Shown here: in pieces, positions 1 through 64,000 of the stretch
Layout of the letters: the number at the start of each line of letters is the position of its first letter
How positions within the stretch are numbered: the stretch's first letter is position 1
Notes under the pieces: model-generated
Seen by the model: only the letters and a program-made list of their open reading frames with translations
What the model was told of the DNA's origin: nothing
Database searches by the model: none
Virus record (IMG/VR): IMGVR_UViG_3300028198_000256
Coordinates: 32,001-96,000 of that record
Length of the DNA stretch: 64,000 nucleotides
DNA from: a virus
Direction: 5' to 3' (one strand)
Made by a program: the position numbers and the translations under genes

Positions 1-205
1 TACCATAATATCTTGTTATAGGGTCACCATCACGTTTACTCCCCAAAACCCAACCAGAATATACTATCTTATCATCAACTTTATACGCATTTTCATTAAT
101 TAAATCTAAATGTGGTTTAGTTTCTCGTATCCATTTATGGAATGAATACTCCCAATCTAAGAGTACACCATCCACATCAACCAATATCAACTTATCCTTT
201 ATCAT
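1..205 (-). CDS. HAD-superfamily phosphatase / 5'(3')-nucleotidase-like protein (3' end runs off the window)
   Basis: Manual translation from the ATG at 205 gives MIKDKLILVDVDGVLLDWEYSFHKW, with HAD motif I DxDGV. Not in the ORF track. Confidence 0.65.
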   Translation of the reverse strand, partial: MIKDKLILVDVDGVLLDWEYSFHKWIRETKPHLDLINENAYKVDDKIVYSGWVLGSKRDGDPITRYYG

Positions 206-390
206 AAAACATCCCACGGTTTAGTGTAAACAACAACAAACTCATCATCAACATGATCCTCATCATCCATTATATATCTAGTAGTATCTATTTTTGATAG
301 ATGTCTTAAATATCGTATCACCAATATCAAGAAAAGAACAAAAATGATAGAAACTAACAAAATTAACATAATTATTACCTAAAAAAACTA

Positions 391-458
391 AAAACCCCCA
401 AACCACAGTGATATTATCTCACAATTTCACCTAAATGTCAAGGTTTATTTTCATTTAT
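391..458 (-). promoter_or_regulatory. Early sigma70-type promoter, member of the repeated promoter/leader cassette
   Basis: TTGACA(441-436)-17 nt-GATAAT(418-413), AT-rich UP element, conserved downstream ACTGTGGTTTGGGG. Confidence 0.8.
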
Positions 459-459
459 T

Positions 460-669
460 TTATGTTCTACCACCCGGCATATCAGCATTATCAATATAAT
501 ACAATTCTAAAGCAATTGATTCCATTTTTTCTGATATATCATTTCTACCTATTAATACATCCTTATGTATAACATTATAAGTATCTTTATTAGTAAAATC
601 AACCGACAATATAACTTCACCAGTTTCTGATGAAGAACATTTTGACCAATTAATCTTCCAAGAGTACAT
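460..669 (-). CDS. Hypothetical protein
   Basis: 69-aa ORF on the coding strand. Confidence 0.5.
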   Translation of the reverse strand: MYSWKINWSKCSSSETGEVILSVDFTNKDTYNVIHKDVLIGRNDISEKMESIALELYYIDNADMPGGRT

Positions 670-767
670 TACTTTCTATATTTCCACATTCTATATAAAA
701 TTGCAACAAAACCACCAAATAACAAACCAGACATTGATACAAATATATCTGTCATAATTAATTCCTC

Positions 768-1745
768 CTATAAAAGATGTTTAATTTCATCACGTTCTAA
801 TATTAATTCAGATTCACTCAATTTAATCATAGATAATGAGTATTCGTCAATATCTAAATCATCAACTATAAACAATTCACCTCTAGCGTGTCTAACAGGA
901 AATGAAAATACTAAATCAGAGTCAATACCATACTGTCCTGACGACAATACTGCCATGGATTCCCATCGTTGAGATCCACCCTTACCTGTCCACATTTTCA
1001 TTTGTTGTATTGCTGCATTAGCAGCTGAAGCAGCAGACGACGCACCGAGCCATTCAATAACCGAATGACCTCTATCTTGTACTAATGGTATATAATCTTT
1101 AACATACCAATCATCATCAATCAAATCCATTGCGGGAAATCCTTTCACTTGTGCATGATTCAAATCAGGATATAATGTTGATGAATGATTACCCCATATT
1201 ATAACATCATTAATTGTGGTATGAGGCACCCCACAATGTTTAGATACAATAGATTTACAACGATTAACATCTAATTGCATCATTCCAGTAAAATTGGTTG
1301 AATTCAACCCAACCGCATTAGATAAAGCCACTAAGGTATTAGTATTAGATGGATTGCCAGCAATCAACACTTTAACATCTTTCGATGCAACTTTACCTAA
1401 AGTTCGTCCATGAGAAGCAAATATCTTCGCATTATCTTGTAATAGATCGGAACGTTCCATACCCTTTAATCTGGGTTTAGCCCCCATCATAAACACATAA
1501 TCAGCATCACCAAATGCAACTTCGGGTTCATCAGTAATAACCACATCACCCAATGATGTGAAATTACAATCATCCAATTCCATTTGTATACCATGCAACG
1601 ATTTCATTGCTGATGGTACCTCTAATAACCTCAAATTAACAACATCATGTGTACCAAACAAATCACCACTCGCAAGACGGAATACTAAAGCATATCCAAT
1701 CCTACCAGCAGCACCTGTAATTGCAATATTAATAGATTTACTCAT
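768..1745 (-). CDS. mdh: NAD-dependent malate dehydrogenase (MDH type 2)
   Basis: ITGAAGRIGYAL, MELDDC, GAKPRLKGMERSDLL, GNPSNTN, IWGNHSSTLYPD, GASSAASAANAAI. Confidence 0.95.
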   Translation of the reverse strand: MSKSINIAITGAAGRIGYALVFRLASGDLFGTHDVVNLRLLEVPSAMKSLHGIQMELDDCNFTSLGDVVITDEPEVAFGDADYVFMMGAKPRLKGMERSDLLQDNAKIFASHGRTLGKVASKDVKVLIAGNPSNTNTLVALSNAVGLNSTNFTGMMQLDVNRCKSIVSKHCGVPHTTINDVIIWGNHSSTLYPDLNHAQVKGFPAMDLIDDDWYVKDYIPLVQDRGHSVIEWLGASSAASAANAAIQQMKMWTGKGGSQRWESMAVLSSGQYGIDSDLVFSFPVRHARGELFIVDDLDIDEYSLSMIKLSESELILERDEIKHLL

Positions 1746-1759
1746 AATTTACCTCAATA

Positions 1760-2182
1760 TTAATAGATTCCAAAATACCCCAAATCTCTATCATGAATAT
1801 TTAAAAACTTAAATTTCAATCCACGTTCCCACTTAACCGTACCATCAAGTTCATATAATGACATATCAGCAAATCTAATATTACCCTTTAGTACATTAAT
1901 AATTGCAATAGTTCTATGTTCCCATGAACCGGGTTTAGATAACGGTGTCTCTAATCTCACTAGAACATCGCCGTTCTTCATACCCTTACCAAATTCTTTA
2001 TAATCAGCCCCATCCGCCTTAAATACTACTTGCCATTTGTTAGTCTGTTTTTGTTCTAATACGGCAATACCATCAGAAAATGCACCAAGTGATGGTCTAT
2101 TTGAATGACTTATAGTCTTTGCAACAGATTCAAATGGTATCTTACCTGACATCTCAGTAACAAATGTGTTAAAACTCTTCAT
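1760..2182 (-). CDS. Hypothetical phage protein with capsid-targeting-like N-terminus
   Basis: Starts MKSFNTFVTE, resembling the T4 internal-protein capsid-targeting sequence (CTS) MKTYQEFIAE. Confidence 0.6.
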   Translation of the reverse strand: MKSFNTFVTEMSGKIPFESVAKTISHSNRPSLGAFSDGIAVLEQKQTNKWQVVFKADGADYKEFGKGMKNGDVLVRLETPLSKPGSWEHRTIAIINVLKGNIRFADMSLYELDGTVKWERGLKFKFLNIHDRDLGYFGIY

Positions 2183-2337
2183 ACCCTAATCCTCTTTTTT
2201 CTTAGTAAATATAGTCTTACCATATTCGGCAGTCATATCTTTTATTTTAGTACCAGACATATCATATAACTTTTGTTTTATTTCATCATTAAATTCTGAT
2301 ACCTTTTTATTTTTTAAATTATCAATCAAAGTACTCA

Positions 2338-2541
2338 TCACTTCTCCTTTTTTGTAAAATATACTGCCAATCCAGTAACATATAATAACATACTTAAAGG
2401 CATTAATAGTATAAGAATTGGATATTGTTCTATATTAGTAAATCCAAATACAACAAACATTATACCAATAAAGACTATACTTAATACTATTTTAGTATCC
2501 CTACGTTTAAATATATTTATAACATCATCCATTCTCAGCAT
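2338..2541 (-). CDS. Small membrane protein
   Basis: Two hydrophobic segments. Confidence 0.55.
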   Translation of the reverse strand: MLRMDDVINIFKRRDTKIVLSIVFIGIMFVVFGFTNIEQYPILILLMPLSMLLYVTGLAVYFTKKEK

Positions 2542-2711
2542 CTTTCCGTTTTTTTATTTTTTCATCAACTGCATCAAAAAATGGTGTTATTTCTGTTGGG
2601 TTACGAAACTCCGAATGTGTCATTCCTTGAACTCTCGCCCATTCCTCATCTGACATTATACCAGATTCTTTATCATTTGTCAAGTCTTTTTCCATAATTT
2701 CTACTCCATAT

Positions 2712-3662
2712 TTAAGGTCTTGGCCGTAATACCTTCGGTTCAGTATCAGATCTATCTGATAATATTTTCTGTAATTCAGATTCAGGTATATTATCAACAA
2801 TCCATTGGTATAATTGTTGCATAATTTGATCCTCTGTCTTATTAGGTTTACCACGGTGTTTAATAGTTAAATAAGTGAAATCCTTAATAACTCCCAACTT
2901 CTCACCTTTCTTAGCCTTTACATATTTACCTGATGTTCTATTTGACACGGCAGATCTAGTTAGTTTTTGTCCACCTTTAGCAGTATCACCCTCTTTCCAC
3001 TTAATAGTATTATTTTTATTATTCAGAATAACTTTAATCTCACCATTAATTGCCATCTTTTTACCTTTGTTCTTGATGATATCAAACATAGTATTGGCTG
3101 CACCAGTATGAGTCAAGAACATGATGTCATCAGGAACTACCCTTTCTCTATTTTGATTATTATCAATTGCAACTTGATAGTCAGTAAGAACCCATATCAT
3201 ATGAATATTGGCTGGGTTGTAACCGGCATTTAGTAGATCTGGCATCATCTTTGAAATTGAAGAAATACTCTTTGCAGTAATATCAAACATTATATTAGGT
3301 AGTACACTCTTATTCTTCATACCCTTTAACAATAACTGCATAGTATGATCTTTAATTCCCATGTCAGAAACAAATTTGTGTAATTTCCCTACATCATCTG
3401 GTTTCTTTAAGTCCAAACCTTGTGTTTCTGGATATTTGTTTTTAAGTTTACCTATTTTTATAAAGGCTTTCTTCCATTCATCCACATCACGTATCTTAAA
3501 CAGTTCAGACTGCATAAAATTAGTAGAGGCGAAACCTTTACCAGAACCGGCACCACCAGCAAGAAATACTATTTGTCCATACTTCTTACCATTAGAGAGC
3601 ATTATTATCTTCTCTTCTAAATAGTCAAGTTCCTCTGATATAAATTCGTTAAATGTTTTCAT
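2712..3662 (-). CDS. P-loop kinase/NTPase (zeta-toxin/AAA_33-like) with capsid-targeting-like N-terminus
   Basis: Walker A GGAGSGKG, IMFDIT, lid NQNRERVVP; starts MKTFNEFISE. Confidence 0.7.
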   Translation of the reverse strand: MKTFNEFISEELDYLEEKIIMLSNGKKYGQIVFLAGGAGSGKGFASTNFMQSELFKIRDVDEWKKAFIKIGKLKNKYPETQGLDLKKPDDVGKLHKFVSDMGIKDHTMQLLLKGMKNKSVLPNIMFDITAKSISSISKMMPDLLNAGYNPANIHMIWVLTDYQVAIDNNQNRERVVPDDIMFLTHTGAANTMFDIIKNKGKKMAINGEIKVILNNKNNTIKWKEGDTAKGGQKLTRSAVSNRTSGKYVKAKKGEKLGVIKDFTYLTIKHRGKPNKTEDQIMQQLYQWIVDNIPESELQKILSDRSDTEPKVLRPRP

Positions 3663-3684
3663 TTTAAGTCCTGTAATCCCGTTG

Positions 3685-5211
3685 TTATGATATCTTTACA
3701 AAGAATGATGAAAAGTCTGTATTCGAAGATGCATATCTAAATATGTCTTGCCCAAAATTACCACCTAATTTAGAATCATTATTACCAATAGATTCGAGGC
3801 ATAATAGTCCCATATACTTAGAAAATATAAATGCCTTAGATGCATCTTTATTTTGATATGTGTAGTCCTTACATTTCTTTATAAACTCTGTTTCACTTTT
3901 AATAGTATCTATATACGTATCCATCTGATTTTCATTAAATCTTACATACAAATTATACATATTCTTCATATTCGGAGATTTTGTTTCTGCCCAATTATGT
4001 GTATTTCCGCCTGATTTAGATACCTTTGTATTCTTACCTATAGTACGTCCAAAATGCTTTTCTGTATAATAATTAACACCACCACCACCTATTTTACCAC
4101 CAGCAGCTGCACCACCCTTTATCTCACCCTGCCATGATGTTGTTCCATTAAATGAACGTAGTTGCATCTTCTGTCCACCAGAAAAATATAGATATATATC
4201 AGTAGATGAAAAGAAATCACCGTTTGTTCCAAAAGTAAATCCTAAATATGTCACAGTATCTCTTTTTGTTCTAATACCATTATATTCTTGAACTTTTGCA
4301 CCATCCTTACCAATCTTCTTGAGTGATACTCCCATGGTAATACCTCTACGAGCAGCTATATATACAGCAGATTGAAGTGCATACCAATCACAAGTATGTA
4401 CACCCAACTTCCCTTCCCATAGTTCACCCGTATCGGGGAATGGGTGTGGTGATGACATAGATAGTGTTGACATCCATATATCACCAGGATTCCATTTGTC
4501 ATTAGAGAATGTTGATGGTGCTTGAACTGAAATATTTTTTTCTTTAGCTAAGTCTTTATCATGATCCATGCATCGTTTTCTTCTAGCATACACAGCATCC
4601 ATGAACTTAGAACCTCGATGAAAGTATACGGGTTTACTAAACTTCTTACCCGCTGTAGATTTATAAAGGGCATTTGCTGTCTTTATGTAACTGTCATGCC
4701 ATTCTTCAGGAGATGCCTTATATAATGTCGCAAGCGGCAATCTAGTATCACAGTAATTGGCAGTTGTTTTTAAAAGTGTTTCTGTAACCCTTGTCCCTTT
4801 AAGTTTTGTAATTCCAGATGTATTATATAAATATGAGCAATAATAGCATTGTAGAGATTCAGTAATTTCTGTTATTTTTGCTCCACCACCGGATCCTCCG
4901 GTTGAATAAGCACCTTTGTATATAGACCTCCATGTATAGATAACATCTGAACCTTCAACTTGAAAATAATCGCCCCCTTTATCATTTTCAAGTTTGGATT
5001 TGAGAATTTTCTCATCATATGAACCTAATTTAGCAAATATCTTTTTATCAAATTTAACTTCTTTCGGCCATTCAATACCTTTTTGGGGTGCAATTTTATC
5101 ACTTTTACCTTTACCATCTTTCCCAATCTTAATAGCAGTTCCTGATTCAATATCTTCTCGAACCTTTGCAAAATATCCTTTTAATATATCATCATTCTTA
5201 AATACTGCCAT
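3685..5211 (-). CDS. Putative PD-(D/E)XK-fold endonuclease-like phage protein
   Basis: TEITESLQC, KWNPGDIW and GVSLKK motifs typical of restriction-enzyme-fold proteins in T4-like phages. Confidence 0.5.
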   Translation of the reverse strand: MAVFKNDDILKGYFAKVREDIESGTAIKIGKDGKGKSDKIAPQKGIEWPKEVKFDKKIFAKLGSYDEKILKSKLENDKGGDYFQVEGSDVIYTWRSIYKGAYSTGGSGGGAKITEITESLQCYYCSYLYNTSGITKLKGTRVTETLLKTTANYCDTRLPLATLYKASPEEWHDSYIKTANALYKSTAGKKFSKPVYFHRGSKFMDAVYARRKRCMDHDKDLAKEKNISVQAPSTFSNDKWNPGDIWMSTLSMSSPHPFPDTGELWEGKLGVHTCDWYALQSAVYIAARRGITMGVSLKKIGKDGAKVQEYNGIRTKRDTVTYLGFTFGTNGDFFSSTDIYLYFSGGQKMQLRSFNGTTSWQGEIKGGAAAGGKIGGGGVNYYTEKHFGRTIGKNTKVSKSGGNTHNWAETKSPNMKNMYNLYVRFNENQMDTYIDTIKSETEFIKKCKDYTYQNKDASKAFIFSKYMGLLCLESIGNNDSKLGGNFGQDIFRYASSNTDFSSFFVKIS

Positions 5212-5453
5212 TATTTTAACTCGTAATCATACCCAAAGTCACCAGAGTCATTCTCTACAACATATATTCTAACTGCACCATATAAATCAAATATACCAGG
5301 TTTTAAACCATTTCTTGTCTGACTGGCATCAGGGTCATAATATACAACATCACGCTTAGTTAAACTCCATTCCTTCTTTATACAAGCCGTTATGATAGAC
5401 GCCAATACTCTATCATCTCCACGTGCCTCATTAAATCTCTTAAATGTTTTCAT
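5211..5453 (-). CDS. Hypothetical protein, CTS-like N-terminus
   Basis: Starts MKTFKRFNE. Confidence 0.55.
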   Translation of the reverse strand: MKTFKRFNEARGDDRVLASIITACIKKEWSLTKRDVVYYDPDASQTRNGLKPGIFDLYGAVRIYVVENDSGDFGYDYELK

Positions 5454-5462
5454 ATCATACCC

Positions 5463-5684
5463 CTAATATGCCGGTGCAATGGAAAGTAGTCCTTTCTTAG
5501 AGTTAGGTACTTTAAGTTCTTTCATTGCAAACTTCTTAGCACCATACAAAGAATCAGCATCTTTGTCTAACTTGATTTCAAGTTTTTTGCCTTTATAAAT
5601 CGCAATCCAACCTTTAAGTTCATCACCCTCTCTAACTACTTCTACGTGTTTAATATCTTTTAATAATTCTTCATATGTTTTCAT
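5463..5684 (-). CDS. Hypothetical protein, CTS-like N-terminus
   Basis: Starts MKTYEELLKD; GWIAIYKGKKLEI domain. Confidence 0.55.
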   Translation of the reverse strand: MKTYEELLKDIKHVEVVREGDELKGWIAIYKGKKLEIKLDKDADSLYGAKKFAMKELKVPNSKKGLLSIAPAY

Positions 5685-6499
5685 TTCTTTCGTCCTTTAA
5701 TTATATCTTTAGCATCCCATTGAAGAAACTTAATCTCTGCATCAACAATCTGTTGAAGTACCACAGTTGGCAATGAAGTAAGTTTATTTTTCATTCTCTT
5801 ATATGCCGGTGTAGTTGGGTCAATCTTATCTACTTTAGCATACTCTTTCTTTAGAGTGGCAAGTTGTGATTTAGATAATTTCTTAGCATCCTCTTGTGAC
5901 TTTACCTGTTTATCAAAATAATCCTTTAATGTCTCATCTAGTAGTTCAACAGATTCCTTTACAGTACCTATGACTTCTACTTTTAGTTTGATTTTAGATG
6001 ATATCTCTTTAGCAACCTTTGCCATATCACCCTTATGCTTTGTATTAGCATCACGTATAATCTTTCTTACTGAAGCATCAGAACCCTCTGGTTTCATATT
6101 GAAACCTATATTACCAAGGTTATTAGGAACACCACTAGAAGTAACCAACCGAACCTCGTTGCCATTTATTTTAAGTCTAAGTCCATCTATTAAATAAGAA
6201 TCCCATGATCCTGAATCCGTTTTCACATGAAATTTCTTGGTGCCTTTCTTACTGTATTGACCCTCAACTAACGGCATACCAGCATGTTGTTTTTTTCTGG
6301 TCTTAACTATTTTCAAAGTAGACTTATCTTTAATATTCATTGGTGGTCTTTCAGCACTACGAATTGAATCTTTAGCATCTGATTCATCTGATGCCATAGC
6401 AACCACTTTATTATCATCAGCAGTATCTACTACAACCCATGGAAATTTTACTTCATTTAATGGTTCAATATCTTCTAATAATTTTTTATATGTCTTCAT
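5681..6499 (-). CDS. Putative internal head protein (multi-domain)
   Basis: Starts MKTYKKLLED; internal LNE/LVE/VKE/LDE sites resemble prohead-protease cleavage sites. Confidence 0.5.
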   Translation of the reverse strand: MKTYKKLLEDIEPLNEVKFPWVVVDTADDNKVVAMASDESDAKDSIRSAERPPMNIKDKSTLKIVKTRKKQHAGMPLVEGQYSKKGTKKFHVKTDSGSWDSYLIDGLRLKINGNEVRLVTSSGVPNNLGNIGFNMKPEGSDASVRKIIRDANTKHKGDMAKVAKEISSKIKLKVEVIGTVKESVELLDETLKDYFDKQVKSQEDAKKLSKSQLATLKKEYAKVDKIDPTTPAYKRMKNKLTSLPTVVLQQIVDAEIKFLQWDAKDIIKGRKK

Positions 6500-6509
6500 A
6501 CCATATCCC

Positions 6510-6770
6510 CTAATGACTATAAGATATTTTAGTCATCAACACACTAGAACCATTTGCTACTGCGGATAACTCATCCCCTGGTTTTTTCTCAATATACATC
6601 TCCCCACCATCTGGAATAGTAAATGAACCAACCGTTACTGTATCACGTTTTATAAGAACTTTAACTGTTGATGTATGAGTAGACAACAATCGTACAACTC
6701 TTGCAAAATCAACATGAGTTGCCGATGATAAAGTTATCTCTTCTCCTAATACATTTATTAAATTTGCCAT
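6510..6770 (-). CDS. Small hypothetical phage protein (possibly virion-associated)
   Basis: 86 aa, beta-rich, lies in a late-type cluster. Confidence 0.5.
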   Translation of the reverse strand: MANLINVLGEEITLSSATHVDFARVVRLLSTHTSTVKVLIKRDTVTVGSFTIPDGGEMYIEKKPGDELSAVANGSSVLMTKISYSH

Positions 6771-6782
6771 AGTTTTTCCCCT

Positions 6783-7046
6783 TTATTTTATTTTTCGTTT
6801 AGAACCCTTTAATCTACTTTTCTCAGACCGTCCACGGTTTTTCTTTTCAGATTCAAACCCAGCAATCTTACCTTTTTTATGAGATGCATCCTTACCATCA
6901 CCATTACCATATGTGCCTTTATCTCTATTATACTTTACTAATTCGGCTCTATACTTTCTACGTTTCGCAGATGATTGAAATTTCTTATATTCATCTTTGT
7001 AATCACGTTTGGCTAATTCTAATATGTAATCTATAAATGACTTCAA
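6783..7046 (-). CDS. Basic HNH-like small protein, CTS-like N-terminus
   Basis: MKSFIDYILE; RDYKDEY...GDGKDASH...KNRGR resembles a minimal HNH family. Confidence 0.5.
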   Translation of the reverse strand: MKSFIDYILELAKRDYKDEYKKFQSSAKRRKYRAELVKYNRDKGTYGNGDGKDASHKKGKIAGFESEKKNRGRSEKSRLKGSKRKIK

Positions 7047-7049
7047 CTT

Positions 7050-8012
7050 CTAATCCTCATATGTGTCCTTTCTACTATTTATAGTAGTAATCATTTCTAA
7101 TATATTTTTTGCCATTTTCTCAGAAGCAACATCTATCATTTTACCATCAAGTGATGCGGCACCATGCCCTTCTTTAGATGCTCTATATAATGCATCAAGT
7201 ATTCTGTCAGCCATGTGTATTTCTTCATCTGATGGTGTGAATACTTCATTTGCAAGTGGAATTTGTGACGGATGAATCGCCCACTTACCAGTACATCCAA
7301 GAGCAGCAGCACGCTTAGCAGCAAGTACATATCCCTCTGTATCCTTAATATCCCCATAAGGACCGTCTATTGGACGTAATCCATATGCCCTACACGCAAC
7401 TACCATCCTACTTAATGCAGAATGCCATTGATCTCCTGGATAATTCTCATTCAATCCACCAATATTAGTAGTTCTTGCTCTTGTAGACGCCGCATAATCA
7501 GCAACTCCAAAATGCATGGATTCTAACCTAGAATTAGCACTCTTTCTTGCAATTTCATCAACATTAGACATACCTAGAGCAGTTTCTATTAGACACTCTA
7601 ACTGGATATGTTGATACAAATCATGTTTTATCTCTAGTGTATTAATAATACATTCAACCATATATATATCATCATATACACCTACTTTTGGTATTAATAT
7701 AGTATCTAAGTTCTCACCACAATGTTCTACTAATTGTATAACATCATCTAACCAATAACCAGTTTCAAGTCCATTAATACGAACACATATAGTTTTGTTC
7801 GCACCTTTCCAATCAAGAGTATTAACAGCCTCAATCACATTTAAACGTGCATTTATTTTATCTGGTTCTGCAACTGAATCTTCTAAATCTAAAAATACAA
7901 AATCGGCATCAGAATTTAATGCCTTCTCAAACATTTTCGGACTAGATCCAGGTACTGTTAAATCACAACGTTGTAATCTAGATACTGATGGTTCATAAAC
8001 TGTATAACTCAT
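7050..8012 (-). CDS. mcl: Malyl-CoA lyase (CitE/HpcH CoA-ester lyase family)
   Basis: VPGSSPKMFEKA, FLDLEDSV, VRINGL, LIETALG, HFGVADYAAS, ARTTNIGG, PGDQWH, GKWAIHPSQI. Confidence 0.88.
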   Translation of the reverse strand: MSYTVYEPSVSRLQRCDLTVPGSSPKMFEKALNSDADFVFLDLEDSVAEPDKINARLNVIEAVNTLDWKGANKTICVRINGLETGYWLDDVIQLVEHCGENLDTILIPKVGVYDDIYMVECIINTLEIKHDLYQHIQLECLIETALGMSNVDEIARKSANSRLESMHFGVADYAASTRARTTNIGGLNENYPGDQWHSALSRMVVACRAYGLRPIDGPYGDIKDTEGYVLAAKRAAALGCTGKWAIHPSQIPLANEVFTPSDEEIHMADRILDALYRASKEGHGAASLDGKMIDVASEKMAKNILEMITTINSRKDTYED

Positions 8013-8032
8013 AAACTTCTCCCATTCAATTA

Positions 8033-8434
8033 TTAAACATCCAATTTAGGATTACTTGTCTTAAAATTAGTCTTTCTCATTACTGTCTTTGAAATCATAT
8101 CGAACTCTTGATTCTTTTCATCCCACTTCAATACAAATGGTATATTAACATGTGAATTAATATCATGTAATACTCGTTGGGCATCATCTCCCAGTTTAGA
8201 TATCTTCTTACCATGTTTCTTATAAGTTAACTTGAATATCCGTACAAGTTCAGCCGATGAAATAGGTTTCTTATTACGAGCATCATTTACTCTATCTAGG
8301 AAATGCCTTGTAAATTCAACATCAATACCAACTTTAGCAAATAACTTATCTGCCATTCGTTCCACCGCATCTAAGTCGGATTTACTTAAATCCTCTAGAA
8401 ATAGTTCTTTAGTAAATTCATTATATGATTTCAT
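8033..8434 (-). CDS. Conserved T4-like phage protein, CTS-like N-terminus
   Basis: MKSYNEFTKE; FTRHFLDRVNDARN...KTVMRK. Confidence 0.6.
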   Translation of the reverse strand: MKSYNEFTKELFLEDLSKSDLDAVERMADKLFAKVGIDVEFTRHFLDRVNDARNKKPISSAELVRIFKLTYKKHGKKISKLGDDAQRVLHDINSHVNIPFVLKWDEKNQEFDMISKTVMRKTNFKTSNPKLDV

Positions 8435-8446
8435 TTAATTATTCCC

Positions 8447-9298
8447 TTAAGGTGTTATTCCGGCAATAAAATCATCCGTCTTGGTGACGATTTTACCTCT
8501 AAACCCTATAGATTTAGATGTCTCTTTAACTTCATCTAAAGTGGGTCCTTTTTCAGTTTGATAATGATATATATTTACTATCTTATATTGATGTATAAGA
8601 ACTTCATTATATGTATCCTTAGCAGCCTTATTAACGAAAAGTAGTTTTTCCAGATGAGATACAATACTCATTACCACATTAGCACCTAGTAATTTTTTTG
8701 ACTCTCTCATATAAAACCCAACATATTTGCCCTTTTCTTTGCCACTCATACGTTCAATCATCTTATAGATAATTTGCCAATCATCCCAATGACCCCTATC
8801 TACTTTCAATTTATCATCTGGAAAATCGATTATAATTTGTTCGAACTCATTTTTATACATTTTTTTAACTATTTTTAATATTTTATCAGAAAAAATGTTA
8901 TCTATCTGTTTATTTACAGAAGCATCCGATGACATCTTTCTTGAAAGCCACAGATGACCACCTCTATCTTTCTGTGTATAAGCATCTTTATTAAATATTA
9001 TAGAAGTCTTACCCTCTAGATTTACTAGGACACCACCTACTGTTCCTACCCCTTTTGTTGATATTTCAGATGAACCTTTAGTAAATGCAGATACATTTTT
9101 ACCTTTATTTTCATACTTTTTTAATTTAACCAATCCTTTTAAATCTGTTACATGATAAGCAGTTATATCTCGTTCTAGTTCCTTTAAGATATAAGAATGT
9201 AGTGGGATAAATCCTAAAGAAGCATGCTGCCATTCTTTTGAGGATTCTGGGAACAAATAATTACGCTTTTCATATATGAAATCTTTAAAAGTTTTCAT
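8447..9298 (-). CDS. Hypothetical protein, CTS-like N-terminus (possible ADP-ribosyltransferase-like fold)
   Basis: MKTFKDFIYE; AYHVT...VSAFT...YNEVL pattern. Confidence 0.45.
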   Translation of the reverse strand: MKTFKDFIYEKRNYLFPESSKEWQHASLGFIPLHSYILKELERDITAYHVTDLKGLVKLKKYENKGKNVSAFTKGSSEISTKGVGTVGGVLVNLEGKTSIIFNKDAYTQKDRGGHLWLSRKMSSDASVNKQIDNIFSDKILKIVKKMYKNEFEQIIIDFPDDKLKVDRGHWDDWQIIYKMIERMSGKEKGKYVGFYMRESKKLLGANVVMSIVSHLEKLLFVNKAAKDTYNEVLIHQYKIVNIYHYQTEKGPTLDEVKETSKSIGFRGKIVTKTDDFIAGITP

Positions 9299-9792
9299 TT
9301 AATAATACCGATTGTCTGTATACCATTTTCATCAGTATGAATGTATTTGTATCCTAATGACTTGAGCCATGCTATAAGTTTCTCTGACCCCACTTTATAA
9401 AAGAATTTATCCAATGTTAATCGTTTATTAGAAAAATGATATAATACTTCTTGTTTTAGTTTATCCGTCTTATCTGACTCTGGTTTAGGTGGGTTGTCAT
9501 TAGACGAATGACCATAGTTCTTACCTATACCATCAATGATATCTTTAACTTCACCAGTTCGATTTATCCTAATAACTGCAAAGGTATATTTCTCATTAGA
9601 CTTTGCATTAAATTCAACCTCTGACACTTCACCTTGATTTGCACCAAATTGATCCGCATATCCTTTAGCGTGTTCTTTAGACTGTGATATCCACATAATA
9701 GCAGACCTTGATTGTGATACAGTTTCGCCTTTCTTGTGACCTCTATACCATGTATTCCTTCCTTCATTTATAAACCGATTAAAACTTTTCAT
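9295..9792 (-). CDS. ADP-ribosyltransferase-like protein, CTS-like N-terminus
   Basis: MKSFNRFINE followed by WYRG...MWISQSKEHAKGYA, matching ART core motifs 1 and 2. Confidence 0.5.
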   Translation of the reverse strand: MKSFNRFINEGRNTWYRGHKKGETVSQSRSAIMWISQSKEHAKGYADQFGANQGEVSEVEFNAKSNEKYTFAVIRINRTGEVKDIIDGIGKNYGHSSNDNPPKPESDKTDKLKQEVLYHFSNKRLTLDKFFYKVGSEKLIAWLKSLGYKYIHTDENGIQTIGIIK

Positions 9793-10211
9793 GGGTTTTC
9801 ATATCTCCCTTCAATATGAGCTTTAAGATCTTCTTTATTATTATTAATTAATCCACTATTTTCGTCAATGCTTTTTTTATTATTCATAGACTCCGCATCA
9901 TATATAACCTTCTCTAATTTTAAAAGATGTATCATTTCATTTGGTACATATCTCCAAACATAATCACCATCATCCTTAATAATAGAAAATACTGTTTGTG
10001 TCAATCCTATCTTCACAATAATCGCATCTGAATCATCAACCTTTACTTTATCCCCTTCCCCAAATGACCTATTCAAGAAAAAGGAAATCCCTTTAGCAGC
10101 AGATGATAAAAAATCCTTTACCCATACCGCTATAATACCAGCCATTAAAACTTTAACAATTGGTATCATATCATTTGTTAAAGAACCAATCAACCTCGAT
10201 TCATCTATCAT
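9789..10211 (-). CDS. Mini MscS-like membrane protein
   Basis: TM helix followed by FGEGDKVKV...IVKIGLTQTVF...VPN, like the MscS middle beta-domain. Confidence 0.55.
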   Translation of the reverse strand: MIDESRLIGSLTNDMIPIVKVLMAGIIAVWVKDFLSSAAKGISFFLNRSFGEGDKVKVDDSDAIIVKIGLTQTVFSIIKDDGDYVWRYVPNEMIHLLKLEKVIYDAESMNNKKSIDENSGLINNNKEDLKAHIEGRYENP

Positions 10212-10228
10212 ATATTATTTCCCTATAA

Positions 10229-10447
10229 TTACCAGTTATTAACTGGACACGTAGCACGTTTCATTTTAGTTTTCATTTTAATAACACAACCACATTTACC
10301 ACATAATTTTACCTTAGCAATCGATGTCATTATATGTTCACATTTTGAACATATTTCAAGTCGTTTCGCAACAACCTCATCTGATGCAACTACATCCATA
10401 TAAATTTTCCAAGCATAGAACCAACCAATGCCCATAATATACAACAA
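10229..10447 (-). CDS. Small Cys-rich zinc-binding protein (DUF6171-like)
   Basis: RLEICSKC...CGKCGC...KTK...TCP..W. Confidence 0.6.
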   Translation of the reverse strand: MLYIMGIGWFYAWKIYMDVVASDEVVAKRLEICSKCEHIMTSIAKVKLCGKCGCVIKMKTKMKRATCPVNNW

Positions 10448-10639
10448 AATATAACACCTAATATAATACCAATGCCTTTAATTTTTTCCATATTATTCTT
10501 CATTATAATATACCCCACTCCATTAATGTTGGAACTAAAAATATCATAGTTGTCTGTACTGCAAAAGCAAATAAGACTATTAATACCAACTCACAAAAAA
10601 TTATTAATTTCTTCTTCATATATCCACCTCAAATAATCA

Positions 10640-11080
10640 TCAACGATTTAATATCATTGGTAATAACCCAAATAATGCACCACCAATAATACAAAATCCA
10701 ATACCCCATGCGAAAACCGTTATAATCAATTCGGTCCTCTCGGCCTTCTTTTTCGCAATCATAATACGTTCTCGTTCGCGTGATTTCTGTTGTTCACCTT
10801 CGAACCGCAAAAAATCGTCCCACATCATATGGCGAGTTCGGATCATCAATTCCTTCAGTTGTTCTCTTTTATTTTTCATTGACTCTTGTGCCATAAACAA
10901 CTCAAGGTCAGATTCTTGTTCAGAACCCTTTCTTGCCAACTTGGCTTTCTTATCTATTTCTCGTCCAGCATCTGAAAACTTTGATAAGTGATCACCTAAT
11001 TCAAAAATATCCTTACCATGTGATATACTTTCGGCAATCACACTAAATGCCGCATTCGCTATAGCCAACTCAGCTAACAT
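10640..11080 (-). CDS. Coiled-coil protein with C-terminal TM anchor
   Basis: MLAELAIANAAF start; hydrophobic C-terminus. Confidence 0.6.
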   Translation of the reverse strand: MLAELAIANAAFSVIAESISHGKDIFELGDHLSKFSDAGREIDKKAKLARKGSEQESDLELFMAQESMKNKREQLKELMIRTRHMMWDDFLRFEGEQQKSRERERIMIAKKKAERTELIITVFAWGIGFCIIGGALFGLLPMILNR

Positions 11081-11127
11081 ATTATCTCTCCTTTTATTAT
11101 TATTATCTATCCATGATAAAATATTAA

Positions 11128-11340
11128 CTATACATTCACATCAATATACTTCCCCTTTAATATATCCATATATGTCTGTATTTGTGCATCCTTAATCTTA
11201 TTTCTAAGAGAATTATCTACCGTTTTAGTATCTGATACATGCTTAACATCTGGTATAGTTCTTGAAACGACACCATTAACTACCTTATACTCATTAGGCA
11301 TACTTTGAAAATATACTTTAGAATCACCCTGTATATACAT
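11128..11340 (-). CDS. Hypothetical protein
   Basis: 70-aa ORF ending GKYIDVNV. Confidence 0.5.
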   Translation of the reverse strand: MYIQGDSKVYFQSMPNEYKVVNGVVSRTIPDVKHVSDTKTVDNSLRNKIKDAQIQTYMDILKGKYIDVNV

Positions 11341-11830
11341 CGTACTTCACCCTACCTAAAGAATCGTGATACGACACTAACGATTCACTACGATTAGAAT
11401 CTAAATTCCCCTTACACGATACGTGTATCCACCCAGAGTCATCATCACCTTCAGTATGAAACTCTAAAATCAATTGATCGAACTTACAATTAGTAATAAT
11501 CCAATCTGCAACAAGCTTATTACTAATACCCCTAACTTCTAAATCAACAGCCTCGCCTAAACAATGTTGTGACCTAGCAGAACCACCCACAACCTTATTT
11601 AATTGTTCTGACCTATATCCAGAATTAATTCTGGTTGGTCCAAATTCATCTCTAACCAATTGCACCACATTCTCAAAGAGATTAGTAATAATGGGTAATA
11701 ATGCCTCTGGTGGCTGATTATCTATATTATTACGTCTAGCAGTATATGACCGTGTATATTCGGACATACTAAAATTCTTAGTTATTTTCATACAACCCCC
11801 ATTAATAAAATATTGTTTGTTTATCCCCAC
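11324..11830 (-). CDS. Peptidase M15A family endolysin (true start probably MKITKNF)
   Basis: NFSMSE, INSGYRS..LN..VGG...SQHCLGEAVD, FDQLILE, WIHVS. Confidence 0.88.
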   Translation of the reverse strand: MGINKQYFINGGCMKITKNFSMSEYTRSYTARRNNIDNQPPEALLPIITNLFENVVQLVRDEFGPTRINSGYRSEQLNKVVGGSARSQHCLGEAVDLEVRGISNKLVADWIITNCKFDQLILEFHTEGDDDSGWIHVSCKGNLDSNRSESLVSYHDSLGRVKYDVYTG

Positions 11831-11979
11831 ACGTAACTATGCGATAAGAAACATCAGATAATGATACAAAACAAAATTCAGATACCATTACCATGAAAAT
11901 AAACAATACCACCATAAGAATGAAAGTGGCTATATATTGTGTTCTATATGTTCCCCATCGCATATCATGTTACTCCCTA

Positions 11980-12408
11980 CTAATTAATGTCAATAGTACG
12001 TCTTTTTTTACTTTCAGGAACAATACGCTCCAGATTAATAATTAACATACCATTCTCCATTAAAACATCAACTATCTCAATATCAACCGACAATGTAAAC
12101 TCTTTATTAAACAACCGTCTTGATATACCATGATGTAAATAATCAGTCATATCTGTCTTATGTTGTTGATCATTAGATTTTATTGTTAGTAATGAATCAT
12201 AATATTCAACTATAATATCGTCTTTTGCAAAACCAGCTAATGCCAATTCAATCTTATACTTATCCACATTCACCCTAACTATATTGTAAGGTGGATATTT
12301 AGAAAGAGCTTGAGAAGTAGACAACTCTTCTAACTGTTTCATTGCACGATCCATACCAATTGATATCTGTGAGTATGGAAATATAGATGGAAATTTTGTA
12401 TTTGTCAT
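11980..12408 (-). CDS. Small heat-shock protein Hsp20 (IbpA-like)
   Basis: YPPYNI, IELALAGF, YLHHGISRR.F, MENGMLII.L; AAGGAG Shine-Dalgarno before the ATG at 12408. Confidence 0.92.
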   Translation of the reverse strand: MTNTKFPSIFPYSQISIGMDRAMKQLEELSTSQALSKYPPYNIVRVNVDKYKIELALAGFAKDDIIVEYYDSLLTIKSNDQQHKTDMTDYLHHGISRRLFNKEFTLSVDIEIVDVLMENGMLIINLERIVPESKKRRTIDIN

Positions 12409-12440
12409 AATAGACTCCTTATAAAAAAGCAAGTTAAAAA

Positions 12441-12476
12441 AATGTGACCCCTTATGGCAATCACATTATATTTATA
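12441..12476 (-). promoter_or_regulatory. T4-type late promoter followed by a 5'-leader hairpin for hsp20
   Basis: TATAAATA at 12476-12469, then the stem-loop AATGTGATTGCC-ATAA-GGGGTCACATT. Confidence 0.7.
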
Positions 12477-12495
12477 ATATTATAAAATTATAATA

Positions 12496-12825
12496 TTATA
12501 ATAGTTCCTTCAATCCTTCCTGATTAGATTTACTCATCAACGGAATCCAATCCTTCATATCTTCAAGTAATTCTAAATTCTCAAAATGCCAAGTGGTGTG
12601 TGAACCATCTTCAAAAAATAAAACACGAACCATAACATCATCTTCAGATGTAACCATACCAACTACACCATATTTAGAATCAGATTCATGAACAGGAGTT
12701 ACTAAAGCACCAACATTACCATTACCAACAACTTCAAAATCTAATTCAGGAACTGTCAAAACAGGCACCTTTGTTTCTACCTTCTCTATCTCTAATTTAA
12801 ATCCAAACCAATCAAATAATTTCAT
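12496..12825 (-). CDS. Hypothetical protein (SH3-like)
   Basis: 109-aa ORF. Confidence 0.5.
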   Translation of the reverse strand: MKLFDWFGFKLEIEKVETKVPVLTVPELDFEVVGNGNVGALVTPVHESDSKYGVVGMVTSEDDVMVRVLFFEDGSHTTWHFENLELLEDMKDWIPLMSKSNQEGLKELL

Positions 12826-13019
12826 TATTATACACCAAATCTAATTGTAAACGTAACAATCATATACAAAATAAAAATAAACATAAACAACAAAGTCCAA
12901 TATATTTTATACATGAATATACAACACATATATTAAAAAAAATGGGAAAAGTGTAACAATTAATACATACAACTTATATATCATTACCTTTTCCCATAAA
13001 CACACCCTCGGAGAAAACC

Positions 13020-14174
13020 TTATCCTACTTCTAAATTAGTATTAAATGGAGCATTAACTTCTTCTACATCATCAGTAGTACTTGATGCATCAAACTTAGT
13101 ATACAATTCCATGAAAGTATTTTTGGTATCTTCATCAAATCGTGAAATGGCTAAGTTAATAGACTTCATACGATCTTCAAAAATTGCATATGTCTGAACA
13201 ATATGTCCTAAACGACGAGTTGAAATAACATCATCAACACCATCATCATAAAACGTCTTACGAATACCATCTGCCCATGACACCAACAGTTTAGCAAACT
13301 CTACATCAACCTTACCAAACGCCTTCATGTGGTTCATTAAAATCTTTTCTTCAGTAACAACTGGAGCAAATGGTTGTTCTACTGTAATCGTGAATCGTTC
13401 AAGAAACGCCTCATCAATAATTGTAGCAGCAGAGAACTTACCAGATTCAGAACCTTGACCCTTTGTGTTTGCAGTAGCAATCACATTAAAACCACGTTTC
13501 GGTTCAATCAATTCACCAGTTTTCTTAATAACAATGGGTTTACCCTCAAGAACACCTTGAAGAGCCATAATCTTATTAGAACCACGGTCAATCTCATCAA
13601 TCAAGAGAATGGCACCAAGTTCCATAGCCTTTACTACTGGACCTTTTTCAAAAACAGTATCACCATTAACCAGACGGAAACCACCAATCAAATCATCTTG
13701 ATCTGTTTCTGGTGAAATCTGAACACGAATGAATTCACGTTTAGCATTAGCAGCAGCCTGTTCTACCATCATAGTTTTACCATTACCAGACAAACCAGTA
13801 ACAAAGATAGGATAGAAAAACTTTGATTTAATAATCTTCAATATGTCTTTATAAGCACCCCACTTAACAAAGTTAGGATCTACTTGTGGAACATATGACG
13901 TTTTAAATACAGGTAATGGTGGTTGTTGAACACGTTCAACAACTGGTTCAGGACCAACAGTATTAACAGGCAATACTGGTTCACGTTTTAATGGAACCAC
14001 CACACCAGTAATATTATAAACACCATGACTAACCTTATCCAATCCTTTATTAACACCTTGTCCGTTAGCATAACCAATTTTTAATGCAGCCTCGGACAAT
14101 TCCTTTAATGTATATTCATTTTTCTCTGGGTTTTCTGATAAAAGATAATCTTTTACCTTTTCAACTTTATTCAT
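13020..14174 (-). CDS. MoxR/CobS-like AAA+ ATPase of T4-like phages
   Basis: Walker A GLSGNGKT, DLIGGFRL, Walker B LLIDEID, ATANTKG, AFLERF, ISTRRL. Confidence 0.9.
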   Translation of the reverse strand: MNKVEKVKDYLLSENPEKNEYTLKELSEAALKIGYANGQGVNKGLDKVSHGVYNITGVVVPLKREPVLPVNTVGPEPVVERVQQPPLPVFKTSYVPQVDPNFVKWGAYKDILKIIKSKFFYPIFVTGLSGNGKTMMVEQAAANAKREFIRVQISPETDQDDLIGGFRLVNGDTVFEKGPVVKAMELGAILLIDEIDRGSNKIMALQGVLEGKPIVIKKTGELIEPKRGFNVIATANTKGQGSESGKFSAATIIDEAFLERFTITVEQPFAPVVTEEKILMNHMKAFGKVDVEFAKLLVSWADGIRKTFYDDGVDDVISTRRLGHIVQTYAIFEDRMKSINLAISRFDEDTKNTFMELYTKFDASSTTDDVEEVNAPFNTNLEVG

Positions 14175-14350
14175 AATATACCTTTTTTATTTAATTTGTT
14201 TCTCAATTTCTGAATCTTCTAATGGAATTTCAGTAACGGTAGGGTCAGATGACGAATCATCCGCAAACCAACTGGTATATTCTTCATTAATCTCTTCAGC
14301 AGTAATAAACTCATCAAAATCAAACATTTCTTTCACCTTTCATAATTAAA

Positions 14351-14420
14351 CACAATAACCCCAACCTTCATATGTATTGTCTCATACTTTGATATAAAAG
14401 TCAAGCTTTATTTTACTTTA
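14351..14420 (-). promoter_or_regulatory. Early promoter/leader cassette copy
   Basis: TTGACT(14404-14399)-17-GACAAT(14381-14376), followed by GTTGGGGTTATTG. Confidence 0.75.
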
Positions 14421-14640
14421 TTTCATCCATTTTTTCAATCTCTTGTTTAATCCAAATTAAAGCAAGATGTTCAGTATTTTCAATAAACGCCTCATCCGAA
14501 ACAGGAGAAGGCAACACAGACACCATCCATTTTATCTTATCATATGCAGACATAAGCATATCATCTGAAATGGTGAATTTAGACTTCTGTTTTCGTTCAG
14601 TCTTAATAATTTTAAGTACAGTTTCCATTGGTATAATCAT
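14413..14640 (-). CDS. Hypothetical protein
   Basis: 75-aa ORF in the early region. Confidence 0.5.
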   Translation of the reverse strand: MIIPMETVLKIIKTERKQKSKFTISDDMLMSAYDKIKWMVSVLPSPVSDEAFIENTEHLALIWIKQEIEKMDEIK

Positions 14641-14758
14641 AATAGATCCTATAATGTTAAGTATAATTCATTAACGTAAGCCACCCTAAGTAATACAATT
14701 ACCGCAGTAACAGTTATTAATTTAGTAACCAACACCTCTATAATCACAAGTAATCTTT

Positions 14759-15064
14759 TCATCTCATCTCTTCTCTATAATTATTTTTAGCATATAACAC
14801 ATCAGGATAAACATCAGCAACATCATCTACCATAGTATCATCATATGGTTCATCATCAGTTAAACCCATCTCATATAGACTCTGTTCAAATGCATCCAGA
14901 TCAATAACTTCCTTTGGATTATAAACCCTTAATCGTGCAATGAAATTCCTTTTAATCAAGTCAGTAGTAGATACTTGACGATAATGATTTGCCGCAGCAT
15001 CCTTCATCAACATTTTCAATTCATTTTGTATTTCGTAATTATTCATAATATAGGTTTCTCTCAA
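14759..15064 (-). CDS. Hypothetical protein
   Basis: Likely start at MNNYE. Confidence 0.5.
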   Translation of the reverse strand: MRETYIMNNYEIQNELKMLMKDAAANHYRQVSTTDLIKRNFIARLRVYNPKEVIDLDAFEQSLYEMGLTDDEPYDDTMVDDVADVYPDVLYAKNNYREEMR

Positions 15065-15240
15065 TTAATGTAAAACTTTCTTTGTTTTAACATTGGTGGA
15101 TAATAATGAACGATTTTGTTCATATTCATTAGCTAGTGCAGAATACACTCTATCCCATTCATTAGGGGTAACATCATTTAAACGTCGTTTAGTATTTGAT
15201 TCAAGTGTAACTAACTTTAATTGATTTTTCATTTTAATCC

Positions 15241-15513
15241 TTATTTAGTAGTATTTTTCCAAACTAATTGACTAAAAACAGTAACATTGTCTTTTTTAAC
15301 ACGGAGGGTTAATGGTAAAAATGGGTCAGCAACCATATAATATGTAATCTTTACCCATAACCATTTTAGATCTAATTTCTCATTCTTATTCCACTCATTA
15401 CGAATCGCAATAAGTTTCTCTTTAACAATTTGAGCTTCTGGTATAGAATTATAGGTCATTACAACCTTTCTTTCAGAAACAAACTCAACAACAATACTCA
15501 TAATAAACTCCAA
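15241..15513 (-). CDS. Hypothetical early protein (true start probably ATG 15501)
   Basis: Directly downstream of the cassette GGAG SD. Confidence 0.55.
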   Translation of the reverse strand: MEFIMSIVVEFVSERKVVMTYNSIPEAQIVKEKLIAIRNEWNKNEKLDLKWLWVKITYYMVADPFLPLTLRVKKDNVTVFSQLVWKNTTK

Positions 15514-15595
15514 AAAATAAACTCAATAACCCCAACTCACAGTAATATTATCTCATACTTTTATATAAATGTCAAGCTTTATTTTCATTTATTTT
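15499..15595 (-). repeat. Early promoter + leader + SD cassette (dispersed repeat)
   Basis: TTGACA(15575-15570)-17-GATAAT(15552-15547)-ATTACTGTGAGTTGGGGTTATTGAGTTTATTTTTTGGAG; near-identical copies at about 16160, 18150 and 18670. Confidence 0.9.
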
Positions 15596-15963
15596 CAAAA
15601 ACCTGTCCATTGTATAACATCAGGCATATTAGTAAGAACATTACCACGATCAAAATTACGTGCCGGTGATGACCATGATGCAGCTTTAAGGAGATCTCCA
15701 TAAGCAAACTTCTTATCTTTTTTGGATATCACAATAAATCCCTTTACGGAACCGTTGTGTATCAATTTAACATAGTTTCTTCCTATCTTAAATTCGGTGT
15801 CAACCTTGTATTCATCATACCAATGCACCCACACCTTGTCTTTATTATGGGCATATTGGGCAATTTTTTGTGCTCTTTGTGCCCAATTGGCATAATCAGA
15901 TGCCATCTTATTAAGAACATTCTCAATTACTTCTCTATTCACTTCACTCATAATATACTCCAT
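15595..15963 (-). CDS. Conserved hypothetical phage protein
   Basis: GRNYVKL...GSVKGFI...GDLLKAASWSSPARNF.RGNV motif, common in large phages. Confidence 0.7.
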   Translation of the reverse strand: MEYIMSEVNREVIENVLNKMASDYANWAQRAQKIAQYAHNKDKVWVHWYDEYKVDTEFKIGRNYVKLIHNGSVKGFIVISKKDKKFAYGDLLKAASWSSPARNFDRGNVLTNMPDVIQWTGF

Positions 15964-15966
15964 AAT

Positions 15967-16173
15967 TTAATAGTCAAGGGAAGAGTAATAAGCATCTAAA
16001 GCATACCAATATAAATCATTATCAAGAATCTCAATTTCCTCTTCCTTCATCTCCCTGACAATATCCTTAGCTACATCTAACTCTAAGTAAACATTATCTT
16101 CCTTTTCCAATCTCTCAATAACCCTTTTGATAACAATCAGATCACCTTTATCTATAATCATAATAAACTCCAA
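15967..16173 (-). CDS. Hypothetical acidic early protein
   Basis: Downstream of the cassette SD. Confidence 0.55.
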   Translation of the reverse strand: MEFIMIIDKGDLIVIKRVIERLEKEDNVYLELDVAKDIVREMKEEEIEILDNDLYWYALDAYYSSLDY

Positions 16174-16254
16174 AAATTAAACTCAATAACCCCAACCACA
16201 GTACTATTGTCTCATACTATGGTTATAAAGTCAAGGCTTATTTTCATTTATTTC
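16159..16254 (-). repeat. Early promoter + leader + SD cassette copy
   Basis: TTGACT(16234-16229)-17-GACAAT(16211-16206) plus the conserved leader. Confidence 0.85.
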
Positions 16255-17187
16255 TCATAAAAAATCATCCAATGTTGATGTTTTCAATCTTTGTTCTGCA
16301 ATCTCAACATATTCAGGGGAAAGTTCACATCCAATATATTTTTTACCTAGAGATTTACTAACTATAGCGGTAGTTCCAGACCCCATAAATGGGTCTAAAA
16401 CAATTCCGTTTGGTGGACATGTAGTTGAAATTGGAGTTTTTATTAAATCCTGTGGGTATACAGCAAAATGTGCCCCCCTATATGATGTCGTTGCAATATC
16501 CCAAACACTGAACATTGGTCTTGTCGGGCATTTACCAGAATCTATTAATTCTTGATAATCAAAATCCTTTTTTATGTTTAAAGTTTCTCTCATTTTAGTA
16601 TAATGTTTATCTTGATTATCAGAAGATAAACTATACCCCTCTTTTACAGAAGCCTTAGCATCTTTTCGTTTATCTAAATTATTATCACTAAACATTCTAC
16701 GAACACTTACCTCAGCTTGGGGAATCACCATTTTACTTCTATCAAAATAATATCCCTTTAAGTTTTTTACAAACCAAAATATTTTTTCATGATTTGACCA
16801 AAATCTATCTTTTGCTGAGATTGGTTGTGGGTTAGGTTTACTCCAAATTATTTCATTACGAAGATACCAACCACGATCCGACATTGCAATTTCAAATCTT
16901 GACGGAACCTGTAAAAGTTTTTTATTATTATAAGTATCTCCAATATTCACCCAACAAGACCCAGTAGGTTTTAGCACACGATAAACTTCGTCAAATACGT
17001 TACACAAATTTTCAACAAATTCTGTTACGGAATCTTCTATGCCTATCTGTTTTTTGTTTTTATAATCACGGAGATTATAATAGGGCGGAGAGGTGATACA
17101 CATATCTACTGAATTATCTGGCAGTTTTCGCAATGATTCTATATTATCTCCAATGTGGATTATTCCAGTTTCTAGTAAATTTGTCAA
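16255..17187 (-). CDS. DNA methyltransferase, N4-C/N6-A beta class
   Basis: TSPPYY catalytic motif before the DPFMGSGTT SAM motif; ends STLDDFL. Confidence 0.92.
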   Translation of the reverse strand: MTNLLETGIIHIGDNIESLRKLPDNSVDMCITSPPYYNLRDYKNKKQIGIEDSVTEFVENLCNVFDEVYRVLKPTGSCWVNIGDTYNNKKLLQVPSRFEIAMSDRGWYLRNEIIWSKPNPQPISAKDRFWSNHEKIFWFVKNLKGYYFDRSKMVIPQAEVSVRRMFSDNNLDKRKDAKASVKEGYSLSSDNQDKHYTKMRETLNIKKDFDYQELIDSGKCPTRPMFSVWDIATTSYRGAHFAVYPQDLIKTPISTTCPPNGIVLDPFMGSGTTAIVSKSLGKKYIGCELSPEYVEIAEQRLKTSTLDDFL

Positions 17188-17723
17188 ATTTCTTCTCCAA
17201 CTGCAACCAACTTGAACTTTTCATATGGGAACAACTTGTCGAATCTATTTTGAGTGATTCCACCACCCTTACTAAAAGTTCCCAACGATCTGGGAAAATT
17301 CTTTCGTTTAGCTTCCTTCCACATATCATAGATCAATGATGATGGAATTTCAAAAACTCTAAAGTCGGGAAACTTTCGTAAATCAAAAATAACATAGGAA
17401 TCAATAGCCTCCATTTTTGATTCCGTTTCCTCATGAATAATCGCCACAGCTCTATCACCACGACCAACACCTGTGGTGGTCGATGGACCAAAATGTGCAG
17501 AAACTTTCCACATATTTCTAACTTCAATTAATTTGTATTTGTAATGAGGGGCAACAACATCCCACTTTTTCTGTTCTTTACCCATTCTCTTACCTTTAAC
17601 ATATTTGGCAGTTTTATTTTCCGACCACCCAGAAAGAGTCACACCAGATAGAGATTCTGTGTATTCTTTCACCGACATATCATCTAATTTAGCATGAGAT
17701 TCAACAGGATATCTTTCTTTCAT
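17184..17723 (-). CDS. Hypothetical protein, possible nuclease coupled to the MTase
   Basis: ATGA overlap with the MTase; WD-x9-IEVR pattern. Confidence 0.4.
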   Translation of the reverse strand: MKERYPVESHAKLDDMSVKEYTESLSGVTLSGWSENKTAKYVKGKRMGKEQKKWDVVAPHYKYKLIEVRNMWKVSAHFGPSTTTGVGRGDRAVAIIHEETESKMEAIDSYVIFDLRKFPDFRVFEIPSSLIYDMWKEAKRKNFPRSLGTFSKGGGITQNRFDKLFPYEKFKLVAVGEEI

Positions 17724-17743
17724 ATTTACCTCTAATTATAATT

Positions 17744-18127
17744 TTAAATTAACTCGTATGGTTTTTCCCAAGTTCCTATCTGCAAATCAATATAAAATGC
17801 AGTATGAAAATAGTCAGTCATAATGTCAGAATCATCAAACCAAGCTTCTCCATTCTCTGCATTGGCAGGTGCAGTCTTAATAATTTCAAGAATTTTATTC
17901 AGAACCTTTGCGGGTTTCTTTGACCAATGTTTATCAATAAAGTATTGATTAACTCCTTCATATTTCTCAGTAGGATCACGGAATTCAGAACGAAAGTCAA
18001 GATCAGACTTCAATATATTAACCGATACGGAATGTTGTCGTTTACGAACAGAAAATTTATACTTTGGGAATTCTTTCTTTAACTCTTTACGAATCTCTCT
18101 AACTTCTTCAGCACTTATATATGCCAT
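17744..18127 (-). CDS. LPD29-like (polyvalent-protein-associated) early protein
   Basis: IRKELKKEFPKYKFSVR...DSDIMTDYFH. Confidence 0.65.
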   Translation of the reverse strand: MAYISAEEVREIRKELKKEFPKYKFSVRKRQHSVSVNILKSDLDFRSEFRDPTEKYEGVNQYFIDKHWSKKPAKVLNKILEIIKTAPANAENGEAWFDDSDIMTDYFHTAFYIDLQIGTWEKPYELI

Positions 18128-18149
18128 CTAACTTCTCCAATAATAAAAA

Positions 18150-18222
18150 TAAATAACCCCAACTCACAGTAATATTATCTCATACTTTTATATAAATGTC
18201 AAGAACTATTTTCATTTATTTT
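18150..18222 (-). repeat. Early promoter/leader cassette copy
   Basis: TTGACA(18202-18197)-17-GATAAT(18179-18174). Confidence 0.88.
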
Positions 18223-18556
18223 AATACCGTGATGGTTTTTCAGGCCAAAAAACAGTTTCAGTCGGTTGACCAGTTGCCAACTCTTCTTCATAAATTTCAT
18301 TGGGTAAGTCTCTCAATTCTTGTCTATACTCCATCCATTCATTTAAATATTCATGAACAGATGAATATCTCGCATAAGGATCACGAAATTTAGCATCATC
18401 CTTATCTCTAATATGAATCTCATTATCTGTATATGTCTTACCAAGCACCGTATATGGACGTGGTAATTTAACACTTACATCTACGCCAATCCAATCACTT
18501 TCTTCCAATAATTCATCACGTTTTTTTCTCAATTCAATCATATCCATAACAACCAC
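18221..18556 (-). CDS. Phage tail-fibre assembly chaperone-like protein
   Basis: LRKKRDELLEESDW...WMEYRQELRDLP...WPEKP. Confidence 0.7.
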   Translation of the reverse strand: MVVMDMIELRKKRDELLEESDWIGVDVSVKLPRPYTVLGKTYTDNEIHIRDKDDAKFRDPYARYSSVHEYLNEWMEYRQELRDLPNEIYEEELATGQPTETVFWPEKPSRY

Positions 18557-18667
18557 CTATTAACTTAAAATATTAACTACTAATGCAACTGAAGCACCAA
18601 TAGACCATAGTGTTAACAATTCATAATCAACAACAACCTCAACTCTACCATCAATCAATCGTACCAA

Positions 18668-18750
18668 CATAATATACTCCAAAAAATAAACTCAATAACC
18701 CCAACTCACAGTAATATTATCTCATACTTTTGTATAAATGTCAAGATTTA
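18668..18750 (-). repeat. Early promoter + leader + SD cassette copy
   Basis: TTGACA(18744-18739)-17-GATAAT(18721-18716); almost identical to the 15499-15595 copy. Confidence 0.88.
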
Positions 18751-19049
18751 TTTGTATATATATTATAAAATATATACAATGCAAAGACAACCATAATAGG
18801 GAATAACAATATATAACTAACGGCTTCTAAAAATGTCATTTCTGATACAAATAAAACCAAAATCTCCCAATTAGTCTTATCAGGCATTATTCTCATTAGG
18901 AATTCTGAATATAATACCCCAAAACCCACCATACTATGAAAGGTAATGTGATTATAAAATGGGATAAAAATGTAGTCTTATTACACCTTAAAATATATAA
19001 CATAGGTTTCTTCATATCACACCTCTTACATACCATTTTTCTAATGCCA

Positions 19050-19949
19050 TTATGTTAAGAAAAAATCATCCAATACAGTTGACGTTGAAGACGTTATATT
19101 ATTATGTTTAATATTATCAACTCCCATTTCAAAATCAGGTCTATTTTTATCCGATTCATTAATAATAATAACATCTTTAAGATCTGTTACATCTTTCCAT
19201 TGTAGTTTATCTTTTTTTGGATAATTCTTAGTCCAATTCATAGACGATAATTTAAGTAATATTTTAGCAGAACGTTTATCTAATGGATATATGTATCTAA
19301 ACATATAACCCTTATATCTACGTATACCACGTTCTTTCATAAATCCTGTGGTCAACCAACTCAACTTATCTTTTTTAAACATATCATCATTACGTCTTTC
19401 CCACTCTACATTTTCTTTACATAAATCTTTACTACTTCTTGGATGTAATTTCTCACCATTTTCCATCATATAAACATCTGTCCAATACCGTTCACCAAAA
19501 TAAAAATTAGATGCTTGATAAACATATCCACATTTACCCATAATTCCATCTGCCATAGTATACAAATATTTACAATTAGTATTCCGTTTAATCCACCTAA
19601 TACTTGATGATATCATGCAAGACCCATATGACTTAGTTCCATTTAATTTAGGTAACAAACACATTTTACCAATTTCAAAATAATAATTAGTCAAAGAATG
19701 TTTATATCCAGAACTCCGAACATTTGGAACATTCAATTCAAACAATTCATCCTTCAACGTTGGTAATATTTTAGCAATAGTATGTCTTGGTCGTGTACCC
19801 CACCCCAATGTCATAACTCCTGATAATTCATCCTTTAAAAAAAACCCAAGATAATGTGTAGTTAGTGCCGGCATAACTGGTGAATAATGATACTTTTCTA
19901 TAAACATAACAGCTGTTATTTTATCAATTTTTTTTACTTCAAACTTCAT
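19050..19949 (-). CDS. Mom-like GNAT-fold DNA adenine modification enzyme
   Basis: FIEKYHYS, GVMTLG, FEIGKMC, LYTMAD...GKCGYVYQASNFYFG, GEKLHPRS; ends VLDDFFLT. Confidence 0.72.
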   Translation of the reverse strand: MKFEVKKIDKITAVMFIEKYHYSPVMPALTTHYLGFFLKDELSGVMTLGWGTRPRHTIAKILPTLKDELFELNVPNVRSSGYKHSLTNYYFEIGKMCLLPKLNGTKSYGSCMISSSIRWIKRNTNCKYLYTMADGIMGKCGYVYQASNFYFGERYWTDVYMMENGEKLHPRSSKDLCKENVEWERRNDDMFKKDKLSWLTTGFMKERGIRRYKGYMFRYIYPLDKRSAKILLKLSSMNWTKNYPKKDKLQWKDVTDLKDVIIINESDKNRPDFEMGVDNIKHNNITSSTSTVLDDFFLT

Positions 19950-21048
19950 AATACTCCATAAGTTCTAATGATTCAGCAACCATTAAATTAGTGATTCTAC
20001 CATTATGTGTATATATACCATTTGTGAAATTAGGATCCACGTTATCAAGACCCATATCAGCCAAAACAGTTATATATGGTAATGTCGCCTTAGTAAGTAT
20101 GTTAGTAGCACTTTTAGGATATGCACCGGGCATATTAGACACACAATAATGAATAACCCCATGGTGCATAAATACAGGGTTCTGATGACTCCTAATATGT
20201 GACGTTTCAATGCAACCACCTTGGTCAATAGACACATCAACCACCACCGAACCGTTCCTCATACTTTTTACCATATCTTCAGTAACAACAATAGGAGATT
20301 TCTTTCCTGGTATTGAAACTGCACCAATAACTAAATCAGCATCTTTAACAGCAGGCTCCAAATTCCATGAAGTGGAACACTTATATTCAATAGAAGTATC
20401 CATATGACCTCTACTCAAATACTCCCAACGATAATCGGTTTCCAACCCTAAAATAATAACATTAGCACCCATCCCATTTGCCATCTCAGCCGCATGTCTA
20501 CCAACAACACCATCACCAACAACTACCACATTACCAGAATTAACACCATTAATTTTTCCTAGTTGTACACCAGACCCATCAAAAAACATTGACTTATCTG
20601 TATACTGAAGATAATAACTACCAATAGTAACCGCCATATTACCAGCAATAGCAGACATAGGTGACAACAACGGTAAATTACCAAAATTATCTGTTATTGA
20701 TTCATATGCTATGGCAGTAGTATTGGTGGATAATAATTTAAGTGTCAGTTCTTTATCTACACCCGCAAGATGAAGATAAGTAAATAATATTTGCCCATTA
20801 AAATATTTGTATTCTTCCACTTGAGGTTCTTTAACTTTAACCACAAGATCCGAATCCCATGCATAAAAGTCGTGGCATATTGTCGCACCGGATGATATGT
20901 AATCATCATCCGAATAACCAGAACCAACCCCAGCTTCAAATGTTACACATACAGAGTGACCTCTATCAACCAATTCACGCACACCATTTGGGGTAATTGC
21001 TACCCTATGTTCGTTTTCCTTTATTTCTTTGATTAATCCAATTTTCAT
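19939..21048 (-). CDS. ald: Alanine dehydrogenase
   Basis: MKIGLIKEIKENEHRVAITP, VKVKEP, FTYLHLA, LPLLSPMS, VDVSIDQGGCIETS, YCVSNMPGA. Confidence 0.95.
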   Translation of the reverse strand: MKIGLIKEIKENEHRVAITPNGVRELVDRGHSVCVTFEAGVGSGYSDDDYISSGATICHDFYAWDSDLVVKVKEPQVEEYKYFNGQILFTYLHLAGVDKELTLKLLSTNTTAIAYESITDNFGNLPLLSPMSAIAGNMAVTIGSYYLQYTDKSMFFDGSGVQLGKINGVNSGNVVVVGDGVVGRHAAEMANGMGANVIILGLETDYRWEYLSRGHMDTSIEYKCSTSWNLEPAVKDADLVIGAVSIPGKKSPIVVTEDMVKSMRNGSVVVDVSIDQGGCIETSHIRSHQNPVFMHHGVIHYCVSNMPGAYPKSATNILTKATLPYITVLADMGLDNVDPNFTNGIYTHNGRITNLMVAESLELMEYYEV

Positions 21049-21652
21049 ATTTAGTCCTCACTGATTCAACTTCCATCAATCTAGGAAGAATTTCATTAAT
21101 AACCCCTATATACAATTCAGATTCAGTAGCACGACAAGCATCACCTAACGATTGCACATCATCATTATCTCTAACTAAAACTAAATTCTGTTTCAATATC
21201 GGTCCAGAATCATATTCATCAGTAACAATATGTACAGTAACTCCTGTAACCTTATCATTAGACTCTAAGACTGATTTATATATATCATCACCAAACATAT
21301 TACCATGTTTAGGCAATAATGATGGATGGATGTTTAATATTCTATTTTCATACCCATTCAATACTATATTATTAACATGTTTCCTGTATCCAGACAACAC
21401 TACCAGATCAGTTGCAACTGATTTTAATTTATTAAAAATAGCATTATCTTCGTCATGTAGATTAGTTTTACCAGATATTATAGAAACATTAATACCATTA
21501 TCATGACACCATTGAACTATAGGAGCATCTTTATTATTACATATAACAACACCAACTTCAGCTACAATTCTCCATGAATTAATTGCTCCTATAACATCCC
21601 TAGCAGCAGTACCACCATCTGACGCCAAAAAACTAATAATTGGTGTCTTCAT
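21005..21652 (-). CDS. purN: Phosphoribosylglycinamide formyltransferase
   Basis: LVVLSGY, ILNIHPSLLPKHG, TGVTVH.V..EYDSGPIL.Q. Confidence 0.85.
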   Translation of the reverse strand: MKTPIISFLASDGGTAARDVIGAINSWRIVAEVGVVICNNKDAPIVQWCHDNGINVSIISGKTNLHDEDNAIFNKLKSVATDLVVLSGYRKHVNNIVLNGYENRILNIHPSLLPKHGNMFGDDIYKSVLESNDKVTGVTVHIVTDEYDSGPILKQNLVLVRDNDDVQSLGDACRATESELYIGVINEILPRLMEVESVRTKYENWINQRNKGKRT

Positions 21653-21656
21653 AATA

Positions 21657-23780
21657 TCACCTCAAATCTTTATCAAAATCATCTACCATAATTGATTCAT
21701 GTTCTAAAATTCCATCTAATTCGCCTTTCAGATTAGACTCATATGCCCTTTCTAAAATATTTAATGCATCCTTTGTATTAGATGATGTAAAAGTTTTATC
21801 TGTCAACCTAGACCTTGCATCAAATCCTAATGCAGATTTAATTGAATTAGGAACATTGACCACCGACTTCACCATTCTACTATTCAACTTATCTGATGGA
21901 CCCTTATATCTTCTACCAAATGGAAATATCAAACGTCTTAATATAAACCCAATGAACTTTGAAGGATAATTGTCTAAAATGTCCTCAAACGATTTCTGTA
22001 TATTATATAATCCAGACTCAGCACCCCATGTAACATATAATATATCATTCTTCTTATCCATATCATCAGTATCTTCGTAACGTTTTAATACCGCAGATGT
22101 CATATACAACTCTGAAAATGCATCTGCAAATCTACCAGTTATTCTTTGTCGTTTCTTAAGATCAGCACCCAACACCGATATACTTATATCAGATAACAAT
22201 GCAAAGTTCTTTGATTCCAATTCAATACGTTTATAATACTTACCAATTTCACATGATGCGTCTTTTGGTTTAGATATAAACATACCACCAGTAATATTAT
22301 GATATAATGACCCAAATATATTACCAATAGTATATTTAAGATGACCCATTAACGCCTTATTAAATGCAATCGCATCACCACATTCAGCAGAAGTTACTTC
22401 ATCTTTTATAAATGGATGACACCGTAAAGATCCTTGAGAAAATACAATTAGAGATCTCGTTAATATATTCGCACCCTCAACAGTATTAGCAATAGGTTGT
22501 GTTATATAATAATTCAATAATAAATTATTAGGACCATCAGATATACCCTTTCCAGCCAAAATGTCCATACCATCAATAATACATTGTCGCATCCTTTCAG
22601 TACATTGATATTTCAACATGGCAGAAATAACAGATGGTTTTTCACCATTTACTATTGCAGTAGTAGTGAGATTACACGCAGCCTCTACAACATAACATTG
22701 TCCAATTATCCTAGACAATGGCTCTTCAATACCTTCCATCTTGGAAATTGGAATTTTAAATTGTTTTCTTATCCTAGAATATGCAGTAGTAACTTTTAAT
22801 GTATGTTTAATACCAGCCATAGATAATGATGGTAATGATATTGCCCTACCAGCCGCAAGACACGCCATTAACATTCGCCAACCCTTTCCTACCCCATCAA
22901 TTCCACCTATAACATGATTCAATGGTAAAAATACATCTTTACCATAATTTGGTCCATTCATAAATGCTTGTCTAGCAGGATAATGTCTGCGTCCTATACG
23001 AACACCCTTAGTATCAGTTGGAACTAATACTAAACTTATACCCTCAACAGGAGGCGAATGCTCAGATTCTTTCAATAACTCATCAGGATCCACAATATGA
23101 CACGCAACACCAAGTAATGTAGATACTGGTCCTAGTGTGATATATCGTTTTTCCCAATTTAATCTAATACCTAATACCTTTTCACCGTCATATTCCCCAT
23201 ATTCAACAACACCATAATCTTCCATCGCCGCAGCATCTGAACCAGAATATGGTCCTGTTAATGCAAATGCCGGTATATCTTTACCTGATGATAATGTAGG
23301 TAACCATTTATCTTTTTGTTCTTGTGTGCCAAACTCATAAAGCAATTCACCAGGACCCAAAGAATTTGGAACCATAGTAGTAATTGCTAATGATATACTT
23401 CTTGATGCTAAAATTGATATGATACACGATTGTGCATATGCTGAAAATTCCAAACCACCATATTCTTTCTTGATATTAAGTGCAAAAAAACCATTATCTT
23501 TTAAATAATCCCACACCTCAACTGGTAAATCTTTATGTATAACATTAACTTCCCAATCAGACACCATTTCACAAACAGTATCAACTTCAGAGTTAATGAA
23601 ATCATGTTCTTCTTGTGTTAATTTAGTTTGTTCTGTATTTAATAATATATCCCAGTTTGGTCTACCACCAAATAACTCAGATTCCCACCATACTGTACCG
23701 GCATCTAAAGCCTCTCTTTCAGTATTTGATATCTTTGGTAATATCTTTTGGAATAATTTCATACCATATTCATTCATCAT
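21657..23780 (-). CDS. fadE: Acyl-CoA dehydrogenase, FadE type (lacks the N-terminal membrane anchor)
   Basis: LPKISNTEREALDAGTVWWE, MVPNSLGPGELL, FALTGPYSGSDA, KRYITLGPV, GRAISLPS, TVEGANILTRSL. Confidence 0.93.
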   Translation of the reverse strand: MMNEYGMKLFQKILPKISNTEREALDAGTVWWESELFGGRPNWDILLNTEQTKLTQEEHDFINSEVDTVCEMVSDWEVNVIHKDLPVEVWDYLKDNGFFALNIKKEYGGLEFSAYAQSCIISILASRSISLAITTMVPNSLGPGELLYEFGTQEQKDKWLPTLSSGKDIPAFALTGPYSGSDAAAMEDYGVVEYGEYDGEKVLGIRLNWEKRYITLGPVSTLLGVACHIVDPDELLKESEHSPPVEGISLVLVPTDTKGVRIGRRHYPARQAFMNGPNYGKDVFLPLNHVIGGIDGVGKGWRMLMACLAAGRAISLPSLSMAGIKHTLKVTTAYSRIRKQFKIPISKMEGIEEPLSRIIGQCYVVEAACNLTTTAIVNGEKPSVISAMLKYQCTERMRQCIIDGMDILAGKGISDGPNNLLLNYYITQPIANTVEGANILTRSLIVFSQGSLRCHPFIKDEVTSAECGDAIAFNKALMGHLKYTIGNIFGSLYHNITGGMFISKPKDASCEIGKYYKRIELESKNFALLSDISISVLGADLKKRQRITGRFADAFSELYMTSAVLKRYEDTDDMDKKNDILYVTWGAESGLYNIQKSFEDILDNYPSKFIGFILRRLIFPFGRRYKGPSDKLNSRMVKSVVNVPNSIKSALGFDARSRLTDKTFTSSNTKDALNILERAYESNLKGELDGILEHESIMVDDFDKDLR

Positions 23781-24069
23781 ATATCATACCTCTAAAATAA
23801 AATAAAATCCACCACCCATACTATTATATATAACATTAATGGTATACCAAATGTCAATACAGACATCCAAACCGACTTAGTAACAGATTTACACAACCCA
23901 TTACATTGATAATTAATCTTTTCCCTTATTCTCTCCATCCTTGACTGTACTAATTCTTCCACTTTCTTTATTCTCCGTTTTTTGTTTATTATTAAATATC
24001 ATATCCCAATTATCTCTATATTGTTTATTACTTACTTTAGATTTTATAGAATCTCCTGTTATATCATTC

Positions 24070-24405
24070 TTAGCTACCATTTTCTATTTTTCTGTTTAAT
24101 TTTTCTATTTTTCTGTTTAATTTGTCGCGATTCCGTTTAAGAGATTTAATCTCACGTTTTAAGTTTCTCACATCATCCAAATACCGGTTTGCATCATTTA
24201 TATCACCACATTTAGCCTCCATACGATTACCAATGCTCTGTAATTCCTCCAGTAATCCCATAACAATTGAAAAGTTTCGTGTTTTATAACAAGAACGCAT
24301 TTCATCTATCACAGTACAAAAATATCTATTTGCCATAAATTCCTCCTCATCTATCCAAATTTCTTTTTTCATATTAAGCAACCATTCTTGCAAATTCTTG
24401 TGCAA
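24070..24405 (-). CDS. Hypothetical coiled-coil protein
   Basis: NRYFCTVIDEMR...LLEELQ..GNRMEA. Confidence 0.55.
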   Translation of the reverse strand: MHKNLQEWLLNMKKEIWIDEEEFMANRYFCTVIDEMRSCYKTRNFSIVMGLLEELQSIGNRMEAKCGDINDANRYLDDVRNLKREIKSLKRNRDKLNRKIEKLNRKIENGS

Positions 24406-26554
24406 TCAACTTGTTAGATTTCTTGTTCTTTTGGAACTTTTTAAAATCACGTTTGATTGTATTCATTCTCTTACGGTCTGTTGTAAACAAAGGGTCATCA
24501 TCAGCAACTGTTACAAATTCATCATCTTCTGCCTGTAACCGTTTATCATGAACCACAATGTAACGGTCATAAAACTCATTATCCGAATCAATTTTATCAT
24601 GAACAATATATCCCACTTTTGGATTAACCAATTTACGATATGATGTTAAGAAAAAACCAATTACATTATATCGTTTTCGTAATGCATCAAACATCGCCTT
24701 TTGATATAATTTAGTTCTTGAATAATATGAATAAATACCACCCACGTTCGCCTCAAGTCTACCATAACCTTCAACATCAAAAACTACAACCTTTTGATCA
24801 CCATAACCCAAACTTTTAGTTCTGATATCTTGTGCCTGACCATCAGTCAGGAAAACCACATTCATCTTTTCAGTATTATGTTTCTTAACAAAATCATCCG
24901 CAAGAATTAATGAGTAAGCAGCAGTTTCAATTAATGGTGTTCCACCCATTGAAAACAGTTTCTCTTTCATCCAAGCATTACCACCTGTCAATGTTTCAGA
25001 AGAAAACATAACTCGTTGAGTCATTTTGTTCTGTTTACTCGTTGTCCAACTAGAATCGGCAATTTTAATCATTCCTAATGCATAATTGGCAAGGTCATAT
25101 TTACCATAATCTTCACCTTTACCAAACATGTTTCTTTTGCCATTATCTTTCCATTTTTTACCATTAGTAGTAAATGTATATAATTCATATGGAATACCAA
25201 CACGTTTCGCAAACATAATCAAAATAACAGACTGTTTTACGGTTTCATATAAACGACCCCACATAGAACTAGAGAAATCAACATACATCAATAATCCATG
25301 ATTCTTAGCATCAGGAAATGACATGATTGACTTGAAAATATGATCGTCTAACTTATATTGCCACAATTTATCCACATCAATTGAACCACTTGTAGACTGT
25401 CTTGCCTTTCTTGATTCCATTGCAGATTTACGAAGTTCAAATTGTTGAACCATAGCATTTACTGCGGGTTTAACATCACGAATAAACTCTTTATATCTTA
25501 CATTAATGAACTCATCATGATAAATTTGCATAGCGGGTTGATTATTCTTCATTTCTAAGAATTCAGTATAACTTCTCTCCACCTCTTCATCAGTATATAA
25601 AAACTCATTAACCAATTGTTCCTTTGTGAATTTAAGATATGAAGTACCACTACCCTCATTAATCATCTTATTTTCATTCTTTCTAAATGCATCATCAGTA
25701 ACAGAATGATATGGATCTTCACCAGTAGTATCACCAGTATCAGAAAGTCCACCACCAGAAGAAGAAGAAACATTATCTTCTTCAACACTATTATCATCAG
25801 TAACATTAGCATCAGCATCAGTATCAGAAGAACCAGATTCTAATGAGTCATCACCATCTTCTGAAGATTCAGTATCACCAACATCAGAATTTAAACTTTC
25901 AGACAATCCAGAAGAATCTTCAGATTCTTCAGATTCTTCTGAATCACCAGAACCATCACTTGATTGTTGCTGCTGTTGCTGTTGTGGTTGCTGCTGTTCA
26001 TCAAGAAACTCCATCAACTCACGTGAAACTCTAACTGTATCATCCCAAGTATCAATTTGAAATACTTTAGACATCATAACAGATTCTTTAAATGAAAACT
26101 TAATATCAATAGTTTTTGATAACTTAGCCTTCAAATTCAATCTATCAAGAAATCCCAAAGTATCAACATCAACATCTTTAATACCAAAGAAATTATCTGC
26201 AACTAAATGACGATATCCTTTTAGGAAATCATTAATTAATCCAGGATAAAATTCACGAACAAGACGTTCAATACGAACATCTTCAACAATATTTAAAATA
26301 GAATGTGGTATATCTTCAATATCAGGTAATAACTTATTTATACTTTCATCATGACTGAAAATACTAGGTGTATATAATGCATGACCAACCTCATGTCCAA
26401 TGAACAGAGTGGCAGCATCTTTATATTCTTCTTTCAATAATGGCAATCTAAGAATACGATTAGTAGGGTCAAATGAAGCAGTTCTAAAATTACCCTCAAT
26501 AACTTCTAAATCTTCTCTTGCCATTAATTTGGAAAGTAGTGAAGTGTTTAACAT
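24374..26554 (-). CDS. CobT-like metallopeptidase-VWA protein, partner of the MoxR/CobS ATPase
   Basis: HEVGHALYT, NIVEDVRIE, acidic/polyQ linker, MIDAS DFSSS...GGTPL...FLTDG. Confidence 0.85.
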   Translation of the reverse strand: MLNTSLLSKLMAREDLEVIEGNFRTASFDPTNRILRLPLLKEEYKDAATLFIGHEVGHALYTPSIFSHDESINKLLPDIEDIPHSILNIVEDVRIERLVREFYPGLINDFLKGYRHLVADNFFGIKDVDVDTLGFLDRLNLKAKLSKTIDIKFSFKESVMMSKVFQIDTWDDTVRVSRELMEFLDEQQQPQQQQQQQSSDGSGDSEESEESEDSSGLSESLNSDVGDTESSEDGDDSLESGSSDTDADANVTDDNSVEEDNVSSSSGGGLSDTGDTTGEDPYHSVTDDAFRKNENKMINEGSGTSYLKFTKEQLVNEFLYTDEEVERSYTEFLEMKNNQPAMQIYHDEFINVRYKEFIRDVKPAVNAMVQQFELRKSAMESRKARQSTSGSIDVDKLWQYKLDDHIFKSIMSFPDAKNHGLLMYVDFSSSMWGRLYETVKQSVILIMFAKRVGIPYELYTFTTNGKKWKDNGKRNMFGKGEDYGKYDLANYALGMIKIADSSWTTSKQNKMTQRVMFSSETLTGGNAWMKEKLFSMGGTPLIETAAYSLILADDFVKKHNTEKMNVVFLTDGQAQDIRTKSLGYGDQKVVVFDVEGYGRLEANVGGIYSYYSRTKLYQKAMFDALRKRYNVIGFFLTSYRKLVNPKVGYIVHDKIDSDNEFYDRYIVVHDKRLQAEDDEFVTVADDDPLFTTDRKRMNTIKRDFKKFQKNKKSNKLIAQEFARMVA

Positions 26555-26585
26555 TTAATTTACCTCTTTATTAACTTATATAGAG

Positions 26586-26614
26586 AGTATATCATACTTT
26601 AACCGATATGTCAA
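26586..26614 (-). promoter_or_regulatory. sigma70-type promoter for the CobT-like gene
   Basis: TTGACA-17-TATACT with extended TG. Confidence 0.75.
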
Positions 26615-26622
26615 GAACTATT

Positions 26623-27498
26623 TTATAAAAATTCATCCAATGTTGATACGTTACTCTTATAATTCATCAATAACAATTCCTTTCTTTTCTTTTGATTCTC
26701 CACATATGACGTTAACTGATTATTCATGGTGTATGTGAGATCCCATTCCTCTTGAGTCCATTCACTATACCATTCACGCAGAGTTGGATTGGAATTATAT
26801 GTAATCATACACGTATTACCAGACTTTGATACCTTTTCATAGAATTCTCTATGATTAAATCCTTTATGCATCGAACCATCCTTTCCATATAAAGAATCCT
26901 TGATATCATATGGCGGATCCAGAAACAAAAATACATTCGGGTCATCATCAATTAATTCAGAATAATCTAGGTTCGTGATTTTCCAATTCTTGATAATCTT
27001 TCCGAATATTGTTAACGATTCTATTACCCTAAAGTTGAAACAATCTCTCATTGCCCATGTTGACATAGTACCAGATTCAGTTAAACCAGAGAAAGACATT
27101 CTATTCATAGCATACCATCTCCATCCAACCTCAAATGGGTCTGTCTGATCTCCTATCTCCGATTTCATTTCATTGAACAATTCACGACTCTTGTCCACAT
27201 CATCTCCTACTGATTCCTTCTTTTTCTTTAAAATATTGACTAATTGTTCGGTATCACTCTGCAAAGTAATCCAGAAATAATATAGATTCTGATACTTATC
27301 ATTTATATGAATGGGAATATTTGGGAATAAACGTGCAAATGCCAAGGAAGGAGACCCCCCACCACCGAAAGCATCTCGGTACTGGGTAATCTCCTTTATA
27401 TTGGCTGGAAGTTTGGTATCATGAAACAAATACTTCATTGCCTTTGATTTACCACCTGGATACCTTAGTGGTGTTTTATAGTTGTTTAACGACCTCAC
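26623..27498 (-). CDS. Dam-family (D12 class) DNA adenine methyltransferase
   Basis: TPLRYPGGKSK, FGGGGS, FLFLDPPY, ITYN, ELLLMNY; ends STLDEFL. Confidence 0.9.
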   Translation of the reverse strand: MRSLNNYKTPLRYPGGKSKAMKYLFHDTKLPANIKEITQYRDAFGGGGSPSLAFARLFPNIPIHINDKYQNLYYFWITLQSDTEQLVNILKKKKESVGDDVDKSRELFNEMKSEIGDQTDPFEVGWRWYAMNRMSFSGLTESGTMSTWAMRDCFNFRVIESLTIFGKIIKNWKITNLDYSELIDDDPNVFLFLDPPYDIKDSLYGKDGSMHKGFNHREFYEKVSKSGNTCMITYNSNPTLREWYSEWTQEEWDLTYTMNNQLTSYVENQKKRKELLLMNYKSNVSTLDEFL

Positions 27499-28595
27499 TA
27501 TTTGCTATTTACCTCTTCCAACATCCAATCTTCTAAAATAACAGACTGTTCCTTTGGTAATCCATCCTTCGTTTCAATTGGTGAAATATCTTGATGAAGA
27601 AACCCCTTAAACACTATAGGTAAATCAAAAACATACTCTTGACCCGTAGTTTTCTCATAAAACTCTTTAGCAAACAACAAAACATGTTTTTTAAAACTTT
27701 TTAACCACGCCATCCTTTGTCTTTTAAGAACGTCAGATGCCGGCGATGGGTCTTCTATAAACCCTCGGATTTCTATTGGAATATACACACCATCAACTTT
27801 AGATACCTTCTCATTAACAATTAATGCCATACAATCATGCAATAATGGTTTAAATGTGCCTTGGGGTTTAACATAACCACATTTTCCAGATTCCTGTTCA
27901 TTAACAGATCCCTTATATGGCAACGTCTTTTCCTTACAGAAAGCGTTGGCTGAATCACTATCCCATGTTTTAAGTGTAACATGTCCGCTATCACATGCTC
28001 TATACTTTTTAAGTATCAAATTACGATGTTTTGTATCCTTACCAGGAGTCAATTTGATAATAAGATCTTTAATTGCGATTTGTTCTGGGTCTACCAACTT
28101 ATCAGCAGTAATAGTGTTTTGCTCAACACACCTCTTAACAGAATTAACTGTATCTTTAATCCTGTTAATTTTCTTTGGATTGCCATTATTTGAATTGTGT
28201 TTTGCAATTTCTCTAAATAATGGAGTTCTATAAACTACCTTATCAAAAGGTAAACAATCCCACTGCGGAATCTTTGCCGCCTCGTAACGGTGAAACCCAG
28301 TAGTACCCTTATTACCATCACGTGAGTCTTCATATTGCAACGGTGGTTCACCATGATCCCAATTTTTAGCTAAAAAAGATTCCCCAATTTCTGATATATT
28401 TTCCTTAATATTTTCTTCAACCTTGTTTTGGTCATTGACATCAAACCTAACTTTGTTTAAGTTCATAACATGTCTTTTCAAAAATTGCACTCCCGGCTCT
28501 CCATACCATTTTTCCCCATTGGGACCTATGCCATAAATATATTCAGGTGGACACCTTTTTAATGAGTCTTTTAAATCAAAATTTAATTCTAACAT
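27498..28595 (-). CDS. Hypothetical protein with ParB/Srx-like N-terminal domain
   Basis: EPPL...TGFHRYEAA. Confidence 0.5.
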   Translation of the reverse strand: MLELNFDLKDSLKRCPPEYIYGIGPNGEKWYGEPGVQFLKRHVMNLNKVRFDVNDQNKVEENIKENISEIGESFLAKNWDHGEPPLQYEDSRDGNKGTTGFHRYEAAKIPQWDCLPFDKVVYRTPLFREIAKHNSNNGNPKKINRIKDTVNSVKRCVEQNTITADKLVDPEQIAIKDLIIKLTPGKDTKHRNLILKKYRACDSGHVTLKTWDSDSANAFCKEKTLPYKGSVNEQESGKCGYVKPQGTFKPLLHDCMALIVNEKVSKVDGVYIPIEIRGFIEDPSPASDVLKRQRMAWLKSFKKHVLLFAKEFYEKTTGQEYVFDLPIVFKGFLHQDISPIETKDGLPKEQSVILEDWMLEEVNSK

Positions 28596-28759
28596 TTTCT
28601 TTCCTTCTAATAAAGAGGTCTACTGACCAAATGATAAGGACATCACTGACATCCTTTTAATAAAAAGTATTATCTTTCACTGAAACTTTCACTGAAGATT
28701 AATACTAACTTTGTTCTTATTTTTTATAACTCATTGAGAAATAAGAAACTCAATTTAAA

Positions 28760-28834
28760 TGGAGCGGACGGGTCGGAATCAAACCGCCTCTTTCTGTATG
28801 GTATACAGATATTCTATCATTAAATTACACCCGC
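28760..28834 (-). tRNA. Atypical tRNA-Gly, anticodon ACC, CCA encoded
   Basis: GCGGGTG/CGTCCGC acceptor, U73 then CCA, anticodon arm TCTGT-ATACCAT-ACAGA; D-loop lacks GG, T-loop TTTGATT, bulged A in the T-stem. Confidence 0.8.
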
Positions 28835-28863
28835 AATATTATTTTAACTTAGTACTTATAATG

Positions 28864-28892
28864 ATCATAACACATAATGTCGGAATTGTCAA
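28864..28892 (-). promoter_or_regulatory. sigma70-type promoter just upstream of tRNA-Gly(ACC)
   Basis: TTGACA-17-TATGAT. Confidence 0.75.
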
Positions 28893-29320
28893 GTTTTTAA
28901 CACCGTCACATTTCCCTCAATAACCTTTACTGTGTTTTCTTGTCTCCACGTATATCTGTCATCAAATTTATGTCCACATTTTTTATAATCATCCCACTTC
29001 ATACATAAAATATCCTCTGTCAATTTACCACCACCTTCACCTTCAATTATCGGTTGTATCATCATTCCCATACTTCACCTGTCATATTTTAATTTGTGTC
29101 TTCTTTACTAATGGATATACTATATCTGTATTACTAAAACTAGGAATCTTCTCCAACAATCTAGAAGTCCAAACTACTAAAATTATTAATGATAAAAATA
29201 AAGAAAGTATAATTATTAACTTATAATCACCCCACCCCATATCAGAATCAATATAATGTATTCGATTATTTTTCGTCCGTGTAATCATAAATACTCCTTT
29301 TTTTTATAAAGTTGTATTAG

Positions 29321-29359
29321 TATTTATACTATAATAACACATTGCGTCAGAATTGTCAA
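29321..29359 (-). promoter_or_regulatory. Tandem early (sigma70) and late (TATAAATA) promoter
   Basis: TTGACA(29359-29354)-17-TATTAT(29336-29331), then TATAAATA(29328-29321). Confidence 0.7.
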
Positions 29360-29366
29360 GGATTAT

Positions 29367-29882
29367 TTAAGTTTTACACTTAGATGAGTGAACATCCACC
29401 GTTTCCTTCACACACGTTAATGATTCAATCGTAACTTCTCCTGGATATGGCCAAGTTTGTCTTGGTGGCAATTTCCCCACCTGACTCCCATTATCATACC
29501 ACCGTTCACCATATGCCATTTGATTAACAGGGTCTACCGTATCAAGAAAAGTAACTACTGTGGGGAAATACCCACTTTCAATTAACTGCAAATGATATTC
29601 CCAAGTAACTGTACCATATGCAACTATTATAACGTTATCACCAACATCACATAATTTTGCTGCGGCACCATTCACTGAAATAGTAAAAGATCTTTCATCG
29701 GGGATTGCATATGTTGTGAATCTCTCACCATTATTAATATTATATATTTCAATTTGTTGATAAGGTAATATATTCGACTTCTCTAATATATCATTGGAAA
29801 TACCACAAGAACCCTCATAATCAATATCACATTCTGTAATTGTTGCACCGTGTATTTTTGATTTTAATATCTGTATTTCCAT
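29367..29882 (-). CDS. panD: Aspartate 1-decarboxylase with C-terminal extension
   Basis: LKSKIHGATIT, YEG|SCGI self-cleavage site, NGERFTTYAI, NGAAA...GD.VII.AY. Confidence 0.9.
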   Translation of the reverse strand: MEIQILKSKIHGATITECDIDYEGSCGISNDILEKSNILPYQQIEIYNINNGERFTTYAIPDERSFTISVNGAAAKLCDVGDNVIIVAYGTVTWEYHLQLIESGYFPTVVTFLDTVDPVNQMAYGERWYDNGSQVGKLPPRQTWPYPGEVTIESLTCVKETVDVHSSKCKT

Positions 29883-29884
29883 AA

Positions 29885-30322
29885 TTATCCAACCGACCGA
29901 CTAACAAACGATTCCATACACGTTAATACACTCTCACTAAAATTCCTATGAGCATCACTTAACCCCTTTTGACCAAATTCACGCTTTAATCTATACCACA
30001 TATCTTTAGGAGTAAGTTCTTCCATAGTATGAAGTTCTTTATTAAATTTAGAAGAATAGTTCTCGGTAACTGTTTTAAATTTAACTAAATCTGAATATAA
30101 TCCATATTCTTTACCACGTCTTGGATCAAACGTAACATATCCAGACATATTCTTCCCAGATACATCAACCACACACTTACTAAATGACCTAGGCTCAATT
30201 GAATAATCTATAAGGTCTTGTTCATTCTCAAATAATTTATATACGGCATCTTCATACTTATCTTTGTTTTCAGAACACCCAACCAAAAATAATACCATAA
30301 ATACCAACACAACTTTCTTCAT
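29885..30322 (-). CDS. Lipoprotein
   Basis: Signal peptide with lipobox LVGC. Confidence 0.75.
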   Translation of the reverse strand: MKKVVLVFMVLFLVGCSENKDKYEDAVYKLFENEQDLIDYSIEPRSFSKCVVDVSGKNMSGYVTFDPRRGKEYGLYSDLVKFKTVTENYSSKFNKELHTMEELTPKDMWYRLKREFGQKGLSDAHRNFSESVLTCMESFVSRSVG

Positions 30323-30687
30323 ATCACACTCCCATTTTGTTCAATCATAAAATCATAATATAATACATATTCAAACGAATAAGCATAATCTTCATCTAAT
30401 TCTCTTAAATTTATATACTGATATACATGAACCATCTCATGCATAACCGTACTAATTATTGTACCCCTATCCATATCACGATCAATGTATATATCATATG
30501 AACTCCTATCATCTGGGTCGCATAATGCATATCCACGTAATGGTCCACCGGGTTCATTACTTAAATCATCAACATAAATTTTAATTTCAATATCATCTGG
30601 TATATCTAAACGATAACATACCCACTCAATGACTGCCTTAAATACAGACACATAATAATCATTAACGTCATCGTCATACGATACCAC
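30319..30687 (-). CDS. Small zincin-type metallopeptidase
   Basis: TVMHEMVHVYQ...EDYAY. Confidence 0.7.
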   Translation of the reverse strand: MVSYDDDVNDYYVSVFKAVIEWVCYRLDIPDDIEIKIYVDDLSNEPGGPLRGYALCDPDDRSSYDIYIDRDMDRGTIISTVMHEMVHVYQYINLRELDEDYAYSFEYVLYYDFMIEQNGSVI

Positions 30688-30693
30688 TTACAC

Positions 30694-31860
30694 TCAACGT
30701 AAATCCACGCCAATTGCTTCAGATATATTATTATAACCATCACGTCTAAGTAATTCTACAAGTCCTATATTAATTTCAGCTGAAATTTGAGGTCCGTGAA
30801 ATATCATACCAGTAATCAAATGTATTAATGTCGCACCACTTCTTATTTTCAAATAAGCATCTTCAGCAGTATCACACCCACCTATACCTATAACTATAAA
30901 TTTATATTCATTATCTTTAACATGTTGTCCACATACCTTAATTATATGATTAGTCATAGGACGTAATATATGTCCACTTAAACCACCACGGTCATCTGGC
31001 ATAACTCGTTTTTCTATCTTACCACCATGTATGACATATGTAACCTTATCATCATCGGGTATCAATTCACGTTTTACTGTAAGATTACAAGTCAAAATAC
31101 CATTAATACCATACGTATGCATAACATCTATCATCTGACAGATTTCTTCATCTGTATGATCTGGACCAATCTTACAATATACAGGATATTCATTCAACCC
31201 CATCAATTCTCTTACACTCTTAACCTTTACTAACAATTCTGTTAAATTTTCCATATCAAAAAAGGGATTAGATACCCCCAAATTAGGACAACTAAGATTA
31301 ATAGTAGTATAATCTCCATATGGAGACAATCGTTTAAATGAAGTTAATAAATCATCTATAACATCATCCTTATCAGATACACCGTTTGTTGCAGAAACTG
31401 ATACACCACAAACACCATCGGCATGTTTCCAATCAGGGGCAACACGGTCTGCCACATGTAATGAACCAGAATTATTCAACCCATACCAAACATTAATAGA
31501 TTGTGACTTAACCGCTCTCCATAATCTAACCGGTGGATTACCATCATGTGGTTCTTTTGAAAATGAACCAAGTTCAATACCAGAAAATCCTAAATCACGT
31601 ATGACAGGTGGCAATACCCCATACTTATCAAATCCAGCAGAAATCAACAATGGATTACTATAATGAACACCATTTACACCTTGAGATAACATAGTATTAT
31701 CATACCTATATAAATATCTCAATAACTTTTTACTATATGGGATACGTTGAACCCATCCTATAATATTTTTAACTACATCGTGTGCCGTTTCAGGACACAA
31801 TTTAAACAATATAGGTCGTAATAACCACTTATAAACAATCCTTTGCATTCTATACTTCAT
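30694..31860 (-). CDS. pyrD: Dihydroorotate dehydrogenase (quinone-type architecture)
   Basis: PETAH, SAGFDK, GNPPVRLWR, NLSCPN, KIGPD, GGLSG, IGIGG, GATLIHLITGMIFHGP. Confidence 0.9.
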   Translation of the reverse strand: MKYRMQRIVYKWLLRPILFKLCPETAHDVVKNIIGWVQRIPYSKKLLRYLYRYDNTMLSQGVNGVHYSNPLLISAGFDKYGVLPPVIRDLGFSGIELGSFSKEPHDGNPPVRLWRAVKSQSINVWYGLNNSGSLHVADRVAPDWKHADGVCGVSVSATNGVSDKDDVIDDLLTSFKRLSPYGDYTTINLSCPNLGVSNPFFDMENLTELLVKVKSVRELMGLNEYPVYCKIGPDHTDEEICQMIDVMHTYGINGILTCNLTVKRELIPDDDKVTYVIHGGKIEKRVMPDDRGGLSGHILRPMTNHIIKVCGQHVKDNEYKFIVIGIGGCDTAEDAYLKIRSGATLIHLITGMIFHGPQISAEINIGLVELLRRDGYNNISEAIGVDLR

Positions 31861-31869
31861 AATATTCCT

Positions 31870-32220
31870 TTATAATTTATTTCCTGGATTATGCTCTGAC
31901 GGCAATTCTTCATATTTCTCTTCTGGCATATGATTTCCACCACATCCACCCTCTATATGGTGGTTAGCGCCACAACCAAATTCACCAGTAAATGTATATT
32001 CGCCCAATCTTTGTGTCGTTATGTCCTTAACATTCTTAATATCATTCTTGAGTTTTGCTTCAATAGCAGACATATCTATTTCAGTTTGTTTTACATTATT
32101 TGTAACGTCAACTCCACGTTGAATATACTCTCCAACTAAAGAATTCCAATTAATATCATATGCACCATATACACCAACTAACGTACCTACCGTTAATAAC
32201 ACCTTATTTCGTTTTTTCAT
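31870..32220 (-). CDS. Membrane-anchored hypothetical protein
   Basis: N-terminal TM; GCGANH/GCGGNH repeat. Confidence 0.5.
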   Translation of the reverse strand: MKKRNKVLLTVGTLVGVYGAYDINWNSLVGEYIQRGVDVTNNVKQTEIDMSAIEAKLKNDIKNVKDITTQRLGEYTFTGEFGCGANHHIEGGCGGNHMPEEKYEELPSEHNPGNKL

Positions 32221-32222
32221 GA

Positions 32223-32471
32223 CTAACCTCTTTTCAAATTATCAATATGATAAACCCCATTAGTTTTCTCAAATTCAATCAACACATTATTTTCATCAAG
32301 TATTCGTTTAATAACACCACCACTTCCACTATTACTATCCCAATCCTTAAATGCCAAACACGACATACCCACTTTAACTGCATGTGTATTAAAAAAATCA
32401 ACTTCAAGCTTATCTTGAATCACTTGCAATTCTTCTTCACTTGGTTCTTTATCTTTACCAAATTTAAACAT
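32223..32471 (-). CDS. Hypothetical protein
   Basis: 82-aa ORF. Confidence 0.5.
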   Translation of the reverse strand: MFKFGKDKEPSEEELQVIQDKLEVDFFNTHAVKVGMSCLAFKDWDSNSGSGGVIKRILDENNVLIEFEKTNGVYHIDNLKRG

Positions 32472-32480
32472 AATTATTCC

Positions 32481-32966
32481 TTAACATCTGTTATTATATC
32501 TATAAATACCATCATCAATTACTCTCTTAGCCTCTGAATTATCACCCCACCCATTAACTTTTGCCCACTTGTTTTCATCTAAATCCTTATAATGTTCAAA
32601 GAAATGATATATACTCTCCAACTGGTCAATCGGAACATCTATAATATCATACCAATCAGAATATACCTCATCATCAGGTACTGCCAATATTTTAGGATCG
32701 TCACCCGACTCATCTACCATATGGAGAACCCCAATGACATTACATAATATTTTGCAATTAGGTATTAATGGATATGGTGTTATTACCAAAACATCAACAG
32801 CATCATTATCACCACCTATTGTATTTGGCAGACAACCATAATTGCAAGGATAGTGCATTGGTGTGTGTAAAAATCTATCAAATCTAAGCACACCCGTTTT
32901 ATGATCAACTTCATATTTAATATGTGAAGTTCCCATAGACATTTCAATCAATACGTCAATATTCAT
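32481..32966 (-). CDS. ppa: Inorganic pyrophosphatase (family I)
   Basis: KYEVD, DRFL...YPCNYG, DNDAVDVL, DESGDDPKILAV, FFEHYKDL. Confidence 0.93.
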   Translation of the reverse strand: MNIDVLIEMSMGTSHIKYEVDHKTGVLRFDRFLHTPMHYPCNYGCLPNTIGGDNDAVDVLVITPYPLIPNCKILCNVIGVLHMVDESGDDPKILAVPDDEVYSDWYDIIDVPIDQLESIYHFFEHYKDLDENKWAKVNGWGDNSEAKRVIDDGIYRYNNRC

Positions 32967-33135
32967 TTTTTTGTATATTCATTTAATACCTTTTCATTAA
33001 TAATGCCCATTTTATACAATTCATGTAATGTAACATTTACAGCTAAATACCAACCATGTCTAAACCCTGCCCTGAATGAAACCCCAGCACATATTCCTAA
33101 TAAAAATATCCATATTATATCTTCCATATCTATAT

Positions 33136-33777
33136 TTAGGAGTCATGATATATTATAAGAATGTTATGTAACCATTCAACCTCATAATATTCTGCAAATT
33201 CGTGTATTCCAGAAGATAAAAAATACAAAGCAAATATCGGAAATACATATGATGAAGCTTTAAATATATATTTCGTATTAAAATTGTTAATACGTGTTCC
33301 AATATATACTAATATACCAATACCAATCAAAAATCCAAATAACATACCAATAACATCTGATAATACTGATGTATATAATGAGAAATAAAATAACACAACT
33401 TCTACACCTTCTCTCAATATAGTAAAAAACGATACTAAGACAAATGCCATGGAATTATTATATTGTAAATGTTCGTTAATATGTTTATTTGCATTAACAC
33501 ACCAAACAGAAATATATAATAACATCAACCCAGTTATAACCTGTACATAACCCTCAAATAACTCTAAATCAGAATGTTCAAATATATCAACAAATAAATA
33601 AGCAACCAAGATTGATGACAGTATACCTAAAAATGAACCCAAATATACATATCTCTTATGTTCATATTCCGTCAACTTTAATATTATCATCAAAAGTAAT
33701 AATATCTCTATACCTTCTCTAACAATAATAAATAAAGAACTACTTAATGACGGTAAAAAATAATCCCCAAATTCCAT
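33136..33777 (-). CDS. FTR1-family iron permease
   Basis: Two RExxE motifs (REGIE, REGVE), multiple TM helices, GIHEF. Confidence 0.85.
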   Translation of the reverse strand: MEFGDYFLPSLSSSLFIIVREGIEILLLLMIILKLTEYEHKRYVYLGSFLGILSSILVAYLFVDIFEHSDLELFEGYVQVITGLMLLYISVWCVNANKHINEHLQYNNSMAFVLVSFFTILREGVEVVLFYFSLYTSVLSDVIGMLFGFLIGIGILVYIGTRINNFNTKYIFKASSYVFPIFALYFLSSGIHEFAEYYEVEWLHNILIIYHDS

Positions 33778-33786
33778 AATATACTC

Positions 33787-34104
33787 CTAATGCGATTCAT
33801 TCCCCAATGCCAATATTATATAATGAACAGCCTTTAGCAAATCATCTCTATTAGACCCATTCTTCTTACCATACCTCATTAAATATTTCAATGAATTATC
33901 AATACACGTATTAGTCATAGTTCCCCTAGCACGATATATATCAAGTACTTGTATATCATTATTATCATTAGTATAATGTGACACATAAGTAGATCCAATA
34001 TAATCTCTTATCTCTGATAAAACTCTAGTTTCATCATATCCTTCAGAATATGGCAATTCCATTGTTTCACTTTCTCTCATGGCAATGCCCCATTTAATAC
34101 CCAT
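33787..34104 (-). CDS. DUF3310-like phage protein
   Basis: YIGSTY.SHY...KYLMRYGKKNG...DLLKAVHY. Confidence 0.75.
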   Translation of the reverse strand: MGIKWGIAMRESETMELPYSEGYDETRVLSEIRDYIGSTYVSHYTNDNNDIQVLDIYRARGTMTNTCIDNSLKYLMRYGKKNGSNRDDLLKAVHYIILALGNESH

Positions 34105-34244
34105 TTAGAAGTAGGATGTCGTTTCTTTGTATATGACCCATGCCCACTTTGTTTACCAAATGATTTCCCACGGGCATTCTTTTGATCACTTCTAAATGGT
34201 TTAGCTCTTTTACTCATAAAACTCTCCTTTTAATATTTAACACC

Positions 34245-34273
34245 ATTATAACAGATTTTTAACCAAATGTCAA
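34245..34273 (-). promoter_or_regulatory. Consensus sigma70 promoter
   Basis: TTGACA-17-TATAAT with extended TG. Confidence 0.8.
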
Positions 34274-34382
34274 GTCATATTTTAATTTAAACTGACATTT
34301 ATAATATACCCAATACCTATTAATATTGCATTTGCACAAATAAAAATAGCAAATAATAACCCTAAAAATTTAAATTTCTCTT

Positions 34383-35336
34383 TCATGATACTAACGCCTT
34401 TAATGATTCACCATTACGAAATCTTCGTATCGTCTCCGATACCAAGTCCTTTACACTTATTACCTTTATCTTTGATGTCAACTCAGAAGTATGTTCTATG
34501 GAATCTGTAATATACAAAGTCCCGATATCAGACTGTTCTATTCGTTCAATAGACTTTCCAGAAAAAACACCATGAACTGCAACACAATCAACCCTCACCG
34601 ATCCAGACAACTTTAATGCCTCTGCAGCACCAACCAATGTTCCCCCACCATCAATCATATCATCTACTATAACACATTTTTTACCTTCAACATCACCAAT
34701 AACATTCATAACTTCAGACATACCCGGCTCTGGTCGACGTTTATCAATAATTGCGATTGGTAAATTTAATTCCTTTGCAAAATACCTTGCACGACCAGAA
34801 CCACCCACATCAGCAGCAACCACAACATCCCAATAAGAAGGAACAATTGCGGCAACAATAGAATCCCTCATAGTTTTTAAAGCTGATATATGTTCACAAA
34901 CAACATTGTTATTAAAAAATGCTTGTGTTTGTAAAGAATGTAAATCCATACAGATTACTGAATTTATACCAGAATAACAGAGCATATTAGCAAACACCTT
35001 ACCAGATATAGGACTTCTATTAGTACGTCTATCTTGTCTAGCATATGCATAATATGGGAATATAACATTAATAACAGATGGATTTGAACGTCTAACTGCA
35101 TCAATAAGTAACATCAATTCCATTATATCATTGTTTCTATTAGAACCTACCCCAGATTTAAATCCAGCTATAATAAAAACTTCCTCTAACCGAATGTTCT
35201 CCTTAATCTCTACATAAATCTCTGAATCAGGAAAATCTCTAATTTTCACCTTGGTCAATCTCATACCAAGATTCTCAGCAACTTGTTTGGCCAACTTTGT
35301 ATTAGACCGTGTTGAAATTATTATAGATTTTTTCAT
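34383..35336 (-). CDS. prs: Ribose-phosphate pyrophosphokinase (PRPP synthetase)
   Basis: FPDSEI, MELMLLIDA, PYYAYARQDR, MDLH, IDKRR, VDDMIDGGGTL. Confidence 0.95.
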   Translation of the reverse strand: MKKSIIISTRSNTKLAKQVAENLGMRLTKVKIRDFPDSEIYVEIKENIRLEEVFIIAGFKSGVGSNRNNDIMELMLLIDAVRRSNPSVINVIFPYYAYARQDRRTNRSPISGKVFANMLCYSGINSVICMDLHSLQTQAFFNNNVVCEHISALKTMRDSIVAAIVPSYWDVVVAADVGGSGRARYFAKELNLPIAIIDKRRPEPGMSEVMNVIGDVEGKKCVIVDDMIDGGGTLVGAAEALKLSGSVRVDCVAVHGVFSGKSIERIEQSDIGTLYITDSIEHTSELTSKIKVISVKDLVSETIRRFRNGESLKALVS

Positions 35337-37063
35337 AAATTATCTTTACATAATGTTTCAATTATATTTTTCATTGCAATAGATTGATCATCTGGGGCAA
35401 TCTCTATATTTAATACATAAGATTGTGACACATCATCTAATGCAGTTTCTAATGCATTCCTGAATTGAGAAGAATCTGATATATACATCCCAACACCACC
35501 ATCCATTAAATCTGTTATTTTATCATATCTCCAATTATGAATATCATTGAACTCACCTTCCATAATTGCCTTTTCAGTAGAATATCCCCTATTATTAAGT
35601 ATAAGAATAACAGTATTCAACTCATTACGAATGTGGGATGAAAATTCAGAACCCGTCATTTGAAAGGCACCATCACCAACAATGACTATTGGTCTTTTAT
35701 GTGGTTTTGCATACTTAACACCAACTGCGGCAGGAACCGAAAATGACATAGATGTATAATATGCCATACATAAAAATTGTCCTTTCCTCATAGGAACATC
35801 AATAATACCAAATAACGATTCACCTATATCTGATATTACTATATGATCCTCACTTATCAATTCACCTATAGTATCAAATACATATTCCAATTTAGTAGGA
35901 TTCGTCATGTCATGTGACTTAAATGACAATTTACTGGTATCTACAATATTAGTCCATCTACTTATAGAATTATCAGATTGAATCTCAGAATCATCTAAAT
36001 ATACCAAAAATGAACGAACCAATTCATAAAAATCCTCAGTTGTGGATTTTAATGTTTTAATATGTTTATTTTGAAACATGATACCATCATCCATATTAAT
36101 AGAAATATCAGCAACAAAATCAAATGATTCAATATCCGTATTAACCATACCAATAGTAACAATACAGTCTGATTTTTTTATCTCATCAATAACTGACGAA
36201 TCAGAAAATAAACCAGAAACACACCCAATAGAATTTCGACTGAACTCTGAAATGGTGGATTTACCAAGCAAAGTTGTAAATATTGGAATATTAAACTTCT
36301 TTGCAAAATTAAGAATATGATCTTCTAATGAATTACGAAATACCTCATGACCAATAATTAAAACCCTATTACTTGCAGATTTAAATTTATTCAAATTATC
36401 ATATGGTAAATTTATAGATTTGCATTCTTTAGAAAATGGAGTATCCTTAACAATGACATTATTAGAATCCTTCACATATGCTGGAAAGATTTTTGATGGT
36501 ACATCATCCCCATATACTGTTTGAAATTTCTTCAAATATTCATCAACTGAACGTACTATATCTTTATTTGAAAATTCAATATAAATTGGTCTAGAATGTT
36601 TTCGCATTTTATTCAATGCCAAATGAATCATAGACATATTAAAAAACATATCTTCAGAATCTAACGAATAAGTATTAGTGGTTATATTCTTGAATATATC
36701 CCTTTGTGTATTTGCATTATTGATTGTGTGATGTCTATTTGGATTTACCAATAAATCATCAGATGATGGTTTACCAACAAGAATAACAACTGGTGACCTT
36801 TCCGCATAGGCACCAGCAACCGAATTCATAATATTCATAGCACCAACTGAATACGTGACACATACCACACCACAACCACGTAATCTACCATATGCATCTG
36901 CGGCATATCCAGCAGAATCTTCTCTACTCACTCCAACATATTCCATATCAGAATGTTCTTCAATTTCACGCATAAAATTTAACGTGTAATCTCCTGGTAT
37001 ACCAAATATATGACCTGCACCATATAACTTTAATTGTTCTATTAAAAAATGTCCTAAATTCAT
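35333..37063 (-). CDS. ThDP-dependent alpha-keto-acid (pyruvate/indolepyruvate) decarboxylase
   Basis: FGIPGDY, AADAYGR, TYSVGA, AGAYAE, HHT, GDGAFQMTG...NNRGY. Confidence 0.9.
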   Translation of the reverse strand: MNLGHFLIEQLKLYGAGHIFGIPGDYTLNFMREIEEHSDMEYVGVSREDSAGYAADAYGRLRGCGVVCVTYSVGAMNIMNSVAGAYAERSPVVILVGKPSSDDLLVNPNRHHTINNANTQRDIFKNITTNTYSLDSEDMFFNMSMIHLALNKMRKHSRPIYIEFSNKDIVRSVDEYLKKFQTVYGDDVPSKIFPAYVKDSNNVIVKDTPFSKECKSINLPYDNLNKFKSASNRVLIIGHEVFRNSLEDHILNFAKKFNIPIFTTLLGKSTISEFSRNSIGCVSGLFSDSSVIDEIKKSDCIVTIGMVNTDIESFDFVADISINMDDGIMFQNKHIKTLKSTTEDFYELVRSFLVYLDDSEIQSDNSISRWTNIVDTSKLSFKSHDMTNPTKLEYVFDTIGELISEDHIVISDIGESLFGIIDVPMRKGQFLCMAYYTSMSFSVPAAVGVKYAKPHKRPIVIVGDGAFQMTGSEFSSHIRNELNTVILILNNRGYSTEKAIMEGEFNDIHNWRYDKITDLMDGGVGMYISDSSQFRNALETALDDVSQSYVLNIEIAPDDQSIAMKNIIETLCKDNL

Positions 37064-37106
37064 ACAACCACCTTTATTTAAAAGTATTACATAATATCTA
37101 ACATCT

Positions 37107-37889
37107 CTATAGTTCTTCTGGATTACCCCTTGTCGATTCTAAATGTTCAGCCCACGCACAACAGTCATGATACCCTGATGATGAATGATCATTAAAAGAA
37201 TCTATTTCAAATTGCAATAATCCACCACACATACCCCATATATATTGTCCAATCAAATACATTCTAGAATATCCAGAAACAACCCTACCATTACAATCAA
37301 AATATTTTAATAATCCAATATGTCTGAATCCAACAAGTTCTAATGGGTGTCGTGTAACTATATCACAATTATTTTTAAATCTATAAAATGTTGGAGTAAA
37401 CGAAGATGCAAAATCAGAATCACCCACTCTAGGCGACCCAAAAGTATATCCTATAGAATCTTTTCCACCAAATCGTGATGAGGCTAAAGTACATAAAGCA
37501 GCTCCCAAACTATGACCTGTAAAATATACATTCCTGTGTTTATCTCCGACTATTGAATAATCTACATAATGTTGAAACAAATCATCATATATCAAGTCTA
37601 ATGCACCCTTAAACCCCCTATGAACACTACCAATACTGTCTGATTCAACCTTTCTAAATTTTATATCTGCCTCAATATCTGACAATTGTGTCGGTTCCGT
37701 CCCCCGAAATACATATATAATATCTTCATCATCCCATAATCCATAACATTGAGTAGACCCATTATTAAAAAACTTAATATCATATTTCTCTGAATATATT
37801 TCTGAGAAATCTGCAACATCCAAATAAGCATTCATAGACAATCCAGAAAAAAACGTTGCATTTTTATAACTAAATTCCCTATTTAACAT
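37107..37889 (-). CDS. Class 3 lipase
   Basis: VFRGTE, VHRGF, TGHSLGAAL, TFGSPRVG, DIV, DH. Confidence 0.9.
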   Translation of the reverse strand: MLNREFSYKNATFFSGLSMNAYLDVADFSEIYSEKYDIKFFNNGSTQCYGLWDDEDIIYVFRGTEPTQLSDIEADIKFRKVESDSIGSVHRGFKGALDLIYDDLFQHYVDYSIVGDKHRNVYFTGHSLGAALCTLASSRFGGKDSIGYTFGSPRVGDSDFASSFTPTFYRFKNNCDIVTRHPLELVGFRHIGLLKYFDCNGRVVSGYSRMYLIGQYIWGMCGGLLQFEIDSFNDHSSSGYHDCCAWAEHLESTRGNPEEL

Positions 37890-37890
37890 A

Positions 37891-38097
37891 TCAATCTCCA
37901 GAACAATTAACTTTTATTGAATTTGGCGCCACAGCCTCACTTACTTGTTCACGAAGGGCAACTCTGCCCATATCACTAATAGAACAATATTGTTCTACTG
38001 TATGATATGCCGCCAATTTTACTGTATCCATCTTAGAACAACCATACAACATGATAATAATTGACATTATCAAACTCAACTTAACTAACCTTTTCAT
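37891..38097 (-). CDS. Small lipoprotein
   Basis: MKRLVKL...LYGC lipobox. Confidence 0.7.
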   Translation of the reverse strand: MKRLVKLSLIMSIIIMLYGCSKMDTVKLAAYHTVEQYCSISDMGRVALREQVSEAVAPNSIKVNCSGD

Positions 38098-38098
38098 A

Positions 38099-38227
38099 TT
38101 ACTCTCCTATTATAATTTTACCTTCTAATGTTTGTGAAGCCGATATTCTTATTGGGGTCATATTAGAACACCCAATAGACGAAATAATAATTAATAATAT
38201 CAAATTCACTTTAACTAACTTTTTCAT
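38099..38227 (-). CDS. Very small lipoprotein with a paralogous signal peptide (not in ORF track)
   Basis: Manual translation MKKLVKVNLILLIIISSIGCSNMTPIRISASQTLEGKIIIGE. Confidence 0.5.
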   Translation of the reverse strand: MKKLVKVNLILLIIISSIGCSNMTPIRISASQTLEGKIIIGE

Positions 38228-38257
38228 ATACCACCCCGCACATATATCTTCTGGTTA

Positions 38258-38288
38258 GAATAATTCCGTCAAATTGGCGGAATTATTC
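38258..38288. terminator. Intergenic hairpin / probable terminator
   Basis: GAATAATTCCGTC-AAATT-GGCGGAATTATTC. Confidence 0.55.
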
Positions 38289-38300
38289 ATAATAAATATA

Positions 38301-38618
38301 TTAATTGAAATTATATCGGTACTCTACCGCTACATTTTCAAGATGTTGATCATTCCCTTCAAATAAATCCCAAGGTCCAGACATTTGTTGTCTATTATAC
38401 ATCATGGTAACTTCATGTGATTTTGAACCAACATAAGCAGTAGTGAATAATCGTAGACCATTAGTATCTTGATCACCACTCCAAAAATTATCTAAGTTAT
38501 CCATATCTTGAGTCCAACGAAAACCAGCATCCTTCATTTTCATTGAAAATGAATCTGCAACAGCCACCGTTGTTGTAAATGCAAATAATACAGTTAATAA
38601 AATTAATACCTTCTTCAT
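38301..38618 (-). CDS. Secreted protein, possible small outer-membrane beta-strand protein
   Basis: Start MKKVLILL (GAGG SD), AVA-D signal cleavage site, C-terminal VEYRYNFN. Confidence 0.6.
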   Translation of the reverse strand: MKKVLILLTVLFAFTTTVAVADSFSMKMKDAGFRWTQDMDNLDNFWSGDQDTNGLRLFTTAYVGSKSHEVTMMYNRQQMSGPWDLFEGNDQHLENVAVEYRYNFN

Positions 38619-38650
38619 ATTTTTTTCCTCTTTGTTGTAAAAATGAAACA

Positions 38651-38680
38651 TAATGTGGGTATTTTCCAACACCCACATTA
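38651..38680 (-). terminator. Hairpin bounding the 3' end of the tmRNA coding piece
   Basis: Perfect 10-bp stem TAATGTGGGT/ACCCACATTA followed by a U-rich tract. Confidence 0.6.
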
Positions 38681-39175
38681 TATATATAAGAGGATTTCTG
38701 TTGCCAAGTATCCCCAAACTCCGCATACTTATATACTAAGCTGCAACCGCAAAATTATCATCTGCATTTATTTTTTTGATTTTTACATCTTTCTTGATGA
38801 ATAGTCCATATACAATATAGTACATTGTCGAATCTGTTCTCCCCCACAAAAATTGTCTAGTCACAACCCAAAAGTCCTGCAGAACTTCATGAACGCCACT
38901 TGCGGCTAAGGATACCCGGGAGTTTGTTGTCCCGTGTTCACATACGTCCATATATACATTGTAGAACCCATCATCGCTGGTTTGGTGCTAAGTTAAATGA
39001 ACCCGTTGGCTCTGGGGGAATTCCCCCTCACCATCTTTCGTACGCTCCATCTATTCTACTAAGTATACCGTGTGTCACACATTCCGTATATATGCATTAT
39101 ACATCTACACTAGACAATTTATGTGGAAGAGGTGGGAATCGCACCCACGTCCAACATACATAAAATATACTTCAA
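38681..39175 (-). ncRNA. ssrA: Circularly permuted (two-piece) tmRNA; tag (A)ADDNFAVAA; outer ends approximate
   Basis: Acceptor piece first: GGAC-GTGGG-TGCGATT-CCCAC-CTCTTCC-A, ending at 39124. Coding piece begins at 38845 GGGGGAG-AACAGATTCGAC (G3.U70). Resume context ATAAAT-GCA; tag ORF 38765-38736. Confidence 0.88.
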
Positions 39176-39179
39176 ACTA

Positions 39180-39482
39180 TTATGCTTTTAACTTTAAATC
39201 TTCCTCCGTTACAATATCTTCATACCCATCATACTCACGAACATAAAACTTTAACCCCTCTGTAACATATGACAATCTCATATTATCAAACTCATATAAA
39301 TTATGAGTTGGTTCTGACATCTCCATCACCTGTTTATGAAATGATTTCTCATCCCCATGCAAAAATTCATAAATTAATTCAGCATCCATTCTAAGTGATT
39401 GGGGTTTAATGGAAAATCCACTACCCCAACCAGCATGTATAAGAACTCCTACTTTACCATCTGCACTATAATATTTGCCCAT
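39180..39482 (-). CDS. Conserved hypothetical phage protein
   Basis: GKVGVL..AGWGSGFS...FYVREYDGYE. Confidence 0.65.
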   Translation of the reverse strand: MGKYYSADGKVGVLIHAGWGSGFSIKPQSLRMDAELIYEFLHGDEKSFHKQVMEMSEPTHNLYEFDNMRLSYVTEGLKFYVREYDGYEDIVTEEDLKLKA

Positions 39483-41463
39483 CTAAATTCTCCACTAATT
39501 GTGCATCTTGAGAATGATATTGTTTAGTGATTTCTTTATCTGTTTCATCTGAATAATGTAATGGACCACCTCTAAATGGAGCAAATCCAGTACCAAAAAT
39601 AATACCAGAATCTATAAGATCAGCAGACTCTACAATACCATCATACAAACATAATTTACACTCTCTAATAATTTTTTCAATTAACCTTGTCGTTATCTCT
39701 ATTTTAGGATCCGCATAAACCGCATCCACGGGTTTACCTTTGTCATATATGTAAAACCCACTACCAGATTTAATACCCAATTTACCCTTGTCTACTAACT
39801 TCTTTAATCTTTTTGGAACAGTAATTCCAAGATCCTCACTTATTATATCCGTAACAAAATAACAAACATCAAGTCCTACAGTATCTGCCAATAATAATGG
39901 ACCCATTGGCATACCAAAATCAGTAAAAGAATTGTCAATTTCTTCTTTACTATATCCCTCATCCAACATATTAATAGCCTCAATAAGTGTAGGCATTAAC
40001 ACACGATTAACTAAAAATCCTGGACTCGATTTGACTTTTAATGGTAACTTATCAATATGTCTACAAAATGACATAGACTTCTCTATAACATCCTCTGATG
40101 TAATATCTGAATATACCACTTCAACCAAAGGCATTTTTGCAACTGGATTAAAGAAGTGTATACCAACTAATCTCTCAGGATTTTTCATTTCACTTGATAA
40201 TACTTCCAACTTGATAGAAGATGTATTAGTGCCCAATATAGCAGTACGTTTCATTTCAGATTCTAATTCACTATATAATTGACGTTTAATATCCGCATTT
40301 TCAACAATAGCTTCAATGACTATATCTGCGGAAGATATACCATATCCATTTTTATCAGGAATCAACCTATCATACACGTCATTGATTAAATAATCCTTTC
40401 CAGAAAATCTTTTTACATAAAATTTATACGATCTTTTCATTGCGGCAGCTATGGTGTTATCATCAATATCTTGTAAAGTCACCTTATATCCCCTTAGAGC
40501 CGCCCACATTGCAATGTCTCCACCCATTACACCAGCACCTATAACGTGGACATGTTTAAGATCTAACTTAGATTTATCACCAGAAGATTTAAGTAAATCC
40601 TGTAACATAAACACTCGTAATAAATTCTTTGCAGTATCTGTCATTGCTAACTTAGAAACCGACTCCGCCTCTGCATTCATAAAATGATGCTCATCATATC
40701 CATATTTTTCCCATATATCAACTAAAGCATATGGAGCAGGATAATGTTGTTTATTTGCCTCTTTCCTTAAATTTCTACGTATCTGCATTGATAATAACTT
40801 TCTACCAATACCAGAATTCAATACAGAATCTAATTTATCTGGTCGTCTAACGGGAGGACACTTTGCAAGTACATCTTCCGCAGATTTAACTAATAAACGT
40901 TCAGGAACTGCATAATCAACTAATCCCATCTTTTTTGCCTGATATACTGATAAAGTACGTCCACTTAACATCATACCCATAGCCTTAATAACACCAAGAA
41001 CTCTAATAGACCTAACAGAACCACCAAATCCAGGATGTATCCCCAACTTAACTTCAGGAAATCCGACTCGGATATTAGGAGAATCTAATATAATTCTATA
41101 ATCACATGATAATGCAAGTTCCAATCCACCACCAAGACACAATCCATTAATTAATGCCAATGTAGGAAATTCCATATCATCAATTAACCACATCACTTCT
41201 TGTCCTTTAGTAATGGCTTCATAAGCATCATCATACTCATGGAAATCCTTAAATTCTGTAACATCAGCACCAGCAATAAACCCAGTTGATTTATCAGAAC
41301 AAATAACCATACCATCAGGATTATCAGATTTAACCTCTAATAATACATCTTTTAATTCCGTTAATACTTCACCAGATAATACATTCATACTACCATAAGA
41401 ATAATCAAAATGTACCCATGCTATATTGTTAGAATATTTTAATTTAAAATGTTTATAATTCAT
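39466..41463 (-). CDS. fadJ: Fatty-acid oxidation multifunctional enzyme (enoyl-CoA hydratase / 3-hydroxyacyl-CoA dehydrogenase)
   Basis: FIAGAD, CLGGGLELALSCDYR, PEVKLGIHPGFGG, GAGVMGGDIA, TNTSS, HFFNPV, GFLVNR, FGTGFAPFRGGP. Confidence 0.93.
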   Translation of the reverse strand: MNYKHFKLKYSNNIAWVHFDYSYGSMNVLSGEVLTELKDVLLEVKSDNPDGMVICSDKSTGFIAGADVTEFKDFHEYDDAYEAITKGQEVMWLIDDMEFPTLALINGLCLGGGLELALSCDYRIILDSPNIRVGFPEVKLGIHPGFGGSVRSIRVLGVIKAMGMMLSGRTLSVYQAKKMGLVDYAVPERLLVKSAEDVLAKCPPVRRPDKLDSVLNSGIGRKLLSMQIRRNLRKEANKQHYPAPYALVDIWEKYGYDEHHFMNAEAESVSKLAMTDTAKNLLRVFMLQDLLKSSGDKSKLDLKHVHVIGAGVMGGDIAMWAALRGYKVTLQDIDDNTIAAAMKRSYKFYVKRFSGKDYLINDVYDRLIPDKNGYGISSADIVIEAIVENADIKRQLYSELESEMKRTAILGTNTSSIKLEVLSSEMKNPERLVGIHFFNPVAKMPLVEVVYSDITSEDVIEKSMSFCRHIDKLPLKVKSSPGFLVNRVLMPTLIEAINMLDEGYSKEEIDNSFTDFGMPMGPLLLADTVGLDVCYFVTDIISEDLGITVPKRLKKLVDKGKLGIKSGSGFYIYDKGKPVDAVYADPKIEITTRLIEKIIRECKLCLYDGIVESADLIDSGIIFGTGFAPFRGGPLHYSDETDKEITKQYHSQDAQLVENLDGQIL

Positions 41464-41466
41464 AAT

Positions 41467-42771
41467 TTATCTCTTTAAATTTTCAACTAATATTGCACCA
41501 CCTTGTCCATGTCCAATACATAAAGATGCAACCCCATAATGTCCACCACTTGATTCTAACGTCTTAATTAAATGATATACTATCCGTGTTCCAGAAGCAC
41601 CTACAGGATGTCCTATACTAATAGAACCACCATGAACATTTAATTTTTCATCAGGTATTAACCCAAATGGTTCATTCAATCCAAACTCAGATAAACAATA
41701 ATCTGCATCATTCATTGCCCTTGTACAACCAATAACTTGTGATGCAAAAGCTTCATTTAATTCCCAACTATCAATATCATCACATCGTAACCCATTTCTC
41801 ATAACAAGAGGAACTATTGACTGAACTGGTCCCAATCCCATCTCTGATGGATCTACTCCAGCCCACTTAGTATCAATAATTTTTGCAATAGCTTTATCAC
41901 GTAACCCATACTTATCCAAGGCATCCTCACTTGCCAACAAAACAAATGAAGCACCATCCGTAATAGGTGAAGAATTACCCGCAGTCACATTACCAAATAT
42001 TTTATCAAAAACTGGTCTTAATTTCCCTAATTTTTCAATAGTGTTCTTGGATCTAACAGATTCATCTTTATTGTAAAAATTCCCATCAGTATCATATATA
42101 GTAACAATCTCATCCTCTAATACATTAGTATTTTGTGAGATAGACGCTTTCATATGACTATCTAATGAATAAGCATCCATATCATTTCTAGATATATTAA
42201 ACTTATATGCCAAATTCTCGGCAGTCTGTCCCATTGATAAATTAATAGTTGGATCTTTTAATGCACGTAATAAACTAATCACTGGAACTAATAACTTAGG
42301 TCTAAACTTAAGTAACACAGACAACTTCTTAGAAAATGTCTTAGCTAATGTAAATTCAGACAACCACATAGTCATATCATCATTAAATAATAATGGTGCC
42401 CTACTCATAGTTTCCGTACCACCAGCAATAATCAAATCAGACTGTCCACAAGATATACTCCTATATGCCGAATCAATTGACTGCAAACCAGAAGCACAAT
42501 TTCGTTGTACCGTATATGCCGGTATATTAACATTAAGTCCTAATCGTAATGCTAACAATTTTGCAATATTACACTCATCGGCGTTGGGGTTCATGCAACC
42601 AACAACCAATTCATCCACATCATCATTACCAATATCATTACGAATCAACATAGGTCTAACCACCTGAATAGCCAAATCCAATGCCTTAAACTTTCCAGGA
42701 CTTCCTTTAGCCTTTAAAAAAGGTGTCCTACTACCATCTACAATATATACATCATTTAACTTATATTTCAT
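41467..42771 (-). CDS. fadI: 3-ketoacyl-CoA thiolase (FadI/FadA)
   Basis: RTPFLKA, QRNCASGLQ, TAGNSSPITDGA, NEAFA, GHPVGASG, LCIGHGQG. Confidence 0.93.
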   Translation of the reverse strand: MKYKLNDVYIVDGSRTPFLKAKGSPGKFKALDLAIQVVRPMLIRNDIGNDDVDELVVGCMNPNADECNIAKLLALRLGLNVNIPAYTVQRNCASGLQSIDSAYRSISCGQSDLIIAGGTETMSRAPLLFNDDMTMWLSEFTLAKTFSKKLSVLLKFRPKLLVPVISLLRALKDPTINLSMGQTAENLAYKFNISRNDMDAYSLDSHMKASISQNTNVLEDEIVTIYDTDGNFYNKDESVRSKNTIEKLGKLRPVFDKIFGNVTAGNSSPITDGASFVLLASEDALDKYGLRDKAIAKIIDTKWAGVDPSEMGLGPVQSIVPLVMRNGLRCDDIDSWELNEAFASQVIGCTRAMNDADYCLSEFGLNEPFGLIPDEKLNVHGGSISIGHPVGASGTRIVYHLIKTLESSGGHYGVASLCIGHGQGGAILVENLKR

Positions 42772-43160
42772 AACTACTATCCCCCTTCTTCAAGGTCTTC
42801 CTTTAATTTCATAAATTTCTTACGTTCCAATAATAACATATAACACCTACCACAATGCCACGTGCTATCATCTTTTAATAATTTTTTAACCAAATCTAAC
42901 TTCAATTCACAATAACTAATATCATTACATAAGCATATTATATTCCTATGCCCTATCATGTCCAATCATGGTATGTTGTCCTTAACCGAAATGAGTCCTG
43001 TTGCAATAATTATCCATATCGGTATTAATACAAATAAAATACCTAACAATATTTTATTTGTAATATCTTCAGCCTTCACCGACATATTCATAACATTACA
43101 TAAAATCACAAATGACAATATACATAACCAAACTATTTCAAACCATCCCATTTTAAACTC

Positions 43161-44183
43161 CTATTCAAACTTTGACAAAGACCGTAATATCTTTTCATGT
43201 TTAGAATTAATATTTTTAGGAATTTGCAAATCAATACTACATATTAAATCTCCAACACGACCATTACCTCGACGTATACCTTTACCAGTTATTCTTAATA
43301 ACTTACCAACAACACTCCCACGTGATATTCTAACTTTAAGAGTGGTATTATCTAATAAAGTTAACTGAACCTCACCACCCAAACACAAAGTGGAATATCC
43401 AACCTCTAACTTACGAATCAAATTAAAAGCATCTCGTTGATATATGTCATGTGGTAATATTTTAACTGATATATATAAATCACCGACAACACCATTATCT
43501 TTGTTAGTAAATCCACGTCCTTGATATCTTAACCTCTCACCACTGGTTATTCCAGAAGGTATAGTTAATTTAAAATTTTCCTGTTTTTTTGTATAACCTT
43601 CCCCATTACACACTTTACAAGGTTTTATTATAACCTTACCACGACCACTACAATAACCACACTCAGAAGCAACCCTTTGTCCAAACAGATTAGAATGATA
43701 TAACATACCATTACCACCACAAGAACGACAATCAATCTCATCTTTAGGAGATAATATACCACTACCCCTACATGGTGTACATCTATATTCCTTTGGTATC
43801 TTTATTTCTAAATCATCACCATATACTGATTGTTGTAAAGTTAAAGAAACCGTATATTCAACATCACGACCCCTATGGTTTTGTCTTGGTCGACTTTGTT
43901 GTTGTCCAAACCCACCGAATATATCTGAAAATGGATCAAATCCACGTCCACCCTGTCTTTGTGTATCATGTCCAAATGTATCATACTGTCTGCGTTTTTC
44001 AGAATCAGACAAAATTTCATACGCCTCAGTAACATCTTTAAACTTAGATTCACAAACAGTATCACCCTGGTTTTTATCAGGGTGATATTTCATTGCCAAC
44101 TTACGATAACTTTTCTTTATATCACCAGAAGATGCATTCTTCTTCACACTCAATACATCATAATAATCACGTTTAGACATCAA
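43161..44183 (-). CDS. dnaJ: Chaperone DnaJ
   Basis: J-domain HPD, G/F region, four CxxCxGxG repeats. Confidence 0.95.
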
Positions 44184-44192
44184 ATCACCGAA

Positions 44193-46103
44193 TTATTTAG
44201 TTTCTGTTTTTTCTTCTGGTGTCGGTTCCACAATCTCAGCATCTACAACTTCTGCCTCTTCGGGAACGACACCATCAACGACTTCTGCTTCAGGTTCCGG
44301 AACTGGCTTTTGTAAAGTTGCAGATAACTCAGCCAACGATTGCACTTTAGTATTAATATCATCTAAATCTTCACCAGACATAGATTCTTTCAATTCAGAA
44401 ACACTATTTACGATCTTCTCACGTTCTTCATCTGGTACTATAATTTCTTCGTCTGCTAATTTCTTCTCAACATCATTAATAAATCCTTCCGCCATATTTC
44501 TTGCACCAACCAACGCAGTATACTTATCATCTGCATCTTTATGTTCTTCACCCTCTTTAATCATACGTTCTACATCTTCATCAGATAACCCCGATGAAGA
44601 TTTAATTTCAATTGATTGTTCCTTACCAGTGTTTTTATCCTTGGCAGAAACATGCATAATACCATTAGCATCAATATTAAATTCAACTTCAATTTGTGGT
44701 GTTCCGCGTGGTCCTGGTTGAATTTCTGTTAAATCAAATCTACCTAAAGAATTATTACCAGAAGCAACTGAACGTTCACCTTGAAGAACATGAATAGTTA
44801 CAGCTGATTGATTATCCTCTGCCGTCGAAAATACTTCACTTTTTTTCGTTGGAATGGTGGTATTCTTTTCAATTAATGTGGTCATAACACCACCCATCGT
44901 TTCAATACCTAATGACAATGGAGTAACATCAAGCAATAACACATTGTCAATACCACCAGATAACACACCACCCTGTGTAGCAGCACCAAGAGCAACTGAC
45001 TCATCAGGATTTACATCCTTTCTCGGTTCAATTCCAAAAATAGATTTTACCATTTCTTGAACTTTAGGCATTCTAGTTTGCCCACCAACTAAAATAACAT
45101 CATCGACCTTAGTAATGTCTGCATCCTTTAACGCAGTAACACATGGGTTTTTTGTACGTTCAATTAATTCAGATACCATCTTCTCCAATTTAGAACGTGA
45201 AATCTTAACATTTAAATGTTTAGGACCAGTAGAATCCGCAGTAATATATGGTAAATTTACTTCAGTTTCTTGAGTCGATGACAACTCAATTTTACACTTT
45301 TCTGCCGCTTCTTTTAATCGTTGTAATGCAATAGGATCATTATGAAGATCTACACCATTTTCTTTTTTAAATTCATCACAGAGATAATCAATAAGTCGTA
45401 AATCGAAATCCTCACCACCTAAAAATGTATCACCATTAGTAGACAATACTTCAAAGGAATATTCCCCATCCACATTCGACATCTCAATAATAGAAACATC
45501 AAAAGTACCACCACCAAGATCATAAACAGCAACTACCTTATCATCTTTAATATCACCCTTATCTAAACCATAAGATAGAGCCGCAGCAGTAGGTTCATTG
45601 ATAATTCGCATAACATCTAGTCCTGCAATCTTACCAGCATCCTTTGTTGCCTGTCTTTGTGAATCATTAAAATAAGCAGGAACAGTAATAACCGCCTGTG
45701 TTACTTCAGAACCCAAATATGACTCCGCATCTTTTTTTAATTTCATTAAAATTTTTGATGAAATTTCTGGGGGAGATAATAACTCACCACCAGATTTTAC
45801 CCACGCATCACCATTATCCGCCTCTACAATGTCATAAGGCACCATAGATATGTCCTTTTGAACTGCATCATCTTTAAACTTTCTGCCAATTAATCTCTTA
45901 ACCGCAAACAATGTATCTTTTGGATTAGTCACCGATTGTCTCTTAGCCGACTGTCCTACTAATATTTCCGAATCCGAATGTGAAACTATAGATGGTGTCG
46001 TCCTAGAACCTTCACCATTTTCAATTACTACTGCCTTACCATTCTCTAATACAGCTACACATGAATTAGTAGTACCCAAATCAATACCAATAATATTACC
46101 CAT
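44193..46103 (-). CDS. dnaK: Chaperone DnaK (Hsp70)
   Basis: [47 protein letters not shown]. Confidence 0.97.
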
Positions 46104-46125
46104 TTTTACTTCTCCTTTCTCAATT

Positions 46126-46428
46126 TTAAATTAAACCGCTTTTCTTTCTTGCATTATTAATAATCTCTGTATTCTTTACAGTTTTCGCGTCCCTACCACC
46201 CAACTTCTCAGCAAGTGGGGTATAAGGATTATTCTCTGCAACTTTAGAAAGTACCTCTTTAAACCCCTCACTGACTTTCATATCACCCCTACCAGATATT
46301 ATCTTAGGAGCACCAATTATTTGTTTTATATTAGAGTTATCTGATAAAAATACATCCTTTTCAGATATACTAATAAACTTATCGAATACTTCGTCCGTAT
46401 CATTATTTTTAAATGTATATATAGGCAT
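46126..46428 (-). CDS. FmdB-like T4-type hypothetical protein
   Basis: MPIYTF...GFKEVLSKV. Confidence 0.65.
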
Positions 46429-46944
46429 CTATTTTCTTACCATTATTCTTAATTCTAAATTATCACTTTCTTTACAGAAAGTCTGTTCGAAATTAGATTC
46501 CATTTCTTCCATATAATCCCTCTCTATATATAAATTACTATTTATTTTTTTATCTAATACTGTCGCAATATAAAACATATTAATATATTTCCAATATGTC
46601 ATATATGTATAATACCCACCAATAATATGTACATTCATATGTGAATGATCGGACAACCACGACAATGAATCAGATATATTAATCTTAAATGATTTCTCAT
46701 CATATGTTATTTCATTATTAGTCACAACATACTTCATATAATCTTCTGGTAATATACTAAATAATTGCTTATATGTATTATGCCCCATCAACAATATACC
46801 ATTTCTCATTCTCATAGTACGGTCAAACCACGCCTGTGTCTTTTTAGAATACACAACAAGATTACAACCATTATCATCAATGCCATAATCTTCACTCAAT
46901 ATTATACTTGCACTTACTGTCCTTTTTGTATTAATCATATTCAA
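46429..46944 (-). CDS. Divergent dihydrofolate reductase-like protein
   Basis: YGI...GN-like start, LLMGHNTY, VVT, HIIGG...Y. Confidence 0.6.
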   Translation of the reverse strand: MNMINTKRTVSASIILSEDYGIDDNGCNLVVYSKKTQAWFDRTMRMRNGILLMGHNTYKQLFSILPEDYMKYVVTNNEITYDEKSFKINISDSLSWLSDHSHMNVHIIGGYYTYMTYWKYINMFYIATVLDKKINSNLYIERDYMEEMESNFEQTFCKESDNLELRIMVRK

Positions 46945-47345
46945 TCTAATAAATTTGGAAACACCTCGTCTACTAATCTTCTAGTTAACCACTTAACCTT
47001 CATTTTTTTATTTATAATTTTGACAACGATCTCAGACTCTTTATGATGTAAACTCTCCAAGAATTGAATAAATCTATGTTCACTCCTATAATTAACGAAA
47101 TAAGATTCATCTAAAAATACTTCAAATTCTGATAACCTTTTATGCAAATTACTTAGAGTATATCCCTCCGGAGAATCATCAGGAGTATACTTAGGCACTT
47201 TATCTAATGCAAAATGAAAATCATCAAACATCAATTTTAATGTTTTTAATAATAACTTACTATTATTTTGCAATAACACATGTTTTCTTTCTTTTGTATT
47301 CTTTGCCTCATCAAACTCAAAAAATACTTCGTGTATATGTTTCAT
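46941..47345 (-). CDS. Conserved T4-like hypothetical protein
   Basis: IHEVF...E..FIQFLESLH..E...VFPNLL. Confidence 0.65.
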   Translation of the reverse strand: MKHIHEVFFEFDEAKNTKERKHVLLQNNSKLLLKTLKLMFDDFHFALDKVPKYTPDDSPEGYTLSNLHKRLSEFEVFLDESYFVNYRSEHRFIQFLESLHHKESEIVVKIINKKMKVKWLTRRLVDEVFPNLLD

Positions 47346-48222
47346 TTATATCCTCTTTAAAATTATCTAATTGCATAAAAAACATCATCATTCTACGTGC
47401 TTGAAAATATTCCATCATAGTACGATTGTTACCATTTGGAGATTTAACGAAAGAATCCAATATATTATTAACAATTTCATCTGGTATACATGAAAAATCT
47501 ATAAGTTGTTTGTTTCTATCATATCTTCTAATCATATCCTCATTACAAAATTCTGAAGGGTTCTTCGATATATCCATCATATCAATTATACTTTTTTTAC
47601 GTAAAGATGTCTGCCGTTTACCAGTTGCGAATACATCATCATCTGATAATATATTTGGAATTCCATCTGATCTATCACCCCTTATAATATGTTCTCTTAA
47701 AAACTTTAATGGGTTATCAGTAACTAAAAACTTACCAGCACTTTGACTATATTGAAACACGCCATCATAAATTTGTAATTGTTTAAAATCTTTATCAGAA
47801 GATAATATCAATACCTTTTCAAGATGATGATACTCTTTAGTCAAAATTGCAATAATGTCATCTGCCTCAGTTTTATCAATCTCTAACACTCTATATGGAA
47901 AATAATCAACCAAATCCTTCTTTATGGAAGACATGCCATCAAATACAAATTTCCAATCAAATTTAGAAGTCTCTCTATCTTTCTTCCTAGAATGTTTATA
48001 ATACGGAAATATATCCTTTCGCCAAAAATGTTTATTATCACAACATATAACAATATTACCATATTTTTTAGAATATTTCTTTTTAACAGATAATACATAT
48101 TCTAAAAATAAATTCATAACCGCAGAATATTCAACTATATCATCTGGTTCCTCTCTTAACGTATTGTTCAATTCCCTAATAGATAAACTTATTATAATTT
48201 GATTAAAATCTATTAATATCAT
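47317..48222 (-). CDS. rnh: T4-type RNase H (5'-3' exonuclease)
   Basis: MILIDFNQI, WRKDIFPYYK..R, EADDIIA, SSDKDFKQL, GDRSDGIPN. Confidence 0.93.
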   Translation of the reverse strand: MILIDFNQIIISLSIRELNNTLREEPDDIVEYSAVMNLFLEYVLSVKKKYSKKYGNIVICCDNKHFWRKDIFPYYKHSRKKDRETSKFDWKFVFDGMSSIKKDLVDYFPYRVLEIDKTEADDIIAILTKEYHHLEKVLILSSDKDFKQLQIYDGVFQYSQSAGKFLVTDNPLKFLREHIIRGDRSDGIPNILSDDDVFATGKRQTSLRKKSIIDMMDISKNPSEFCNEDMIRRYDRNKQLIDFSCIPDEIVNNILDSFVKSPNGNNRTMMEYFQARRMMMFFMQLDNFKEDINETYTRSIF

Positions 48223-48739
48223 ATATCACCAATTTATTCACCAAAATCTAAACTAAGGTATTCCGTCACGTCAACATTAGTTCCGCACATACTACAGTAT
48301 TTAACACCATTATCATCGTCATCCATCAACACCACCACATATTCAGATTCACAATTATCACATTTTATTTGTATATCCATATACCTATCCCTCTCTTAAT
48401 AATCAGAACACATCTTCATCCCTTTGAAATTTCTTACTTACTTTTTTATCCTTAAAAGTATTTCTGTATTCTATTTGTTCCCATCTAATTTTACCATACA
48501 TAGAAATAAAACTCTCTTTATCCATTTCTAACCAATCGTTCTCAGACTCAAAATCTATATCATGTAAATTCATTTTAGACATAATACTACACCTACTCTC
48601 CTAACTCATTTTTTTAACAATTCTTCTATATGATCAACTACAGAAGTACTCCTTGCAGCCAACCAAACATTAATATACTTATATCCATATTTTTTACCAA
48701 ATTCAATCATACTCATAGTTTCAACATCATCACTCATAC

Positions 48740-49159
48740 TCATACTCCAATAACCCTATTAGCCTCTTCTATCATATCATCCGCCTCTTTTGAATATGTA
48801 TAAAATTCATATTCATGTCTATCCCAATCTTCAATACAATATTTCTTGACAAAATCTTCTTTTGTCATATCATACCACTCTTCCGACTGTCCTGCATAAT
48901 TATATAAATACTTAAATTCAATAACATTCTCTGGTCGAAATGATCTCCAACCCTGTGAGTTAACATCCCACACAGAAATAACTAATTCAGATACATTACC
49001 ATTACCCTTTGGTAAAAACGATTCAGGAACAAAAATCATATCTAATGTGCATGACATAACACGTAAATCACCATTAACTTTATTAAAAGTTACTTCACAC
49101 ACACCATCTTTTAAAGAGTTAACCATTCCGCTCTTACTTCTAATATCATTCATAATCAA
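48740..49159 (-). CDS. SH3-barrel (DUF2693/WYL-like) phage protein
   Basis: VTFNKVNGDLRVMSCTL...VWDV...GWRSFR. Confidence 0.75.
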   Translation of the reverse strand: MIMNDIRSKSGMVNSLKDGVCEVTFNKVNGDLRVMSCTLDMIFVPESFLPKGNGNVSELVISVWDVNSQGWRSFRPENVIEFKYLYNYAGQSEEWYDMTKEDFVKKYCIEDWDRHEYEFYTYSKEADDMIEEANRVIGV

Positions 49160-49750
49160 CCACCCTCATATAACGCAGCACCAGTAATCATTGATAAAAA
49201 CCCAACAAACGAATATGAAATCATAGAACCAATATCATACGTCGCAGAATCAACAACCCCTAGAATAACAAAAAAACCCAAAACACTCAATAAAACACAT
49301 AAAAAATTATACATATATCCTCATATTAAACTAATTAAAAAACAAAACCAAACTATATTAATACATATCAATTCAATTAATATATCTATTATAAAATCAT
49401 AAATTCTTTTTGGCAATATAGTCATGACTATAATCTATCTCAGTATGTGTATCTCTATCATGATCGTGAACACTCGCATAATCACCATTTACAATCGGTA
49501 TAACAAATACTATCCATAAAAAACCAACTACTATGCACAACATAGTAACTATAATTTTCTGTATAGTTAACTTATCCATGGCAGATTACCCCACTAATAT
49601 ACGATTCTGCACTTCCTCTATCTCAACATCAGTAAATACCTTATTACCAACTAAAGCTGGAAACAGTAATAACATTATAATTAAACCAAACATCAATCCC
49701 AATAAAACCAATCTTCTTATTAAAATACTCATTTTAATACTCCATTAAAT

Positions 49751-49972
49751 TTAAAAAAACCATCTATAAATAGCTACAATGTCAATAACAAAATAAACAA
49801 CATTCATCCACATTAAAGAATATTCATGAATCCTATACCCATAAATACACCAAAGAATTGAAGAAACTCCAAATAATATAAAGGAATATGGACTAATAGT
49901 TATATTCAATGCCAATAATATTGCGGCAACAACTCCAAAAATGGTTCCCCAATCGGCAATATTAAGTTTCAT
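49751..49972 (-). CDS. Small membrane protein
   Basis: Three hydrophobic helices; consensus promoter immediately upstream. Confidence 0.65.
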   Translation of the reverse strand: MKLNIADWGTIFGVVAAILLALNITISPYSFILFGVSSILWCIYGYRIHEYSLMWMNVVYFVIDIVAIYRWFF

Positions 49973-49977
49973 AACAC

Positions 49978-50006
49978 ATTATATCATAAAGTCATCTAAT
50001 TGTCAA
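49978..50006 (-). promoter_or_regulatory. Consensus sigma70 promoter
   Basis: TTGACA-17-TATAAT, ending 5 nt before the ATG at 49972. Confidence 0.8.
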
Positions 50007-50272
50007 GTGGTTTTTAACCTTTCCCATAAAATAGTTACTAAAGCTCTATGACTTTTACGTCTATCCAATTCTATATTTAAAAATTCTCTACCAAAAGTTT
50101 CTAATTGCAATTTATTCATTTTTAAAAGATCCTCATGTGTTACTGATTTTGGATCACCATTTAAATAAGAAAAATCACAATCATCTATTATAACATCCTC
50201 TGGTTTCTTAATGACCCCAGCCGGATCTTGTACTGAAGACAAAAACATATCTTTAATCCACTCAAATATCAT
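50003..50272 (-). CDS. Hypothetical protein
   Basis: MNKLQLE.FGR...IELDRRK motif. Confidence 0.55.
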   Translation of the reverse strand: MIFEWIKDMFLSSVQDPAGVIKKPEDVIIDDCDFSYLNGDPKSVTHEDLLKMNKLQLETFGREFLNIELDRRKSHRALVTILWERLKTT

Positions 50273-50281
50273 ATCATCACC

Positions 50282-50947
50282 TCAAAAACTATTATTATAC
50301 TTATATATAGTATCTTTAAGATCCGTCGTCCAATTATCTCGATGTTCTTTAAATACTTGTGGTTCGTGTCCATCAACTGCAATAATAATTACTAATTCTA
50401 CTATTGGTATATTAGTACGTTCTTCCCACATTATTGCATAAGCAGCACATTGCATAAAATATGACGATATCCATTCTTTCTTTTTCAATTTCTTTGATGT
50501 TTTAAAATCTATAATACTTAACTTTCCATCAAATTCAGCAACACAATCTACTCTACCAGCCAACTTCAAATGATTAGAATATAATGCACACTCTTGTTCA
50601 TATATACTACCAATACGATCAAGAGTAGATTTCACCGAAGATAATGATGATATTATATTAGGAAAATATCCTTTCGTATAATCAACATCATTATCAAGAT
50701 ACTTCTCTATTATTTCATGTACTTGTGTTCCACGATAAGACGCAGCATAAGAAATCTTATTAGCCGCTTCAATACCAACACGTCTTTTCCATTTATCAAT
50801 GAATTCCTTTGATAATATAGATAAGACAGTTGTAACAGACGGATATTCAATACCATCTGGTGTCACATATTTCCTAGAACCATCAGATGACGTGACAGAT
50901 TCCAAATCATCATAATCCTTAAAATTAATCGGACAATGTTCAAACAC
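50282..50947 (-). CDS. PD-(D/E)XK (Cas4/lambda-exo-like) exonuclease of T4-like phages
   Basis: YPSVTTVL, RGTQVH, AGRVDC, IIDFKTS, YFMQ..AYA. Confidence 0.88.
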   Translation of the reverse strand: MFEHCPINFKDYDDLESVTSSDGSRKYVTPDGIEYPSVTTVLSILSKEFIDKWKRRVGIEAANKISYAASYRGTQVHEIIEKYLDNDVDYTKGYFPNIISSLSSVKSTLDRIGSIYEQECALYSNHLKLAGRVDCVAEFDGKLSIIDFKTSKKLKKKEWISSYFMQCAAYAIMWEERTNIPIVELVIIIAVDGHEPQVFKEHRDNWTTDLKDTIYKYNNSF

Positions 50948-51468
50948 TAATTAACTCCCGTCGAACCAAATCCACCAGATCCCCTACTAAAAGAACCATC
51001 ACCAGTACTTGGTAATTCATGCAAATCACTACATACAACTATATCAGGACTTTCATGTGGTATAAACATAATCTGAGCAATCCTATCTCCATCATTTACT
51101 CTAAATTTATCTGAACCATGATTCTGCAATACAACACCAACAACACCACGATAATCAGAATCTATCACACCAGCTAATACATCAATCCCATGTCTTAATG
51201 CCAACCCAGACCTTGGTTTAATTATACCTACAAATCCTTGACGTATACCAAACACCACACCAGTAGATATCAATAAACGTTCTCCTGGATATATATATGA
51301 CGTTCTATGTTTTATACCAGTAGGATTAGATTCATATGTAATTGTTTCATCTACAGATGCATATAAGTCATACCCAGCAGAATAATTAGTACCCCTAGTT
51401 GGTTTTTTAGCAGTCTCATTCATTAATATAACTTTCACACCTAATAGAGAATTTTCATCATATATCAT
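50947..51468 (-). CDS. dut: dUTPase (trimeric)
   Basis: AGYDL, PRSGLA, GVIDSDYRG, RIAQ, RGSGGFGSTG. Confidence 0.95.
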   Translation of the reverse strand: MIYDENSLLGVKVILMNETAKKPTRGTNYSAGYDLYASVDETITYESNPTGIKHRTSYIYPGERLLISTGVVFGIRQGFVGIIKPRSGLALRHGIDVLAGVIDSDYRGVVGVVLQNHGSDKFRVNDGDRIAQIMFIPHESPDIVVCSDLHELPSTGDGSFSRGSGGFGSTGVN

Positions 51469-51642
51469 TCTCCACCCCCTATTTGATATTCATATTTTAA
51501 TACATTCCAAGGCAACTTATCATAAGATGACATACCTTCATCTGTTGGTTTCGGTATGTTAACCCAAATCATATCAGTACCCCTATATCTAACTCTAATA
51601 CGTTTATTAGATTTCCAATCATAATTCAACTGTAATACACTT

Positions 51643-52407
51643 TTACTCATAATCTCTCACCACCTTCTTCATAGTTAATGCTTCCCACGAAATAGGATAC
51701 AACGCCCCTAATATTCTATTCCACTCATCAGCAAGTTCACGTATCTCCAATTGAGCCGTAGAACTTTTTCTTAAATTATATGCTCTTGCCCAAGCATATA
51801 AAGATCCTGTTACAAAATATTCAGTCATCATAGACTGTGGTAGAACCATACGAGCCTGTTCTGGACACACACCCGACTCAATCATCTCCGTATATAATCT
51901 AGTTGATTGAGTAATATGACTCATATATGCGTCTTCTAATAATGGAGAAGTTAGTCCATTCATGAATGGTTCTTTGAAATGAGTTATAAAATCCGTATCA
52001 GAAGAACCCTGTTTAACCTTCTCTGGGCGTGTTCTCCACCCATTAGTTTCTGGTACATGGAAATCTGGAGTATCTGATACATATCGTCTAGACACTTCAT
52101 TATAACTAAACCCCACAACATGCTTAAATCTCTGTCTAGCAACAAAAATAGGCACTTTCTCACGTAACGTAACCATTTCATGTGTAAATGGTGTGAAGTG
52201 GTTATGTTTGGCCAAATACCTAATCAACTTTTTATCACCATCTTTAACATTAGGAATAAATGCGTGTAATGTACACTCTCCATCTTCATCCACGTGTTCT
52301 ACAATTTCATCAAAGCCAACCCCCTCAGAAAACTTAGCAAATGAAACACGAGCAGAATTAACTACTGTAATATCATCACCCATATGATTAACATATTCTA
52401 CCTTCAT
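51643..52407 (-). CDS. thyX: Flavin-dependent thymidylate synthase
   Basis: VVNSARVS, HFTPF, PIFVARQ..KH...SYNEVSRRY, EQARMVLPQ, AQLEIR. Confidence 0.93.
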   Translation of the reverse strand: MKVEYVNHMGDDITVVNSARVSFAKFSEGVGFDEIVEHVDEDGECTLHAFIPNVKDGDKKLIRYLAKHNHFTPFTHEMVTLREKVPIFVARQRFKHVVGFSYNEVSRRYVSDTPDFHVPETNGWRTRPEKVKQGSSDTDFITHFKEPFMNGLTSPLLEDAYMSHITQSTRLYTEMIESGVCPEQARMVLPQSMMTEYFVTGSLYAWARAYNLRKSSTAQLEIRELADEWNRILGALYPISWEALTMKKVVRDYE

Positions 52408-52416
52408 ATATACCCC

Positions 52417-52830
52417 TCATAACCTATTTAAATGTGACTTCCTAACCTTAACCATTATCCAAGAATTGTAATATTCATCAGATTCTAATACTTTATAATC
52501 AAATTGATACTTAGCCTCAAAATACGCACATTCCGACTTAGTTTTACACAACCTCAATATCTTCCTATCAAACTGTTCAGCCCCAATTTTATTCAAATCT
52601 TCTAATAATAATTCAGAAGAACCATAGTAATCTTGCCAATCAGATTCTACCTTCTTCTTCTTTCTCTTTTTATTCTTTTGATATGACTTAACTGACCAAA
52701 AGAATTTCTTACCTATATACTTCTTACCATTATCTTTATTAGTTATTTCATATACAAACCCATATAAAAGTTTTGGATCTAAATTCTTGGGTACATATAC
52801 CTTATTCCTATACATCCATGTCATACACAC
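52417..52830 (-). CDS. GIY-YIG-type conserved T4-like protein
   Basis: GFVYEITN...KKYIGKK...ESDWQDYYGSS...YYN. Confidence 0.8.
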   Translation of the reverse strand: MCMTWMYRNKVYVPKNLDPKLLYGFVYEITNKDNGKKYIGKKFFWSVKSYQKNKKRKKKKVESDWQDYYGSSELLLEDLNKIGAEQFDRKILRLCKTKSECAYFEAKYQFDYKVLESDEYYNSWIMVKVRKSHLNRL

Positions 52831-52839
52831 ATCCTTATA

Positions 52840-53445
52840 TTACAAAATAATATCCCTCCAATCCTTATCATCAATATGCTCAATACTTCTTAATGATATA
52901 GGACCAAAATCAGACCTACTAATTAAATCATATGCTTCAAATACAAATGCCCTATTATTTACCCTAGAAAATCCATTTATTCCAGTTTTACCAAATTTAG
53001 GTTTACCTAACTTTTCTTTAACACCAACCCGTCCAAATCCTGGCCAACTGTTCTCACACATATTAGTAGATACCGCATAATAATCAGACTCCTTTTCTGC
53101 ATACGTTATTGCATCCTGTTCAAAATCCTTTCCAAGTTCAATAAGATCTTTTAATAACTTACCAGAATCCTTAAGGTCAACAACATAATATGATGCCTCT
53201 GATACCTCTTTACCACCATTCTCAATCCAAGAACCCTTTATTTTAGTAATACCATATCCACGTTTTAATAACTTAGAACGTAAAATACTATTCTTACCAG
53301 TGTTCTGTTTCTTTGTATACTTAACACCGTCACCACATTCAGCAGTATCTCTAAATGCTGTAATAGTACCAGTATCATGATCTATCCACGCCGACCGAAT
53401 ACGGTTCAATGTCGATTCCGATAGAATCTTTGTTATACTACTCAT
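52840..53445 (-). CDS. Hypothetical phage protein
   Basis: GTITAFR...G.WIE...E.SY...FEQDAI. Confidence 0.6.
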   Translation of the reverse strand: MSSITKILSESTLNRIRSAWIDHDTGTITAFRDTAECGDGVKYTKKQNTGKNSILRSKLLKRGYGITKIKGSWIENGGKEVSEASYYVVDLKDSGKLLKDLIELGKDFEQDAITYAEKESDYYAVSTNMCENSWPGFGRVGVKEKLGKPKFGKTGINGFSRVNNRAFVFEAYDLISRSDFGPISLRSIEHIDDKDWRDIIL

Positions 53446-53454
53446 AAATTTCCC

Positions 53455-54648
53455 CTAATATACATCCGTCCAATCTCCCTTTAAACCACCAACTTCATAT
53501 TCTGTAACACGATTCTCAAAAAAGTTAGTATGATCGGGTGCATTTAATACCCAATCTAACCACGGTAACGGATTCTCTTTAACTCTATAATTAGGTTTGA
53601 ATCCTAATTGTAATAATCTTCTATCAGCAATATATCTGATATATTGTTTAACATCATCTTTATCTAAATCTTCTATAATAGAATCTCCATATGCAAGATC
53701 TATAAATTTATCTTCTAACTTAACAACTTTACGTAACATACTATATATATCTTTCTTAAAATCATCAGTAACTATTCTTGGATGTTCTTCACAAAACTTC
53801 TTAAAAATTTGAGTCATACCATCAACATGCATACTTTCATCACGAATAGACCATTCTACAACTTTACACATTCCTTTCATTTTACCAAATCTTTGAAAAT
53901 TTAATAACATTACAAATGATGCAAATAATGATATACCTTCAGAAAATACAGATTTTGCAATAGCAAATGCCAAATTAGAATAGTTAGAGTTATCGTTATC
54001 TCGCATAAATTCTACTTTATTATACATTTCTTTATATTCTAAAAAGGACTGAAATTCGGATTCAGGCAACCCCAATGTATCATTCAACAAAGCATATGCT
54101 CTTTGATGTACTCCCTCTCTAGCAGCAAATGAACCGAGCATGTTACGTATCTCATTATTCTTTAATTTTGGAATAAAAAAATCATAATAATTCTGTCCTA
54201 CTGCAACATCAGATTGTGTGAATAATCTCAATACTTGAGTAATATAATCCCGTTCAGAATCTGATAATTTACCATTCTTCCAATCTGCAACATCATCTGA
54301 TAAATCAATCTCATCTTCAATCCAATGTGACTGTTCGTGTCTTTTTGTTAATTCAACTGCCCATGGATATCGAAATGGTTTATATGTTTCAGATGGTGTA
54401 TGCATACTAACAGGAGTATTAAATAAAAATTTCTCTTTATTTTTCATAACTACATCTAAATTGCCAAAATACTCACCGTCAATAACAACTTGTGGAACAG
54501 TTCTTTGATTCAGTTTATTAAACTCTTCCCAATATTCCTTTTTTGATTGAATGTCTTTTTCAACAAAATCAACACCATTGGTATTAAACCAATCTTTCAA
54601 ATTCACACAAAAAGGACAAGACCCCTGTGAATATACTACTATTTCCAT
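53455..54648 (-). CDS. nrdB: Ribonucleotide reductase class Ia beta subunit with N-terminal glutaredoxin
   Basis: CPFC...TVPQV Grx domain; FTQSDVAV, REGVH..AY, EGISLFASF, WSIRDESMH, NFFENRVTEY. Confidence 0.93.
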   Translation of the reverse strand: MEIVVYSQGSCPFCVNLKDWFNTNGVDFVEKDIQSKKEYWEEFNKLNQRTVPQVVIDGEYFGNLDVVMKNKEKFLFNTPVSMHTPSETYKPFRYPWAVELTKRHEQSHWIEDEIDLSDDVADWKNGKLSDSERDYITQVLRLFTQSDVAVGQNYYDFFIPKLKNNEIRNMLGSFAAREGVHQRAYALLNDTLGLPESEFQSFLEYKEMYNKVEFMRDNDNSNYSNLAFAIAKSVFSEGISLFASFVMLLNFQRFGKMKGMCKVVEWSIRDESMHVDGMTQIFKKFCEEHPRIVTDDFKKDIYSMLRKVVKLEDKFIDLAYGDSIIEDLDKDDVKQYIRYIADRRLLQLGFKPNYRVKENPLPWLDWVLNAPDHTNFFENRVTEYEVGGLKGDWTDVY

Positions 54649-54660
54649 TTATTTCTCCCT

Positions 54661-56142
54661 TTATAAAAAACTATCCAAATCAGTCACAGGTTCAACCGAA
54701 TCTATTCTTAATGTTGCAATCTCAAAATACTCTTTCTCTCTCTCAATACCAATAAAATCAAATCCTTCATATTTAGCAGCCATACCAGTAGAACCAGAAC
54801 CCATAAATGGGTCTAAAACAGTACCGTCTTTCGGTGTAACCATTCTACATAAGTATTTCATTAACTCTACAGGTTTAACCGTTGGATGTACATTCTTTCG
54901 TTCTGTTACAAATCTTCCAGTAACATCATTATCTATCTTTGATTTATCCATTTCATGTGGATCTCGTCTACCAGACATACTTGATGTCTTTTTGATAGGC
55001 ATTCCATCACAACCCTGATTTCTCTCTTTCTTAGACACCTTTGGCGAATAGAAATATCGTGAGGCAGAACCCTCATCACCATATTCTCTACCGGCTGGGG
55101 TACCAGTTGATTTATCCCGAATACCACCAGATTTTGAACCTTCACCTTTGTATTTACCAGCTTTAGTATCTGGAAATACCCCTTTCACCGCATCAGAACC
55201 ATCATGCATTACATTTGACGGAAATCTACCTCTTGGGTCTGCATCAGCATAATGATTTACTTCCTGTTTCATACCTGAGTTTTCATTAGTAAATACATTA
55301 TCATCGGGTCGAGATTTACGATTAGTTGTTTTCCGTTTTGGAAATACCTCTTTCACAACATCAGAACCATCATGCATTACATTTGATGGGAATCTACCTA
55401 ACTCACTTGATCCTGTTTTTTCTCCAGCATATCCACCAACATAAACATCTTTTGCCATCTTGTCGGTTTTCCAAGTTCCTTTACCACCTAATCTTGAATC
55501 ATCACCCTCGGATAATCCCACTCTACAACCATCAATATTAATACCACCAGTTCCATGCTTCAGAACATTTGCGACAATAGTCTTTTCTGATAATGGTTTC
55601 CTAGCCATAACAACAGGTTCGTGTGCTGGTTTGAGTGCGGTTCCCCACCCCTCATATTCTGAATTACCCATGGTTTCTTTATATGAATCATCACTTTTCC
55701 AATCATCATCATGCATAACTCCGAGTGAACTCATAGGTTTCCCTTTACCGACAACATCTCTTTCATTACCAAGTTTCTTATCAATCTGTTTTCCGATATT
55801 CAAACTCTTTGGAAATCCAGAACCATATAACCACATAATCTGATCTCGTATCTCAAACCCAGCGTCCTCAATAGCAACTGCCATTCTATGATAGGTTCTA
55901 GAACCAGAAAATGCAAGTAAATGACCACCCGGTTTCAATAACTTTAGTGCCAATTCCCATGTTTCTTTAGAAAATGCTATACCAGTATCATCCCATTGTT
56001 TCCCCATAAATCCTAACTCATATGGAGGATCCGTAACAATTGAATCAACTTGCACACCATCTTCTATCATCTGTTTCATTCTATCAATACAATCATCACA
56101 ATACAGTATCATCACCACCATCCTTACTGGGGAAAAAATCAT
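54661..56142 (-). CDS. DNA methyltransferase (N6/N4 beta class)
   Basis: VTDPPYEL, GSGFPKS, HPTVKP, DPFMGSGSTG; duplicated GRFPSNVMHDGSD; ends TDLDSFL. Confidence 0.92.
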   Translation of the reverse strand: MIFSPVRMVVMILYCDDCIDRMKQMIEDGVQVDSIVTDPPYELGFMGKQWDDTGIAFSKETWELALKLLKPGGHLLAFSGSRTYHRMAVAIEDAGFEIRDQIMWLYGSGFPKSLNIGKQIDKKLGNERDVVGKGKPMSSLGVMHDDDWKSDDSYKETMGNSEYEGWGTALKPAHEPVVMARKPLSEKTIVANVLKHGTGGINIDGCRVGLSEGDDSRLGGKGTWKTDKMAKDVYVGGYAGEKTGSSELGRFPSNVMHDGSDVVKEVFPKRKTTNRKSRPDDNVFTNENSGMKQEVNHYADADPRGRFPSNVMHDGSDAVKGVFPDTKAGKYKGEGSKSGGIRDKSTGTPAGREYGDEGSASRYFYSPKVSKKERNQGCDGMPIKKTSSMSGRRDPHEMDKSKIDNDVTGRFVTERKNVHPTVKPVELMKYLCRMVTPKDGTVLDPFMGSGSTGMAAKYEGFDFIGIEREKEYFEIATLRIDSVEPVTDLDSFL

Positions 56143-56380
56143 TTACTTGATGACCTTTAAATTTAATAGTATCAGGTTTTTCAAAACACGACTCATAACC
56201 CTTCCACAACGATTCCATCCTTAACTCAAATAATTTGGATACTGCAACAATATCCTCACGTTCTGAACTAACTCTCATTTTTTTAATAATTAATTCTAAA
56301 TCATCAGAAAATCCCCACACCTTCATTATTAATTGATCTAACTCATACAACCTATCTATTTTATCTTTCTTCATAATCAA
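56096..56380 (-). CDS. Hypothetical protein
   Basis: DRLYELDQLIMKVW. Confidence 0.5.
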   Translation of the reverse strand: MIMKKDKIDRLYELDQLIMKVWGFSDDLELIIKKMRVSSEREDIVAVSKLFELRMESLWKGYESCFEKPDTIKFKGHQVNDFFPSKDGGDDTVL

Positions 56381-56828
56381 CCCTTATACTTGTTATACAT
56401 CCCCATATAATAATTATAACACATAGCAGAACAATACATATTTTCACACTTTTCTATCCACTCATCACTAGGATATCCATCATCATAATATACCGCCAAT
56501 GGTCTATACACAGGAGCATTTATATCAAAAAAGGCATACTTCCCATTTACTCTTTGTAATTCTGGTATATTAATAAGTCCAACAGACACCCTCTTTATCA
56601 CATATAAATTTTTCATCAGTCGACTCGCACCAACAGATGTTGCATCACACATCTGCACACACAGGTACAAGTGAACACACCCACCTAATACCATATCTAT
56701 CAAATGAAACCTTATAGATATTAAACACATTACGCACATTAACATCTAATACAATACCATATCCATATCTTCCAGATATAACACCATCTCCACTACATAT
56801 TTCTCTCATAACTATTCCCTACTAAAAT

Positions 56829-56904
56829 TGGTGGGTCTGGTAGGACTCGAACCTACACTCGGCCGATTATGAGTCGGATGCATTAACCATTATGCTACAG
56901 ACCC
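56829..56904 (-). tRNA. tRNA with CAU anticodon, probably Ile2 (lysidine type); CCA encoded
   Basis: GGGTCTG/CAGACCC-A-CCA, anticodon loop CTCATAA, T-arm GTAGG-TTCGAGT-CCTAC. Confidence 0.9.
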
Positions 56905-57043
56905 CATTCTTTAAAACAAATGATAAGCAAAATATATTCCTGTCACAACCAAATGAAATAAAACTAAATTCGGTTCAAACGTTATTTTTCTATCTATTAA
57001 ATTAACTAACATATTCTCCCCAATTAAAACAACTTTATAACAT

Positions 57044-57072
57044 ATAATACCACAATATGACTCAAATGTCAA
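57044..57072 (-). promoter_or_regulatory. sigma70-type promoter upstream of tRNA-CAU
   Basis: TTGACA-17-TATTAT. Confidence 0.7.
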
Positions 57073-59344
57073 GTCTTTTTTCAATAAACATTGAAATTCT
57101 TTCCCATATTAAATCAGAATTATTATACAATATACCATGACAATCAGAACCAATAATATGCATTTCTTTATCTACAGAAGATATATTATTATATATATAA
57201 TCAGCACCATCTACTGAAACTAATGTGTCATCCTTAGAATAAATGACCAACATAGGTATTGTTACATCACATAAACACTTCTTCACACTTTTAACTAATT
57301 TACCTATTTCATATATACTACGTGTGGGAACTAACCAATAATTAATATGTTCATTCTCTGGAATATTCTTAAAAAAAGGTTTCACTCCATTATTCCCTAT
57401 CACCAAACCCACCACCCTATTAACATAATGAACTAATGGTGCAAATTTAACCCGGAAATCCGTATAAAAAAATGGAGCTGATATAACAACTACTGATTTA
57501 ACTCTATAATCAGAAGAAAATTCTTCACGTAATGCAATAAGTCCGCCAGTAGAAAATCCAACAATCACAATATTTTCAGATAACATAGAAGTTATTTGAA
57601 AATACTCGTATACTGATTTAATCCAATCTTCATAACTATATGATAACAAATCATAAGGTGATGTACCATGTCCAACTATTCTTGCACCAACTACAATATA
57701 TCCTATACCACATAAATATTCACCAAAACCTCTAACTTCATATGGAGATGACAATAATCCATGGATTAATAACACAACAATACCATTAGACTTCTTAGGA
57801 AATAGAATAAATGGTTTATTATCAGAAGAATTAATACCATCAAATTTAGAATTATATTTATCATTAATATACATATTCTTATCGTACTCATATGACAACT
57901 GTTGGTCGTCCAATAAATGCATTGCAATATCTTTGTTACTAATAGTATCTACACTTTCAACAATCTTATTAATAACTTTACCAACAATAGAAACCGGCTG
58001 TACTTCATTATAATATACAACTAATAAATTCTCAACCCTAACCGTCAACGGATCTACACCAGAATCAAAATTACCAGATAAATATATAACATCACCACCA
58101 ATAATTAGCAATCCTTGTTTTTCAAGAGAATCAATATACTTAATCATGTTAACATTATTACCATTTAATATATCACCATATATATTAGGTCGCATTAAAC
58201 CATCGTGCAACCTCACTCCTGATTTATGTTGTAATGTTTTTAATGTTAAATATAACTCCTTATAAAGTGTTTTCTTATTTACAAATGATATATTTTGTTT
58301 GAATCTATACATCAATAAACAAGATGTCAGATGGCTTAAATTAATAGTAACATAAGAATAAATACTTTTAGTGTAAAAGTCACGTGTAACATTAGAACAC
58401 TTTATGAGATGTTTATGCAACATCTCACCTTTCCAAGACTTATCAACACTACCAATAGAAAACACATCATCTAAGGATTTTATAGAATCAGTAAATGTTT
58501 CAGTTAAAGATGACTTCCATGAATGCCAAATACCGGAGGTAGATATCACTTTACTCATAACAACATCCATATCAGTATCTTTAGTAATTAAATTCCCCTC
58601 AACTATCAATTCTTCTGTTTGTCGTAATGTAAGTCCATTAGAAATATATTCAACAGCCTTCAATAAAACATTATCAGTCGCACGTAAAGGATAAAACGTT
58701 ATATTAGATGCAACTATATTAGTAGGTATTTCTACTGCTGCCAATAACTCATCCAAACTATGAAAATCTAATTCCTTTTGCCACATTAATAATCTATCCA
58801 TATCCATATCTCTATGAGCATTACGAACTATGAACTTAAACACCTCCAACCCATGTGACAAAACAGCTGCACCAGTATGTTGTTTCCGCACTTTCATGGT
58901 TGTTTGACATAACATATTATAATGTCCTTCATCATCAACAACCCGATGATCCTTTACCATCCCACCTTCAGGGAAAATAACTACTTTATGACCATGTAAT
59001 ATTTGTTTTGCTAATATAGAAAACAACCTTGGATGATCATGTGGTACAACCCCCAACTTCGTTAAATACGATGACAATATACCATCATTTTTAAAAAATT
59101 CACCAGAACCAACAGAATAACAATAACTACCATTTTCTTCATGTATCAAATATTGAGGAATAAATGTTTCTATACGAGAAAAATGATTAAATACAAATAT
59201 ACTACCATCATTTATATTACACGCAGAATGAATATTAACATTCATGCGTAACACTTTCTTCATAATACGAAATGCTCGTAAAGACAAACGATACATACGT
59301 TTGTCTATATCAACCCAATCATGATTATACTTAGAAAGTTTCAT
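57062..59344 (-). CDS. Acyltransferase (PlsC/PlsB-like) fused to an alpha/beta-hydrolase esterase
   Basis: FNHFSRIE and IFPEGG acyltransferase blocks; C-terminal LIHGL, GHGT, GFSTGG, D..V, H triad. Confidence 0.8.
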   Translation of the reverse strand: MKLSKYNHDWVDIDKRMYRLSLRAFRIMKKVLRMNVNIHSACNINDGSIFVFNHFSRIETFIPQYLIHEENGSYCYSVGSGEFFKNDGILSSYLTKLGVVPHDHPRLFSILAKQILHGHKVVIFPEGGMVKDHRVVDDEGHYNMLCQTTMKVRKQHTGAAVLSHGLEVFKFIVRNAHRDMDMDRLLMWQKELDFHSLDELLAAVEIPTNIVASNITFYPLRATDNVLLKAVEYISNGLTLRQTEELIVEGNLITKDTDMDVVMSKVISTSGIWHSWKSSLTETFTDSIKSLDDVFSIGSVDKSWKGEMLHKHLIKCSNVTRDFYTKSIYSYVTINLSHLTSCLLMYRFKQNISFVNKKTLYKELYLTLKTLQHKSGVRLHDGLMRPNIYGDILNGNNVNMIKYIDSLEKQGLLIIGGDVIYLSGNFDSGVDPLTVRVENLLVVYYNEVQPVSIVGKVINKIVESVDTISNKDIAMHLLDDQQLSYEYDKNMYINDKYNSKFDGINSSDNKPFILFPKKSNGIVVLLIHGLLSSPYEVRGFGEYLCGIGYIVVGARIVGHGTSPYDLLSYSYEDWIKSVYEYFQITSMLSENIVIVGFSTGGLIALREEFSSDYRVKSVVVISAPFFYTDFRVKFAPLVHYVNRVVGLVIGNNGVKPFFKNIPENEHINYWLVPTRSIYEIGKLVKSVKKCLCDVTIPMLVIYSKDDTLVSVDGADYIYNNISSVDKEMHIIGSDCHGILYNNSDLIWERISMFIEKRLDI

Positions 59345-60381
59345 AATGTTAAAAAACCATCAAGTGTCGGAATATTCTTACGTTCAATCTCAGTATTAAC
59401 ATTCTCTTTAGTTATCTTAAAAAACTGTTCTGATGCTTCAAATCCAATATACTTTCTACCAAGTTGTGATGCTCTAACTAATGTAGTTCCTGTGCCAGAA
59501 AAGGGGTCAAGAACAACACCACCTACTGGACAACCCGCAATTATAGGTTTATCAATTAATTCTGAATTATATGAAGCAAGGTGTGAAGAACGATTACCCT
59601 TTATCGTGATATTCCAAAAATCAGACACATCACCCGGGTTCTTTCCTTTTGGATTTAATGAAGTATTACCACTATTGTATTCATCAATATCACGTCCACC
59701 ATTCTTTGGTCTAGAAAGAGTTTGAGCGGAACTCACCCCAATACCAGTAGAATACTTATTTTCATTAGTACCACGTAAGGCTCTTTTAATAGAAGTAGTC
59801 ATATTCTCATCACGAATAGAATCAAGGTCAAAATAATAACCTTTAGGTTTCTTCGTCATTAAAAAGATATATTCGTGTTTCTTTGAGAATCTATCACGAA
59901 CCGATTCAGGCATACCATTTCTCTTTGCCCAGATTATATCATTACGAATAGTCCATCCACGGTCATAACAACCAATAGCAAATCTATGAGGAATCAATAA
60001 TAAACTTTTAGGTTTCAAATCAGATGGTTGGTTAATCTTCATACCACCCAAATAATCACCAGTTCTACTTCCAGTATGACCAGTATTAAGTCCACCAGAT
60101 TTAGTAGAATATGTATCACCAAGATTGATCCATACAGTACCAGTATCTTTTAAAACTCTATGAATTTCATCCATCATTTCCCATAAATGTTCAAGATATT
60201 CTTGGAATGTGGGTTCTAATCCCCACTGACCATCAAACCCATAATCCCTTAATTGCCAATATGGTGGTGACGTAATGACACAATCAATAGAATTATCATC
60301 TAACTTTTTGAAACCTTCCATGATGTCACAATTATATATTTTATCCAAATTAAACCCCCCACTATATTCATAGTATACCAC
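59341..60381 (-). CDS. DNA methyltransferase, N4-C/N6-A beta class (start probably a few codons downstream)
   Basis: TSPPYWQLRDY, IIWAKRNGMPES, DPFSGTGTT; ends PTLDGFLTL. Confidence 0.92.
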   Translation of the reverse strand: MVYYEYSGGFNLDKIYNCDIMEGFKKLDDNSIDCVITSPPYWQLRDYGFDGQWGLEPTFQEYLEHLWEMMDEIHRVLKDTGTVWINLGDTYSTKSGGLNTGHTGSRTGDYLGGMKINQPSDLKPKSLLLIPHRFAIGCYDRGWTIRNDIIWAKRNGMPESVRDRFSKKHEYIFLMTKKPKGYYFDLDSIRDENMTTSIKRALRGTNENKYSTGIGVSSAQTLSRPKNGGRDIDEYNSGNTSLNPKGKNPGDVSDFWNITIKGNRSSHLASYNSELIDKPIIAGCPVGGVVLDPFSGTGTTLVRASQLGRKYIGFEASEQFFKITKENVNTEIERKNIPTLDGFLTL

Positions 60382-60400
60382 ACCACTAGCTAATTGTCAA
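60372..60400 (-). promoter_or_regulatory. sigma70-type promoter
   Basis: TTGACA-17-TATACT. Confidence 0.7.
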
Positions 60401-60408
60401 GATGTTTA

Positions 60409-61053
60409 TTAATTTTTTTCCATTGCCGTGCCAAATGAAGGTCTATTAATACAACGGTCAACATACGATTTAAGATGTGGGAAATCATGTAAAAGTTCTG
60501 GGAACCAATTCAATGTAGATGATACCATTATATCAACAACAGAAAATTCATGTCCTATCATATATGGACGTTGAACCATCATTGGATTATTACCATTCAT
60601 AGAATTATTAATAACTACTAATATTTTTTTATATCGTTCTAATGAATACTCAACTACAGACTGTCTACGTTTTTCTTTAGGCAACAACTTACTGTGTAAA
60701 AATAAATCCACCAACGGATACTCCATAGTAGAAGTAACATAAAACATCCATTTCAAATACTCAGACCGATATAAACTAGACACGTCAGGAGACAACCCCG
60801 ATTCGGGATTCATATCACACAAATACATACAAATAGCACCAGCCTCCCATATAACATTATTATTATATTTTAATGTCGGGACAGATGCATTCGGATTTAT
60901 TGTTAGATAGTCTCTATTAGTTTTACCATCACCGAATATGTCTATTGGTGTTAACGTGTAATCAACACCTAATTCTTCTAACAACCATAAAGGTCTAAAT
61001 GACCTTGTATCAGTACAATGATACAGCTCAATAACATCTTTACTCATATTCAC
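60409..61053 (-). CDS. Glutathione S-transferase
   Basis: TRSFRPLWLLEELG, INPNASVPTL, WEAGAICMYL, FSVVDI, RPSF. Confidence 0.9.
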   Translation of the reverse strand: MNMSKDVIELYHCTDTRSFRPLWLLEELGVDYTLTPIDIFGDGKTNRDYLTINPNASVPTLKYNNNVIWEAGAICMYLCDMNPESGLSPDVSSLYRSEYLKWMFYVTSTMEYPLVDLFLHSKLLPKEKRRQSVVEYSLERYKKILVVINNSMNGNNPMMVQRPYMIGHEFSVVDIMVSSTLNWFPELLHDFPHLKSYVDRCINRPSFGTAMEKN

Positions 61054-61055
61054 TC

Positions 61056-61409
61056 CTACAAATTAGTTGGATTCACCGAGAAATATAATGCAAATGTCTT
61101 TACCGTGTCAGGGTATACATGTTCATTATATTCTAATACTTTTCCTTCCTCTAAAAATTCACGTTTCAATAAACACTTGTCAACATGATTTGGTAAATTA
61201 TCAAAATTATCATATAAATTCTGCATCACCTCATGATGTCTTGTTTCTGAATATATATTATTACTATCTGGATGATGAGTAAACAAATATGAATACATCA
61301 AATAGTATCCTATTTCTTTTTCTAAATTGTATTTATCAGACTCCATATACTCATAATACTTATCAATCTTCATATCATTGATTCCGTTTATTACCAATAG
61401 AATCACCAT
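61056..61409 (-). CDS. Hypothetical protein (start probably MKIDK)
   Basis: YYLMYSYLF motif. Confidence 0.5.
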   Translation of the reverse strand: MVILLVINGINDMKIDKYYEYMESDKYNLEKEIGYYLMYSYLFTHHPDSNNIYSETRHHEVMQNLYDNFDNLPNHVDKCLLKREFLEEGKVLEYNEHVYPDTVKTFALYFSVNPTNL

Positions 61410-62082
61410 AAGCTAAACTCAACGGTAATAACTTATTTAATGGTAAATCAATCTGTATAACATTAAGTTTCATATTTTTGTTTATCAATAACGCAGATAA
61501 AAATCTATGATGACCATCAATAATACGATTATCAGACGATACTATTAACGTCTTAGAATTCAATAAATCGATAGTGGATTCAACACCATTCTTAGATATG
61601 GTTTTAAACCCCTTATCAAAATATATTTGAGCCTGAATTGGTATCAAATCCTTTGCAGAAATCTTCCCACGCACAATAGATACAACATCATCTTCAGCAT
61701 CACCGTCATATTTCTTTAATCCTGACTTTAAAAAACTATTAGCTTTAGTGCCAGACAATCCTTCTGGAAATGGATTTGATTGATCAGTATCATCTGCAAA
61801 TGGTTTTGTTATATCTAAAAACCCCTTAGACAATCTCTTTTGAAATTTATTAACATCCTTTGATGTTATAACAGGCATATCCTTTCTTTTAGTATGTCCT
61901 TTACGAGCCAACTTCTGTGCTAAAATATAATTAGAATCAAAATCAGGGATATCTTCATCTAACGTAGACATCTTACTCAATGCAAACTTACGGGCATCTG
62001 ATAGAGACGTAGTAAGAAGTTCAAGTTTACCAGCCGCAGCACCACCACCCTTTTCCATTAAATAATTCTTAAATGATTTCAT
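61375..62082 (-). CDS. ParB/Srx-domain protein with CTS-like N-terminus
   Basis: MKSFKNYLME; L.PIQAQIY...IVSSDNRIIDGHHRF. Confidence 0.7.
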   Translation of the reverse strand: MKSFKNYLMEKGGGAAAGKLELLTTSLSDARKFALSKMSTLDEDIPDFDSNYILAQKLARKGHTKRKDMPVITSKDVNKFQKRLSKGFLDITKPFADDTDQSNPFPEGLSGTKANSFLKSGLKKYDGDAEDDVVSIVRGKISAKDLIPIQAQIYFDKGFKTISKNGVESTIDLLNSKTLIVSSDNRIIDGHHRFLSALLINKNMKLNVIQIDLPLNKLLPLSLAYGDSIGNKRNQ

Positions 62083-63296
62083 TTCTCCCAACCTTTTATT
62101 ATATCTTTTGAAAAATTATTTGCTGAAAATTCCATTCGGTTTACCAATTTAACAGCATTATCATTACGATCAATTGCAACAAATCCTTCTGAACCAGATA
62201 CTTTAAATCCATCCTTGGTTCTTACAAAGGTAGATATATCAGACACACTCTCCATTTTGTCTATTAAAATCTCTTTAGCATCAACTAAATGATTTTGTAA
62301 CTCAAACATCAATCTTAAATTCTTTTTATTAGAATCCGAAAAAAAACTTAAAACATCTTCTCTTGATTTCGACTTTTTAGCTTTGCCTTTATCAGACTTC
62401 AATTTGTCAATATCTTTTTGATACTTATCTGAAATATATTTAATAAGTTCATCTGTGTGTTTTCTAGTATTTGTAATCTTCTCTTGTGACCTAACTTTAG
62501 TATTATTAAACGTATTAATCAACTGATTAATAACTGAATTGGTAGAAACATCATTTAATGTTGTTGCAGATATTTTTCTAAATATCTTACCAGCATCAGA
62601 TAAATGTGATGTAACTATATCAGTTTCAGATTTAGTCATAGTCGCGGTTCCAGACAAATCAGTAAGGTCAGCAGTTCTCGTCCATACACTCGAAGTCTTT
62701 TTAAAGTCACGAATACTAATATTAAATGATGCAGACATATTCTCAAAAGAATCACCAGTATATTTTGTATGCCAAACAACACCTATCTTTGACTGTAATA
62801 TAGAACCAGCCTGTGATGTTGGTACAGCGTATACTATCGTATTAGGATGAAAGGTAACATAAGACTCACCATCAATTGTTTCATTCTTAAGATCAGAATT
62901 AGTATACATAATATCACCTTGCATGACACCCTTAATACCAAGTTTCCTTAATTCAGTATATGCAATCTTTAACTTACTAGCTAAATCACCAGAAGTGTCG
63001 TCATCTATATCGTTATGTGACTTATATACTTTTGGATTCTTATTAAATATACCCTTCTTCGCAACAAAAAACTGTCCATCTGTCGGGTCAATACCAGCAA
63101 ACACAGCAGGAGCGCCATCCCACTTAACAGTAACTGAATGTGAAGTATTAGAATTACCAGACAACATATCTCTCAATGACCTTAAAGCATTAATGGCACC
63201 ACGTGTGCCATTAACGCCACCATCAAGGACAAGATCCTCAATATGAGTCATATGAGTATTTTTAGCTTCTGTTACATATTCTTGAAATGTTAACAT
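62079..63296 (-). CDS. Conserved T4-like protein (DUF6267-like), CTS-like N-terminus
   Basis: MLTFQEYVTE; NTHMTHIED, TVKWDGAPA, QGDIMY, EGFVA, KLVNRMEFS. Confidence 0.75.
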   Translation of the reverse strand: MLTFQEYVTEAKNTHMTHIEDLVLDGGVNGTRGAINALRSLRDMLSGNSNTSHSVTVKWDGAPAVFAGIDPTDGQFFVAKKGIFNKNPKVYKSHNDIDDDTSGDLASKLKIAYTELRKLGIKGVMQGDIMYTNSDLKNETIDGESYVTFHPNTIVYAVPTSQAGSILQSKIGVVWHTKYTGDSFENMSASFNISIRDFKKTSSVWTRTADLTDLSGTATMTKSETDIVTSHLSDAGKIFRKISATTLNDVSTNSVINQLINTFNNTKVRSQEKITNTRKHTDELIKYISDKYQKDIDKLKSDKGKAKKSKSREDVLSFFSDSNKKNLRLMFELQNHLVDAKEILIDKMESVSDISTFVRTKDGFKVSGSEGFVAIDRNDNAVKLVNRMEFSANNFSKDIIKGWEK

Positions 63297-63322
63297 ATAT
63301 TACAACTCTAATTGTAAAATTA

Positions 63323-63330
63323 TATTTATA
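63323..63330 (-). promoter_or_regulatory. T4-type late promoter
   Basis: TATAAATA about 27 nt upstream of the 63296 start. Confidence 0.65.
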
Positions 63331-63333
63331 ATA

Positions 63334-64000
63334 TTAAAACTGTTCCTCTTCAGTAGAACCATCCATAGCAGTAACCGATGAGTTACCACCTTGTATAACA
63401 TTTGTAACAGAATCAAAATAACCAGCACCAACTTCCTCTTGATGCCTTGCAAATGTATATCCATCTTTAACCGAATTAAACTCAGGTTCTTGGACACCCT
63501 CCACATAAGCAGTCATACCACGTTCAACATAATCTTTTGACAACTCAAACATAGAATGCCACATATCATGAATACCAGCCAGCGTAATAAATTGCCACTT
63601 GAACCCCATCTCTCCCAATTTTTGTTGATAGTGTGCTATTTCTTCGTCGCTCAAATTCTTCTTCCAATTAAAAGACGGTGAGCAGTTATAAGCCAGCAAC
63701 TTGCCAGGATACTGTTGGTGTATCGCAGTCGCAAATTTTTGAGCCTCTTCTAAATTCGGCACCGCAGTTTCACACCAAAGCATATCAGCATAAGCCGCAT
63801 AAGATAATCCCCTTGATATCGCTTGGTCTATTCCGCAGTTGACTCTAAAAAAACCCTCTTCAGTTCTCTCCCCTGTGACGAATTCCTTGTCACGAACATC
63901 AATATCAGATGTCAGCAAAGTTGCTGCGTTAGCATCTGTCCTTGCGATAATAACGATAGGCACACCCATAACATCAGATGCCAATCTCGCGGATACTAGT
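63334..64000 (-). CDS. aceA: Isocitrate lyase (5' part outside the window)
   Basis: [49 protein letters not shown]. Confidence 0.95.

Follow-up and report, generated by a model that had tools for sequence, protein, structure and literature searches.

A marine virus that carries genes for lipid catabolism interleaved with genes for nucleotide synthesis raises the question of what it gains from them. The window (the whole 64-kb stretch of DNA analysed) belongs to a 115-kb IMG/VR record with a CheckV completeness of 64%, about 36% of the genome lying beyond the contig. A preliminary description had proposed that the phage degrades lipid through beta-oxidation and the glyoxylate shunt, and channels the carbon into nucleotide precursors.

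Gene content of the window

Pfam, NCBIfam and PDB searches gave the features below (bit scores are set against cut-offs); every metabolic gene lies on the minus strand.

768..1745, minus: NAD-malate dehydrogenase (MDH), 325 aa; NCBIfam NF003916 equivalog, 418 bits vs 271
7050..8012, minus: L-malyl-CoA/beta-methylmalyl-CoA lyase (Mcl), 320 aa; PDB 5UGR E=8e-100, 4L9Y E=8e-83
19939..21048, minus: alanine dehydrogenase (AlaDH), 369 aa; TIGR00518 equivalog, 393 bits vs 391.85
21005..21652, minus: PurN-like formyltransferase, 215 aa; Pfam Formyl_trans_N
21657..23780, minus: FadE-type acyl-CoA dehydrogenase, 707 aa; ACAD N, M and C domains and ACDH_C
29367..29882, minus: PanD, aspartate 1-decarboxylase with C-terminal extension, 171 aa; Pfam Asp_decarbox E=6e-36
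30694..31860, minus: PyrD, quinone-dependent dihydroorotate dehydrogenase, 388 aa; NF003652, 270 bits vs 267
32481..32966, minus: Ppa, inorganic pyrophosphatase, 161 aa; Pfam E=9e-51; NF002317, 192 bits vs 200
34383..35336, minus: Prs, ribose-phosphate diphosphokinase, 317 aa; NF002320, 331 bits vs 297
35333..37063, minus: ThDP-dependent 2-keto-acid decarboxylase, 576 aa; TPP_enzyme N, M and C domains
37107..37889, minus: class 3 lipase, 260 aa; Pfam Lipase_3, 68 bits vs 22
39466..41463, minus: FadJ/FadB-type enoyl-CoA hydratase / 3-hydroxyacyl-CoA dehydrogenase, 665 aa; ECH_1, 3HCDH_N and 3HCDH
41467..42771, minus: 3-ketoacyl-CoA thiolase, 434 aa; Thiolase_N and Thiolase_C
47317..48222, minus: T4-type RNase H, a phage marker amid the metabolic genes; Pfam 5_3_exonuc_N and RNaseH_C (T4)
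57062..59344, minus: fusion of a PlsC-type acyltransferase and a monoacylglycerol-lipase-like alpha/beta hydrolase, 760 aa; Pfam Acyltransferase 36-135, Hydrolase_4 523-740
62079..63296, minus: DUF6267 protein, adjoining isocitrate lyase and conserved in marine T4-like phages; Pfam E=5e-106
63334..64000, minus: isocitrate lyase (ICL), C-terminal 221 aa; the gene extends 611 nt past the window end

All genes named in the preliminary description are present at the same coordinates, full-length (ICL being completed past the window end) and with intact catalytic motifs. FadE matches NF007000 at 911 bits (cut-off 600) and has the TVEGANILTR motif. Residues 12-640 of the FadJ-like protein align with the E. 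coli FadJ structure 8BNU (E=1e-97), and GGGLELAL, PEVKLG, GAGVMGG and HFFNPV...PLVEV are kept. The thiolase, 3 nt upstream of FadJ in the order fadI-fadJ, passes NF006030 (606 bits vs 593) and has Cys92, GHPVG and the C-terminal CIGHGQG. Counting against a beta-oxidation role, FadE aligns to positions 69-736 of the 816 in the FadE_coli model and lacks about 65 N-terminal residues of the ~810-aa cellular enzyme, and neither the FadJ-like protein (496 vs 869 for the FadJ equivalog) nor the thiolase (313 bits vs 560 for FadI) reaches its cut-off.

The complete ICL (425 aa, L003:2334-3611) matches NF011645 at 737 bits vs 562, with KKCGH at residue 185. Mcl aligns end to end with the enzymes of M. 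extorquens (5UGR) and R. sphaeroides (4L9Y) and keeps the RINGL, LIETA, FGVADYAAS and KWAIHPSQI blocks; MDH shows GAAGRIG, PRLKGMERSDLL and GNHS. PanD, at 105.7 bits vs 106 for TIGR00223, retains the Gly24-Ser25 self-cleavage site. The top NCBIfam match of the PurN-like protein is PurN (117 bits, under the cut-off of 150). The ThDP decarboxylase, whose gene shares 4 nt with the start of Prs, is nearest in the PDB to KdcA and to phenylpyruvate, indolepyruvate and pyruvate decarboxylases (E ~1e-54) and scores under NCBIfam cut-offs. Beyond the window, the contig encodes a hotdog (4HBT) acyl-CoA thioesterase of the Acot/YciA type and the PEP synthase PpsA (equivalog, 1101 bits vs 598).

A proposed route from lipid to nucleotides

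The pathway logic, from lipolysis through the beta-oxidation spiral to ICL, Mcl and MDH, is biochemically coherent. Fatty acids would be freed by the cytoplasmic class 3 lipase and the monoacylglycerol-lipase-like domain; their conversion to acyl-CoA is assigned to the host because the phage is without FadD. FadE, the thiolase and the bifunctional FadJ-like enzyme would carry out beta-oxidation, providing acetyl-CoA and NADH and passing electrons to the quinone pool. Phage ICL would convert host isocitrate to glyoxylate, which Mcl may join with acetyl-CoA to form malyl-CoA; the hotdog thioesterase or a host SucCD/Mtk-type ligase could then release malate, from which MDH would yield oxaloacetate. 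C3 carbon may pass toward gluconeogenesis via PpsA, with pyruvate fed by AlaDH, and PanD would support CoA supply. Finally, phage Prs, PurN-like protein, PyrD, Ppa, RNR, ThyX and dUTPase would pull ribose-5-phosphate and aspartate-derived carbon into nucleotides.

The absence of an acyl-CoA synthetase and of malate synthase, remarked on previously for the window, extends to the entire 115-kb contig (no PF01274 match for the latter). The wider search that had been suggested recovered PpsA and the thioesterase but not FadD, ETF or malate thiokinase on that contig; since acyl-CoA synthetase, ETF and a SucCD/Mtk-type ligase were not found on the contigs examined, key steps would depend on the presumptive host. 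As support for the concept, host fatty-acid degradation goes up in low-phosphate virocells (PMC11170926). With moderate confidence, we consider that the block most likely boosts lipid catabolism during infection, coupled to anaplerosis and gluconeogenesis.

Possible source of the fatty acids

In the class 3 lipase, the GHSLG serine and an Asp match those of the T. lanuginosus lipase in alignment. The protein is 60% identical to the copy in a divergent relative (contig G002); its dN/dS is 0.25 against contig G001 and 0.11 against G002. The fusion protein has an HX4D motif at 133 and GFSTG at 596, and its C-terminal domain resembles monoacylglycerol lipases (PDB 7E04, E=2e-24).

The class 3 lipase could alternatively act in lysis or membrane remodelling. 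If both proteins serve such ends, or superinfection exclusion, then the fad enzymes would draw on the acyl-CoA pools of the host, on exogenous fatty acids or on storage polymers (wax esters, PHA). This is a possible, if doubtful, reading. Sequence does not reveal the substrate of the lipase; the acyltransferase domain of the 760-aa protein suggests remodelling, and its hydrolase domain bears a weak likeness to PHA depolymerase (35.7 bits vs a cut-off of 300). A distance of 14 kb separates the fusion gene from the fad genes, and the 60 kb of G002 seen yielded no copy of it. However, in the two divergent lineages alike the class 3 lipase lies near FadJ-FadI and Prs (adjoining Prs in G002), and it shows no N-terminal signal-like segment; the hydrolase domain is nearest to monoacylglycerol lipases, which together with the class 3 lipase would complete lipolysis. 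These points favour the two proteins as putative suppliers of beta-oxidation; host membrane or storage lipid, named in the preliminary description, would be a candidate substrate.

Energy or nucleotide carbon

If the enzymes function as proposed, then the payoff could still be chiefly energy and redox: NADH and quinol would go to ATP, ICL, Mcl and MDH would just prime the TCA cycle, and little lipid carbon would enter nucleotides. FadE and the quinone-dependent PyrD each feed the respiratory chain, viral fad and ace genes have been interpreted as serving energy production (Hurwitz 2013, PMC4053976), and Pfam scans found in the phage neither PEPCK nor malic enzyme, which would join C4 to PEP. 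Against this, PpsA, AlaDH, MDH, Prs, PyrD, PanD and the PurN-like gene are found together, interspersed among the fad and ICL genes. A gap of 21 nt separates ICL from the gene for the RNR large subunit, and the PurN-like gene is directly downstream of FadE in the window and in contig L010, the run FadE, PurN, AlaDH being near-contiguous. The glyoxylate bypass, furthermore, conserves carbon and does not burn it. We hold a mainly energetic payoff to be unlikely, and infer both a flux from lipid to nucleotides and its balance with energy yield.

Direction of the malyl-CoA lyase

The preliminary description held that Mcl needs a thioesterase or malate thiokinase, and the hotdog enzyme outside the window provides a candidate for the former. 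It could supply the step from malyl-CoA to malate; its gene adjoins Mcl in none of the contigs examined. Because five small gammaproteobacterial genomes (1.1-1.8 Mb) have Mcl at 61-63% identity without malate synthase, and all four of those tested have ICL (64-68%), the analogy supports Mcl as a probable substitute for malate synthase. The phage query detected no thioesterase homologue in these five genomes.

In each of the five, a SucCD/Mtk-like ligase pair directly follows mcl, so that the cleavage direction is possible in principle, and the nearest characterised Mcl enzymes are bifunctional and reversible. Mcl might accordingly cleave malyl-CoA made by a host malate thiokinase, as in serine-cycle flux, or handle propionyl-CoA via beta-methylmalyl-CoA, and would then not stand in for malate synthase. 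We judge this improbable: phage ICL is a second source of glyoxylate, for which cleavage would leave no sink; L010 and L033 carry ICL, Mcl and FadE as one contiguous run; malate synthase is absent from the phage contig and the five cellular genomes; and a SucCD/Mtk-type ligase was searched for on the phage contigs and not found.

Viral context

The window holds further phage markers, namely gp32, gp59, a family B polymerase, a helicase and a gp46-like protein, together with a gp6 baseplate protein, RNR, ThyX and Mom. By tblastn, the DUF6267 protein matched 468 phage records, headed by Phage C48C1 (55%) and Melnitz (48%). MDH occurs on four further IMG/VR contigs (64-97% identity) with the same phage genes alongside. 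Contig G001 (96.7 kb, from a separate metagenome) is collinear with the record over 78 kb at 76-97% nucleotide identity and extends into T4-type UvsW, gp23 capsid, scaffold, gp20 portal, sheath and TerL genes; G003 is likewise collinear. That the contig is a single phage, which had been left for confirmation, is borne out by this collinearity. In a tree, viral FadE forms a single clade (support 100) on a long stem (length 0.6), with at most 50% identity to the cellular sequences retrieved.

The record is a linear metagenome-assembled fragment and a related 5.7-kb contig was binned into a gammaproteobacterial MAG, but an assembly chimera or mis-called bacterial fragment with cellular metabolic genes is effectively refuted, and wholly improbable, given identical junctions in independent assemblies of other metagenomes, phage genes flanking and interspersed with the metabolic genes on a single strand at even GC (0.29-0.36), capsid, portal and terminase genes on a collinear relative, a closest cellular FadE merely ~50% identical, and the placement of MAG contig L033 within the viral FadE clade.

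Conservation and expression

In G002 (PolB 44-46% identical) the metabolic core is kept and the gene order changed: it retains the 4HBT thioesterase, FtsH, PpsA, ICL, Mcl, Prs, lipase, FadJ, thiolase, FadE and PanD. Ppa, AlaDH and MDH, the last two adjacent, are found in addition on its sister contigs L114 and L115. ICL is 99% identical in G001 and G003 and 90% in G002; Mcl shares 97% identity with its counterpart in G001 and 89% with that in G002. In another lineage (L010, L033) ICL, Mcl, FadE and PurN form one uninterrupted run, and at least 13 studies of marine and vent metagenomes contain the 10-kb lipase-FadJ-FadI stretch. Purifying selection acts on all metabolic genes, with dN/dS of 0.03-0.27 against G001 (ICL 0.025, FadE 0.12, thiolase 0.09) and 0.06-0.18 against G002. 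Four studies include metatranscriptome contigs that are 99-100% identical to the genes; the RNA-library contigs tile almost an entire 20 kb, not separable from DNA carry-over, and are consistent with, not proof of, gene expression.

Together these data show a gene set that is real, viral, intact, conserved and coherent, and the thioesterase and PpsA beyond the window strengthen the pathway logic behind the predicted flux from lipid to nucleotides.

Comparison with known systems

In 2013, virome reads led to the proposal that viruses reprogram fatty-acid oxidation and the glyoxylate shunt (Hurwitz 2013), with fadB and aceAB reads present in Pacific viromes (PMC4053976), and an aceBA operon was described in one complete 179-kb T4-like viral genome (Nishimura 2017, PMC5332604); partial gene sets are already known from giant viruses. 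The earlier claim of novelty thus gives way as regards the concept. It stands for the combination, the full set occurring in no single virus among the deposited phage records and papers searched. The record is an uncultured marine T4-like myovirus carrying a block of auxiliary metabolic genes, its structural genes nearest to those of Methylophilales phage Melnitz, Pelagibacter phage HTVC008M and cyanomyoviruses, and this gene set probably allows the phage to convert lipid carbon to energy and to precursors of DNA.

One phage lineage carries the metabolic genes

The contig is a single, linear IMG/VR virus record of 115,003 bp, in which the window occupies bases 32001-96000; CheckV puts its completeness at 64%, so that the full genome would measure roughly 180 kb. 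GC-content is even across the window (0.29-0.36) and the minus strand carries all of its large ORFs. Phage genes flank the metabolic genes on both sides and interleave with them: the contig encodes a gp6 baseplate protein, gp32, gp59, a family B polymerase (PolB), a DnaB-like helicase, an SMC/gp46-like protein and T4 RNase H, together with RNR, ThyX and Mom. As markers of T4-like phages we used gp43, gp41-type helicase, gp32, gp59, gp46, RNase H, gp6, gp23, gp20, gp18 and gp17; the T4 core replication genes are present on the contig and the virion genes on a related contig, G001, which places the phage among the T4-like marine myoviruses (Kyanoviridae-like or pelagimyophage-like).

G001, a 96.7-kb contig of a different metagenome, aligns collinearly with positions 37209-114999 of the contig (nucleotide identity 76-97%) and runs on into UvsW, the gp23 capsid, scaffold, gp20 portal, tail sheath and large terminase (TerL) genes. 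The major capsid protein of this collinear relative is 60% identical to that of Melnitz and 58% identical to that of HTVC008M. A further contig, G003, is likewise collinear. That the contig represents a single phage and not a chimera, a check that the preliminary description had called for, is borne out by the independent collinear contigs, by the capsid and terminase genes of G001, and by the phage genes around and between the metabolic genes.

A distant relative, G002 (60.9 kb; PolB 44-46% identical), keeps the thioesterase, FtsH, PEP synthase (PpsA), isocitrate lyase (ICL), malyl-CoA lyase (Mcl), Prs, lipase, FadJ, thiolase, FadE and PanD in rearranged gene order. Identities to the contig are 90% for ICL, 89% for Mcl, 78% for both FadJ and thiolase, 60% for the lipase and 58% for FadE. 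On contigs of the G002 type, Ppa, alanine dehydrogenase (AlaDH) and malate dehydrogenase (MDH) lie side by side, and ICL, Mcl, FadE and PurN are contiguous on two more contigs (L010 and L033). FadE homologues occur on 13 IMG/VR contigs, and the 10-kb lipase-FadJ-thiolase stretch recurs in at least 13 studies of marine and hydrothermal-vent metagenomes.

Between the contig and G002 the metabolic genes are far more conserved than the replication genes: FtsH (89%) and PpsA (86%) stand with ICL and Mcl, whereas the helicase reaches 53% and PolB 44-46%. The contrast suggests that metabolic cassettes have been exchanged between phages, or that the replication module has been replaced. L033 (DQME01000048.1, 5.7 kb) is binned in 'Gammaproteobacteria bacterium SZUA-1055'; its ICL, Mcl and FadE are 86-92% identical to those of the phage, and its FadE sits within the viral FadE clade. 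The contig is probably a piece of phage DNA that was assigned to the MAG in error.

Selection and the origin of FadE

Comparison with G001, for which dS is unsaturated, gave dN/dS of 0.03-0.27 over all metabolic genes (ICL 0.025, thiolase 0.09, FadE 0.12), values like or below those of core phage genes; comparison with G002 gave 0.06-0.18. Viral flanks, conservation in related viral genomes and purifying selection together mark these genes as bona fide viral AMGs.

In a FastTree phylogeny all 14 viral FadE sequences group together (support 100), in a clade with a long stem and two deep subclades. The nearest cellular FadE proteins all belong to Gammaproteobacteria, at no more than 50% identity; the closest named ones (46-50%) are from Granulosicoccus, Thiogranum, Ectothiorhodospiraceae and others. 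The single viral clade, the distance to cellular FadE and the low dN/dS together indicate that FadE was acquired once, long ago, and then retained in phages. As a host, a streamlined marine gammaproteobacterium is no more than a tentative candidate.

The beta-oxidation genes

The preliminary description had proposed, from sequence, a phage-encoded route from lipid through beta-oxidation and the glyoxylate shunt to nucleotide precursors. Every gene it listed was recovered in its place by Pfam, NCBIfam and PDB sequence searches, with catalytic motifs intact. Those for beta-oxidation are as follows.

Beta-oxidation genes (window coordinates)
21657-23780, minus strand: FadE-type acyl-CoA dehydrogenase (NF007000, 911 bits against a cut-off of 600)
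39466-41463, minus strand: FadJ-like enoyl-CoA hydratase / 3-hydroxyacyl-CoA dehydrogenase (residues 12-640 align with the E. coli FadJ structure 8BNU)
41467-42771, minus strand: thiolase (NF006030, 'acetyl-CoA C-acetyltransferase', 606 against 593 bits)

The FadE-type protein has ACAD N, M and C domains and a bacterial ACDH_C domain (Pfam), and carries EGANILTR, which we take to be the catalytic Glu motif of FadE-type acyl-CoA dehydrogenases. Cellular FadE is longer by about 100 aa and has an N-terminal segment that is missing here: the phage protein matches model positions 69-736 of 816, short of the full-length (~810-aa) cellular architecture, and scores 855 against the 1300 required by the E. 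coli-specific FadE 'exception' model. The difference extends to its relatives, the phage proteins measuring 695-737 aa against 755-852 aa for cellular homologues.

The FadJ-like protein contains crotonase and 3-hydroxyacyl-CoA dehydrogenase domains, with the two catalytic Glu residues, the NAD-binding GxGxxG and the His-Glu pair all present. It falls below the NCBIfam equivalog cut-offs for FadJ (496 against 869 bits) and FadB (465 against 870); while it misses these strict thresholds, it is predicted to work like FadJ. The thiolase carries the Cys-His-Cys triad motifs, scores below the cut-off of the FadI models (313 against 560 bits), and precedes FadJ in fadI-fadJ order by a gap of 3 nt.

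The preliminary description had seen neither an acyl-CoA synthetase nor a malate synthase in the window. This holds over the whole 115-kb contig, where searches for AMP-binding acyl-CoA synthetase (FadD), ETF and malate synthase (PF01274) gave no match. A 538-aa ORF between the lipase and FadJ genes of G002 was considered as a FadD and ruled out; it is structural-like.

A proposed variant of the glyoxylate bypass

The genes for carbon beyond acetyl-CoA lie at both ends of the window and just upstream of it.

Genes for the proposed glyoxylate bypass and gluconeogenesis (window coordinates unless stated)
From 63334, minus strand: ICL (the full 425-aa gene extends past the window end; equivalog, 737 against 562 bits)
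7050-8012, minus strand: Mcl (PDB 5UGR, E=8e-100; 4L9Y, E=8e-83)
768-1745, minus strand: MDH (equivalog, 418 bits against a cut-off of 271; substrate Arg and catalytic His motifs present)
Contig 28045-30435, outside the window, just upstream: PpsA (three-domain architecture; equivalog, 1101 against 598 bits)

ICL has the active-site motif KKCGH at residue 185, and the RNR large subunit gene lies 21 nt away. Mcl aligns end to end (residues 1-311) with 5UGR and 4L9Y, with the active-site blocks conserved. The sole NCBIfam Mcl model is haloarchaeal, and the phage protein is below its cut-off (128 against 500 bits); on the structural-database alignments the gene at 7050-8012 is a true malyl-CoA lyase of the CitE-like superfamily. 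With no PF01274 match, the 115-kb contig lacks the canonical glyoxylate shunt (AceA with AceB/GlcB). No member of the Ligase_CoA family (SucCD/Mtk-type ligase) was found on the phage contigs. Just upstream of the window lies an Acot/YciA-type hotdog (4HBT) acyl-CoA thioesterase, conserved in G002, which may be the malyl-CoA hydrolase.

Cellular genomes bear on the role of Mcl. A homologue is present in 67 of 400 sampled Gammaproteobacteria (best identity 67%), a tally that takes in four unpublished genomes (G306, G151, G049 and G318), on which none of the individual claims depends. Five genomes of 1.1-1.8 Mb (G264, G062, G327, G197 and G357) encode Mcl (61-63% identity) and gave no hit to PF01274; ICL is present at 64-68% identity in all four of those tested (all but G357). 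In each of the five, a SucCD/Mtk-type ligase pair lies directly 3' of mcl, and in four it is the sole Ligase_CoA pair found. A thiokinase may thus serve these cells where a thioesterase may serve the phage. Querying the five genomes with the phage 4HBT thioesterase gave no match, a result that tells nothing either way.

Mcl could in principle act in the direction of cleavage, and the position of mcl directly before the ligase pair in all five genomes is in keeping with this. The five genomes, holding Mcl and no malate synthase, support Mcl as a substitute for malate synthase, and it is as such a substitute that we consider it below. The pairing of ICL with Mcl in small genomes of this kind may represent an under-described Mcl-based glyoxylate cycle of streamlined marine bacteria.

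Lipases and genes for nucleotides and cofactors

Two candidate lipolytic proteins are encoded in the window, as are AlaDH and a decarboxylase, both additions to the genes of the preliminary description.

Lipolytic and further genes (window coordinates)
37107-37889, minus strand: class 3 (fungal-type) lipase (Lipase_3 domain above cut-off; GHSLG)
57062-59344, minus strand: 760-aa protein in which a PlsC-type acyltransferase is fused to an alpha/beta hydrolase, the hydrolase closest to monoacylglycerol lipases (MGL)
19939-21048, minus strand: alanine dehydrogenase
35333-37063, minus strand: ThDP-dependent 2-keto-acid decarboxylase (KdcA / phenylpyruvate / indolepyruvate / pyruvate decarboxylase family)
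16255-17187, 19050-19949, 26623-27498, 52840-53445, 54661-56142 and 59341-60381, minus strand: DNA modification and anti-restriction genes

The lipase Ser and Asp align with those of the T. lanuginosus lipase; the His is assigned solely from a C-terminal DH motif. PanD, PyrD (quinone type), Ppa, Prs and a PurN-like formyltransferase were confirmed with Pfam and NCBIfam, and the Gly-Ser self-cleavage site of PanD is intact. FadE, PurN and AlaDH are nearly contiguous. Such packing, together with the short thiolase-FadJ and ICL-RNR spacings, fits co-expression with nucleotide metabolism.

The decarboxylase gene overlaps the start of Prs and adjoins the lipase; it is kept in G001 and G003 (94-99% identity) and was not seen in G002. 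PanD has a C-terminal extension of about 75 aa, outside the PanD models, and in every case the next gene is a 145-aa ORF that matches no family (window 29367-30322 for the pair, minus strand; also kept in G001, G002 and the G002 sister contig L114), which may be a PanD partner or activator.

Among the remaining ORFs, PHROGs and Pfam revealed no added metabolic function. There is a proteostasis set of Hsp20, DnaJ, DnaK, a cyclophilin PPIase and full-length FtsH (window 11980-12432 and 43161-46103; contig 21569-22096 and 26224-28035), FtsH lying between the thioesterase and PpsA and being 89% identical in G002. The DNA modification and anti-restriction genes comprise three N6_N4 methyltransferases, a Dam-type methyltransferase, a Mom homologue and a SAM-lyase-like protein. 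Conserved in G001 are a glutathione S-transferase (60409-61053, minus strand) and a 213-aa FTR1/EfeU-like iron permease fragment far under family cut-offs (33136-33777, minus strand).

Transcription and RNA genes

Four metatranscriptome runs, from four studies, include contigs that are 99-100% identical to FadE, Prs, the decarboxylase, the lipase and FadJ and that cover 23-28 of 30 bins across window positions 21501-41500. These are contigs, not reads, and gaps in their coverage carry no meaning; the tiling being near-complete, transcription is inseparable from DNA carry-over. The T4 late-promoter motif TATAAATA shows no enrichment (12 occurrences, 19.6 expected) and sigma-70-like sites occur at chance level (135 against 128), so the timing of expression cannot be read from either motif.

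Between the lipase and FadJ lies a permuted (two-piece type) tmRNA (38736-39181, minus strand; Rfam RF04321, 89.9 against 47 bits), which ARAGORN did not call. Depth in three of the four metatranscriptome runs peaks in the bin of this gene, and its region, sought as a clue to the host, has no blastn match among deposited phages. A second, weak tRNA-like gene (28764-28834, minus strand; Rfam tRNA, 29.9 against 29 bits) also has no ARAGORN call; a strong sigma-70-like promoter with an extended -10 (28892-28864) lies just upstream of it.

A proposed route from lipid to nucleotides

The most economical reading of this gene set, partly supported by the data, is a four-stage lipid route. The class 3 lipase together with the MGL-like domain would carry out lipolysis; host enzymes would activate the fatty acids to acyl-CoA, and phage enzymes would run the beta-oxidation spiral. 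In a variant glyoxylate bypass, ICL would supply glyoxylate, which Mcl would condense with acetyl-CoA to malyl-CoA, and the phage thioesterase or a host ligase would release malate. MDH would then yield oxaloacetate, and PpsA, with AlaDH, would lead toward PEP. Carbon from oxaloacetate and PEP would feed the phage Prs, PyrD, PurN-like enzyme, RNR, ThyX and dUTPase, while PanD would support CoA supply. The interpretation advanced in the preliminary description is partly upheld: its gene logic is strong, while flux, substrate, expression and host are putative.

AMGs of phages usually patch single bottleneck steps. Here the lineage holds about a dozen linked enzymes that together rebuild an entire catabolic-to-anabolic route. 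It is quite possible, although we hold it somewhat short of probable, that this is the first virus of any kind shown to have a complete beta-oxidation spiral, joined to its own lipases, an ICL and Mcl bypass, MDH and PpsA, forming a nearly self-contained route from lipid to gluconeogenesis and nucleotides that has been kept through deep divergence in a widespread marine phage lineage and is used in situ. If the route is active, infected cells of the mesopelagic zone, oxygen-minimum zones and vent plumes would burn lipid for phage DNA, and viral infection would have to be budgeted differently in marine carbon and lipid cycling.

Comparison with known systems

Set against FadE with FadJ/FadI (the anaerobic trifunctional enzyme, 8BNU) or FadB/FadA of E. 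coli, the three enzyme types and their domain architectures are alike, and the phage shares the fadI-fadJ order, with its 3-nt gap, and the catalytic residues. The genes here are, however, virus-encoded, FadE is N-terminally shorter, the model matched by the thiolase is PRK08170 (acetyl-CoA acetyltransferase), not FadI, and FadD, FadL, FadR and ETF are lacking.

Bacteria of the ethylmalonyl-CoA pathway or serine cycle make malate in two steps via malyl-CoA, R. sphaeroides with Mcl1 and Mcl2 and M. extorquens with Mcl. The phage Mcl is orthologous, given its full-length alignment to 5UGR and 4L9Y, but the phage has neither the CitE-like Mcl2 thioesterase nor Mtk, its candidate hydrolase being the hotdog (4HBT) thioesterase. 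The partner of phage Mcl is ICL, not the ethylmalonyl-CoA pathway.

Among 50,697 deposited phage records, the sole real phage matching ICL is Phage C48C1 (OQ984149, Kyanoviridae, 156 kb), a T4-like phage with an ICL homologue annotated as hypothetical (53%) and a DUF6267 protein (55%); its record gave no match to FadE, Mcl, FadJ or thiolase. Matches to these four elsewhere in the set all proved to be bacterial contigs mislabelled as phage, among them Acinetobacter phage MD-2021a, ECO95 fragments and Salmonella WGS.

The idea itself is already known. Having found fadB, fadL and aceA/aceB in viromes from the Pacific, Hurwitz, Hallam & Sullivan (2013, PMC4053976) proposed the same reprogramming of fatty-acid oxidation and the glyoxylate shunt during infection, and host fatty-acid degradation goes up in phosphate-limited virocells (Howard-Varona et al. 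2024, PMC11170926). The virome evidence consisted of reads and gene families unlinked to one genome, with FadE, thiolase, Mcl, lipase and PpsA not reported together, whereas here a single lineage conserves the whole set in physical linkage; if the route is active, it would give this decade-old hypothesis a physical genome. Nishimura et al. (2017, PMC5332604) described an aceBA operon in TARA_ERS478052_N000008, a complete T4-like environmental viral genome of 179 kb. Both phages are marine, T4-like and about 180 kb, with ICL and an enzyme for making malate from glyoxylate and acetyl-CoA; by its published description the TARA genome is set apart in having the malate synthase AceB where ours has Mcl and no PF01274, and the report makes no mention of beta-oxidation, lipase, MDH or PpsA. 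A zeta-toxin homologue was reported there, and our window has a weak Zeta_toxin-like P-loop protein (2712-3662, minus strand; 20.9 against 22.3 bits), which hints that the two may be related. The novelty claimed in the preliminary description is to be moderated: the concept is known, but the physical linkage of a complete spiral with a bypass of the Mcl type within a single phage lineage seems not to have been described in the literature and records searched.

A viral parallel in lipid use comes from giant algal viruses, which are eukaryotic NCLDVs. Prymnesium kappa virus RF01 encodes a triacylglycerol lipase, an acyl-CoA synthetase and an acyl-CoA dehydrogenase, read as a lipid-fuelled energy supply, and ICL and malate synthase transcripts have been reported from Mimiviridae (2022 giant-virus review, PMC9270025). 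According to that review, no giant virus had yielded an enoyl-CoA hydratase or a beta-ketothiolase; the phage described here has both, and if our reading is true the limit of viral metabolic autonomy extends past the giant viruses reviewed.

Follow-up and report, generated by a model that had tools for sequence, protein, structure and literature searches.

Five genes for predicted DNA-modifying enzymes lie on the minus strand of a viral DNA stretch of 64,000 nucleotides (hereafter the window), which corresponds to bases 32001-96000 of a 115,003 bp IMG/VR record with an estimated completeness of 64% (CheckV). The G+C content is about 32% and the minus strand holds nearly all genes. Auxiliary metabolic genes are abundant in the window. 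Three of the five enzymes are β-class N6/N4 DNA methyltransferases. MT1 (16255..17187, 310 aa; PF01555, 2e-53) has the motif SPPY at residue 33 and FMGSG at residue 267, and it terminates in STLDDFL, encoded by bases 16258-16278. MT4 (54661..56142, 493 aa; PF01555, 3.6e-34), which has a large insertion and a DPPY motif at residue 38, terminates in TDLDSFL (bases 54664-54684). MT5 (59341..60381, 346 aa; PF01555, 3.9e-49) has SPPY at residue 38 and terminates in PTLDGFLTL (bases 59344-59370). The fourth methyltransferase is a Dam-like D12 N6-adenine enzyme (26623..27498, 291 aa; PF02086, 9e-24) with DPPY at residue 194, in which the tail STLDEFL (bases 26626-26646) directly follows the conserved core end ..LLLMNY. 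The fifth enzyme is a Mom-type GNAT adenine modifier (19050..19949, 299 aa; PF25680, 7e-46). It is composed of a core, a polar linker of about 45 residues and the tail TVLDDFFLT (bases 19053-19079). All genes and tails are encoded on the minus strand. The catalytic (D/S)PPY and the SAM-binding FxGxG motifs are intact in all four methyltransferases, and the family HMMs score above their curated cut-offs.

The five tails follow the pattern (T/V/D)-L-D-x-F-(L/F), with 0-2 further residues, and are placed beyond the ends of the Pfam domains. Rechecked translations reproduced exactly the C-termini given by an earlier sequence-only reading of the window, and its division of the enzymes into three families agrees with Pfam (PF01555 three times, PF02086 and PF25680 once each). 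The same reading had seen the tail on no other protein of the window; a scan for LD.F[LF] within 5 residues of the end of ORFs of at least 45 aa gave the same result. Over the whole 115-kb record, the sole further case is the DNA polymerase, which lies outside the window and ends in ..NVLDDFL.

The motif LD.F[LF], at most 2 residues from the C-terminus, is found in 6 of 166 ORFs, compared with 0.016 expected from composition (Poisson P ~2e-14), and the highest count in 20,000 shuffles was 2. All six proteins are DNA enzymes, namely the five modifiers and the polymerase. At the DNA level, the likeness is limited to about 15 coding bases and nothing is conserved downstream of the stop codons. 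Recurrent tails of this kind could in principle arise by chance, from compositional bias, or from a DNA element (a recombination site, a promoter or a terminator) that overlaps the 3' ends of the genes, and the genome is indeed AT-rich, with TTG GAT GAT TTT TTA being preferred codons. Against this stand the excess over expectation, the end of the likeness at the stop codons and the retention of the peptide class in relatives despite differing residues and codons. We consider such an origin almost inconceivable; the DNA element was rejected on the position at which the likeness stops, and is effectively refuted alongside chance.

A relaxed motif scan returned two other proteins. One is a baseplate-hub protein (phrog_150) ending in GIVDFFV, likely a chance match in a structural protein. 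The other is a 365-aa ORF (27498-28595) with a subterminal ILEDWML; its close relatives are without the ORF, it gave a weak ParB_N lead, and it was not counted.

Family searches of the whole record found exactly three PF01555 genes, one PF02086 gene and no PF00145 gene. Furthermore, Pfam and PHROGs revealed no other DNA modifier among 94 ORFs, which comprise nearly all ORFs of 95 aa or more in the window and the replication module, and about five from the structural region (bases 1-32000). From these counts, every recognisable DNA modifier on the record appears to be tagged, as far as families tell.

Replication genes and the polymerase tail

The sequence-only reading had proposed a comparison with gp45 and gp43 in the full genome. 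Both are present on the record, and the gp43 tail NVLDDFL is of the same class as those of the modifiers. They belong to a T4-type replication module located outside the window, which comprises a family-B polymerase (gp43), the gp45 clamp (PF09116), the gp44 and gp62 clamp loader, a gp41-like helicase, a primase, UvsX, gp46/gp47 and RegA. The loader was identified by its Gp44_lid/AAA and Phage_clamp_A domains. The clamp profile matches the RB69 and T4 gp45 structures (1B77/1B8H and 1CZD) at 1e-45 to 1e-47; among these, 1B8H is the RB69 clamp with the C-terminal peptide of gp43. Among cultured phages, the Kyanoviridae (phage C48C1 and cyanomyoviruses) come closest, with a polymerase identity of only about 47%, so that the source phage represents an uncultured marine T4-like lineage.

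The gp43 tail occupies the same position as the clamp-binding peptide of T4 and RB69 gp43, and all 80 related gp43 proteins with complete ends, taken from viral contigs, terminate in (S/T)(L/M)(D/E)x(F/I/L)(F/L) and 0-2 residues. Two other clamp clients of T4, gp33 and gp55, were not found on the 64%-complete record by PHROGs or by tblastn with the proteins of phage Melnitz. In Melnitz itself, the gp55-like protein has GLEKFY about 18 residues before its end and the C-terminus of the gp33-like protein is VATLPV. The RNase H encoded by the source phage is without the tail motif.

Within genomes, the tails of the modifiers appear to track that of the resident polymerase. In the clade of the source phage (G000, G004, G011), gp43 ends in ..DDFL and the modifiers all end in ..FL or FFLT. 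In the cultured Methylophilales phage Melnitz, gp43 ends in TTLEDFFG and the Mom homologue, annotated DUF465, in ATLEGFF, while in the cultured phage C48C1 gp43 ends in ATLEDFFG and the adjacent Dam-like enzyme in STLDAFFG. Other genomes share this FF(G) type: STLESFF in gp43 is paired with VTLESFF in Mom (G001/G002), and SSLDNFFI and TTLEDFFS in gp43 are paired with SPLLDFFE and APLMEFFS in MT4 (G048 and G049, respectively). In G010, gp43 ends in VSLEDFF and MT5 in PTIEDFI. Such covariation would be expected if polymerase and modifiers must fit one clamp pocket; the genomes are related, and the number of independent events is small. We regard it as highly probable that the modifiers carry the polymerase-type clamp tail of their own clade.

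C-termini in relatives of the five enzymes

The relatives of the Dam-like enzyme share a common core end, ..LL(L/F)NY. In the nearest ones (86-98% identity), the core is followed by STLDEFL or STLDKFLS, and in a few at 45-52% identity the ends are NPLERFFS, NTLEDFMI or TSLDTFLS. About 55 relatives at roughly 42% identity stop a few residues past NY, without the motif. The cyanophage Dam homologues have no tail, yet gp45 is present in these genomes, in many cases only a few kb away, and the Dam gene often sits beside clamp-loader genes. Since Dam occurs without the tail in these gp45-encoding cyanophages, the tail is not required in the Dam family, and tethering would be a lineage-specific option rather than a necessity in gp45 phages.

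Among the 120 best Mom homologues, 102 have a terminal peptide of the h-x-x-aromatic class, examples being ANLDTFLQ, STLNEFF and STLDEFYN. The Mom proteins of two phages that are not T4-like, Psychrobacter phage Y8A and Edwardsiella phage ET-ABTNL-9, end at the core with no tail, and no gp43 was found in either. Relatives of MT1 at 65-77% identity have highly conserved cores and very different ends (KVGGIFT, SLGILAFT, SNLKDFIEK, TSLDDFFV, or none). Relatives of MT4 in gp45 phages end in SPLLDFFE or APLMEFFS, and distant ones are without the motif.

MT5 has 70 complete relatives, 5 of which have a T4-type tail and 58 of which end in Q-x-x-L-F, the canonical bacterial β-clamp motif. The gp45 profile had no match in any of the 22 Q-x-x-L-F-type records tested, about half of which are at least 90% complete; DnaN is also missing in 4 of the 22. 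Among the records with a T4-type tail, G000, G004 and G010 have gp45. The association between tail type and gp45 is significant (Fisher ~4e-4), with counts that are small and phylogenetically non-independent. These comparisons strongly support the view that the tail is an add-on placed behind conserved catalytic cores. Just as strong is the support for a tail type that changes with the clamp available.

The sequence-only reading had made its proposal depend on the absence of the same tail from cellular homologues. None was found to carry it in a sample of MAG contigs, which is a weak one. The single MAG match with a T4-type tail comes from a bin with a gp45 gene; going by coordinates, the two seem to be about 11 kb apart on one contig, which is probably that of a phage.

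Mom structure prediction and known clamp clients

Mom was the one protein of the set that was folded. Its AF2 model has a pLDDT of 86.6, with confidence dropping past about residue 270; the last 13 residues (287-299) have a pLDDT below 50 and form a short helical turn. In this model the tail is probably flexible and separate from the folded domain, as short linear docking motifs usually are. The best PDB match of the model is Mom of phage Mu (8BV8), with an E-value of 2.5e-12 and a TM-score of 0.74 on the target, so that the likeness to Mu Mom seen in the family match extends to the fold. The solved Mu Mom chains consist of 202-222 residues and cannot cover the C-terminal extension of about 50 residues in Mom of the source phage. 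For the Mom family, a glycyl-tRNA donor is described (PMC13219725), and the paper on this mechanism does not mention a clamp. A complex prediction of three gp45 copies, run with an alignment, and Mom residues 255-299 gave ipSAE values of 0.19 and 0.09, below the mark of 0.32, and, having no controls, is neutral with respect to docking.

The closest known counterparts are the tails of gp43, gp33 and gp55 in T4 and RB69. A review gives C-terminal LDFL motifs as the means by which gp33 and gp55 attach to gp45 (PMC9690074). The likeness consists of a short hydrophobic and acidic peptide at the extreme C-terminus, common to the resident gp43, and of a gp45-type clamp and a gp44/gp62 loader in the same genome. 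The spacing, h-x-x-aromatic-hydrophobic, is also that of the T4 L-D-F-L-F, while the clade sequence is L-D-x-F-L as compared with S-L-D-F-L of the T4 type. However, the clients in T4 and RB69 are replication and transcription factors, whereas the putative ones of the source phage are methyltransferases and Mom.

Outside the phages, DNMT1 binds PCNA (PMC9690074), which is likewise a case in which a short linear clamp motif recruits a methyltransferase to newly made DNA, putatively so in the source phage. DNMT1 is one enzyme with an internal, N-terminal motif that serves epigenetic inheritance; here, five enzymes of three families from a virus have C-terminal tails that presumably serve anti-restriction. 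Clients of the bacterial β-clamp, of the QL[S/D]LF type, offer a further parallel: MT5 orthologues of phages that lack gp45 have Q-x-x-L-F in this terminal position, whereas the enzymes of the source phage have gp45-type, not β-type, tails. Moreover, MuC of phage Mu is a phage protein that exploits a clamp via a short motif (bioRxiv 10.1101/2025.01.04.631326).

Probable clamp docking of the modifiers

Taken with the conserved tail of the polymerase, these comparisons make it likely that the tails are gp45-docking peptides, by which the modifiers would dock on the clamp and act on freshly replicated phage DNA. Binding of the modifier tails to gp45 is the most likely reading of their sequences; a coupling of modification to replication is somewhat less certain. 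The sequence-only reading had held that each modifier was given a clamp-docking tag. That proposal is supported in part, and strongly so by the tail shared with the resident gp43, by the presence of gp45 and its loader on the record, by the add-on character of the tail and by the way in which tail type follows the clamp. It does not extend to all such enzymes, as the cyanophage Dam shows. The reading had further taken the modifier genes to be horizontally acquired, and they may have been so before being tagged in this lineage. It had also supposed that the tether singles out phage DNA over host DNA for modification; this may be so, and a kinetic link to replication is no less probable.

Two alternatives accept the tail as a docking peptide or as a clamp ligand and differ in what it does. 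The tail could bring the polymerase and the modifiers to one common partner that is not the clamp, such as the clamp loader, a gp32-type ssDNA-binding protein or an unknown phage hub, since what is observed here is the sharing of a peptide by sequence. We judge this very improbable: the homologous C-terminal peptide of T4 and RB69 gp43 binds gp45 (1B8H family; PMC9690074), and the presence of a β-clamp motif at the same position in orthologues from phages without gp45 fits a clamp and fits other partners poorly. Alternatively, the tails may bind the clamp in a role that is mainly regulatory, by competing with the polymerase or late-transcription factors, by timing modification, or by marking the enzymes for turnover. 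Five added clients on one trimeric clamp would indeed compete with gp43, gp33 and gp55, and the cyanophage Dam works without a tail. However, apart from the polymerase, the tagged proteins are all DNA-modifying and none of the many metabolic and regulatory proteins is tagged, a distribution that points to substrate targeting; a chiefly regulatory role is thus unlikely, if less so than a partner other than the clamp.

The preferred reading, docking on gp45, would work as follows. The peptide [S/T/P/N]-x-L-D-x-F-[L/F] would be the clade's version of the gp45-binding tail, in use by the replicative gp43 and appended to each of the five modifiers through a flexible linker, which may be short or long. 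Four of these modifiers are predicted to be SAM-dependent methyltransferases, and the fifth to be a Mom-type adenine modifier that probably depends on glycyl-tRNA. The gp44/gp62 loader would place gp45 at primer termini, and clamps would remain on the nascent duplex. The five modifiers would dock on these clamps by their tails and slide or sample nearby sites, so that adenine and possibly cytosine methylation, together with the Mom-type adenine modification, would be introduced immediately after the fork has passed. Modification could in this way be quick and processive, ahead of host restriction or packaging.

At a broader level, we favour, with moderate confidence, the view that phage modifiers have a modular, exchangeable clamp address, which would be of the gp45 type in T4-like phages, co-evolving with the polymerase tail, and Q-x-x-L-F where the host clamp is used. 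In the source phage, the address would cover the whole modification arsenal, including the non-methyl Mom hypermodifier, and clamp-tethered modification may be a common anti-restriction strategy that has yet to be described. In the full-text literature searched, which leaves out most subscription journals, there was no account of phage methyltransferases or Mom being tethered to a clamp. Clamp-client peptides, the DNMT1-PCNA interaction and clamp-dependent phage transcription factors (T4 gp33/gp55 and MuC) are already known. The case presented here is complete in that it comprises all five modifiers, three families including Mom, the FL/FF covariation and two cultured anchors, Melnitz and C48C1.

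Should the tails indeed bind the clamp, phages would resolve the race between restriction and self-protection by having their modifiers ride the replication clamp, a viral counterpart of DNMT1-PCNA. This would explain how orphan phage methyltransferases are fast enough for rapidly replicating genomes, and it would provide a simple sequence rule that predicts which clamp a phage enzyme uses, as well as portable tags for sending enzymes to nascent DNA. The same pattern in two cultured relatives, Methylophilales phage Melnitz and phage C48C1, makes the idea directly testable.

Other C-terminal classes on the modifier homologues

The closest 120 homologues (P0153-P0272) of the PF01555 methyltransferase MT1 include 69 that end in ..KVGGIFT, and another nine terminate in ..SLGILAFT. 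These are additional tail classes, on a homologue core that is otherwise 66-77% identical. The h-x-x-I-F spacing is reminiscent of the gp43 polymerase tails of another lineage, which read ..TMDDIFG. Among the homologues of the Mom-type adenine modifier (P0273-P0392), a minority carries the C-terminus ..VA(A/E/T)LP(I/V), which resembles the end ..RVATLPV of the gp33-like late-transcription coactivator of Melnitz, a cultured Methylophilales phage (L299:10704-10949). This C-terminus may be a second clamp tail, of the gp33 type.

Motif look-alikes on other proteins

A structural protein of the baseplate hub (phrog_150), encoded on the plus strand at bases 14690-15439 of the full record (L003), outside the window, ends in ..GIVDFFV and so resembles the T4-like L-D-F-L-F; this look-alike is probably due to chance. 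In the window, the T4-type RNase H (47317-48222, minus strand) ends in ..TRSIF, which lacks the tail motif. Directly upstream of it, a 48-residue ORF (48234-48380, minus strand) has the C-terminus ..YLSLDFGE, in which SLDF is the same as in the motif of T4.

Neighborhood of the modifier genes

The stop of a 365-residue ORF of no family (27498-28595, minus strand) overlaps the start of the gene for Dam, the D12 methyltransferase. Its product has an internal stretch GFHRYEAA and the C-terminus ..ILEDWMLEEVNSK, and its sole lead in the protein atlas is a weak one, ParB_N (12% of one cluster). The ORF is not found at the corresponding position in phages with a 98% identical Dam. Directly upstream of the pair formed by the 365-residue ORF and Dam, some 9 kb away from Mom, lies a second, weak tRNA-like match (28764-28834, minus strand; 29.9 bits, marginally above the gathering score), for which ARAGORN made no call; it is noteworthy because the Mom protein of Mu uses glycyl-tRNA (PMC13219725). 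A clear tRNA-Met (56829-56904, minus strand; 72 bits) was also called by ARAGORN, and a permuted tmRNA is located at 38736-39181 on the minus strand (Rfam RF04321, 89.9 bits, E 6e-16); an annotated tmRNA is present also in the related Melnitz.

Metabolic genes and SAM supply

Metabolic and chaperone genes are packed unusually densely in the segment 768-46103. These encode a malate/lactate dehydrogenase, an HpcH/citrate-lyase-like protein, a FadE-like acyl-CoA dehydrogenase, a FadJ-like enzyme, a thiolase, a class-3 lipase, a TPP enzyme, PRPP synthetase, dihydroorotate dehydrogenase, aspartate decarboxylase, a pyrophosphatase, an FTR1 permease, DnaK and DnaJ, as well as an alanine dehydrogenase and a formyltransferase that adjoin Mom. 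A gene of the S-adenosylmethionine (SAM) lyase family is located at 52840-53445 on the minus strand (PF23780, 1.5e-10). The same phage also has four SAM-dependent DNA methyltransferases, and the coexistence of the two presents an apparent conflict over SAM supply.

Follow-up and report, generated by a model that had tools for sequence, protein, structure and literature searches.

A Mom-type DNA modification gene and a linked tRNA-Gly-like RNA with a bulged T-stem in a marine T4-like phage: a candidate virus-encoded glycine carrier

Dedicated tRNAs and tRNA-shaped RNAs are known from several systems outside ordinary decoding. Staphylococcus has a non-proteinogenic tRNA-Gly that feeds the FemXAB peptidoglycan ligases, which are GNAT-fold aminoacyl-transferases working outside translation; its D/T-arm is altered in ways thought to weaken the interaction with EF-Tu. 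The mRNA of ThrRS contains a tRNA-like operator to which the enzyme binds, and the tRNA-like structures of plant viruses are aminoacylated. The translation of mom in phage Mu is tightly controlled by Com, the gene of which is annotated. The donor used by Mom was identified only recently and is Gly-tRNA-Gly (PMC13219725; bioRxiv 10.1101/2023.03.24.534169), which confirms the donor named in the original prediction for the present locus. The chemistry of Mu Mom requires this glycyl-tRNA-Gly donor, and Mom is selective for the tRNA-Gly body; Mu Mom accepts all three host isoacceptors, so that in principle it can do without a private donor (Silva et al., Nat Commun 2026, PMC13219725). No tRNA gene is present in Mu, whose Mom has been described as scavenging, or co-opting, host tRNA; a mom-linked tRNA-Gly-like RNA is not mentioned in PMC13219725.

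The window, which is the whole stretch of 64,000 nucleotides of viral DNA analysed here, differs from Mu in that the phage encodes a linked tRNA-Gly-like RNA, a trait that over 100 further phages and prophages have as well. The window RNA is encoded on the same strand as mom, 8.8 kb upstream of it, and neither abuts nor overlaps the gene (Table 1). The Mom homolog matched PF25680, the family of Mu Mom, with 156.9 bits (cut-off 27.1, E 7e-46) over residues 3–245 and profile positions 2–202, and was also assigned to phrog_1384; the Mom-like GNAT predicted at this position was thereby borne out. All five active-site residues of Mu Mom (H58, Y59, S124, D149 and Y159) are identical in the window Mom, and they are invariant or nearly so among 88 Mom homologs. 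Two further residues essential in Mu, R111 and R151, are both replaced. R151 is I in the window Mom, at a position unconserved across the 88 homologs, and R111 is K, as in 11 of the 88, which make up a marine clade. The change R111K strongly impaired Mu Mom (PMC13219725), and the lysine counts against the window Mom using the RNA as a donor.

The window Mom also differs from Mu Mom by a C-terminal L-D-D-F-F tail. Both DNA methylases of the window share its terminal motif, STLD(D/E)F(F/L) (tails KTSTLDDFL and NVSTLDEFL), which is missing from all five neighbouring non-DNA enzymes compared. The tail common to Mom and the two DNA methylases is thus real. It had been predicted to be of the clamp type, and binding to the sliding clamp is a function that the tail may have.

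Table 1. Features of the mom and tRNA-like RNA region, in coordinates of the window
Feature	Position	Strand	Basis and remarks
Mom homolog, 299 aa	19050..19949	(-)	PF25680; tRNA-dependent adenine N6 glycyl-transferase family; C-terminus ...STSTVLDDFFLT
Dam-type (D12) N6-adenine DNA methyltransferase	26623..27498	(-)	PF02086, E 9e-24; tail ...NVSTLDEFL
Predicted ParB/sulfiredoxin-fold protein, 365 aa	27498..28595	(-)	AF2 model and Foldseek; recurrent neighbour of Mom and the RNA
Present/absent cassette (promoter, tRNA-like RNA and ParB-like ORF), 1394 bp	27501..28894		Contigs lacking the cassette
Leader between RNA and ParB-like gene	28596..28759	(-)	Read from sequence: hairpins, one followed by a U-run, then a Shine-Dalgarno; described as transcribed
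tRNA-Gly-like RNA, 75 nt, anticodon ACC, encoded CCA, extra A in 3′ strand of T-stem	28760..28834	(-)	Cloverleaf fold; matches the family signature exactly
Sigma-70-type promoter TTGACA-17-(TG)TATGAT	28864..28892	(-)	About 30 nt upstream of the RNA; 11/12 matches, extended -10

The identity set of bacterial GlyRS consists of G1-C72, C2-G71, G3-C70, U73, C35 and C36, and the window RNA was found to hold the whole set. Its T-stem is irregular (GGCGG/CCG-A-CC), with one extra A in the 3′ strand. The anticodon loop AUACCAU has 7 nt and retains U33 and A37, but A32 is complementary to U38, and the RNA departs from a canonical loop and anticodon as defined by Y32, U33 and R37 with GCC, UCC or CCC. 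With such a loop and with ACC cognate to GGU, decoding by the window copy is conceivable. Much of this had been predicted: the tRNA with its own promoter, the retained GlyRS identity elements and CCA, the ACC anticodon and the bulged A of the T-stem were all recovered in the 75-nt fold. The prediction erred on the elbow, where it listed the lack of a D-loop GG and the T-loop TTTGATT as separate broken features. Together they form a compensated A19-U56 pair in place of G19-C56, with G18-U55 kept, so that the elbow is intact; the same covariation is seen across the family.

ARAGORN called no tRNA here by default and found the window RNA at -ps80, and the Rfam tRNA model (RF00005) scored it at 29.9 bits, the gathering score being 29. 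The window RNA matched covariance model R1, constructed from 46 further members of the family, over its full length with 72.5 bits (E 3.5e-16). The near-consensus promoter (TTGACA-17-TGnTATGAT) is kept in contigs L010 and L011, and equivalents precede the RNA in L016 and L070. The RNA of L010 and L011 is identical to that of the window, which is uninformative on selection because the flanks are equally identical. The phage collection gave no match to the region (megablast), the RNA (blastn) or the 365-aa protein (tblastn), and the exact 29-nt T-arm and acceptor sequence of the window was absent from the viral contigs searched. RNA-library contigs, which are assembled and do not allow strand, true ends or expression level to be read, leave 28838–28894 uncovered, a weak hint only. 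Contig ends coincide with the 5′ end of the RNA in one study, which in assembled contigs is likewise only a hint.

Relatives of the RNA were searched for with the T-arm signature GGCGG-N7-CCG-A-CC, containing the extra A and including U73-CCA; the T-arm and U73-CCA are invariant in the sample because both are part of this pattern. The signature was found in 106 viral contigs (108 loci) and, as true elements, at 14 loci in contigs of bacterial genomes. Mom is encoded at 101 of the 108 viral loci and 12 of the 14 genome loci, overall 113 of 121, and at 108 of 121 family loci the RNA directly abuts or overlaps mom. In the controls, Mom was encoded at 1 of 109 canonical tRNA-Gly loci (Fisher p ~1e-52) and at 0 of 13 spurious matches to the signature (p ~6e-6). 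The co-occurrence of T-stem-bulged tRNA-Gly with Mom, which had been proposed as a check on the original prediction, is therefore strongly positive. Ten out of ten Mom ORFs sampled from family loci matched PF25680 above threshold. The RNA-linked Moms are highly diverse, with a median identity of 25%, and their loci range from 32 to 69% GC; genome G005 has three Mom copies, each with its own RNA. At L280, a locus found through Mom alone, the RNA is present with a different T-stem sequence, again with an extra A. In very diverse phages and prophages, these data show, the RNA is evolutionarily coupled to Mom, which establishes a functional link between the two.

Many Mom genes lack the family RNA, namely those of Mu, Melnitz, an Edwardsiella phage, L001–L009, L281 and L282, and this counts against a donor role. 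A covariance-model match near the Melnitz mom was rejected as a family member, being a normal tRNA-Trp. In L001–L009, which hold the nearest Mom relatives, there is no tRNA within 10 kb of mom, and this reflects a lineage without the RNA, not a failed test of co-occurrence. The bulged tRNA-Gly-like RNAs apparently constitute a large family that has not been described, and standard tRNA finders overlook or misassign more than 100 of them.

Within the family, 92.8% of stem cells are paired, compared with 75% in shuffled sequences (0/500) and 42–52% in slid ones. The first three pairs of the acceptor stem, G1-C72, C2-G71 and G3-C70, are fixed (G1C2G3 in 81 of 82 members) while pairs 4–7 vary, and covariation is also seen at the elbow pairs 18x55 and 19x56. 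Neither C35 nor C36 belonged to the search pattern, yet the former is invariant and the latter at least 90% conserved; N34 varies freely (U in 57, A in 20, G in 3 and C in 1). The anticodon loops are mostly of 5, 6 or 8 nt; a canonical one was found in 8 of 82 family members (about 10%) versus 98 of 108 controls, and ARAGORN calls a tRNA-Gly for 9 of the 82. This comparison of sequences shows selection on the cloverleaf and elbow, and fixation of the identity elements but not of the decoding features. Contig L015 carries a canonical tRNA-Gly(UCC) which shares its acceptor stem with the degenerate element of L016; the family therefore clearly descends from a normal tRNA-Gly.

The reading that we favour, with a probability of roughly 0.6, is that the 75-nt RNA is the glycyl donor of Mom and evades EF-Tu, in which case the window would encode a Mom hypermodification system with its own glycine carrier. 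The RNA would be transcribed from its own promoter and fold into the tRNA L-shape; host GlyRS would charge it with glycine, by virtue of the full identity set and the encoded CCA; and Mom would take the glycyl group from it for N6-adenine modification, as in the published Mom chemistry. The extra A, hallmark of the family, lies in the helix read by EF-Tu, and together with the non-standard anticodon loops would keep the glycyl-RNA pool outside translation, as the staphylococcal cell-wall tRNA-Gly is kept for the Fem ligases. We infer the charging of the RNA, its use by Mom and its avoidance of EF-Tu and the ribosome from these features. The staphylococcal case is alike in having a dedicated tRNA-Gly for a GNAT-fold aminoacyl-transferase outside translation; its tRNAs, however, are products of cellular genes with a UCC anticodon and a regular cloverleaf, whereas the family RNAs are viral, physically fused to mom, and have an extra T-stem A and anticodon loops of odd size, and the acceptor is DNA.

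At Mom-bearing loci, 56 RNAs are located 5′ of mom with a median gap of -1 nt, 52 are located 3′ of mom or overlap it, and the remaining 5 lie no more than 300 nt from mom in convergent orientation. RNAs of the 5′ class are traversed by the mom frame in fixed phase (nearly every gap is 2 mod 3), and the mom start is upstream of or inside the RNA, often with an in-frame ATG 9 nt before it; an SD-like motif precedes the upstream ATG in only 9 of 29 cases. The fixed phase of the 5′ class is compatible with a cis-regulatory role as well. At loci of the 3′ class, the frame of mom continues into the RNA. With such overlaps in both classes, translation of mom and the folding or processing of the RNA must interfere with each other.

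This arrangement favours a regulatory role, in which the RNA would mimic tRNA-Gly and control Mom without serving as its substrate, either as a Mom-bound translational operator or autoregulatory decoy, or as an RNA antidote restraining a toxic enzyme; the control of Mu mom by Com supports such a need. The E. coli thrS operator and the 3′ tRNA-like structures of plant viruses likewise place a tRNA shape in mRNA, beside a coding region or overlapping one, but they have no sequence relationship to the family, which has a complete cloverleaf with encoded CCA and includes free-standing genes. In the window, L016 and L070 the RNA stands alone behind a promoter of its own, and copies on the opposite strand also occur; these cannot be cis operators of mom. 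Regulation gives no account of promoter-borne copies as far from mom as that of the window, of those upstream of another gene (L016, L014 and L070) or of those on the opposite strand, and has no obvious need for C35-C36, full covariation of the elbow or an encoded CCA. We consider it unlikely as a replacement for the donor role, with which it is compatible, and it may be an added layer of that role.

A decoding function deserves less credit. GGU is the commonest glycine codon of the phage (57%), and an ordinary, if unusual, phage tRNA supplementing GGU reading would agree with the 7-nt loop with U33 and A37, the compensated elbow and an Rfam score just over threshold. This is improbable in view of the hallmark bulged T-stem and the 72.5 bits on a Mom-linked model, the A32-U38 pair that can close the anticodon loop, and the 90% of the family lacking a canonical loop; ACC, to our knowledge, does not occur naturally as a glycine anticodon in bacteria. 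Other tRNAs are nearly absent from the family loci (only 4 in 121). Ordinary phage tRNAs, which serve in codon supplementation or escape from anticodon nucleases, are likewise phage-borne and tRNA-derived with their own promoter, whereas the family RNAs are single, lie outside tRNA clusters and are bound up with a single enzyme gene. A tRNA pseudogene in decay, or a tRNA attachment-site remnant near mom by chance, could explain the rejection by default ARAGORN and the acceptor stem shared between L015 and L016, but is already disfavoured and highly improbable against compensatory changes in all variable stems and tertiary pairs with fixed identity elements, retention of the whole element, 5′ half included, alongside Moms with 25% identity, its presence with a promoter in a lytic-type T4-like phage and the fixed-phase overlap with the mom ORF.

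If many Moms bring their own carrier, this would explain how free Gly-tRNA is available to a late-expressed enzyme despite the sequestering of aminoacyl-tRNA by EF-Tu, and the family would offer a natural minimal scaffold of 68–76 nt that is GlyRS-chargeable and orthogonal to translation. No earlier case would then exist of a viral tRNA reserved for a non-ribosomal reaction on DNA. The T-stem with its bulged A lends itself directly to testing EF-Tu discrimination, the overlap of mom ORF and RNA is an unusual dual coding, and presence of the family RNA strongly marks active Mom systems.

The distance of about 9 kb between the two genes, which had been given as a caveat, was resolved through relatives. 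L016, from the window's own lineage, has the order Mom, promoter, tRNA-like RNA and ParB-like gene, with the RNA about 70 nt after mom, and the RNA touches mom in 108 other loci. In contigs of three runs from two studies, position 27500 is joined straight to 28895, and the cassette is missing. The AlaDH, PurN-like and ACAD genes between the RNA and mom were considered as parts of the modification pathway and rejected; because they are missing from every other Mom locus examined, we regard them as auxiliary metabolic genes that were inserted. In the window phage, about 8 kb of inserted metabolic genes have parted mom from the RNA/ParB cassette.

The 365-aa protein had no match in Pfam or PHROG. 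A first AF2 model from 9 sequences (pLDDT 50) was discarded; with the model retained (pLDDT 89.7), Foldseek found ParB-CDP (E 2e-6) as well as ParB-CTP, KorB, Noc, Srx and cyanophage ParB/Srx proteins. G100 and R103 of a G-x-x-R nucleotide-binding signature are invariant in 58 homologs, of which Pfam ParB_N matches only 2. Based on the predicted fold and this signature, the protein is assigned to the ParB/Srx superfamily. Searches of viral contigs for related loci with the 365-aa protein alone, or with alignment A1, gave no relatives. The ParB-like gene adjoins Mom in L012, L013, L016, L001, L002, L009 and five Collinsella-type loci, and the ParB/Srx-fold protein is a third recurrent partner in the marine T4-like lineage. 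Tentatively, the window could represent a widespread, undescribed class of virus-encoded, enzyme-private aminoacyl-carrier RNAs, derived from tRNA-Gly, chargeable by host GlyRS but hidden from EF-Tu and the ribosome through the bulge of the T-stem and anticodon loops of altered size; these may often be dual-coded in the mom ORF, so that a transcript yields either enzyme or donor, and in several lineages a ParB-like DNA clamp may be the third component of DNA glycylation. The start of the Dam-type methyltransferase gene overlaps the stop of the ParB-like gene, and a leader hairpin with a T-run similar to that of the window is kept upstream of the ParB-like gene in L012–L016.

The enzyme described as Mom-like in the original prediction is clearly homologous to Mom (PF25680, E 7e-46; phrog_1384). 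It is encoded in a virus record of 115 kb with 32% GC, of which the window covers bases 32001-96000 and in which the genes around mom and the tRNA-like RNA all lie on the minus strand. Alignment with Mu Mom from NC_000929, whose residue numbers agree with those of PMC13219725, revealed that H58, Y59, S124, D149 and Y159 are all kept. Mu R111 is replaced by K, as throughout the marine clade of the window Mom, and the R151 position has no family-wide conservation among Mom proteins. The C-terminal sequence S-T-(V)-L-D-(D/E)-F-(F/L) is common to the window Mom, an N6_N4 methylase and a Dam-type methylase, and is absent from five neighbouring non-DNA enzymes of the window; in Mom relatives, that of phage Melnitz included, the C-terminus reads (T/N)-L-(D/E)-x-F-(F/L/M). 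The shared tail resembles T4-type clamp-binding tails, and may tether these enzymes to the sliding clamp.

In agreement with the original prediction, the glycyl donor of Mom is Gly-tRNA-Gly; the enzyme attaches the glycine to adenine N6 in double-stranded DNA, and the adduct then rearranges on the base (PMC13219725). All three E. coli tRNA-Gly isoacceptors are active as donors and Gly-tRNA-Ala is inactive (PMC13219725). That paper portrays Mom as a user of host tRNA and makes no mention of any tRNA encoded by a phage or linked to mom; no report of such a tRNA for Mom was found in the literature searched.

Coordinates of the features (window positions unless a locus or accession is named)
Feature	Position	Strand	Remark
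N6_N4 methylase	16255-17187	-	
Mom homolog	19050-19949	-	
Auxiliary metabolic block	19939-23780 and 29367-37889	-	Dense
Dam-type methylase	26623-27498	-	
ParB-like protein	27498-28595	-	365 aa
Promoter, RNA and ParB-like ORF	27501-28894		1394 bp
Leader before ParB-like start	28596-28759		
tRNA-like RNA	28760-28834	-	75 nt, encoded CCA
tmRNA, permuted (two-piece)	38736-39181	-	Rfam RF04321, 89.9 bits
tRNA-Met(CAU)	56829-56904	-	
Two tandem tRNA-Gly-like genes	L238:2003-2157		Directly after mom
tRNA-Trp of phage Melnitz	L018:4991-5064; MZ577097.1 ~68570-68643		CCA anticodon, G73
Mom frame open through RNA	L156:1775-1850		5′ class
Mom frame open through RNA	L237:11665-11740		5′ class

ARAGORN called no tRNA at the position of the window RNA at default settings; at lowered stringency it drew the predicted cloverleaf, a tRNA-Gly(ACC) with an irregular T-stem. 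The Rfam tRNA model scored 29.9 bits (gathering score 29), with one base inserted on the 3′ side of the T-stem. The predicted promoter, close to consensus and with an extended -10, is situated some 30 nt upstream. In assembled RNA-library contigs of one study, pieces stop at 28825-28837 and start again at 28895, the former being a weak hint of the RNA 5′ end. The sole canonical tRNA of the genome is a tRNA-Met(CAU), of elongator or Ile2 rather than initiator type, since it has G1-C72 and its anticodon stem lacks three consecutive G-C pairs.

A loose tRNA-Gly pattern matched 120 viral loci, 109 of them canonical tRNA-Gly according to ARAGORN. One non-canonical match, in an unrelated GC-rich phage (L118), has a T-arm identical to that of the window, GGCGG-N7-CCG-A-CC, and there the mom stop codon falls within the first bases of the RNA. 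A search with this T-arm followed by N7-TCCA matched 106 viral and 27 genome contigs; a proper acceptor stem was present in 14 of the latter, whose hosts belong to many phyla. Pooled, the viral and genome loci gave 82 distinct RNAs of 68-77 nt, in which T-arm and TCCA are invariant because the sample was drawn by exactly those positions. R1, a covariance model of 46 members, scored 72.5 bits on the window RNA and detected an RNA beside each of the three Mom copies in genome G005. A further one was detected at a locus reached through Mom alone (L280), where the T-stem is GCGGG/CCCG-A-C; the same extra A in a different stem makes the bulge a hallmark independent of the search pattern. Rfam has no dedicated family, and 5 of 16 members reached its generic tRNA threshold. 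Locus L238 carries two tandem genes of the bulged type, the second of which (T-loop TTCGACA) was missed by the pattern, which means that the family extends beyond the sample. Genome G005 is a Dehalococcoidia MAG (Mom loci L273, L278 and L279), and one of its three RNAs has U1-A72 and a 3′ end CCG instead of CCA.

The co-occurrence test proposed in the original prediction was strongly positive: Mom was found at 101 of 108 viral and 12 of 14 genome loci, and all ten Mom representatives sampled were above the PF25680 threshold. Among the controls, Mom occurred at only 1 of 109 canonical tRNA-Gly loci, at a distance of 2.8 kb (Fisher p ~1e-52), and at 0 of 13 loci of spurious pattern matches (p ~6e-6). 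The RNA-linked Moms comprise 77 distinct proteins with a median identity of 25%, from loci of 32-69% GC. In our judgement, functional coupling of the RNA family with Mom is established. The RNA accompanies a subset of Mom genes, being absent at those of Mu, Melnitz, an Edwardsiella phage, L001-L009, L281 and L282; its prevalence among all Mom genes comes from rough sampling only. About 930 nt upstream of mom, phage Melnitz (Methylophilales) has a tRNA-Trp that is missing from the feature table of the record, as is locus tag _125, and that overlaps an annotated hypothetical CDS. Six other phage loci (L025, L059, L078, L119, L087 and L104), in which Mom was not found, carry a tRNA-Gly(UCC) with a canonical anticodon loop and odd D-arms, missed by ARAGORN at default settings.

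At 56 of 121 loci the RNA adjoins the 5′ side of mom in the same orientation (median gap -1 nt to the aligned Mom domain), at 52 it directly follows mom or overlaps its end, and at 5 it is convergent within 300 nt; the stretch covered lacked Mom at 8, several at contig edges. A trans-acting glycyl carrier is the most economical mechanism to fit the 5′-fused, 3′-fused and convergent arrangements as well as the free-standing one of the window with its own promoter. We give a probability of about 0.6 to the RNA being such a carrier, charged by GlyRS, used by Mom and kept out of translation, much as the private Gly-tRNA donor first proposed.

A purely regulatory or decoy mimic of tRNA-Gly is considerably less probable, and its main evidence is the overlap of the RNA with the mom frame. 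Loci of the 5′ class mostly lack a start codon in the interval from the CCA end to the Mom domain, and their mom frame keeps a constant register with the RNA (gaps nearly all 2 mod 3). Often there is an in-frame ATG 9 nt ahead of the RNA, or else a start within it; the ORF therefore reads through the RNA, an apparent case of RNA/protein dual coding. In this class, for example at L156 and L237, no stop codon interrupts the frame anywhere along the tRNA-like sequence, and the phase is always the same one. The N-terminal stretch so encoded has a conserved-looking ...PLFQxExGG(S/A)IPTSPLQ. At many 3′-class loci the mom frame enters or crosses the RNA. A single transcript should consequently allow either RNA processing or mom translation but not both, and the overlap supports a regulatory layer.

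Covariation was tested on an ungapped alignment of 46 family RNAs of 76 nt each. Pairing was found in 92.8% of alignment cells, versus 75.4% in shuffles (0/500 shuffles) and 42-52% with partners slid, with compensatory double changes at 14 pairs. G1-C72, C2-G71 and G3-C70 are fixed, in contrast to the freely varying acceptor pairs 4-7. Neither C35, which is invariant, nor C36, which is at least 90% conserved, was part of the search pattern. Position 34 is variable (U 57, A 20, G 3, C 1). The elbow covaries at 18x55 (G18-U55, 31; A18-G55, 11) and 19x56 (G19-C56, 39; A19-U56, 4). The window RNA has G18-U55 and A19-U56, so the missing D-loop GG and the T-loop TTTGATT, originally counted as separate defects, are one compensated tertiary contact. 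The anticodon loop is canonical in only 8 of 82 members versus 98 of 108 controls, and its extra closing pair covaries (UA 19, CG 14); ARAGORN called tRNA-Gly for 9 of 82 and two- or four-base anticodons for 15 others. The GlyRS identity set, CCA end and L-shape are thus retained and decoding geometry is not. For the window copy, an ordinary GGU-decoding tRNA is very improbable, although GGU makes up 57% of phage glycine codons and the 7-nt loop of this copy contains U33 and A37. A pseudogene or the remnant of an attachment site is hardly credible.

As a glycyl carrier, the RNA would be charged with glycine by GlyRS and serve Mom in trans, the extra A in the T-stem and the re-sized loops excluding the pool from translation. 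EF-Tu reads the T-stem helix, and the staphylococcal cell-wall tRNA-Gly species parallel the proposed exclusion. A dedicated non-proteinogenic tRNA feeding an aminoacyl-transferase is a known kind; here it would be viral and widespread, with its gene fused to that of a DNA-modifying enzyme.

Along transcription, the promoter and RNA are followed by genes for a 365-aa protein, the Dam-type methylase, a phrog_459 protein, a 111-aa ORF, a 707-aa FadE-like acyl-CoA dehydrogenase, a PurN-like formyltransferase, an alanine-dehydrogenase-family protein and Mom. The last three before Mom belong to an auxiliary metabolic block that continues upstream of the promoter, with PanD, dihydroorotate dehydrogenase, FTR1 permease, PRPP synthetase, a ThDP enzyme and a class-3 lipase among its members. 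None of these metabolic genes was found at any other Mom locus examined, and they were therefore treated as insertions.

The 365-aa protein had no family assignment from sequence. An AF2 model from 58 homologs (pLDDT 89.7) matched ParB-CDP, KorB, Noc, Srx and uncharacterised ParB/Srx proteins of T4-like cyanophages in Foldseek, predicting a ParB/sulfiredoxin fold; G100 and R103 are invariant among homologs. In metagenome relatives L012, L013 and L016 (protein 53-58% identical) mom is immediately upstream of the ParB-like gene, the order in L016 being Mom, promoter, degenerate tRNA-Gly(UCC)-like RNA and ParB-like gene. L014 has the degenerate RNA upstream of the ParB-like gene, and L015 a canonical tRNA-Gly(UCC) immediately downstream, with the acceptor stem of the L016 RNA. 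In L001, L002 and L009, Mom directly follows a distant ParB-like relative, and the order ParB-like, Mom, convergent RNA is seen at five GC-rich loci, one of them in a Collinsella aerofaciens genome. Marine RNA-library contigs (3 runs, 2 studies) join 27500 directly to 28895, which makes promoter, RNA and ParB-like ORF a discrete cassette, present or absent at strain level. The leader before the ParB-like start, kept in L012-L016, contains an AT-rich hairpin, a T-run and a second hairpin, and may be an attenuator. The window also encodes a permuted tmRNA, which, with the marine metagenome relatives and the T4-like genes in relatives, speaks for a marine host among the alphaproteobacteria or cyanobacteria.

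Follow-up and report, generated by a model that had tools for sequence, protein, structure and literature searches.

Does the segment between the two pieces of a phage tmRNA hold an RNA of its own? Phage two-piece tmRNA spacers have so far been treated as throw-away linkers. The window analysed here is a stretch of 64,000 nt from a virus (IMG/VR record IMGVR_UViG_3300028198_000256, positions 32,001 to 96,000), and it contains a tmRNA gene with a spacer of 278 nt for which we propose a different role. With moderate confidence we favour the reading that selection maintains this spacer as a structured, non-coding cargo RNA, which is carried between the two pieces of a phage tmRNA, is released from it and acts in trans. 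An earlier, sequence-only reading of the locus had proposed that tmRNA maturation releases a second, end-paired RNA, which would make the tmRNA a processing carrier. The results below uphold an RNA that is conserved, structured, non-coding and located on the tmRNA strand, and the carrier role can reasonably be inferred from them.

The phage and its permuted tmRNA gene

The window is part of a 115-kb virus record that is 64% complete. The tmRNA gene has FadB-, thiolase-, lipase- and TPP-enzyme-like genes as neighbours. The first three of these suggested a fragment of a SAR11 chromosome, an origin that was rejected since the best GTDB match of the FadB is at 36% and T4-type gp44 and gp45 are present. 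The T4-type clamp loader and clamp of the record are 52-55% identical to those of cyanomyophages, the OM43 phage Melnitz and the Pelagibacter phage Mosig alike. Given these two proteins and a FadB whose best GTDB relative is only 36% identical, we assign the record to an uncultured T4-like myophage of marine origin that carries metabolic genes. No gene for a partner protein of the spacer RNA is evident in the neighbourhood of the tmRNA.

We identified a permuted (circularly permuted, two-piece) tmRNA gene at 39181-38736 on the minus strand, the strand of all features described below unless stated otherwise. It matches the Rfam model RF04321 over its full length (model positions 1-213) with 89.9 bits against a cut-off of 47, and the alignment contains a single unaligned insertion of 270-280 nt, located precisely where the intervening segment is expected. 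ARAGORN missed the gene, and in surveys that depend on this program the number of long-spacer tmRNAs in phages is therefore probably underestimated.

The acceptor piece (39124-39181), delimited by the RF04321 alignment and the sequence, consists of the 3' strand of P2, the T-arm (GUGGG-UGCGAUU-CCCAC), the 3' strand of the acceptor stem (CUCUUCC at 39131-39125) and the discriminator A at 39124, and it is identical across all homologues of the window's lineage. The acceptor stem of 7 bp pairs GGGGGAG with CUCUUCC and includes the G3:U70 alanine identity pair. CCA is not encoded on the acceptor piece, which reads CUCUUCC-A-CAU in every cargo-bearing copy. The curators of the tmRNA database require an encoded 3' CCA on the acceptor piece (PMC11915505), a feature that the window gene lacks.

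The coding piece (38736-38845), placed by RF04321 and the tag frame, starts with G1 at 38845 and extends through P2 and PK1 to the stop codon of the tag. The tag reading frame (38765-38736, GCA...UAG) specifies ADDNFAVAA*, with an Ala resume codon first and hydrophobic residues and the stop last. Beyond it lies the 3' tail (38688-38735), which has the alpha-type GGCAACAGAA motif and scores 47.5 bits with the alpha_tmRNA model, slightly below the cut-off of 50. A sequence scan placed an intrinsic-terminator-like hairpin followed by a T-run (38648-38683) at the end of the tmRNA transcription unit. Upstream of the gene, a consensus scan gave a weak sigma-70-like promoter match (TTGTCA, 16 nt, TAAAGT; 39248-39275), which is a possible start of the precursor; an RNA-library contig (run X1, below) extends as far as 39222. 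SmpB (PF01668) has no match in the 64%-complete record, and the window tmRNA presumably uses the SmpB of the host, as has been proposed for Melnitz.

Homologues in two phage lineages

The gene order of the window is common to nine contigs (L002, L003, L004, L008, L010, L026, L147, L151 and the record itself), which are close relatives with 91-98% DNA identity in the flanking genes. Within this lineage the spacer as a whole is conserved no better than its neighbours, and its 3' half alone stands out. The same tmRNA and spacer occur in a second lineage, represented by the 135-kb contig L150 and by L058/L149 and L146. In the second lineage the tmRNA gene lies in the replication module between regA-mazG and hsp20, whereas in the window it lies at FadB-orf100. 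The two phages are well separated, with 53% amino-acid identity between the gp44 clamp loaders of the window and L150 and 32% between their gp45 proteins, and BLAST similarity between the two contigs is confined to a block of 331 nt (39154-38825). The tmRNA of L150 is intact (RF04321, 99 bits) and has the tag AESNYALAA.

Along the gene, window and L150 are 47% identical in the leader and P2 strand, 96.8% in the T-arm and acceptor, 87.8% in the spacer (90.6% in its 3' half), 90% from the acceptor 5' strand to GAUUCGAC, 51.5% in P2 and PK1, 66.7% in the tag and 70% in the 3' tail. The spacer is therefore conserved like the tRNA-like core and far above the remainder of the tmRNA (47-70%). Part of this 88% identity could have been caused by a fairly recent transfer of the cassette instead of by long-term selection. 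One contig, L148, is a mosaic whose 5' part is of the window type and whose cargo and coding piece are of the L150 type; since its coverage is very low and its tmRNA score lower, it may be a chimera of assembly.

Predicted structure of the spacer RNA

The spacer occupies 38846-39123, as defined by the tmRNA alignment, the fold and the pair counts. It had been described from the sequence alone as richer in GC than its surroundings and as closed by a perfect 12-bp stem that continues the acceptor helix. Both descriptions were borne out. The GC fraction is 0.45-0.46 across 38850-39150 compared with 0.29-0.35 in the flanks (44-46% for the spacer, about 31% for the region). The 12-bp stem (AAAUUGUCUAGU/ACUAGACAAUUU), found in the sequence and again by RNAalifold, is part of a closing stem of 12-15 bp and prolongs the acceptor helix through A73:U-1, C:G and A:U.

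The consensus fold obtained with RNAalifold on seven homologues consists of a 15-bp closing stem, two 5' hairpins, a central domain, a 3' junction with two hairpins and a terminal hairpin; pair counts add to the evidence for the closing stem and for the central and 3' domains. In the closing stem the 5' strand CAUAAAUUGUCUAGU (39109-39123) pairs with the 3' strand ACUAGACAAUUUUUG (38847-38861), which is also the 5' leader before the RNase P site, and the pair at alignment columns 11/273 changes from C-G to U-G to U-A among the homologues. The two small 5' hairpins (39071-39108, at 39108-39088 and 39081-39071) are the least certain part of the fold, with little covariation, and the alternative helix CAUAUAUAC/GUAUAUAUG overlaps the first of them. 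In the central domain (38952-39068), the stacked helices GUAUAC/GUAUAU and GUAGAAU/GUUCUAC surround an irregular hairpin of some length (39052-38995) that ends in the hairpin GGGGG-AAUU-CCCCC (39027-39014); a further small hairpin lies at 38980-38968. This domain is the most variable part of the RNA and contains four of the five compensatory pairs. In the 3' domain (38882-38949), GGAC/GUUC and GUGAAC/GUUCAU close a junction that bears the hairpins CGGGA-CAACAAAC-UCCCG (38934-38917) and GCC-GCAAGU-GGC (38906-38895); the domain is almost invariant, including its loops and joining strands. The last hairpin, CAGGACU-UUUG-GGUUGUG (38862-38879), precedes the 3' strand of the closing stem.

Most of the inner helices first drawn from the single sequence recur in the seven-sequence consensus, namely GUAGAAU/GUUCUAC, GGGGG/CCCCC, UGAAC/GUUCA, CGGGA/UCCCG and GCC/GGC. 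The helix CAUAUAUAC/GUAUAUAUG from the same set is contested; it and GUAUAC/GUAUAU are mutually exclusive, and RNAalifold favours the latter.

The pair tests were made on the same sequences from which the structure was derived, seven full-length homologues that effectively represent two lineages. In these, 85 pairs give 592 pair cells, which are 98.8% canonical compared with 35-47% when the partners are slid. Both sides have changed in five pairs, one of them in the closing stem, a count reached by 12 of 500 shuffles; counted by cells, ten show such double changes, which none of 500 shuffles matched. Window and L150 differ at 35 positions of the spacer, altering 12 pairs, of which 8 are still paired. 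Conservation and covariation had been named earlier as the check on this fold, and the homologues gathered here have substitutions that keep the predicted helices: those between window and L150 break 3 pairs against 8.9 expected when the same substitutions are placed at random in the stems (P ~2e-4). Variation at unpaired columns is twice that at paired columns. The structure of the spacer exceeds chance, although the folding z-score of the single sequence is weak (-1.64). The consensus energy of -69.5 kcal/mol for the tmRNA strand compares with -48.1 kcal/mol for its complement, with 10-13 G-U pairs, and by these computed energies the fold is assigned to the strand of the tmRNA.

A binding surface would most plausibly include the loops CAACAAAC and GCAAGU, both invariant, together with the junction GUAUCCUUA and two CUUAGC motifs. 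We considered whether the invariant junction sequence GUAUCC pairs with GGAUAC of the tmRNA 3' tail, and ruled this out because the tail differs in L150 without a matching change in the cargo.

Comparison with known RNA families

The spacer had been judged to resemble neither RNase P RNA, 6S, SRP nor a self-splicing intron, and an Rfam scan agrees with that judgement. With the 4227 models of Rfam 15, the spacer has no match at E<=10, whether scanned alone (278 nt) or within 701 nt. This negative result covers RNase P, 6S, SRP, Y RNA, T-box, riboswitches, GOLLD/ROOL/HEARO and the IMES RNAs. It likewise includes group I introns (RF00028), group II introns and the self-cleaving hammerhead, twister, HDV-like, hatchet and pistol ribozymes at the same threshold, and the CUGA hammerhead box is absent from the RNA strand of the spacer. 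The helices supported by covariation are fully nested, with the 5' and 3' ends paired together, and do not have the P3-P7 pseudoknot layout. Visual likenesses to the sarcin-ricin loop, group II domain V and the glnA riboswitch were rejected, being neither conserved among the homologues nor supported by Rfam, as was one to the RNase P CR-I motif, which occurs on the opposite strand only and has the same two deficits.

Searches for further copies covered both DNA databases and a covariance model, R1. Among 50,697 GenBank phage records, no similar DNA was found with either the whole gene or the coding piece as query. R1 recovered just the window copy and the truncated copy in L058 from 97 sources (808 kb). 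It found none in 151 sampled alphaproteobacterial genomes, a sample from which absence is not implied. Three motif scans of IMG/VR returned the same lineage only; the gap in one of the patterns was 1 base too long, so that it matched only 2 of the known copies. Neither R1 over the 97 sources and 151 genomes nor the IMG/VR motif scan found a spacer homologue outside tmRNA genes, so that a function for this RNA as an independent gene is unsupported.

Spacers of other tmRNA genes

A 21-nt word from the T-arm is common to more than 118 viral contigs, and permuted tmRNAs were identified by ARAGORN in 102 of the loci fetched. Among these 102 relatives, spacer length varies between 4 and 242 nt and peaks at 28, 61, 68 and 93 nt, which departs from the earlier statement that the intervening segments of permuted tmRNAs are short. 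All 102 are closed by a stem that prolongs the acceptor helix, and their contents are mutually unrelated. The closing stem is thus a trait of the family, and the 278 nt of the window are the largest of a varied set of cargoes.

Phage-encoded two-piece tmRNA is already known from the Methylophilales phage Melnitz, whose ssrA gene lies at 45984-46436 of MZ577097.1 (Buchholz et al. 2022, PMC9004378). We found the Melnitz ssrA spacer to be about 143 nt long and a glutamine riboswitch (RF01739, 52.8 bits) to lie directly 3' of the tmRNA; the riboswitch is reported in the Melnitz paper, where the spacer is not discussed (PMC9004378). Both genes are alpha-type permuted tmRNAs of marine T4-like phages, smpB being absent from Melnitz and without a match in the 64%-complete record of the window, and both have a long spacer closed by a stem that prolongs the acceptor helix. 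The two spacers are, however, unrelated in sequence, with no match by R1 or BLAST. Melnitz also encodes CCA and carries the glutamine riboswitch, whereas the window gene has a spacer of 278 nt that is conserved across lineages, and lacks CCA.

The 2025 tmRNA database lists single permuted genes that have an intact tRNA-Ala or a repetitive element in the intervening sequence (PMC11915505). These resemble the window in having a second RNA element inside a permuted tmRNA gene, and the same tRNA-type processing would apply to the window. They differ in being single instances of a known RNA or a repeat, whereas the window has an unmatched, multi-domain RNA that is conserved across phage lineages. 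In phage T4, the stable RNAs known as species 1 and 2 (RNA C and D) derive from the precursor of the tRNA gene cluster. The window RNA would resemble them as a small stable RNA of a T4-like phage that is co-transcribed with tRNA-like RNAs and excised by tRNA-processing enzymes of the host. The T4 RNAs have no sequence relation to it, and lie between tRNAs instead of inside a tmRNA.

Group I introns in the T-loop of tmRNA have been published (PMC11915505). Such an intron is also an extra structured RNA of about 250-300 nt that resides in a tmRNA gene and is absent from the mature RNA, and the phage group is rich in group I introns. The window insert differs in that it lies in the spacer, leaves the T-loop intact, has neither an RF00028 match nor the topology of a group I core, and does not need splicing. 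In MALAT1-mascRNA and in the tRNA-miRNA units of herpesviruses, a tRNA-like structure marks the end of an adjoining functional RNA. The likeness is in the use of a tRNA-like structure as the processing signal for a neighbouring RNA; these systems are eukaryotic, however, and in the window the tRNA-like element is a functional tmRNA with the cargo between its halves. No description of a conserved structured RNA in a tmRNA spacer was found in the literature searched.

RNA-library contigs

The stretch is present in 14 marine RNA runs from 8 studies, and we compared four runs from four studies (X1, X2, X4 and X5), using assembled contigs, from which ends, strand and level cannot be read. On the side of the coding piece, contigs stop at 38836 in X1, at 38833 followed by adapter in X2 and at 38837 in X4 (studies P1, P2 and P3). 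On the side of the spacer they stop at 38855 in both X1 and X4 (studies P1 and P3). The RNA contigs thus break about 10 nt on either side of the predicted RNase P site at 38845/38846, where DNA assemblies are continuous. A contig in X4 covers the spacer alone (38855-39103) with a depth of 11.4 compared with 4.7 for the coding piece, and a contig in X1 (38855-39222) has a depth of 20.3 compared with 5. The junction between acceptor and spacer is spanned by contigs in X1, X2 and X5. This contig pattern is only a hint of processing at the RNase P site and of persistence of the spacer. In X2 and X4, parts of the stretch are without contig cover.

No circular (back-joined) junction occurs among the RNA contigs, and the 64%-complete record has no gene for an Rnl2-family RNA ligase; on both counts, circularisation by a ligase of the phage is unsupported. 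One contig in X5 has a junction without the insert, in which an acceptor end ACCA is followed by AU and then by GGGGGAG. We read it as another allele because, in the coding piece, 2 of 26 positions are unlike those of the insert-bearing contig in X5; the junction may be a DNA allele or a product at the RNA level. A DNA copy of it was not found in IMG/VR. For the insert-bearing allele, no joints of a spliced (exon-joined) RNA were reported among the contigs.

Proposed maturation and function

Since the spacer is bounded on one side by the acceptor piece with its 3' end and on the other by the coding piece with its RNase P site, ordinary maturation of the tmRNA would have to free it. In the pathway that we propose, a single precursor containing both tmRNA pieces and the spacer would be transcribed, and RNase P would cut it at G1 (38845/38846). 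The 3' end of the acceptor could be freed by an RNase Z type cut after A73, by RNase III or RNase E acting in the coaxial helix of 22 bp (the 7-bp acceptor stem, 3 bp and 12 bp, with one U-U mismatch), or by exonucleases. It would then be completed by the CCA-adding enzyme of the host, which we invoke because CCA is not encoded; the 64%-complete 115-kb record encodes no CCA-adding enzyme. The cargo would be left as a separate RNA of about 260-278 nt, with its ends protected by the stem of 12-15 bp. During infection it would act in trans, for which a protein of the host or the phage is the most likely binding partner. Cargoes could be swapped by homologous recombination in the tRNA-like arms, which are nearly invariant and offer about 30 and about 20 nt of homology. 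An exchange of cassettes through these arms fits both the block-like similarity between the lineages and the mosaic contig L148.

Between phages with only 32-53% identity in their core replication proteins, the spacer keeps 88% identity, and it has been recovered from ocean metatranscriptomes. Given this conservation between very different phages and its presence in ocean RNA samples, the spacer RNA probably has a function. It would be a candidate for a new RNA family with built-in maturation, and would add to the small number of non-coding RNAs that are conserved in marine T4-like phages. A wider proposal, which we put forward as tentative, is that the spacer of phage two-piece tmRNAs may be a general slot for expression and processing, with the arms serving as both processing signals and recombination arms. 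The 278-nt RNA may then be the founder of a new class of abundant marine phage non-coding RNAs, released one per tmRNA and acting in trans on host processes such as translation quality control or RNA turnover. If the slot reading is true, the tmRNA gene is a natural scaffold for making defined, end-protected RNA in bacteria.

Alternative explanations

The spacer could instead be a cis-acting element for maturation or regulation of the pre-tmRNA that is afterwards degraded. It might, for example, hold the tmRNA halves together, or gate the RNase P site by means of a protein- or ligand-dependent switch. The closing stem, which prolongs the acceptor helix and in which the RNase P leader and the 3' trailer are both sequestered, would suit such a role, as would the competition of two mutually exclusive helices for GUAUAUAUG, an arrangement found in switch-type RNAs. 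The loss of the encoded CCA accompanies the cargo, and the Melnitz glutamine riboswitch is a precedent for a regulatory RNA module beside a phage tmRNA. Spacers of 4-30 nt suffice in relatives, however, so that 278 nt are not needed for maturation, and the invariant loops and junctions of the 3' domain are far from the processing sites. The spacer matches no riboswitch or other Rfam family, and the spacer-only contig in X4, deeper than the coding piece, is a weak hint of persistence. We consider this explanation unlikely.

It is decidedly improbable, in our assessment, that the spacer is a selfish or neutral cassette, possibly a degenerate intron, which has spread by recombination in the tRNA-like arms and is tolerated since it is discarded. 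Such a cassette would account for the presence of the same cargo in diverged tmRNA bodies at different genomic sites and for the end of the similarity block at the tRNA-like arms. It would also account for the mosaic structure of L148, although that contig may be a chimera of assembly, and for the insert-less junction in X5. The spacer has perfect terminal inverted repeats of 12 bp; these are equally the strands of an RNA stem, in which a compensatory change has occurred. Published tmRNA genes do host group I introns (PMC11915505), but the spacer has no match to a group I or II intron or to a self-cleaving ribozyme at E<=10, and its nested topology is without the P3-P7 pseudoknot. BLAST finds it in single copy in the 115-kb record, R1 over the 97 sources adds only the truncated L058, no direct repeat that could be a target-site duplication flanks it, and no endonuclease or transposase gene lies near the tmRNA locus. 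The 12% divergence between lineages has kept the structure, unlike that expected of neutral DNA. The preferred reading, a selected cargo RNA, is consistent with this pattern of substitution.

Coding potential

In the window, an open frame on the tmRNA strand (38951-38736) is in frame with the tag, and an antisense frame (38900-39163) is open for 87 codons; in the window, L148 and L150 the latter runs for 87-92 codons. All six frames are broken in at least some homologues, in which frameshifting indels are present, and the frames point to a non-coding spacer. That the spacer encodes a small protein in either of the two open frames is most improbable, given that both are interrupted by 1-nt indels and stop codons in L008, L010 and L151, that the antisense frame has neither an ATG nor a ribosome-binding site and differs in register between the lineages, and that substitutions track base-pairing rather than codon position. 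Small genes do occur in the spacers of other phage tmRNAs: that of L114/L144 contains an ORF of 68 codons behind a ribosome-binding site.

Detection and genomic context of the permuted tmRNA

The tmRNA gene of the window (38736-39181) is scored at 89.9 bits by the Rfam model RF04321, and an ARAGORN run on the window did not detect it. Phage tmRNA counts based on ARAGORN have probably overlooked genes with long spacers. The same program left unreported a borderline tRNA-like gene at 28764-28834 on the minus strand, for which the Rfam tRNA model gives 29.9 bits against a cut-off of 29.

The tmRNA is enclosed by a run of metabolic genes on the minus strand (35333-42771) encoding a TPP enzyme, a class 3 lipase, a FadB-like hydratase/dehydrogenase and a thiolase. 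Among GTDB relatives of the FadB-like protein, none exceeded 36% identity. Four related contigs (L005, L007, L009 and L011), whose FadB proteins are 57-80% identical to that of the window, have no tmRNA at the same site.

Spacers of other phage tmRNAs

The 242-nt spacer of another phage permuted tmRNA, in the viral contig L114, is closed by a 19-bp stem and contains a 68-codon ORF (L114:733-942, minus strand), which is repeated in a further contig, L144. The ORF begins with the residues MNDKELIELISH and is preceded by a GAGGA ribosome-binding site. The spacer slot of a tmRNA can accommodate protein genes as well as RNA.

In phage Melnitz (MZ577097.1), the tmRNA spacer is stem-closed and approximately 143 nt long; it is not discussed in the Melnitz paper (PMC9004378). 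A few bases past the 3' tail of this tmRNA lies the start of a true glutamine riboswitch, whose aptamer (positions 46398-46446, corresponding to L154:1399-1447) scores 52.8 bits with RF01739. The Rfam scan matched no riboswitch at the equivalent place after the window tmRNA.

Open reading frame and repeated motifs within the 278-nt spacer

A 71-codon ORF on the minus strand (38736-38951) starts inside the spacer, crosses the RNase P site in frame and continues into the tmRNA tag as far as the stop codon of the tag. We take it to have arisen by chance, because a 1-nt insertion disrupts the frame in L008, L010 and L151, three close homologues having the gene order of the window.

Two short motifs recur on the minus strand of the spacer (38846-39123): CUUAGC occurs twice, at 38991-38986 and 38911-38906, and GAUGG three times; such motifs may be binding sites for a protein.

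Variant junctions

In the marine RNA run X5, one RNA-library contig of 68 nt passes from the acceptor piece through AU to GGGGGAGAACAGUUUCGAC, with the 278-nt spacer absent (junction at window position 39123). Its acceptor piece terminates in a full ACCA, and its coding piece differs from that of the insert-bearing contig from the same run. A search of IMG/VR for a DNA copy of this junction found none. The junction could represent either an allele without the insert or a product formed at the RNA level.

The contig L148 is a mosaic (374-880). Its orf100 and acceptor-piece P2 strand correspond to the window type, and its cargo and coding piece to the type found in L150, a contig of the second lineage carrying this RNA. 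L148 either arose by genuine recombination, in which case the breakpoint lies in the T-arm, or was assembled as a chimera from low coverage. A mismatched P2 would be expected in the L148 tmRNA, the Rfam score of which falls to 80 bits.
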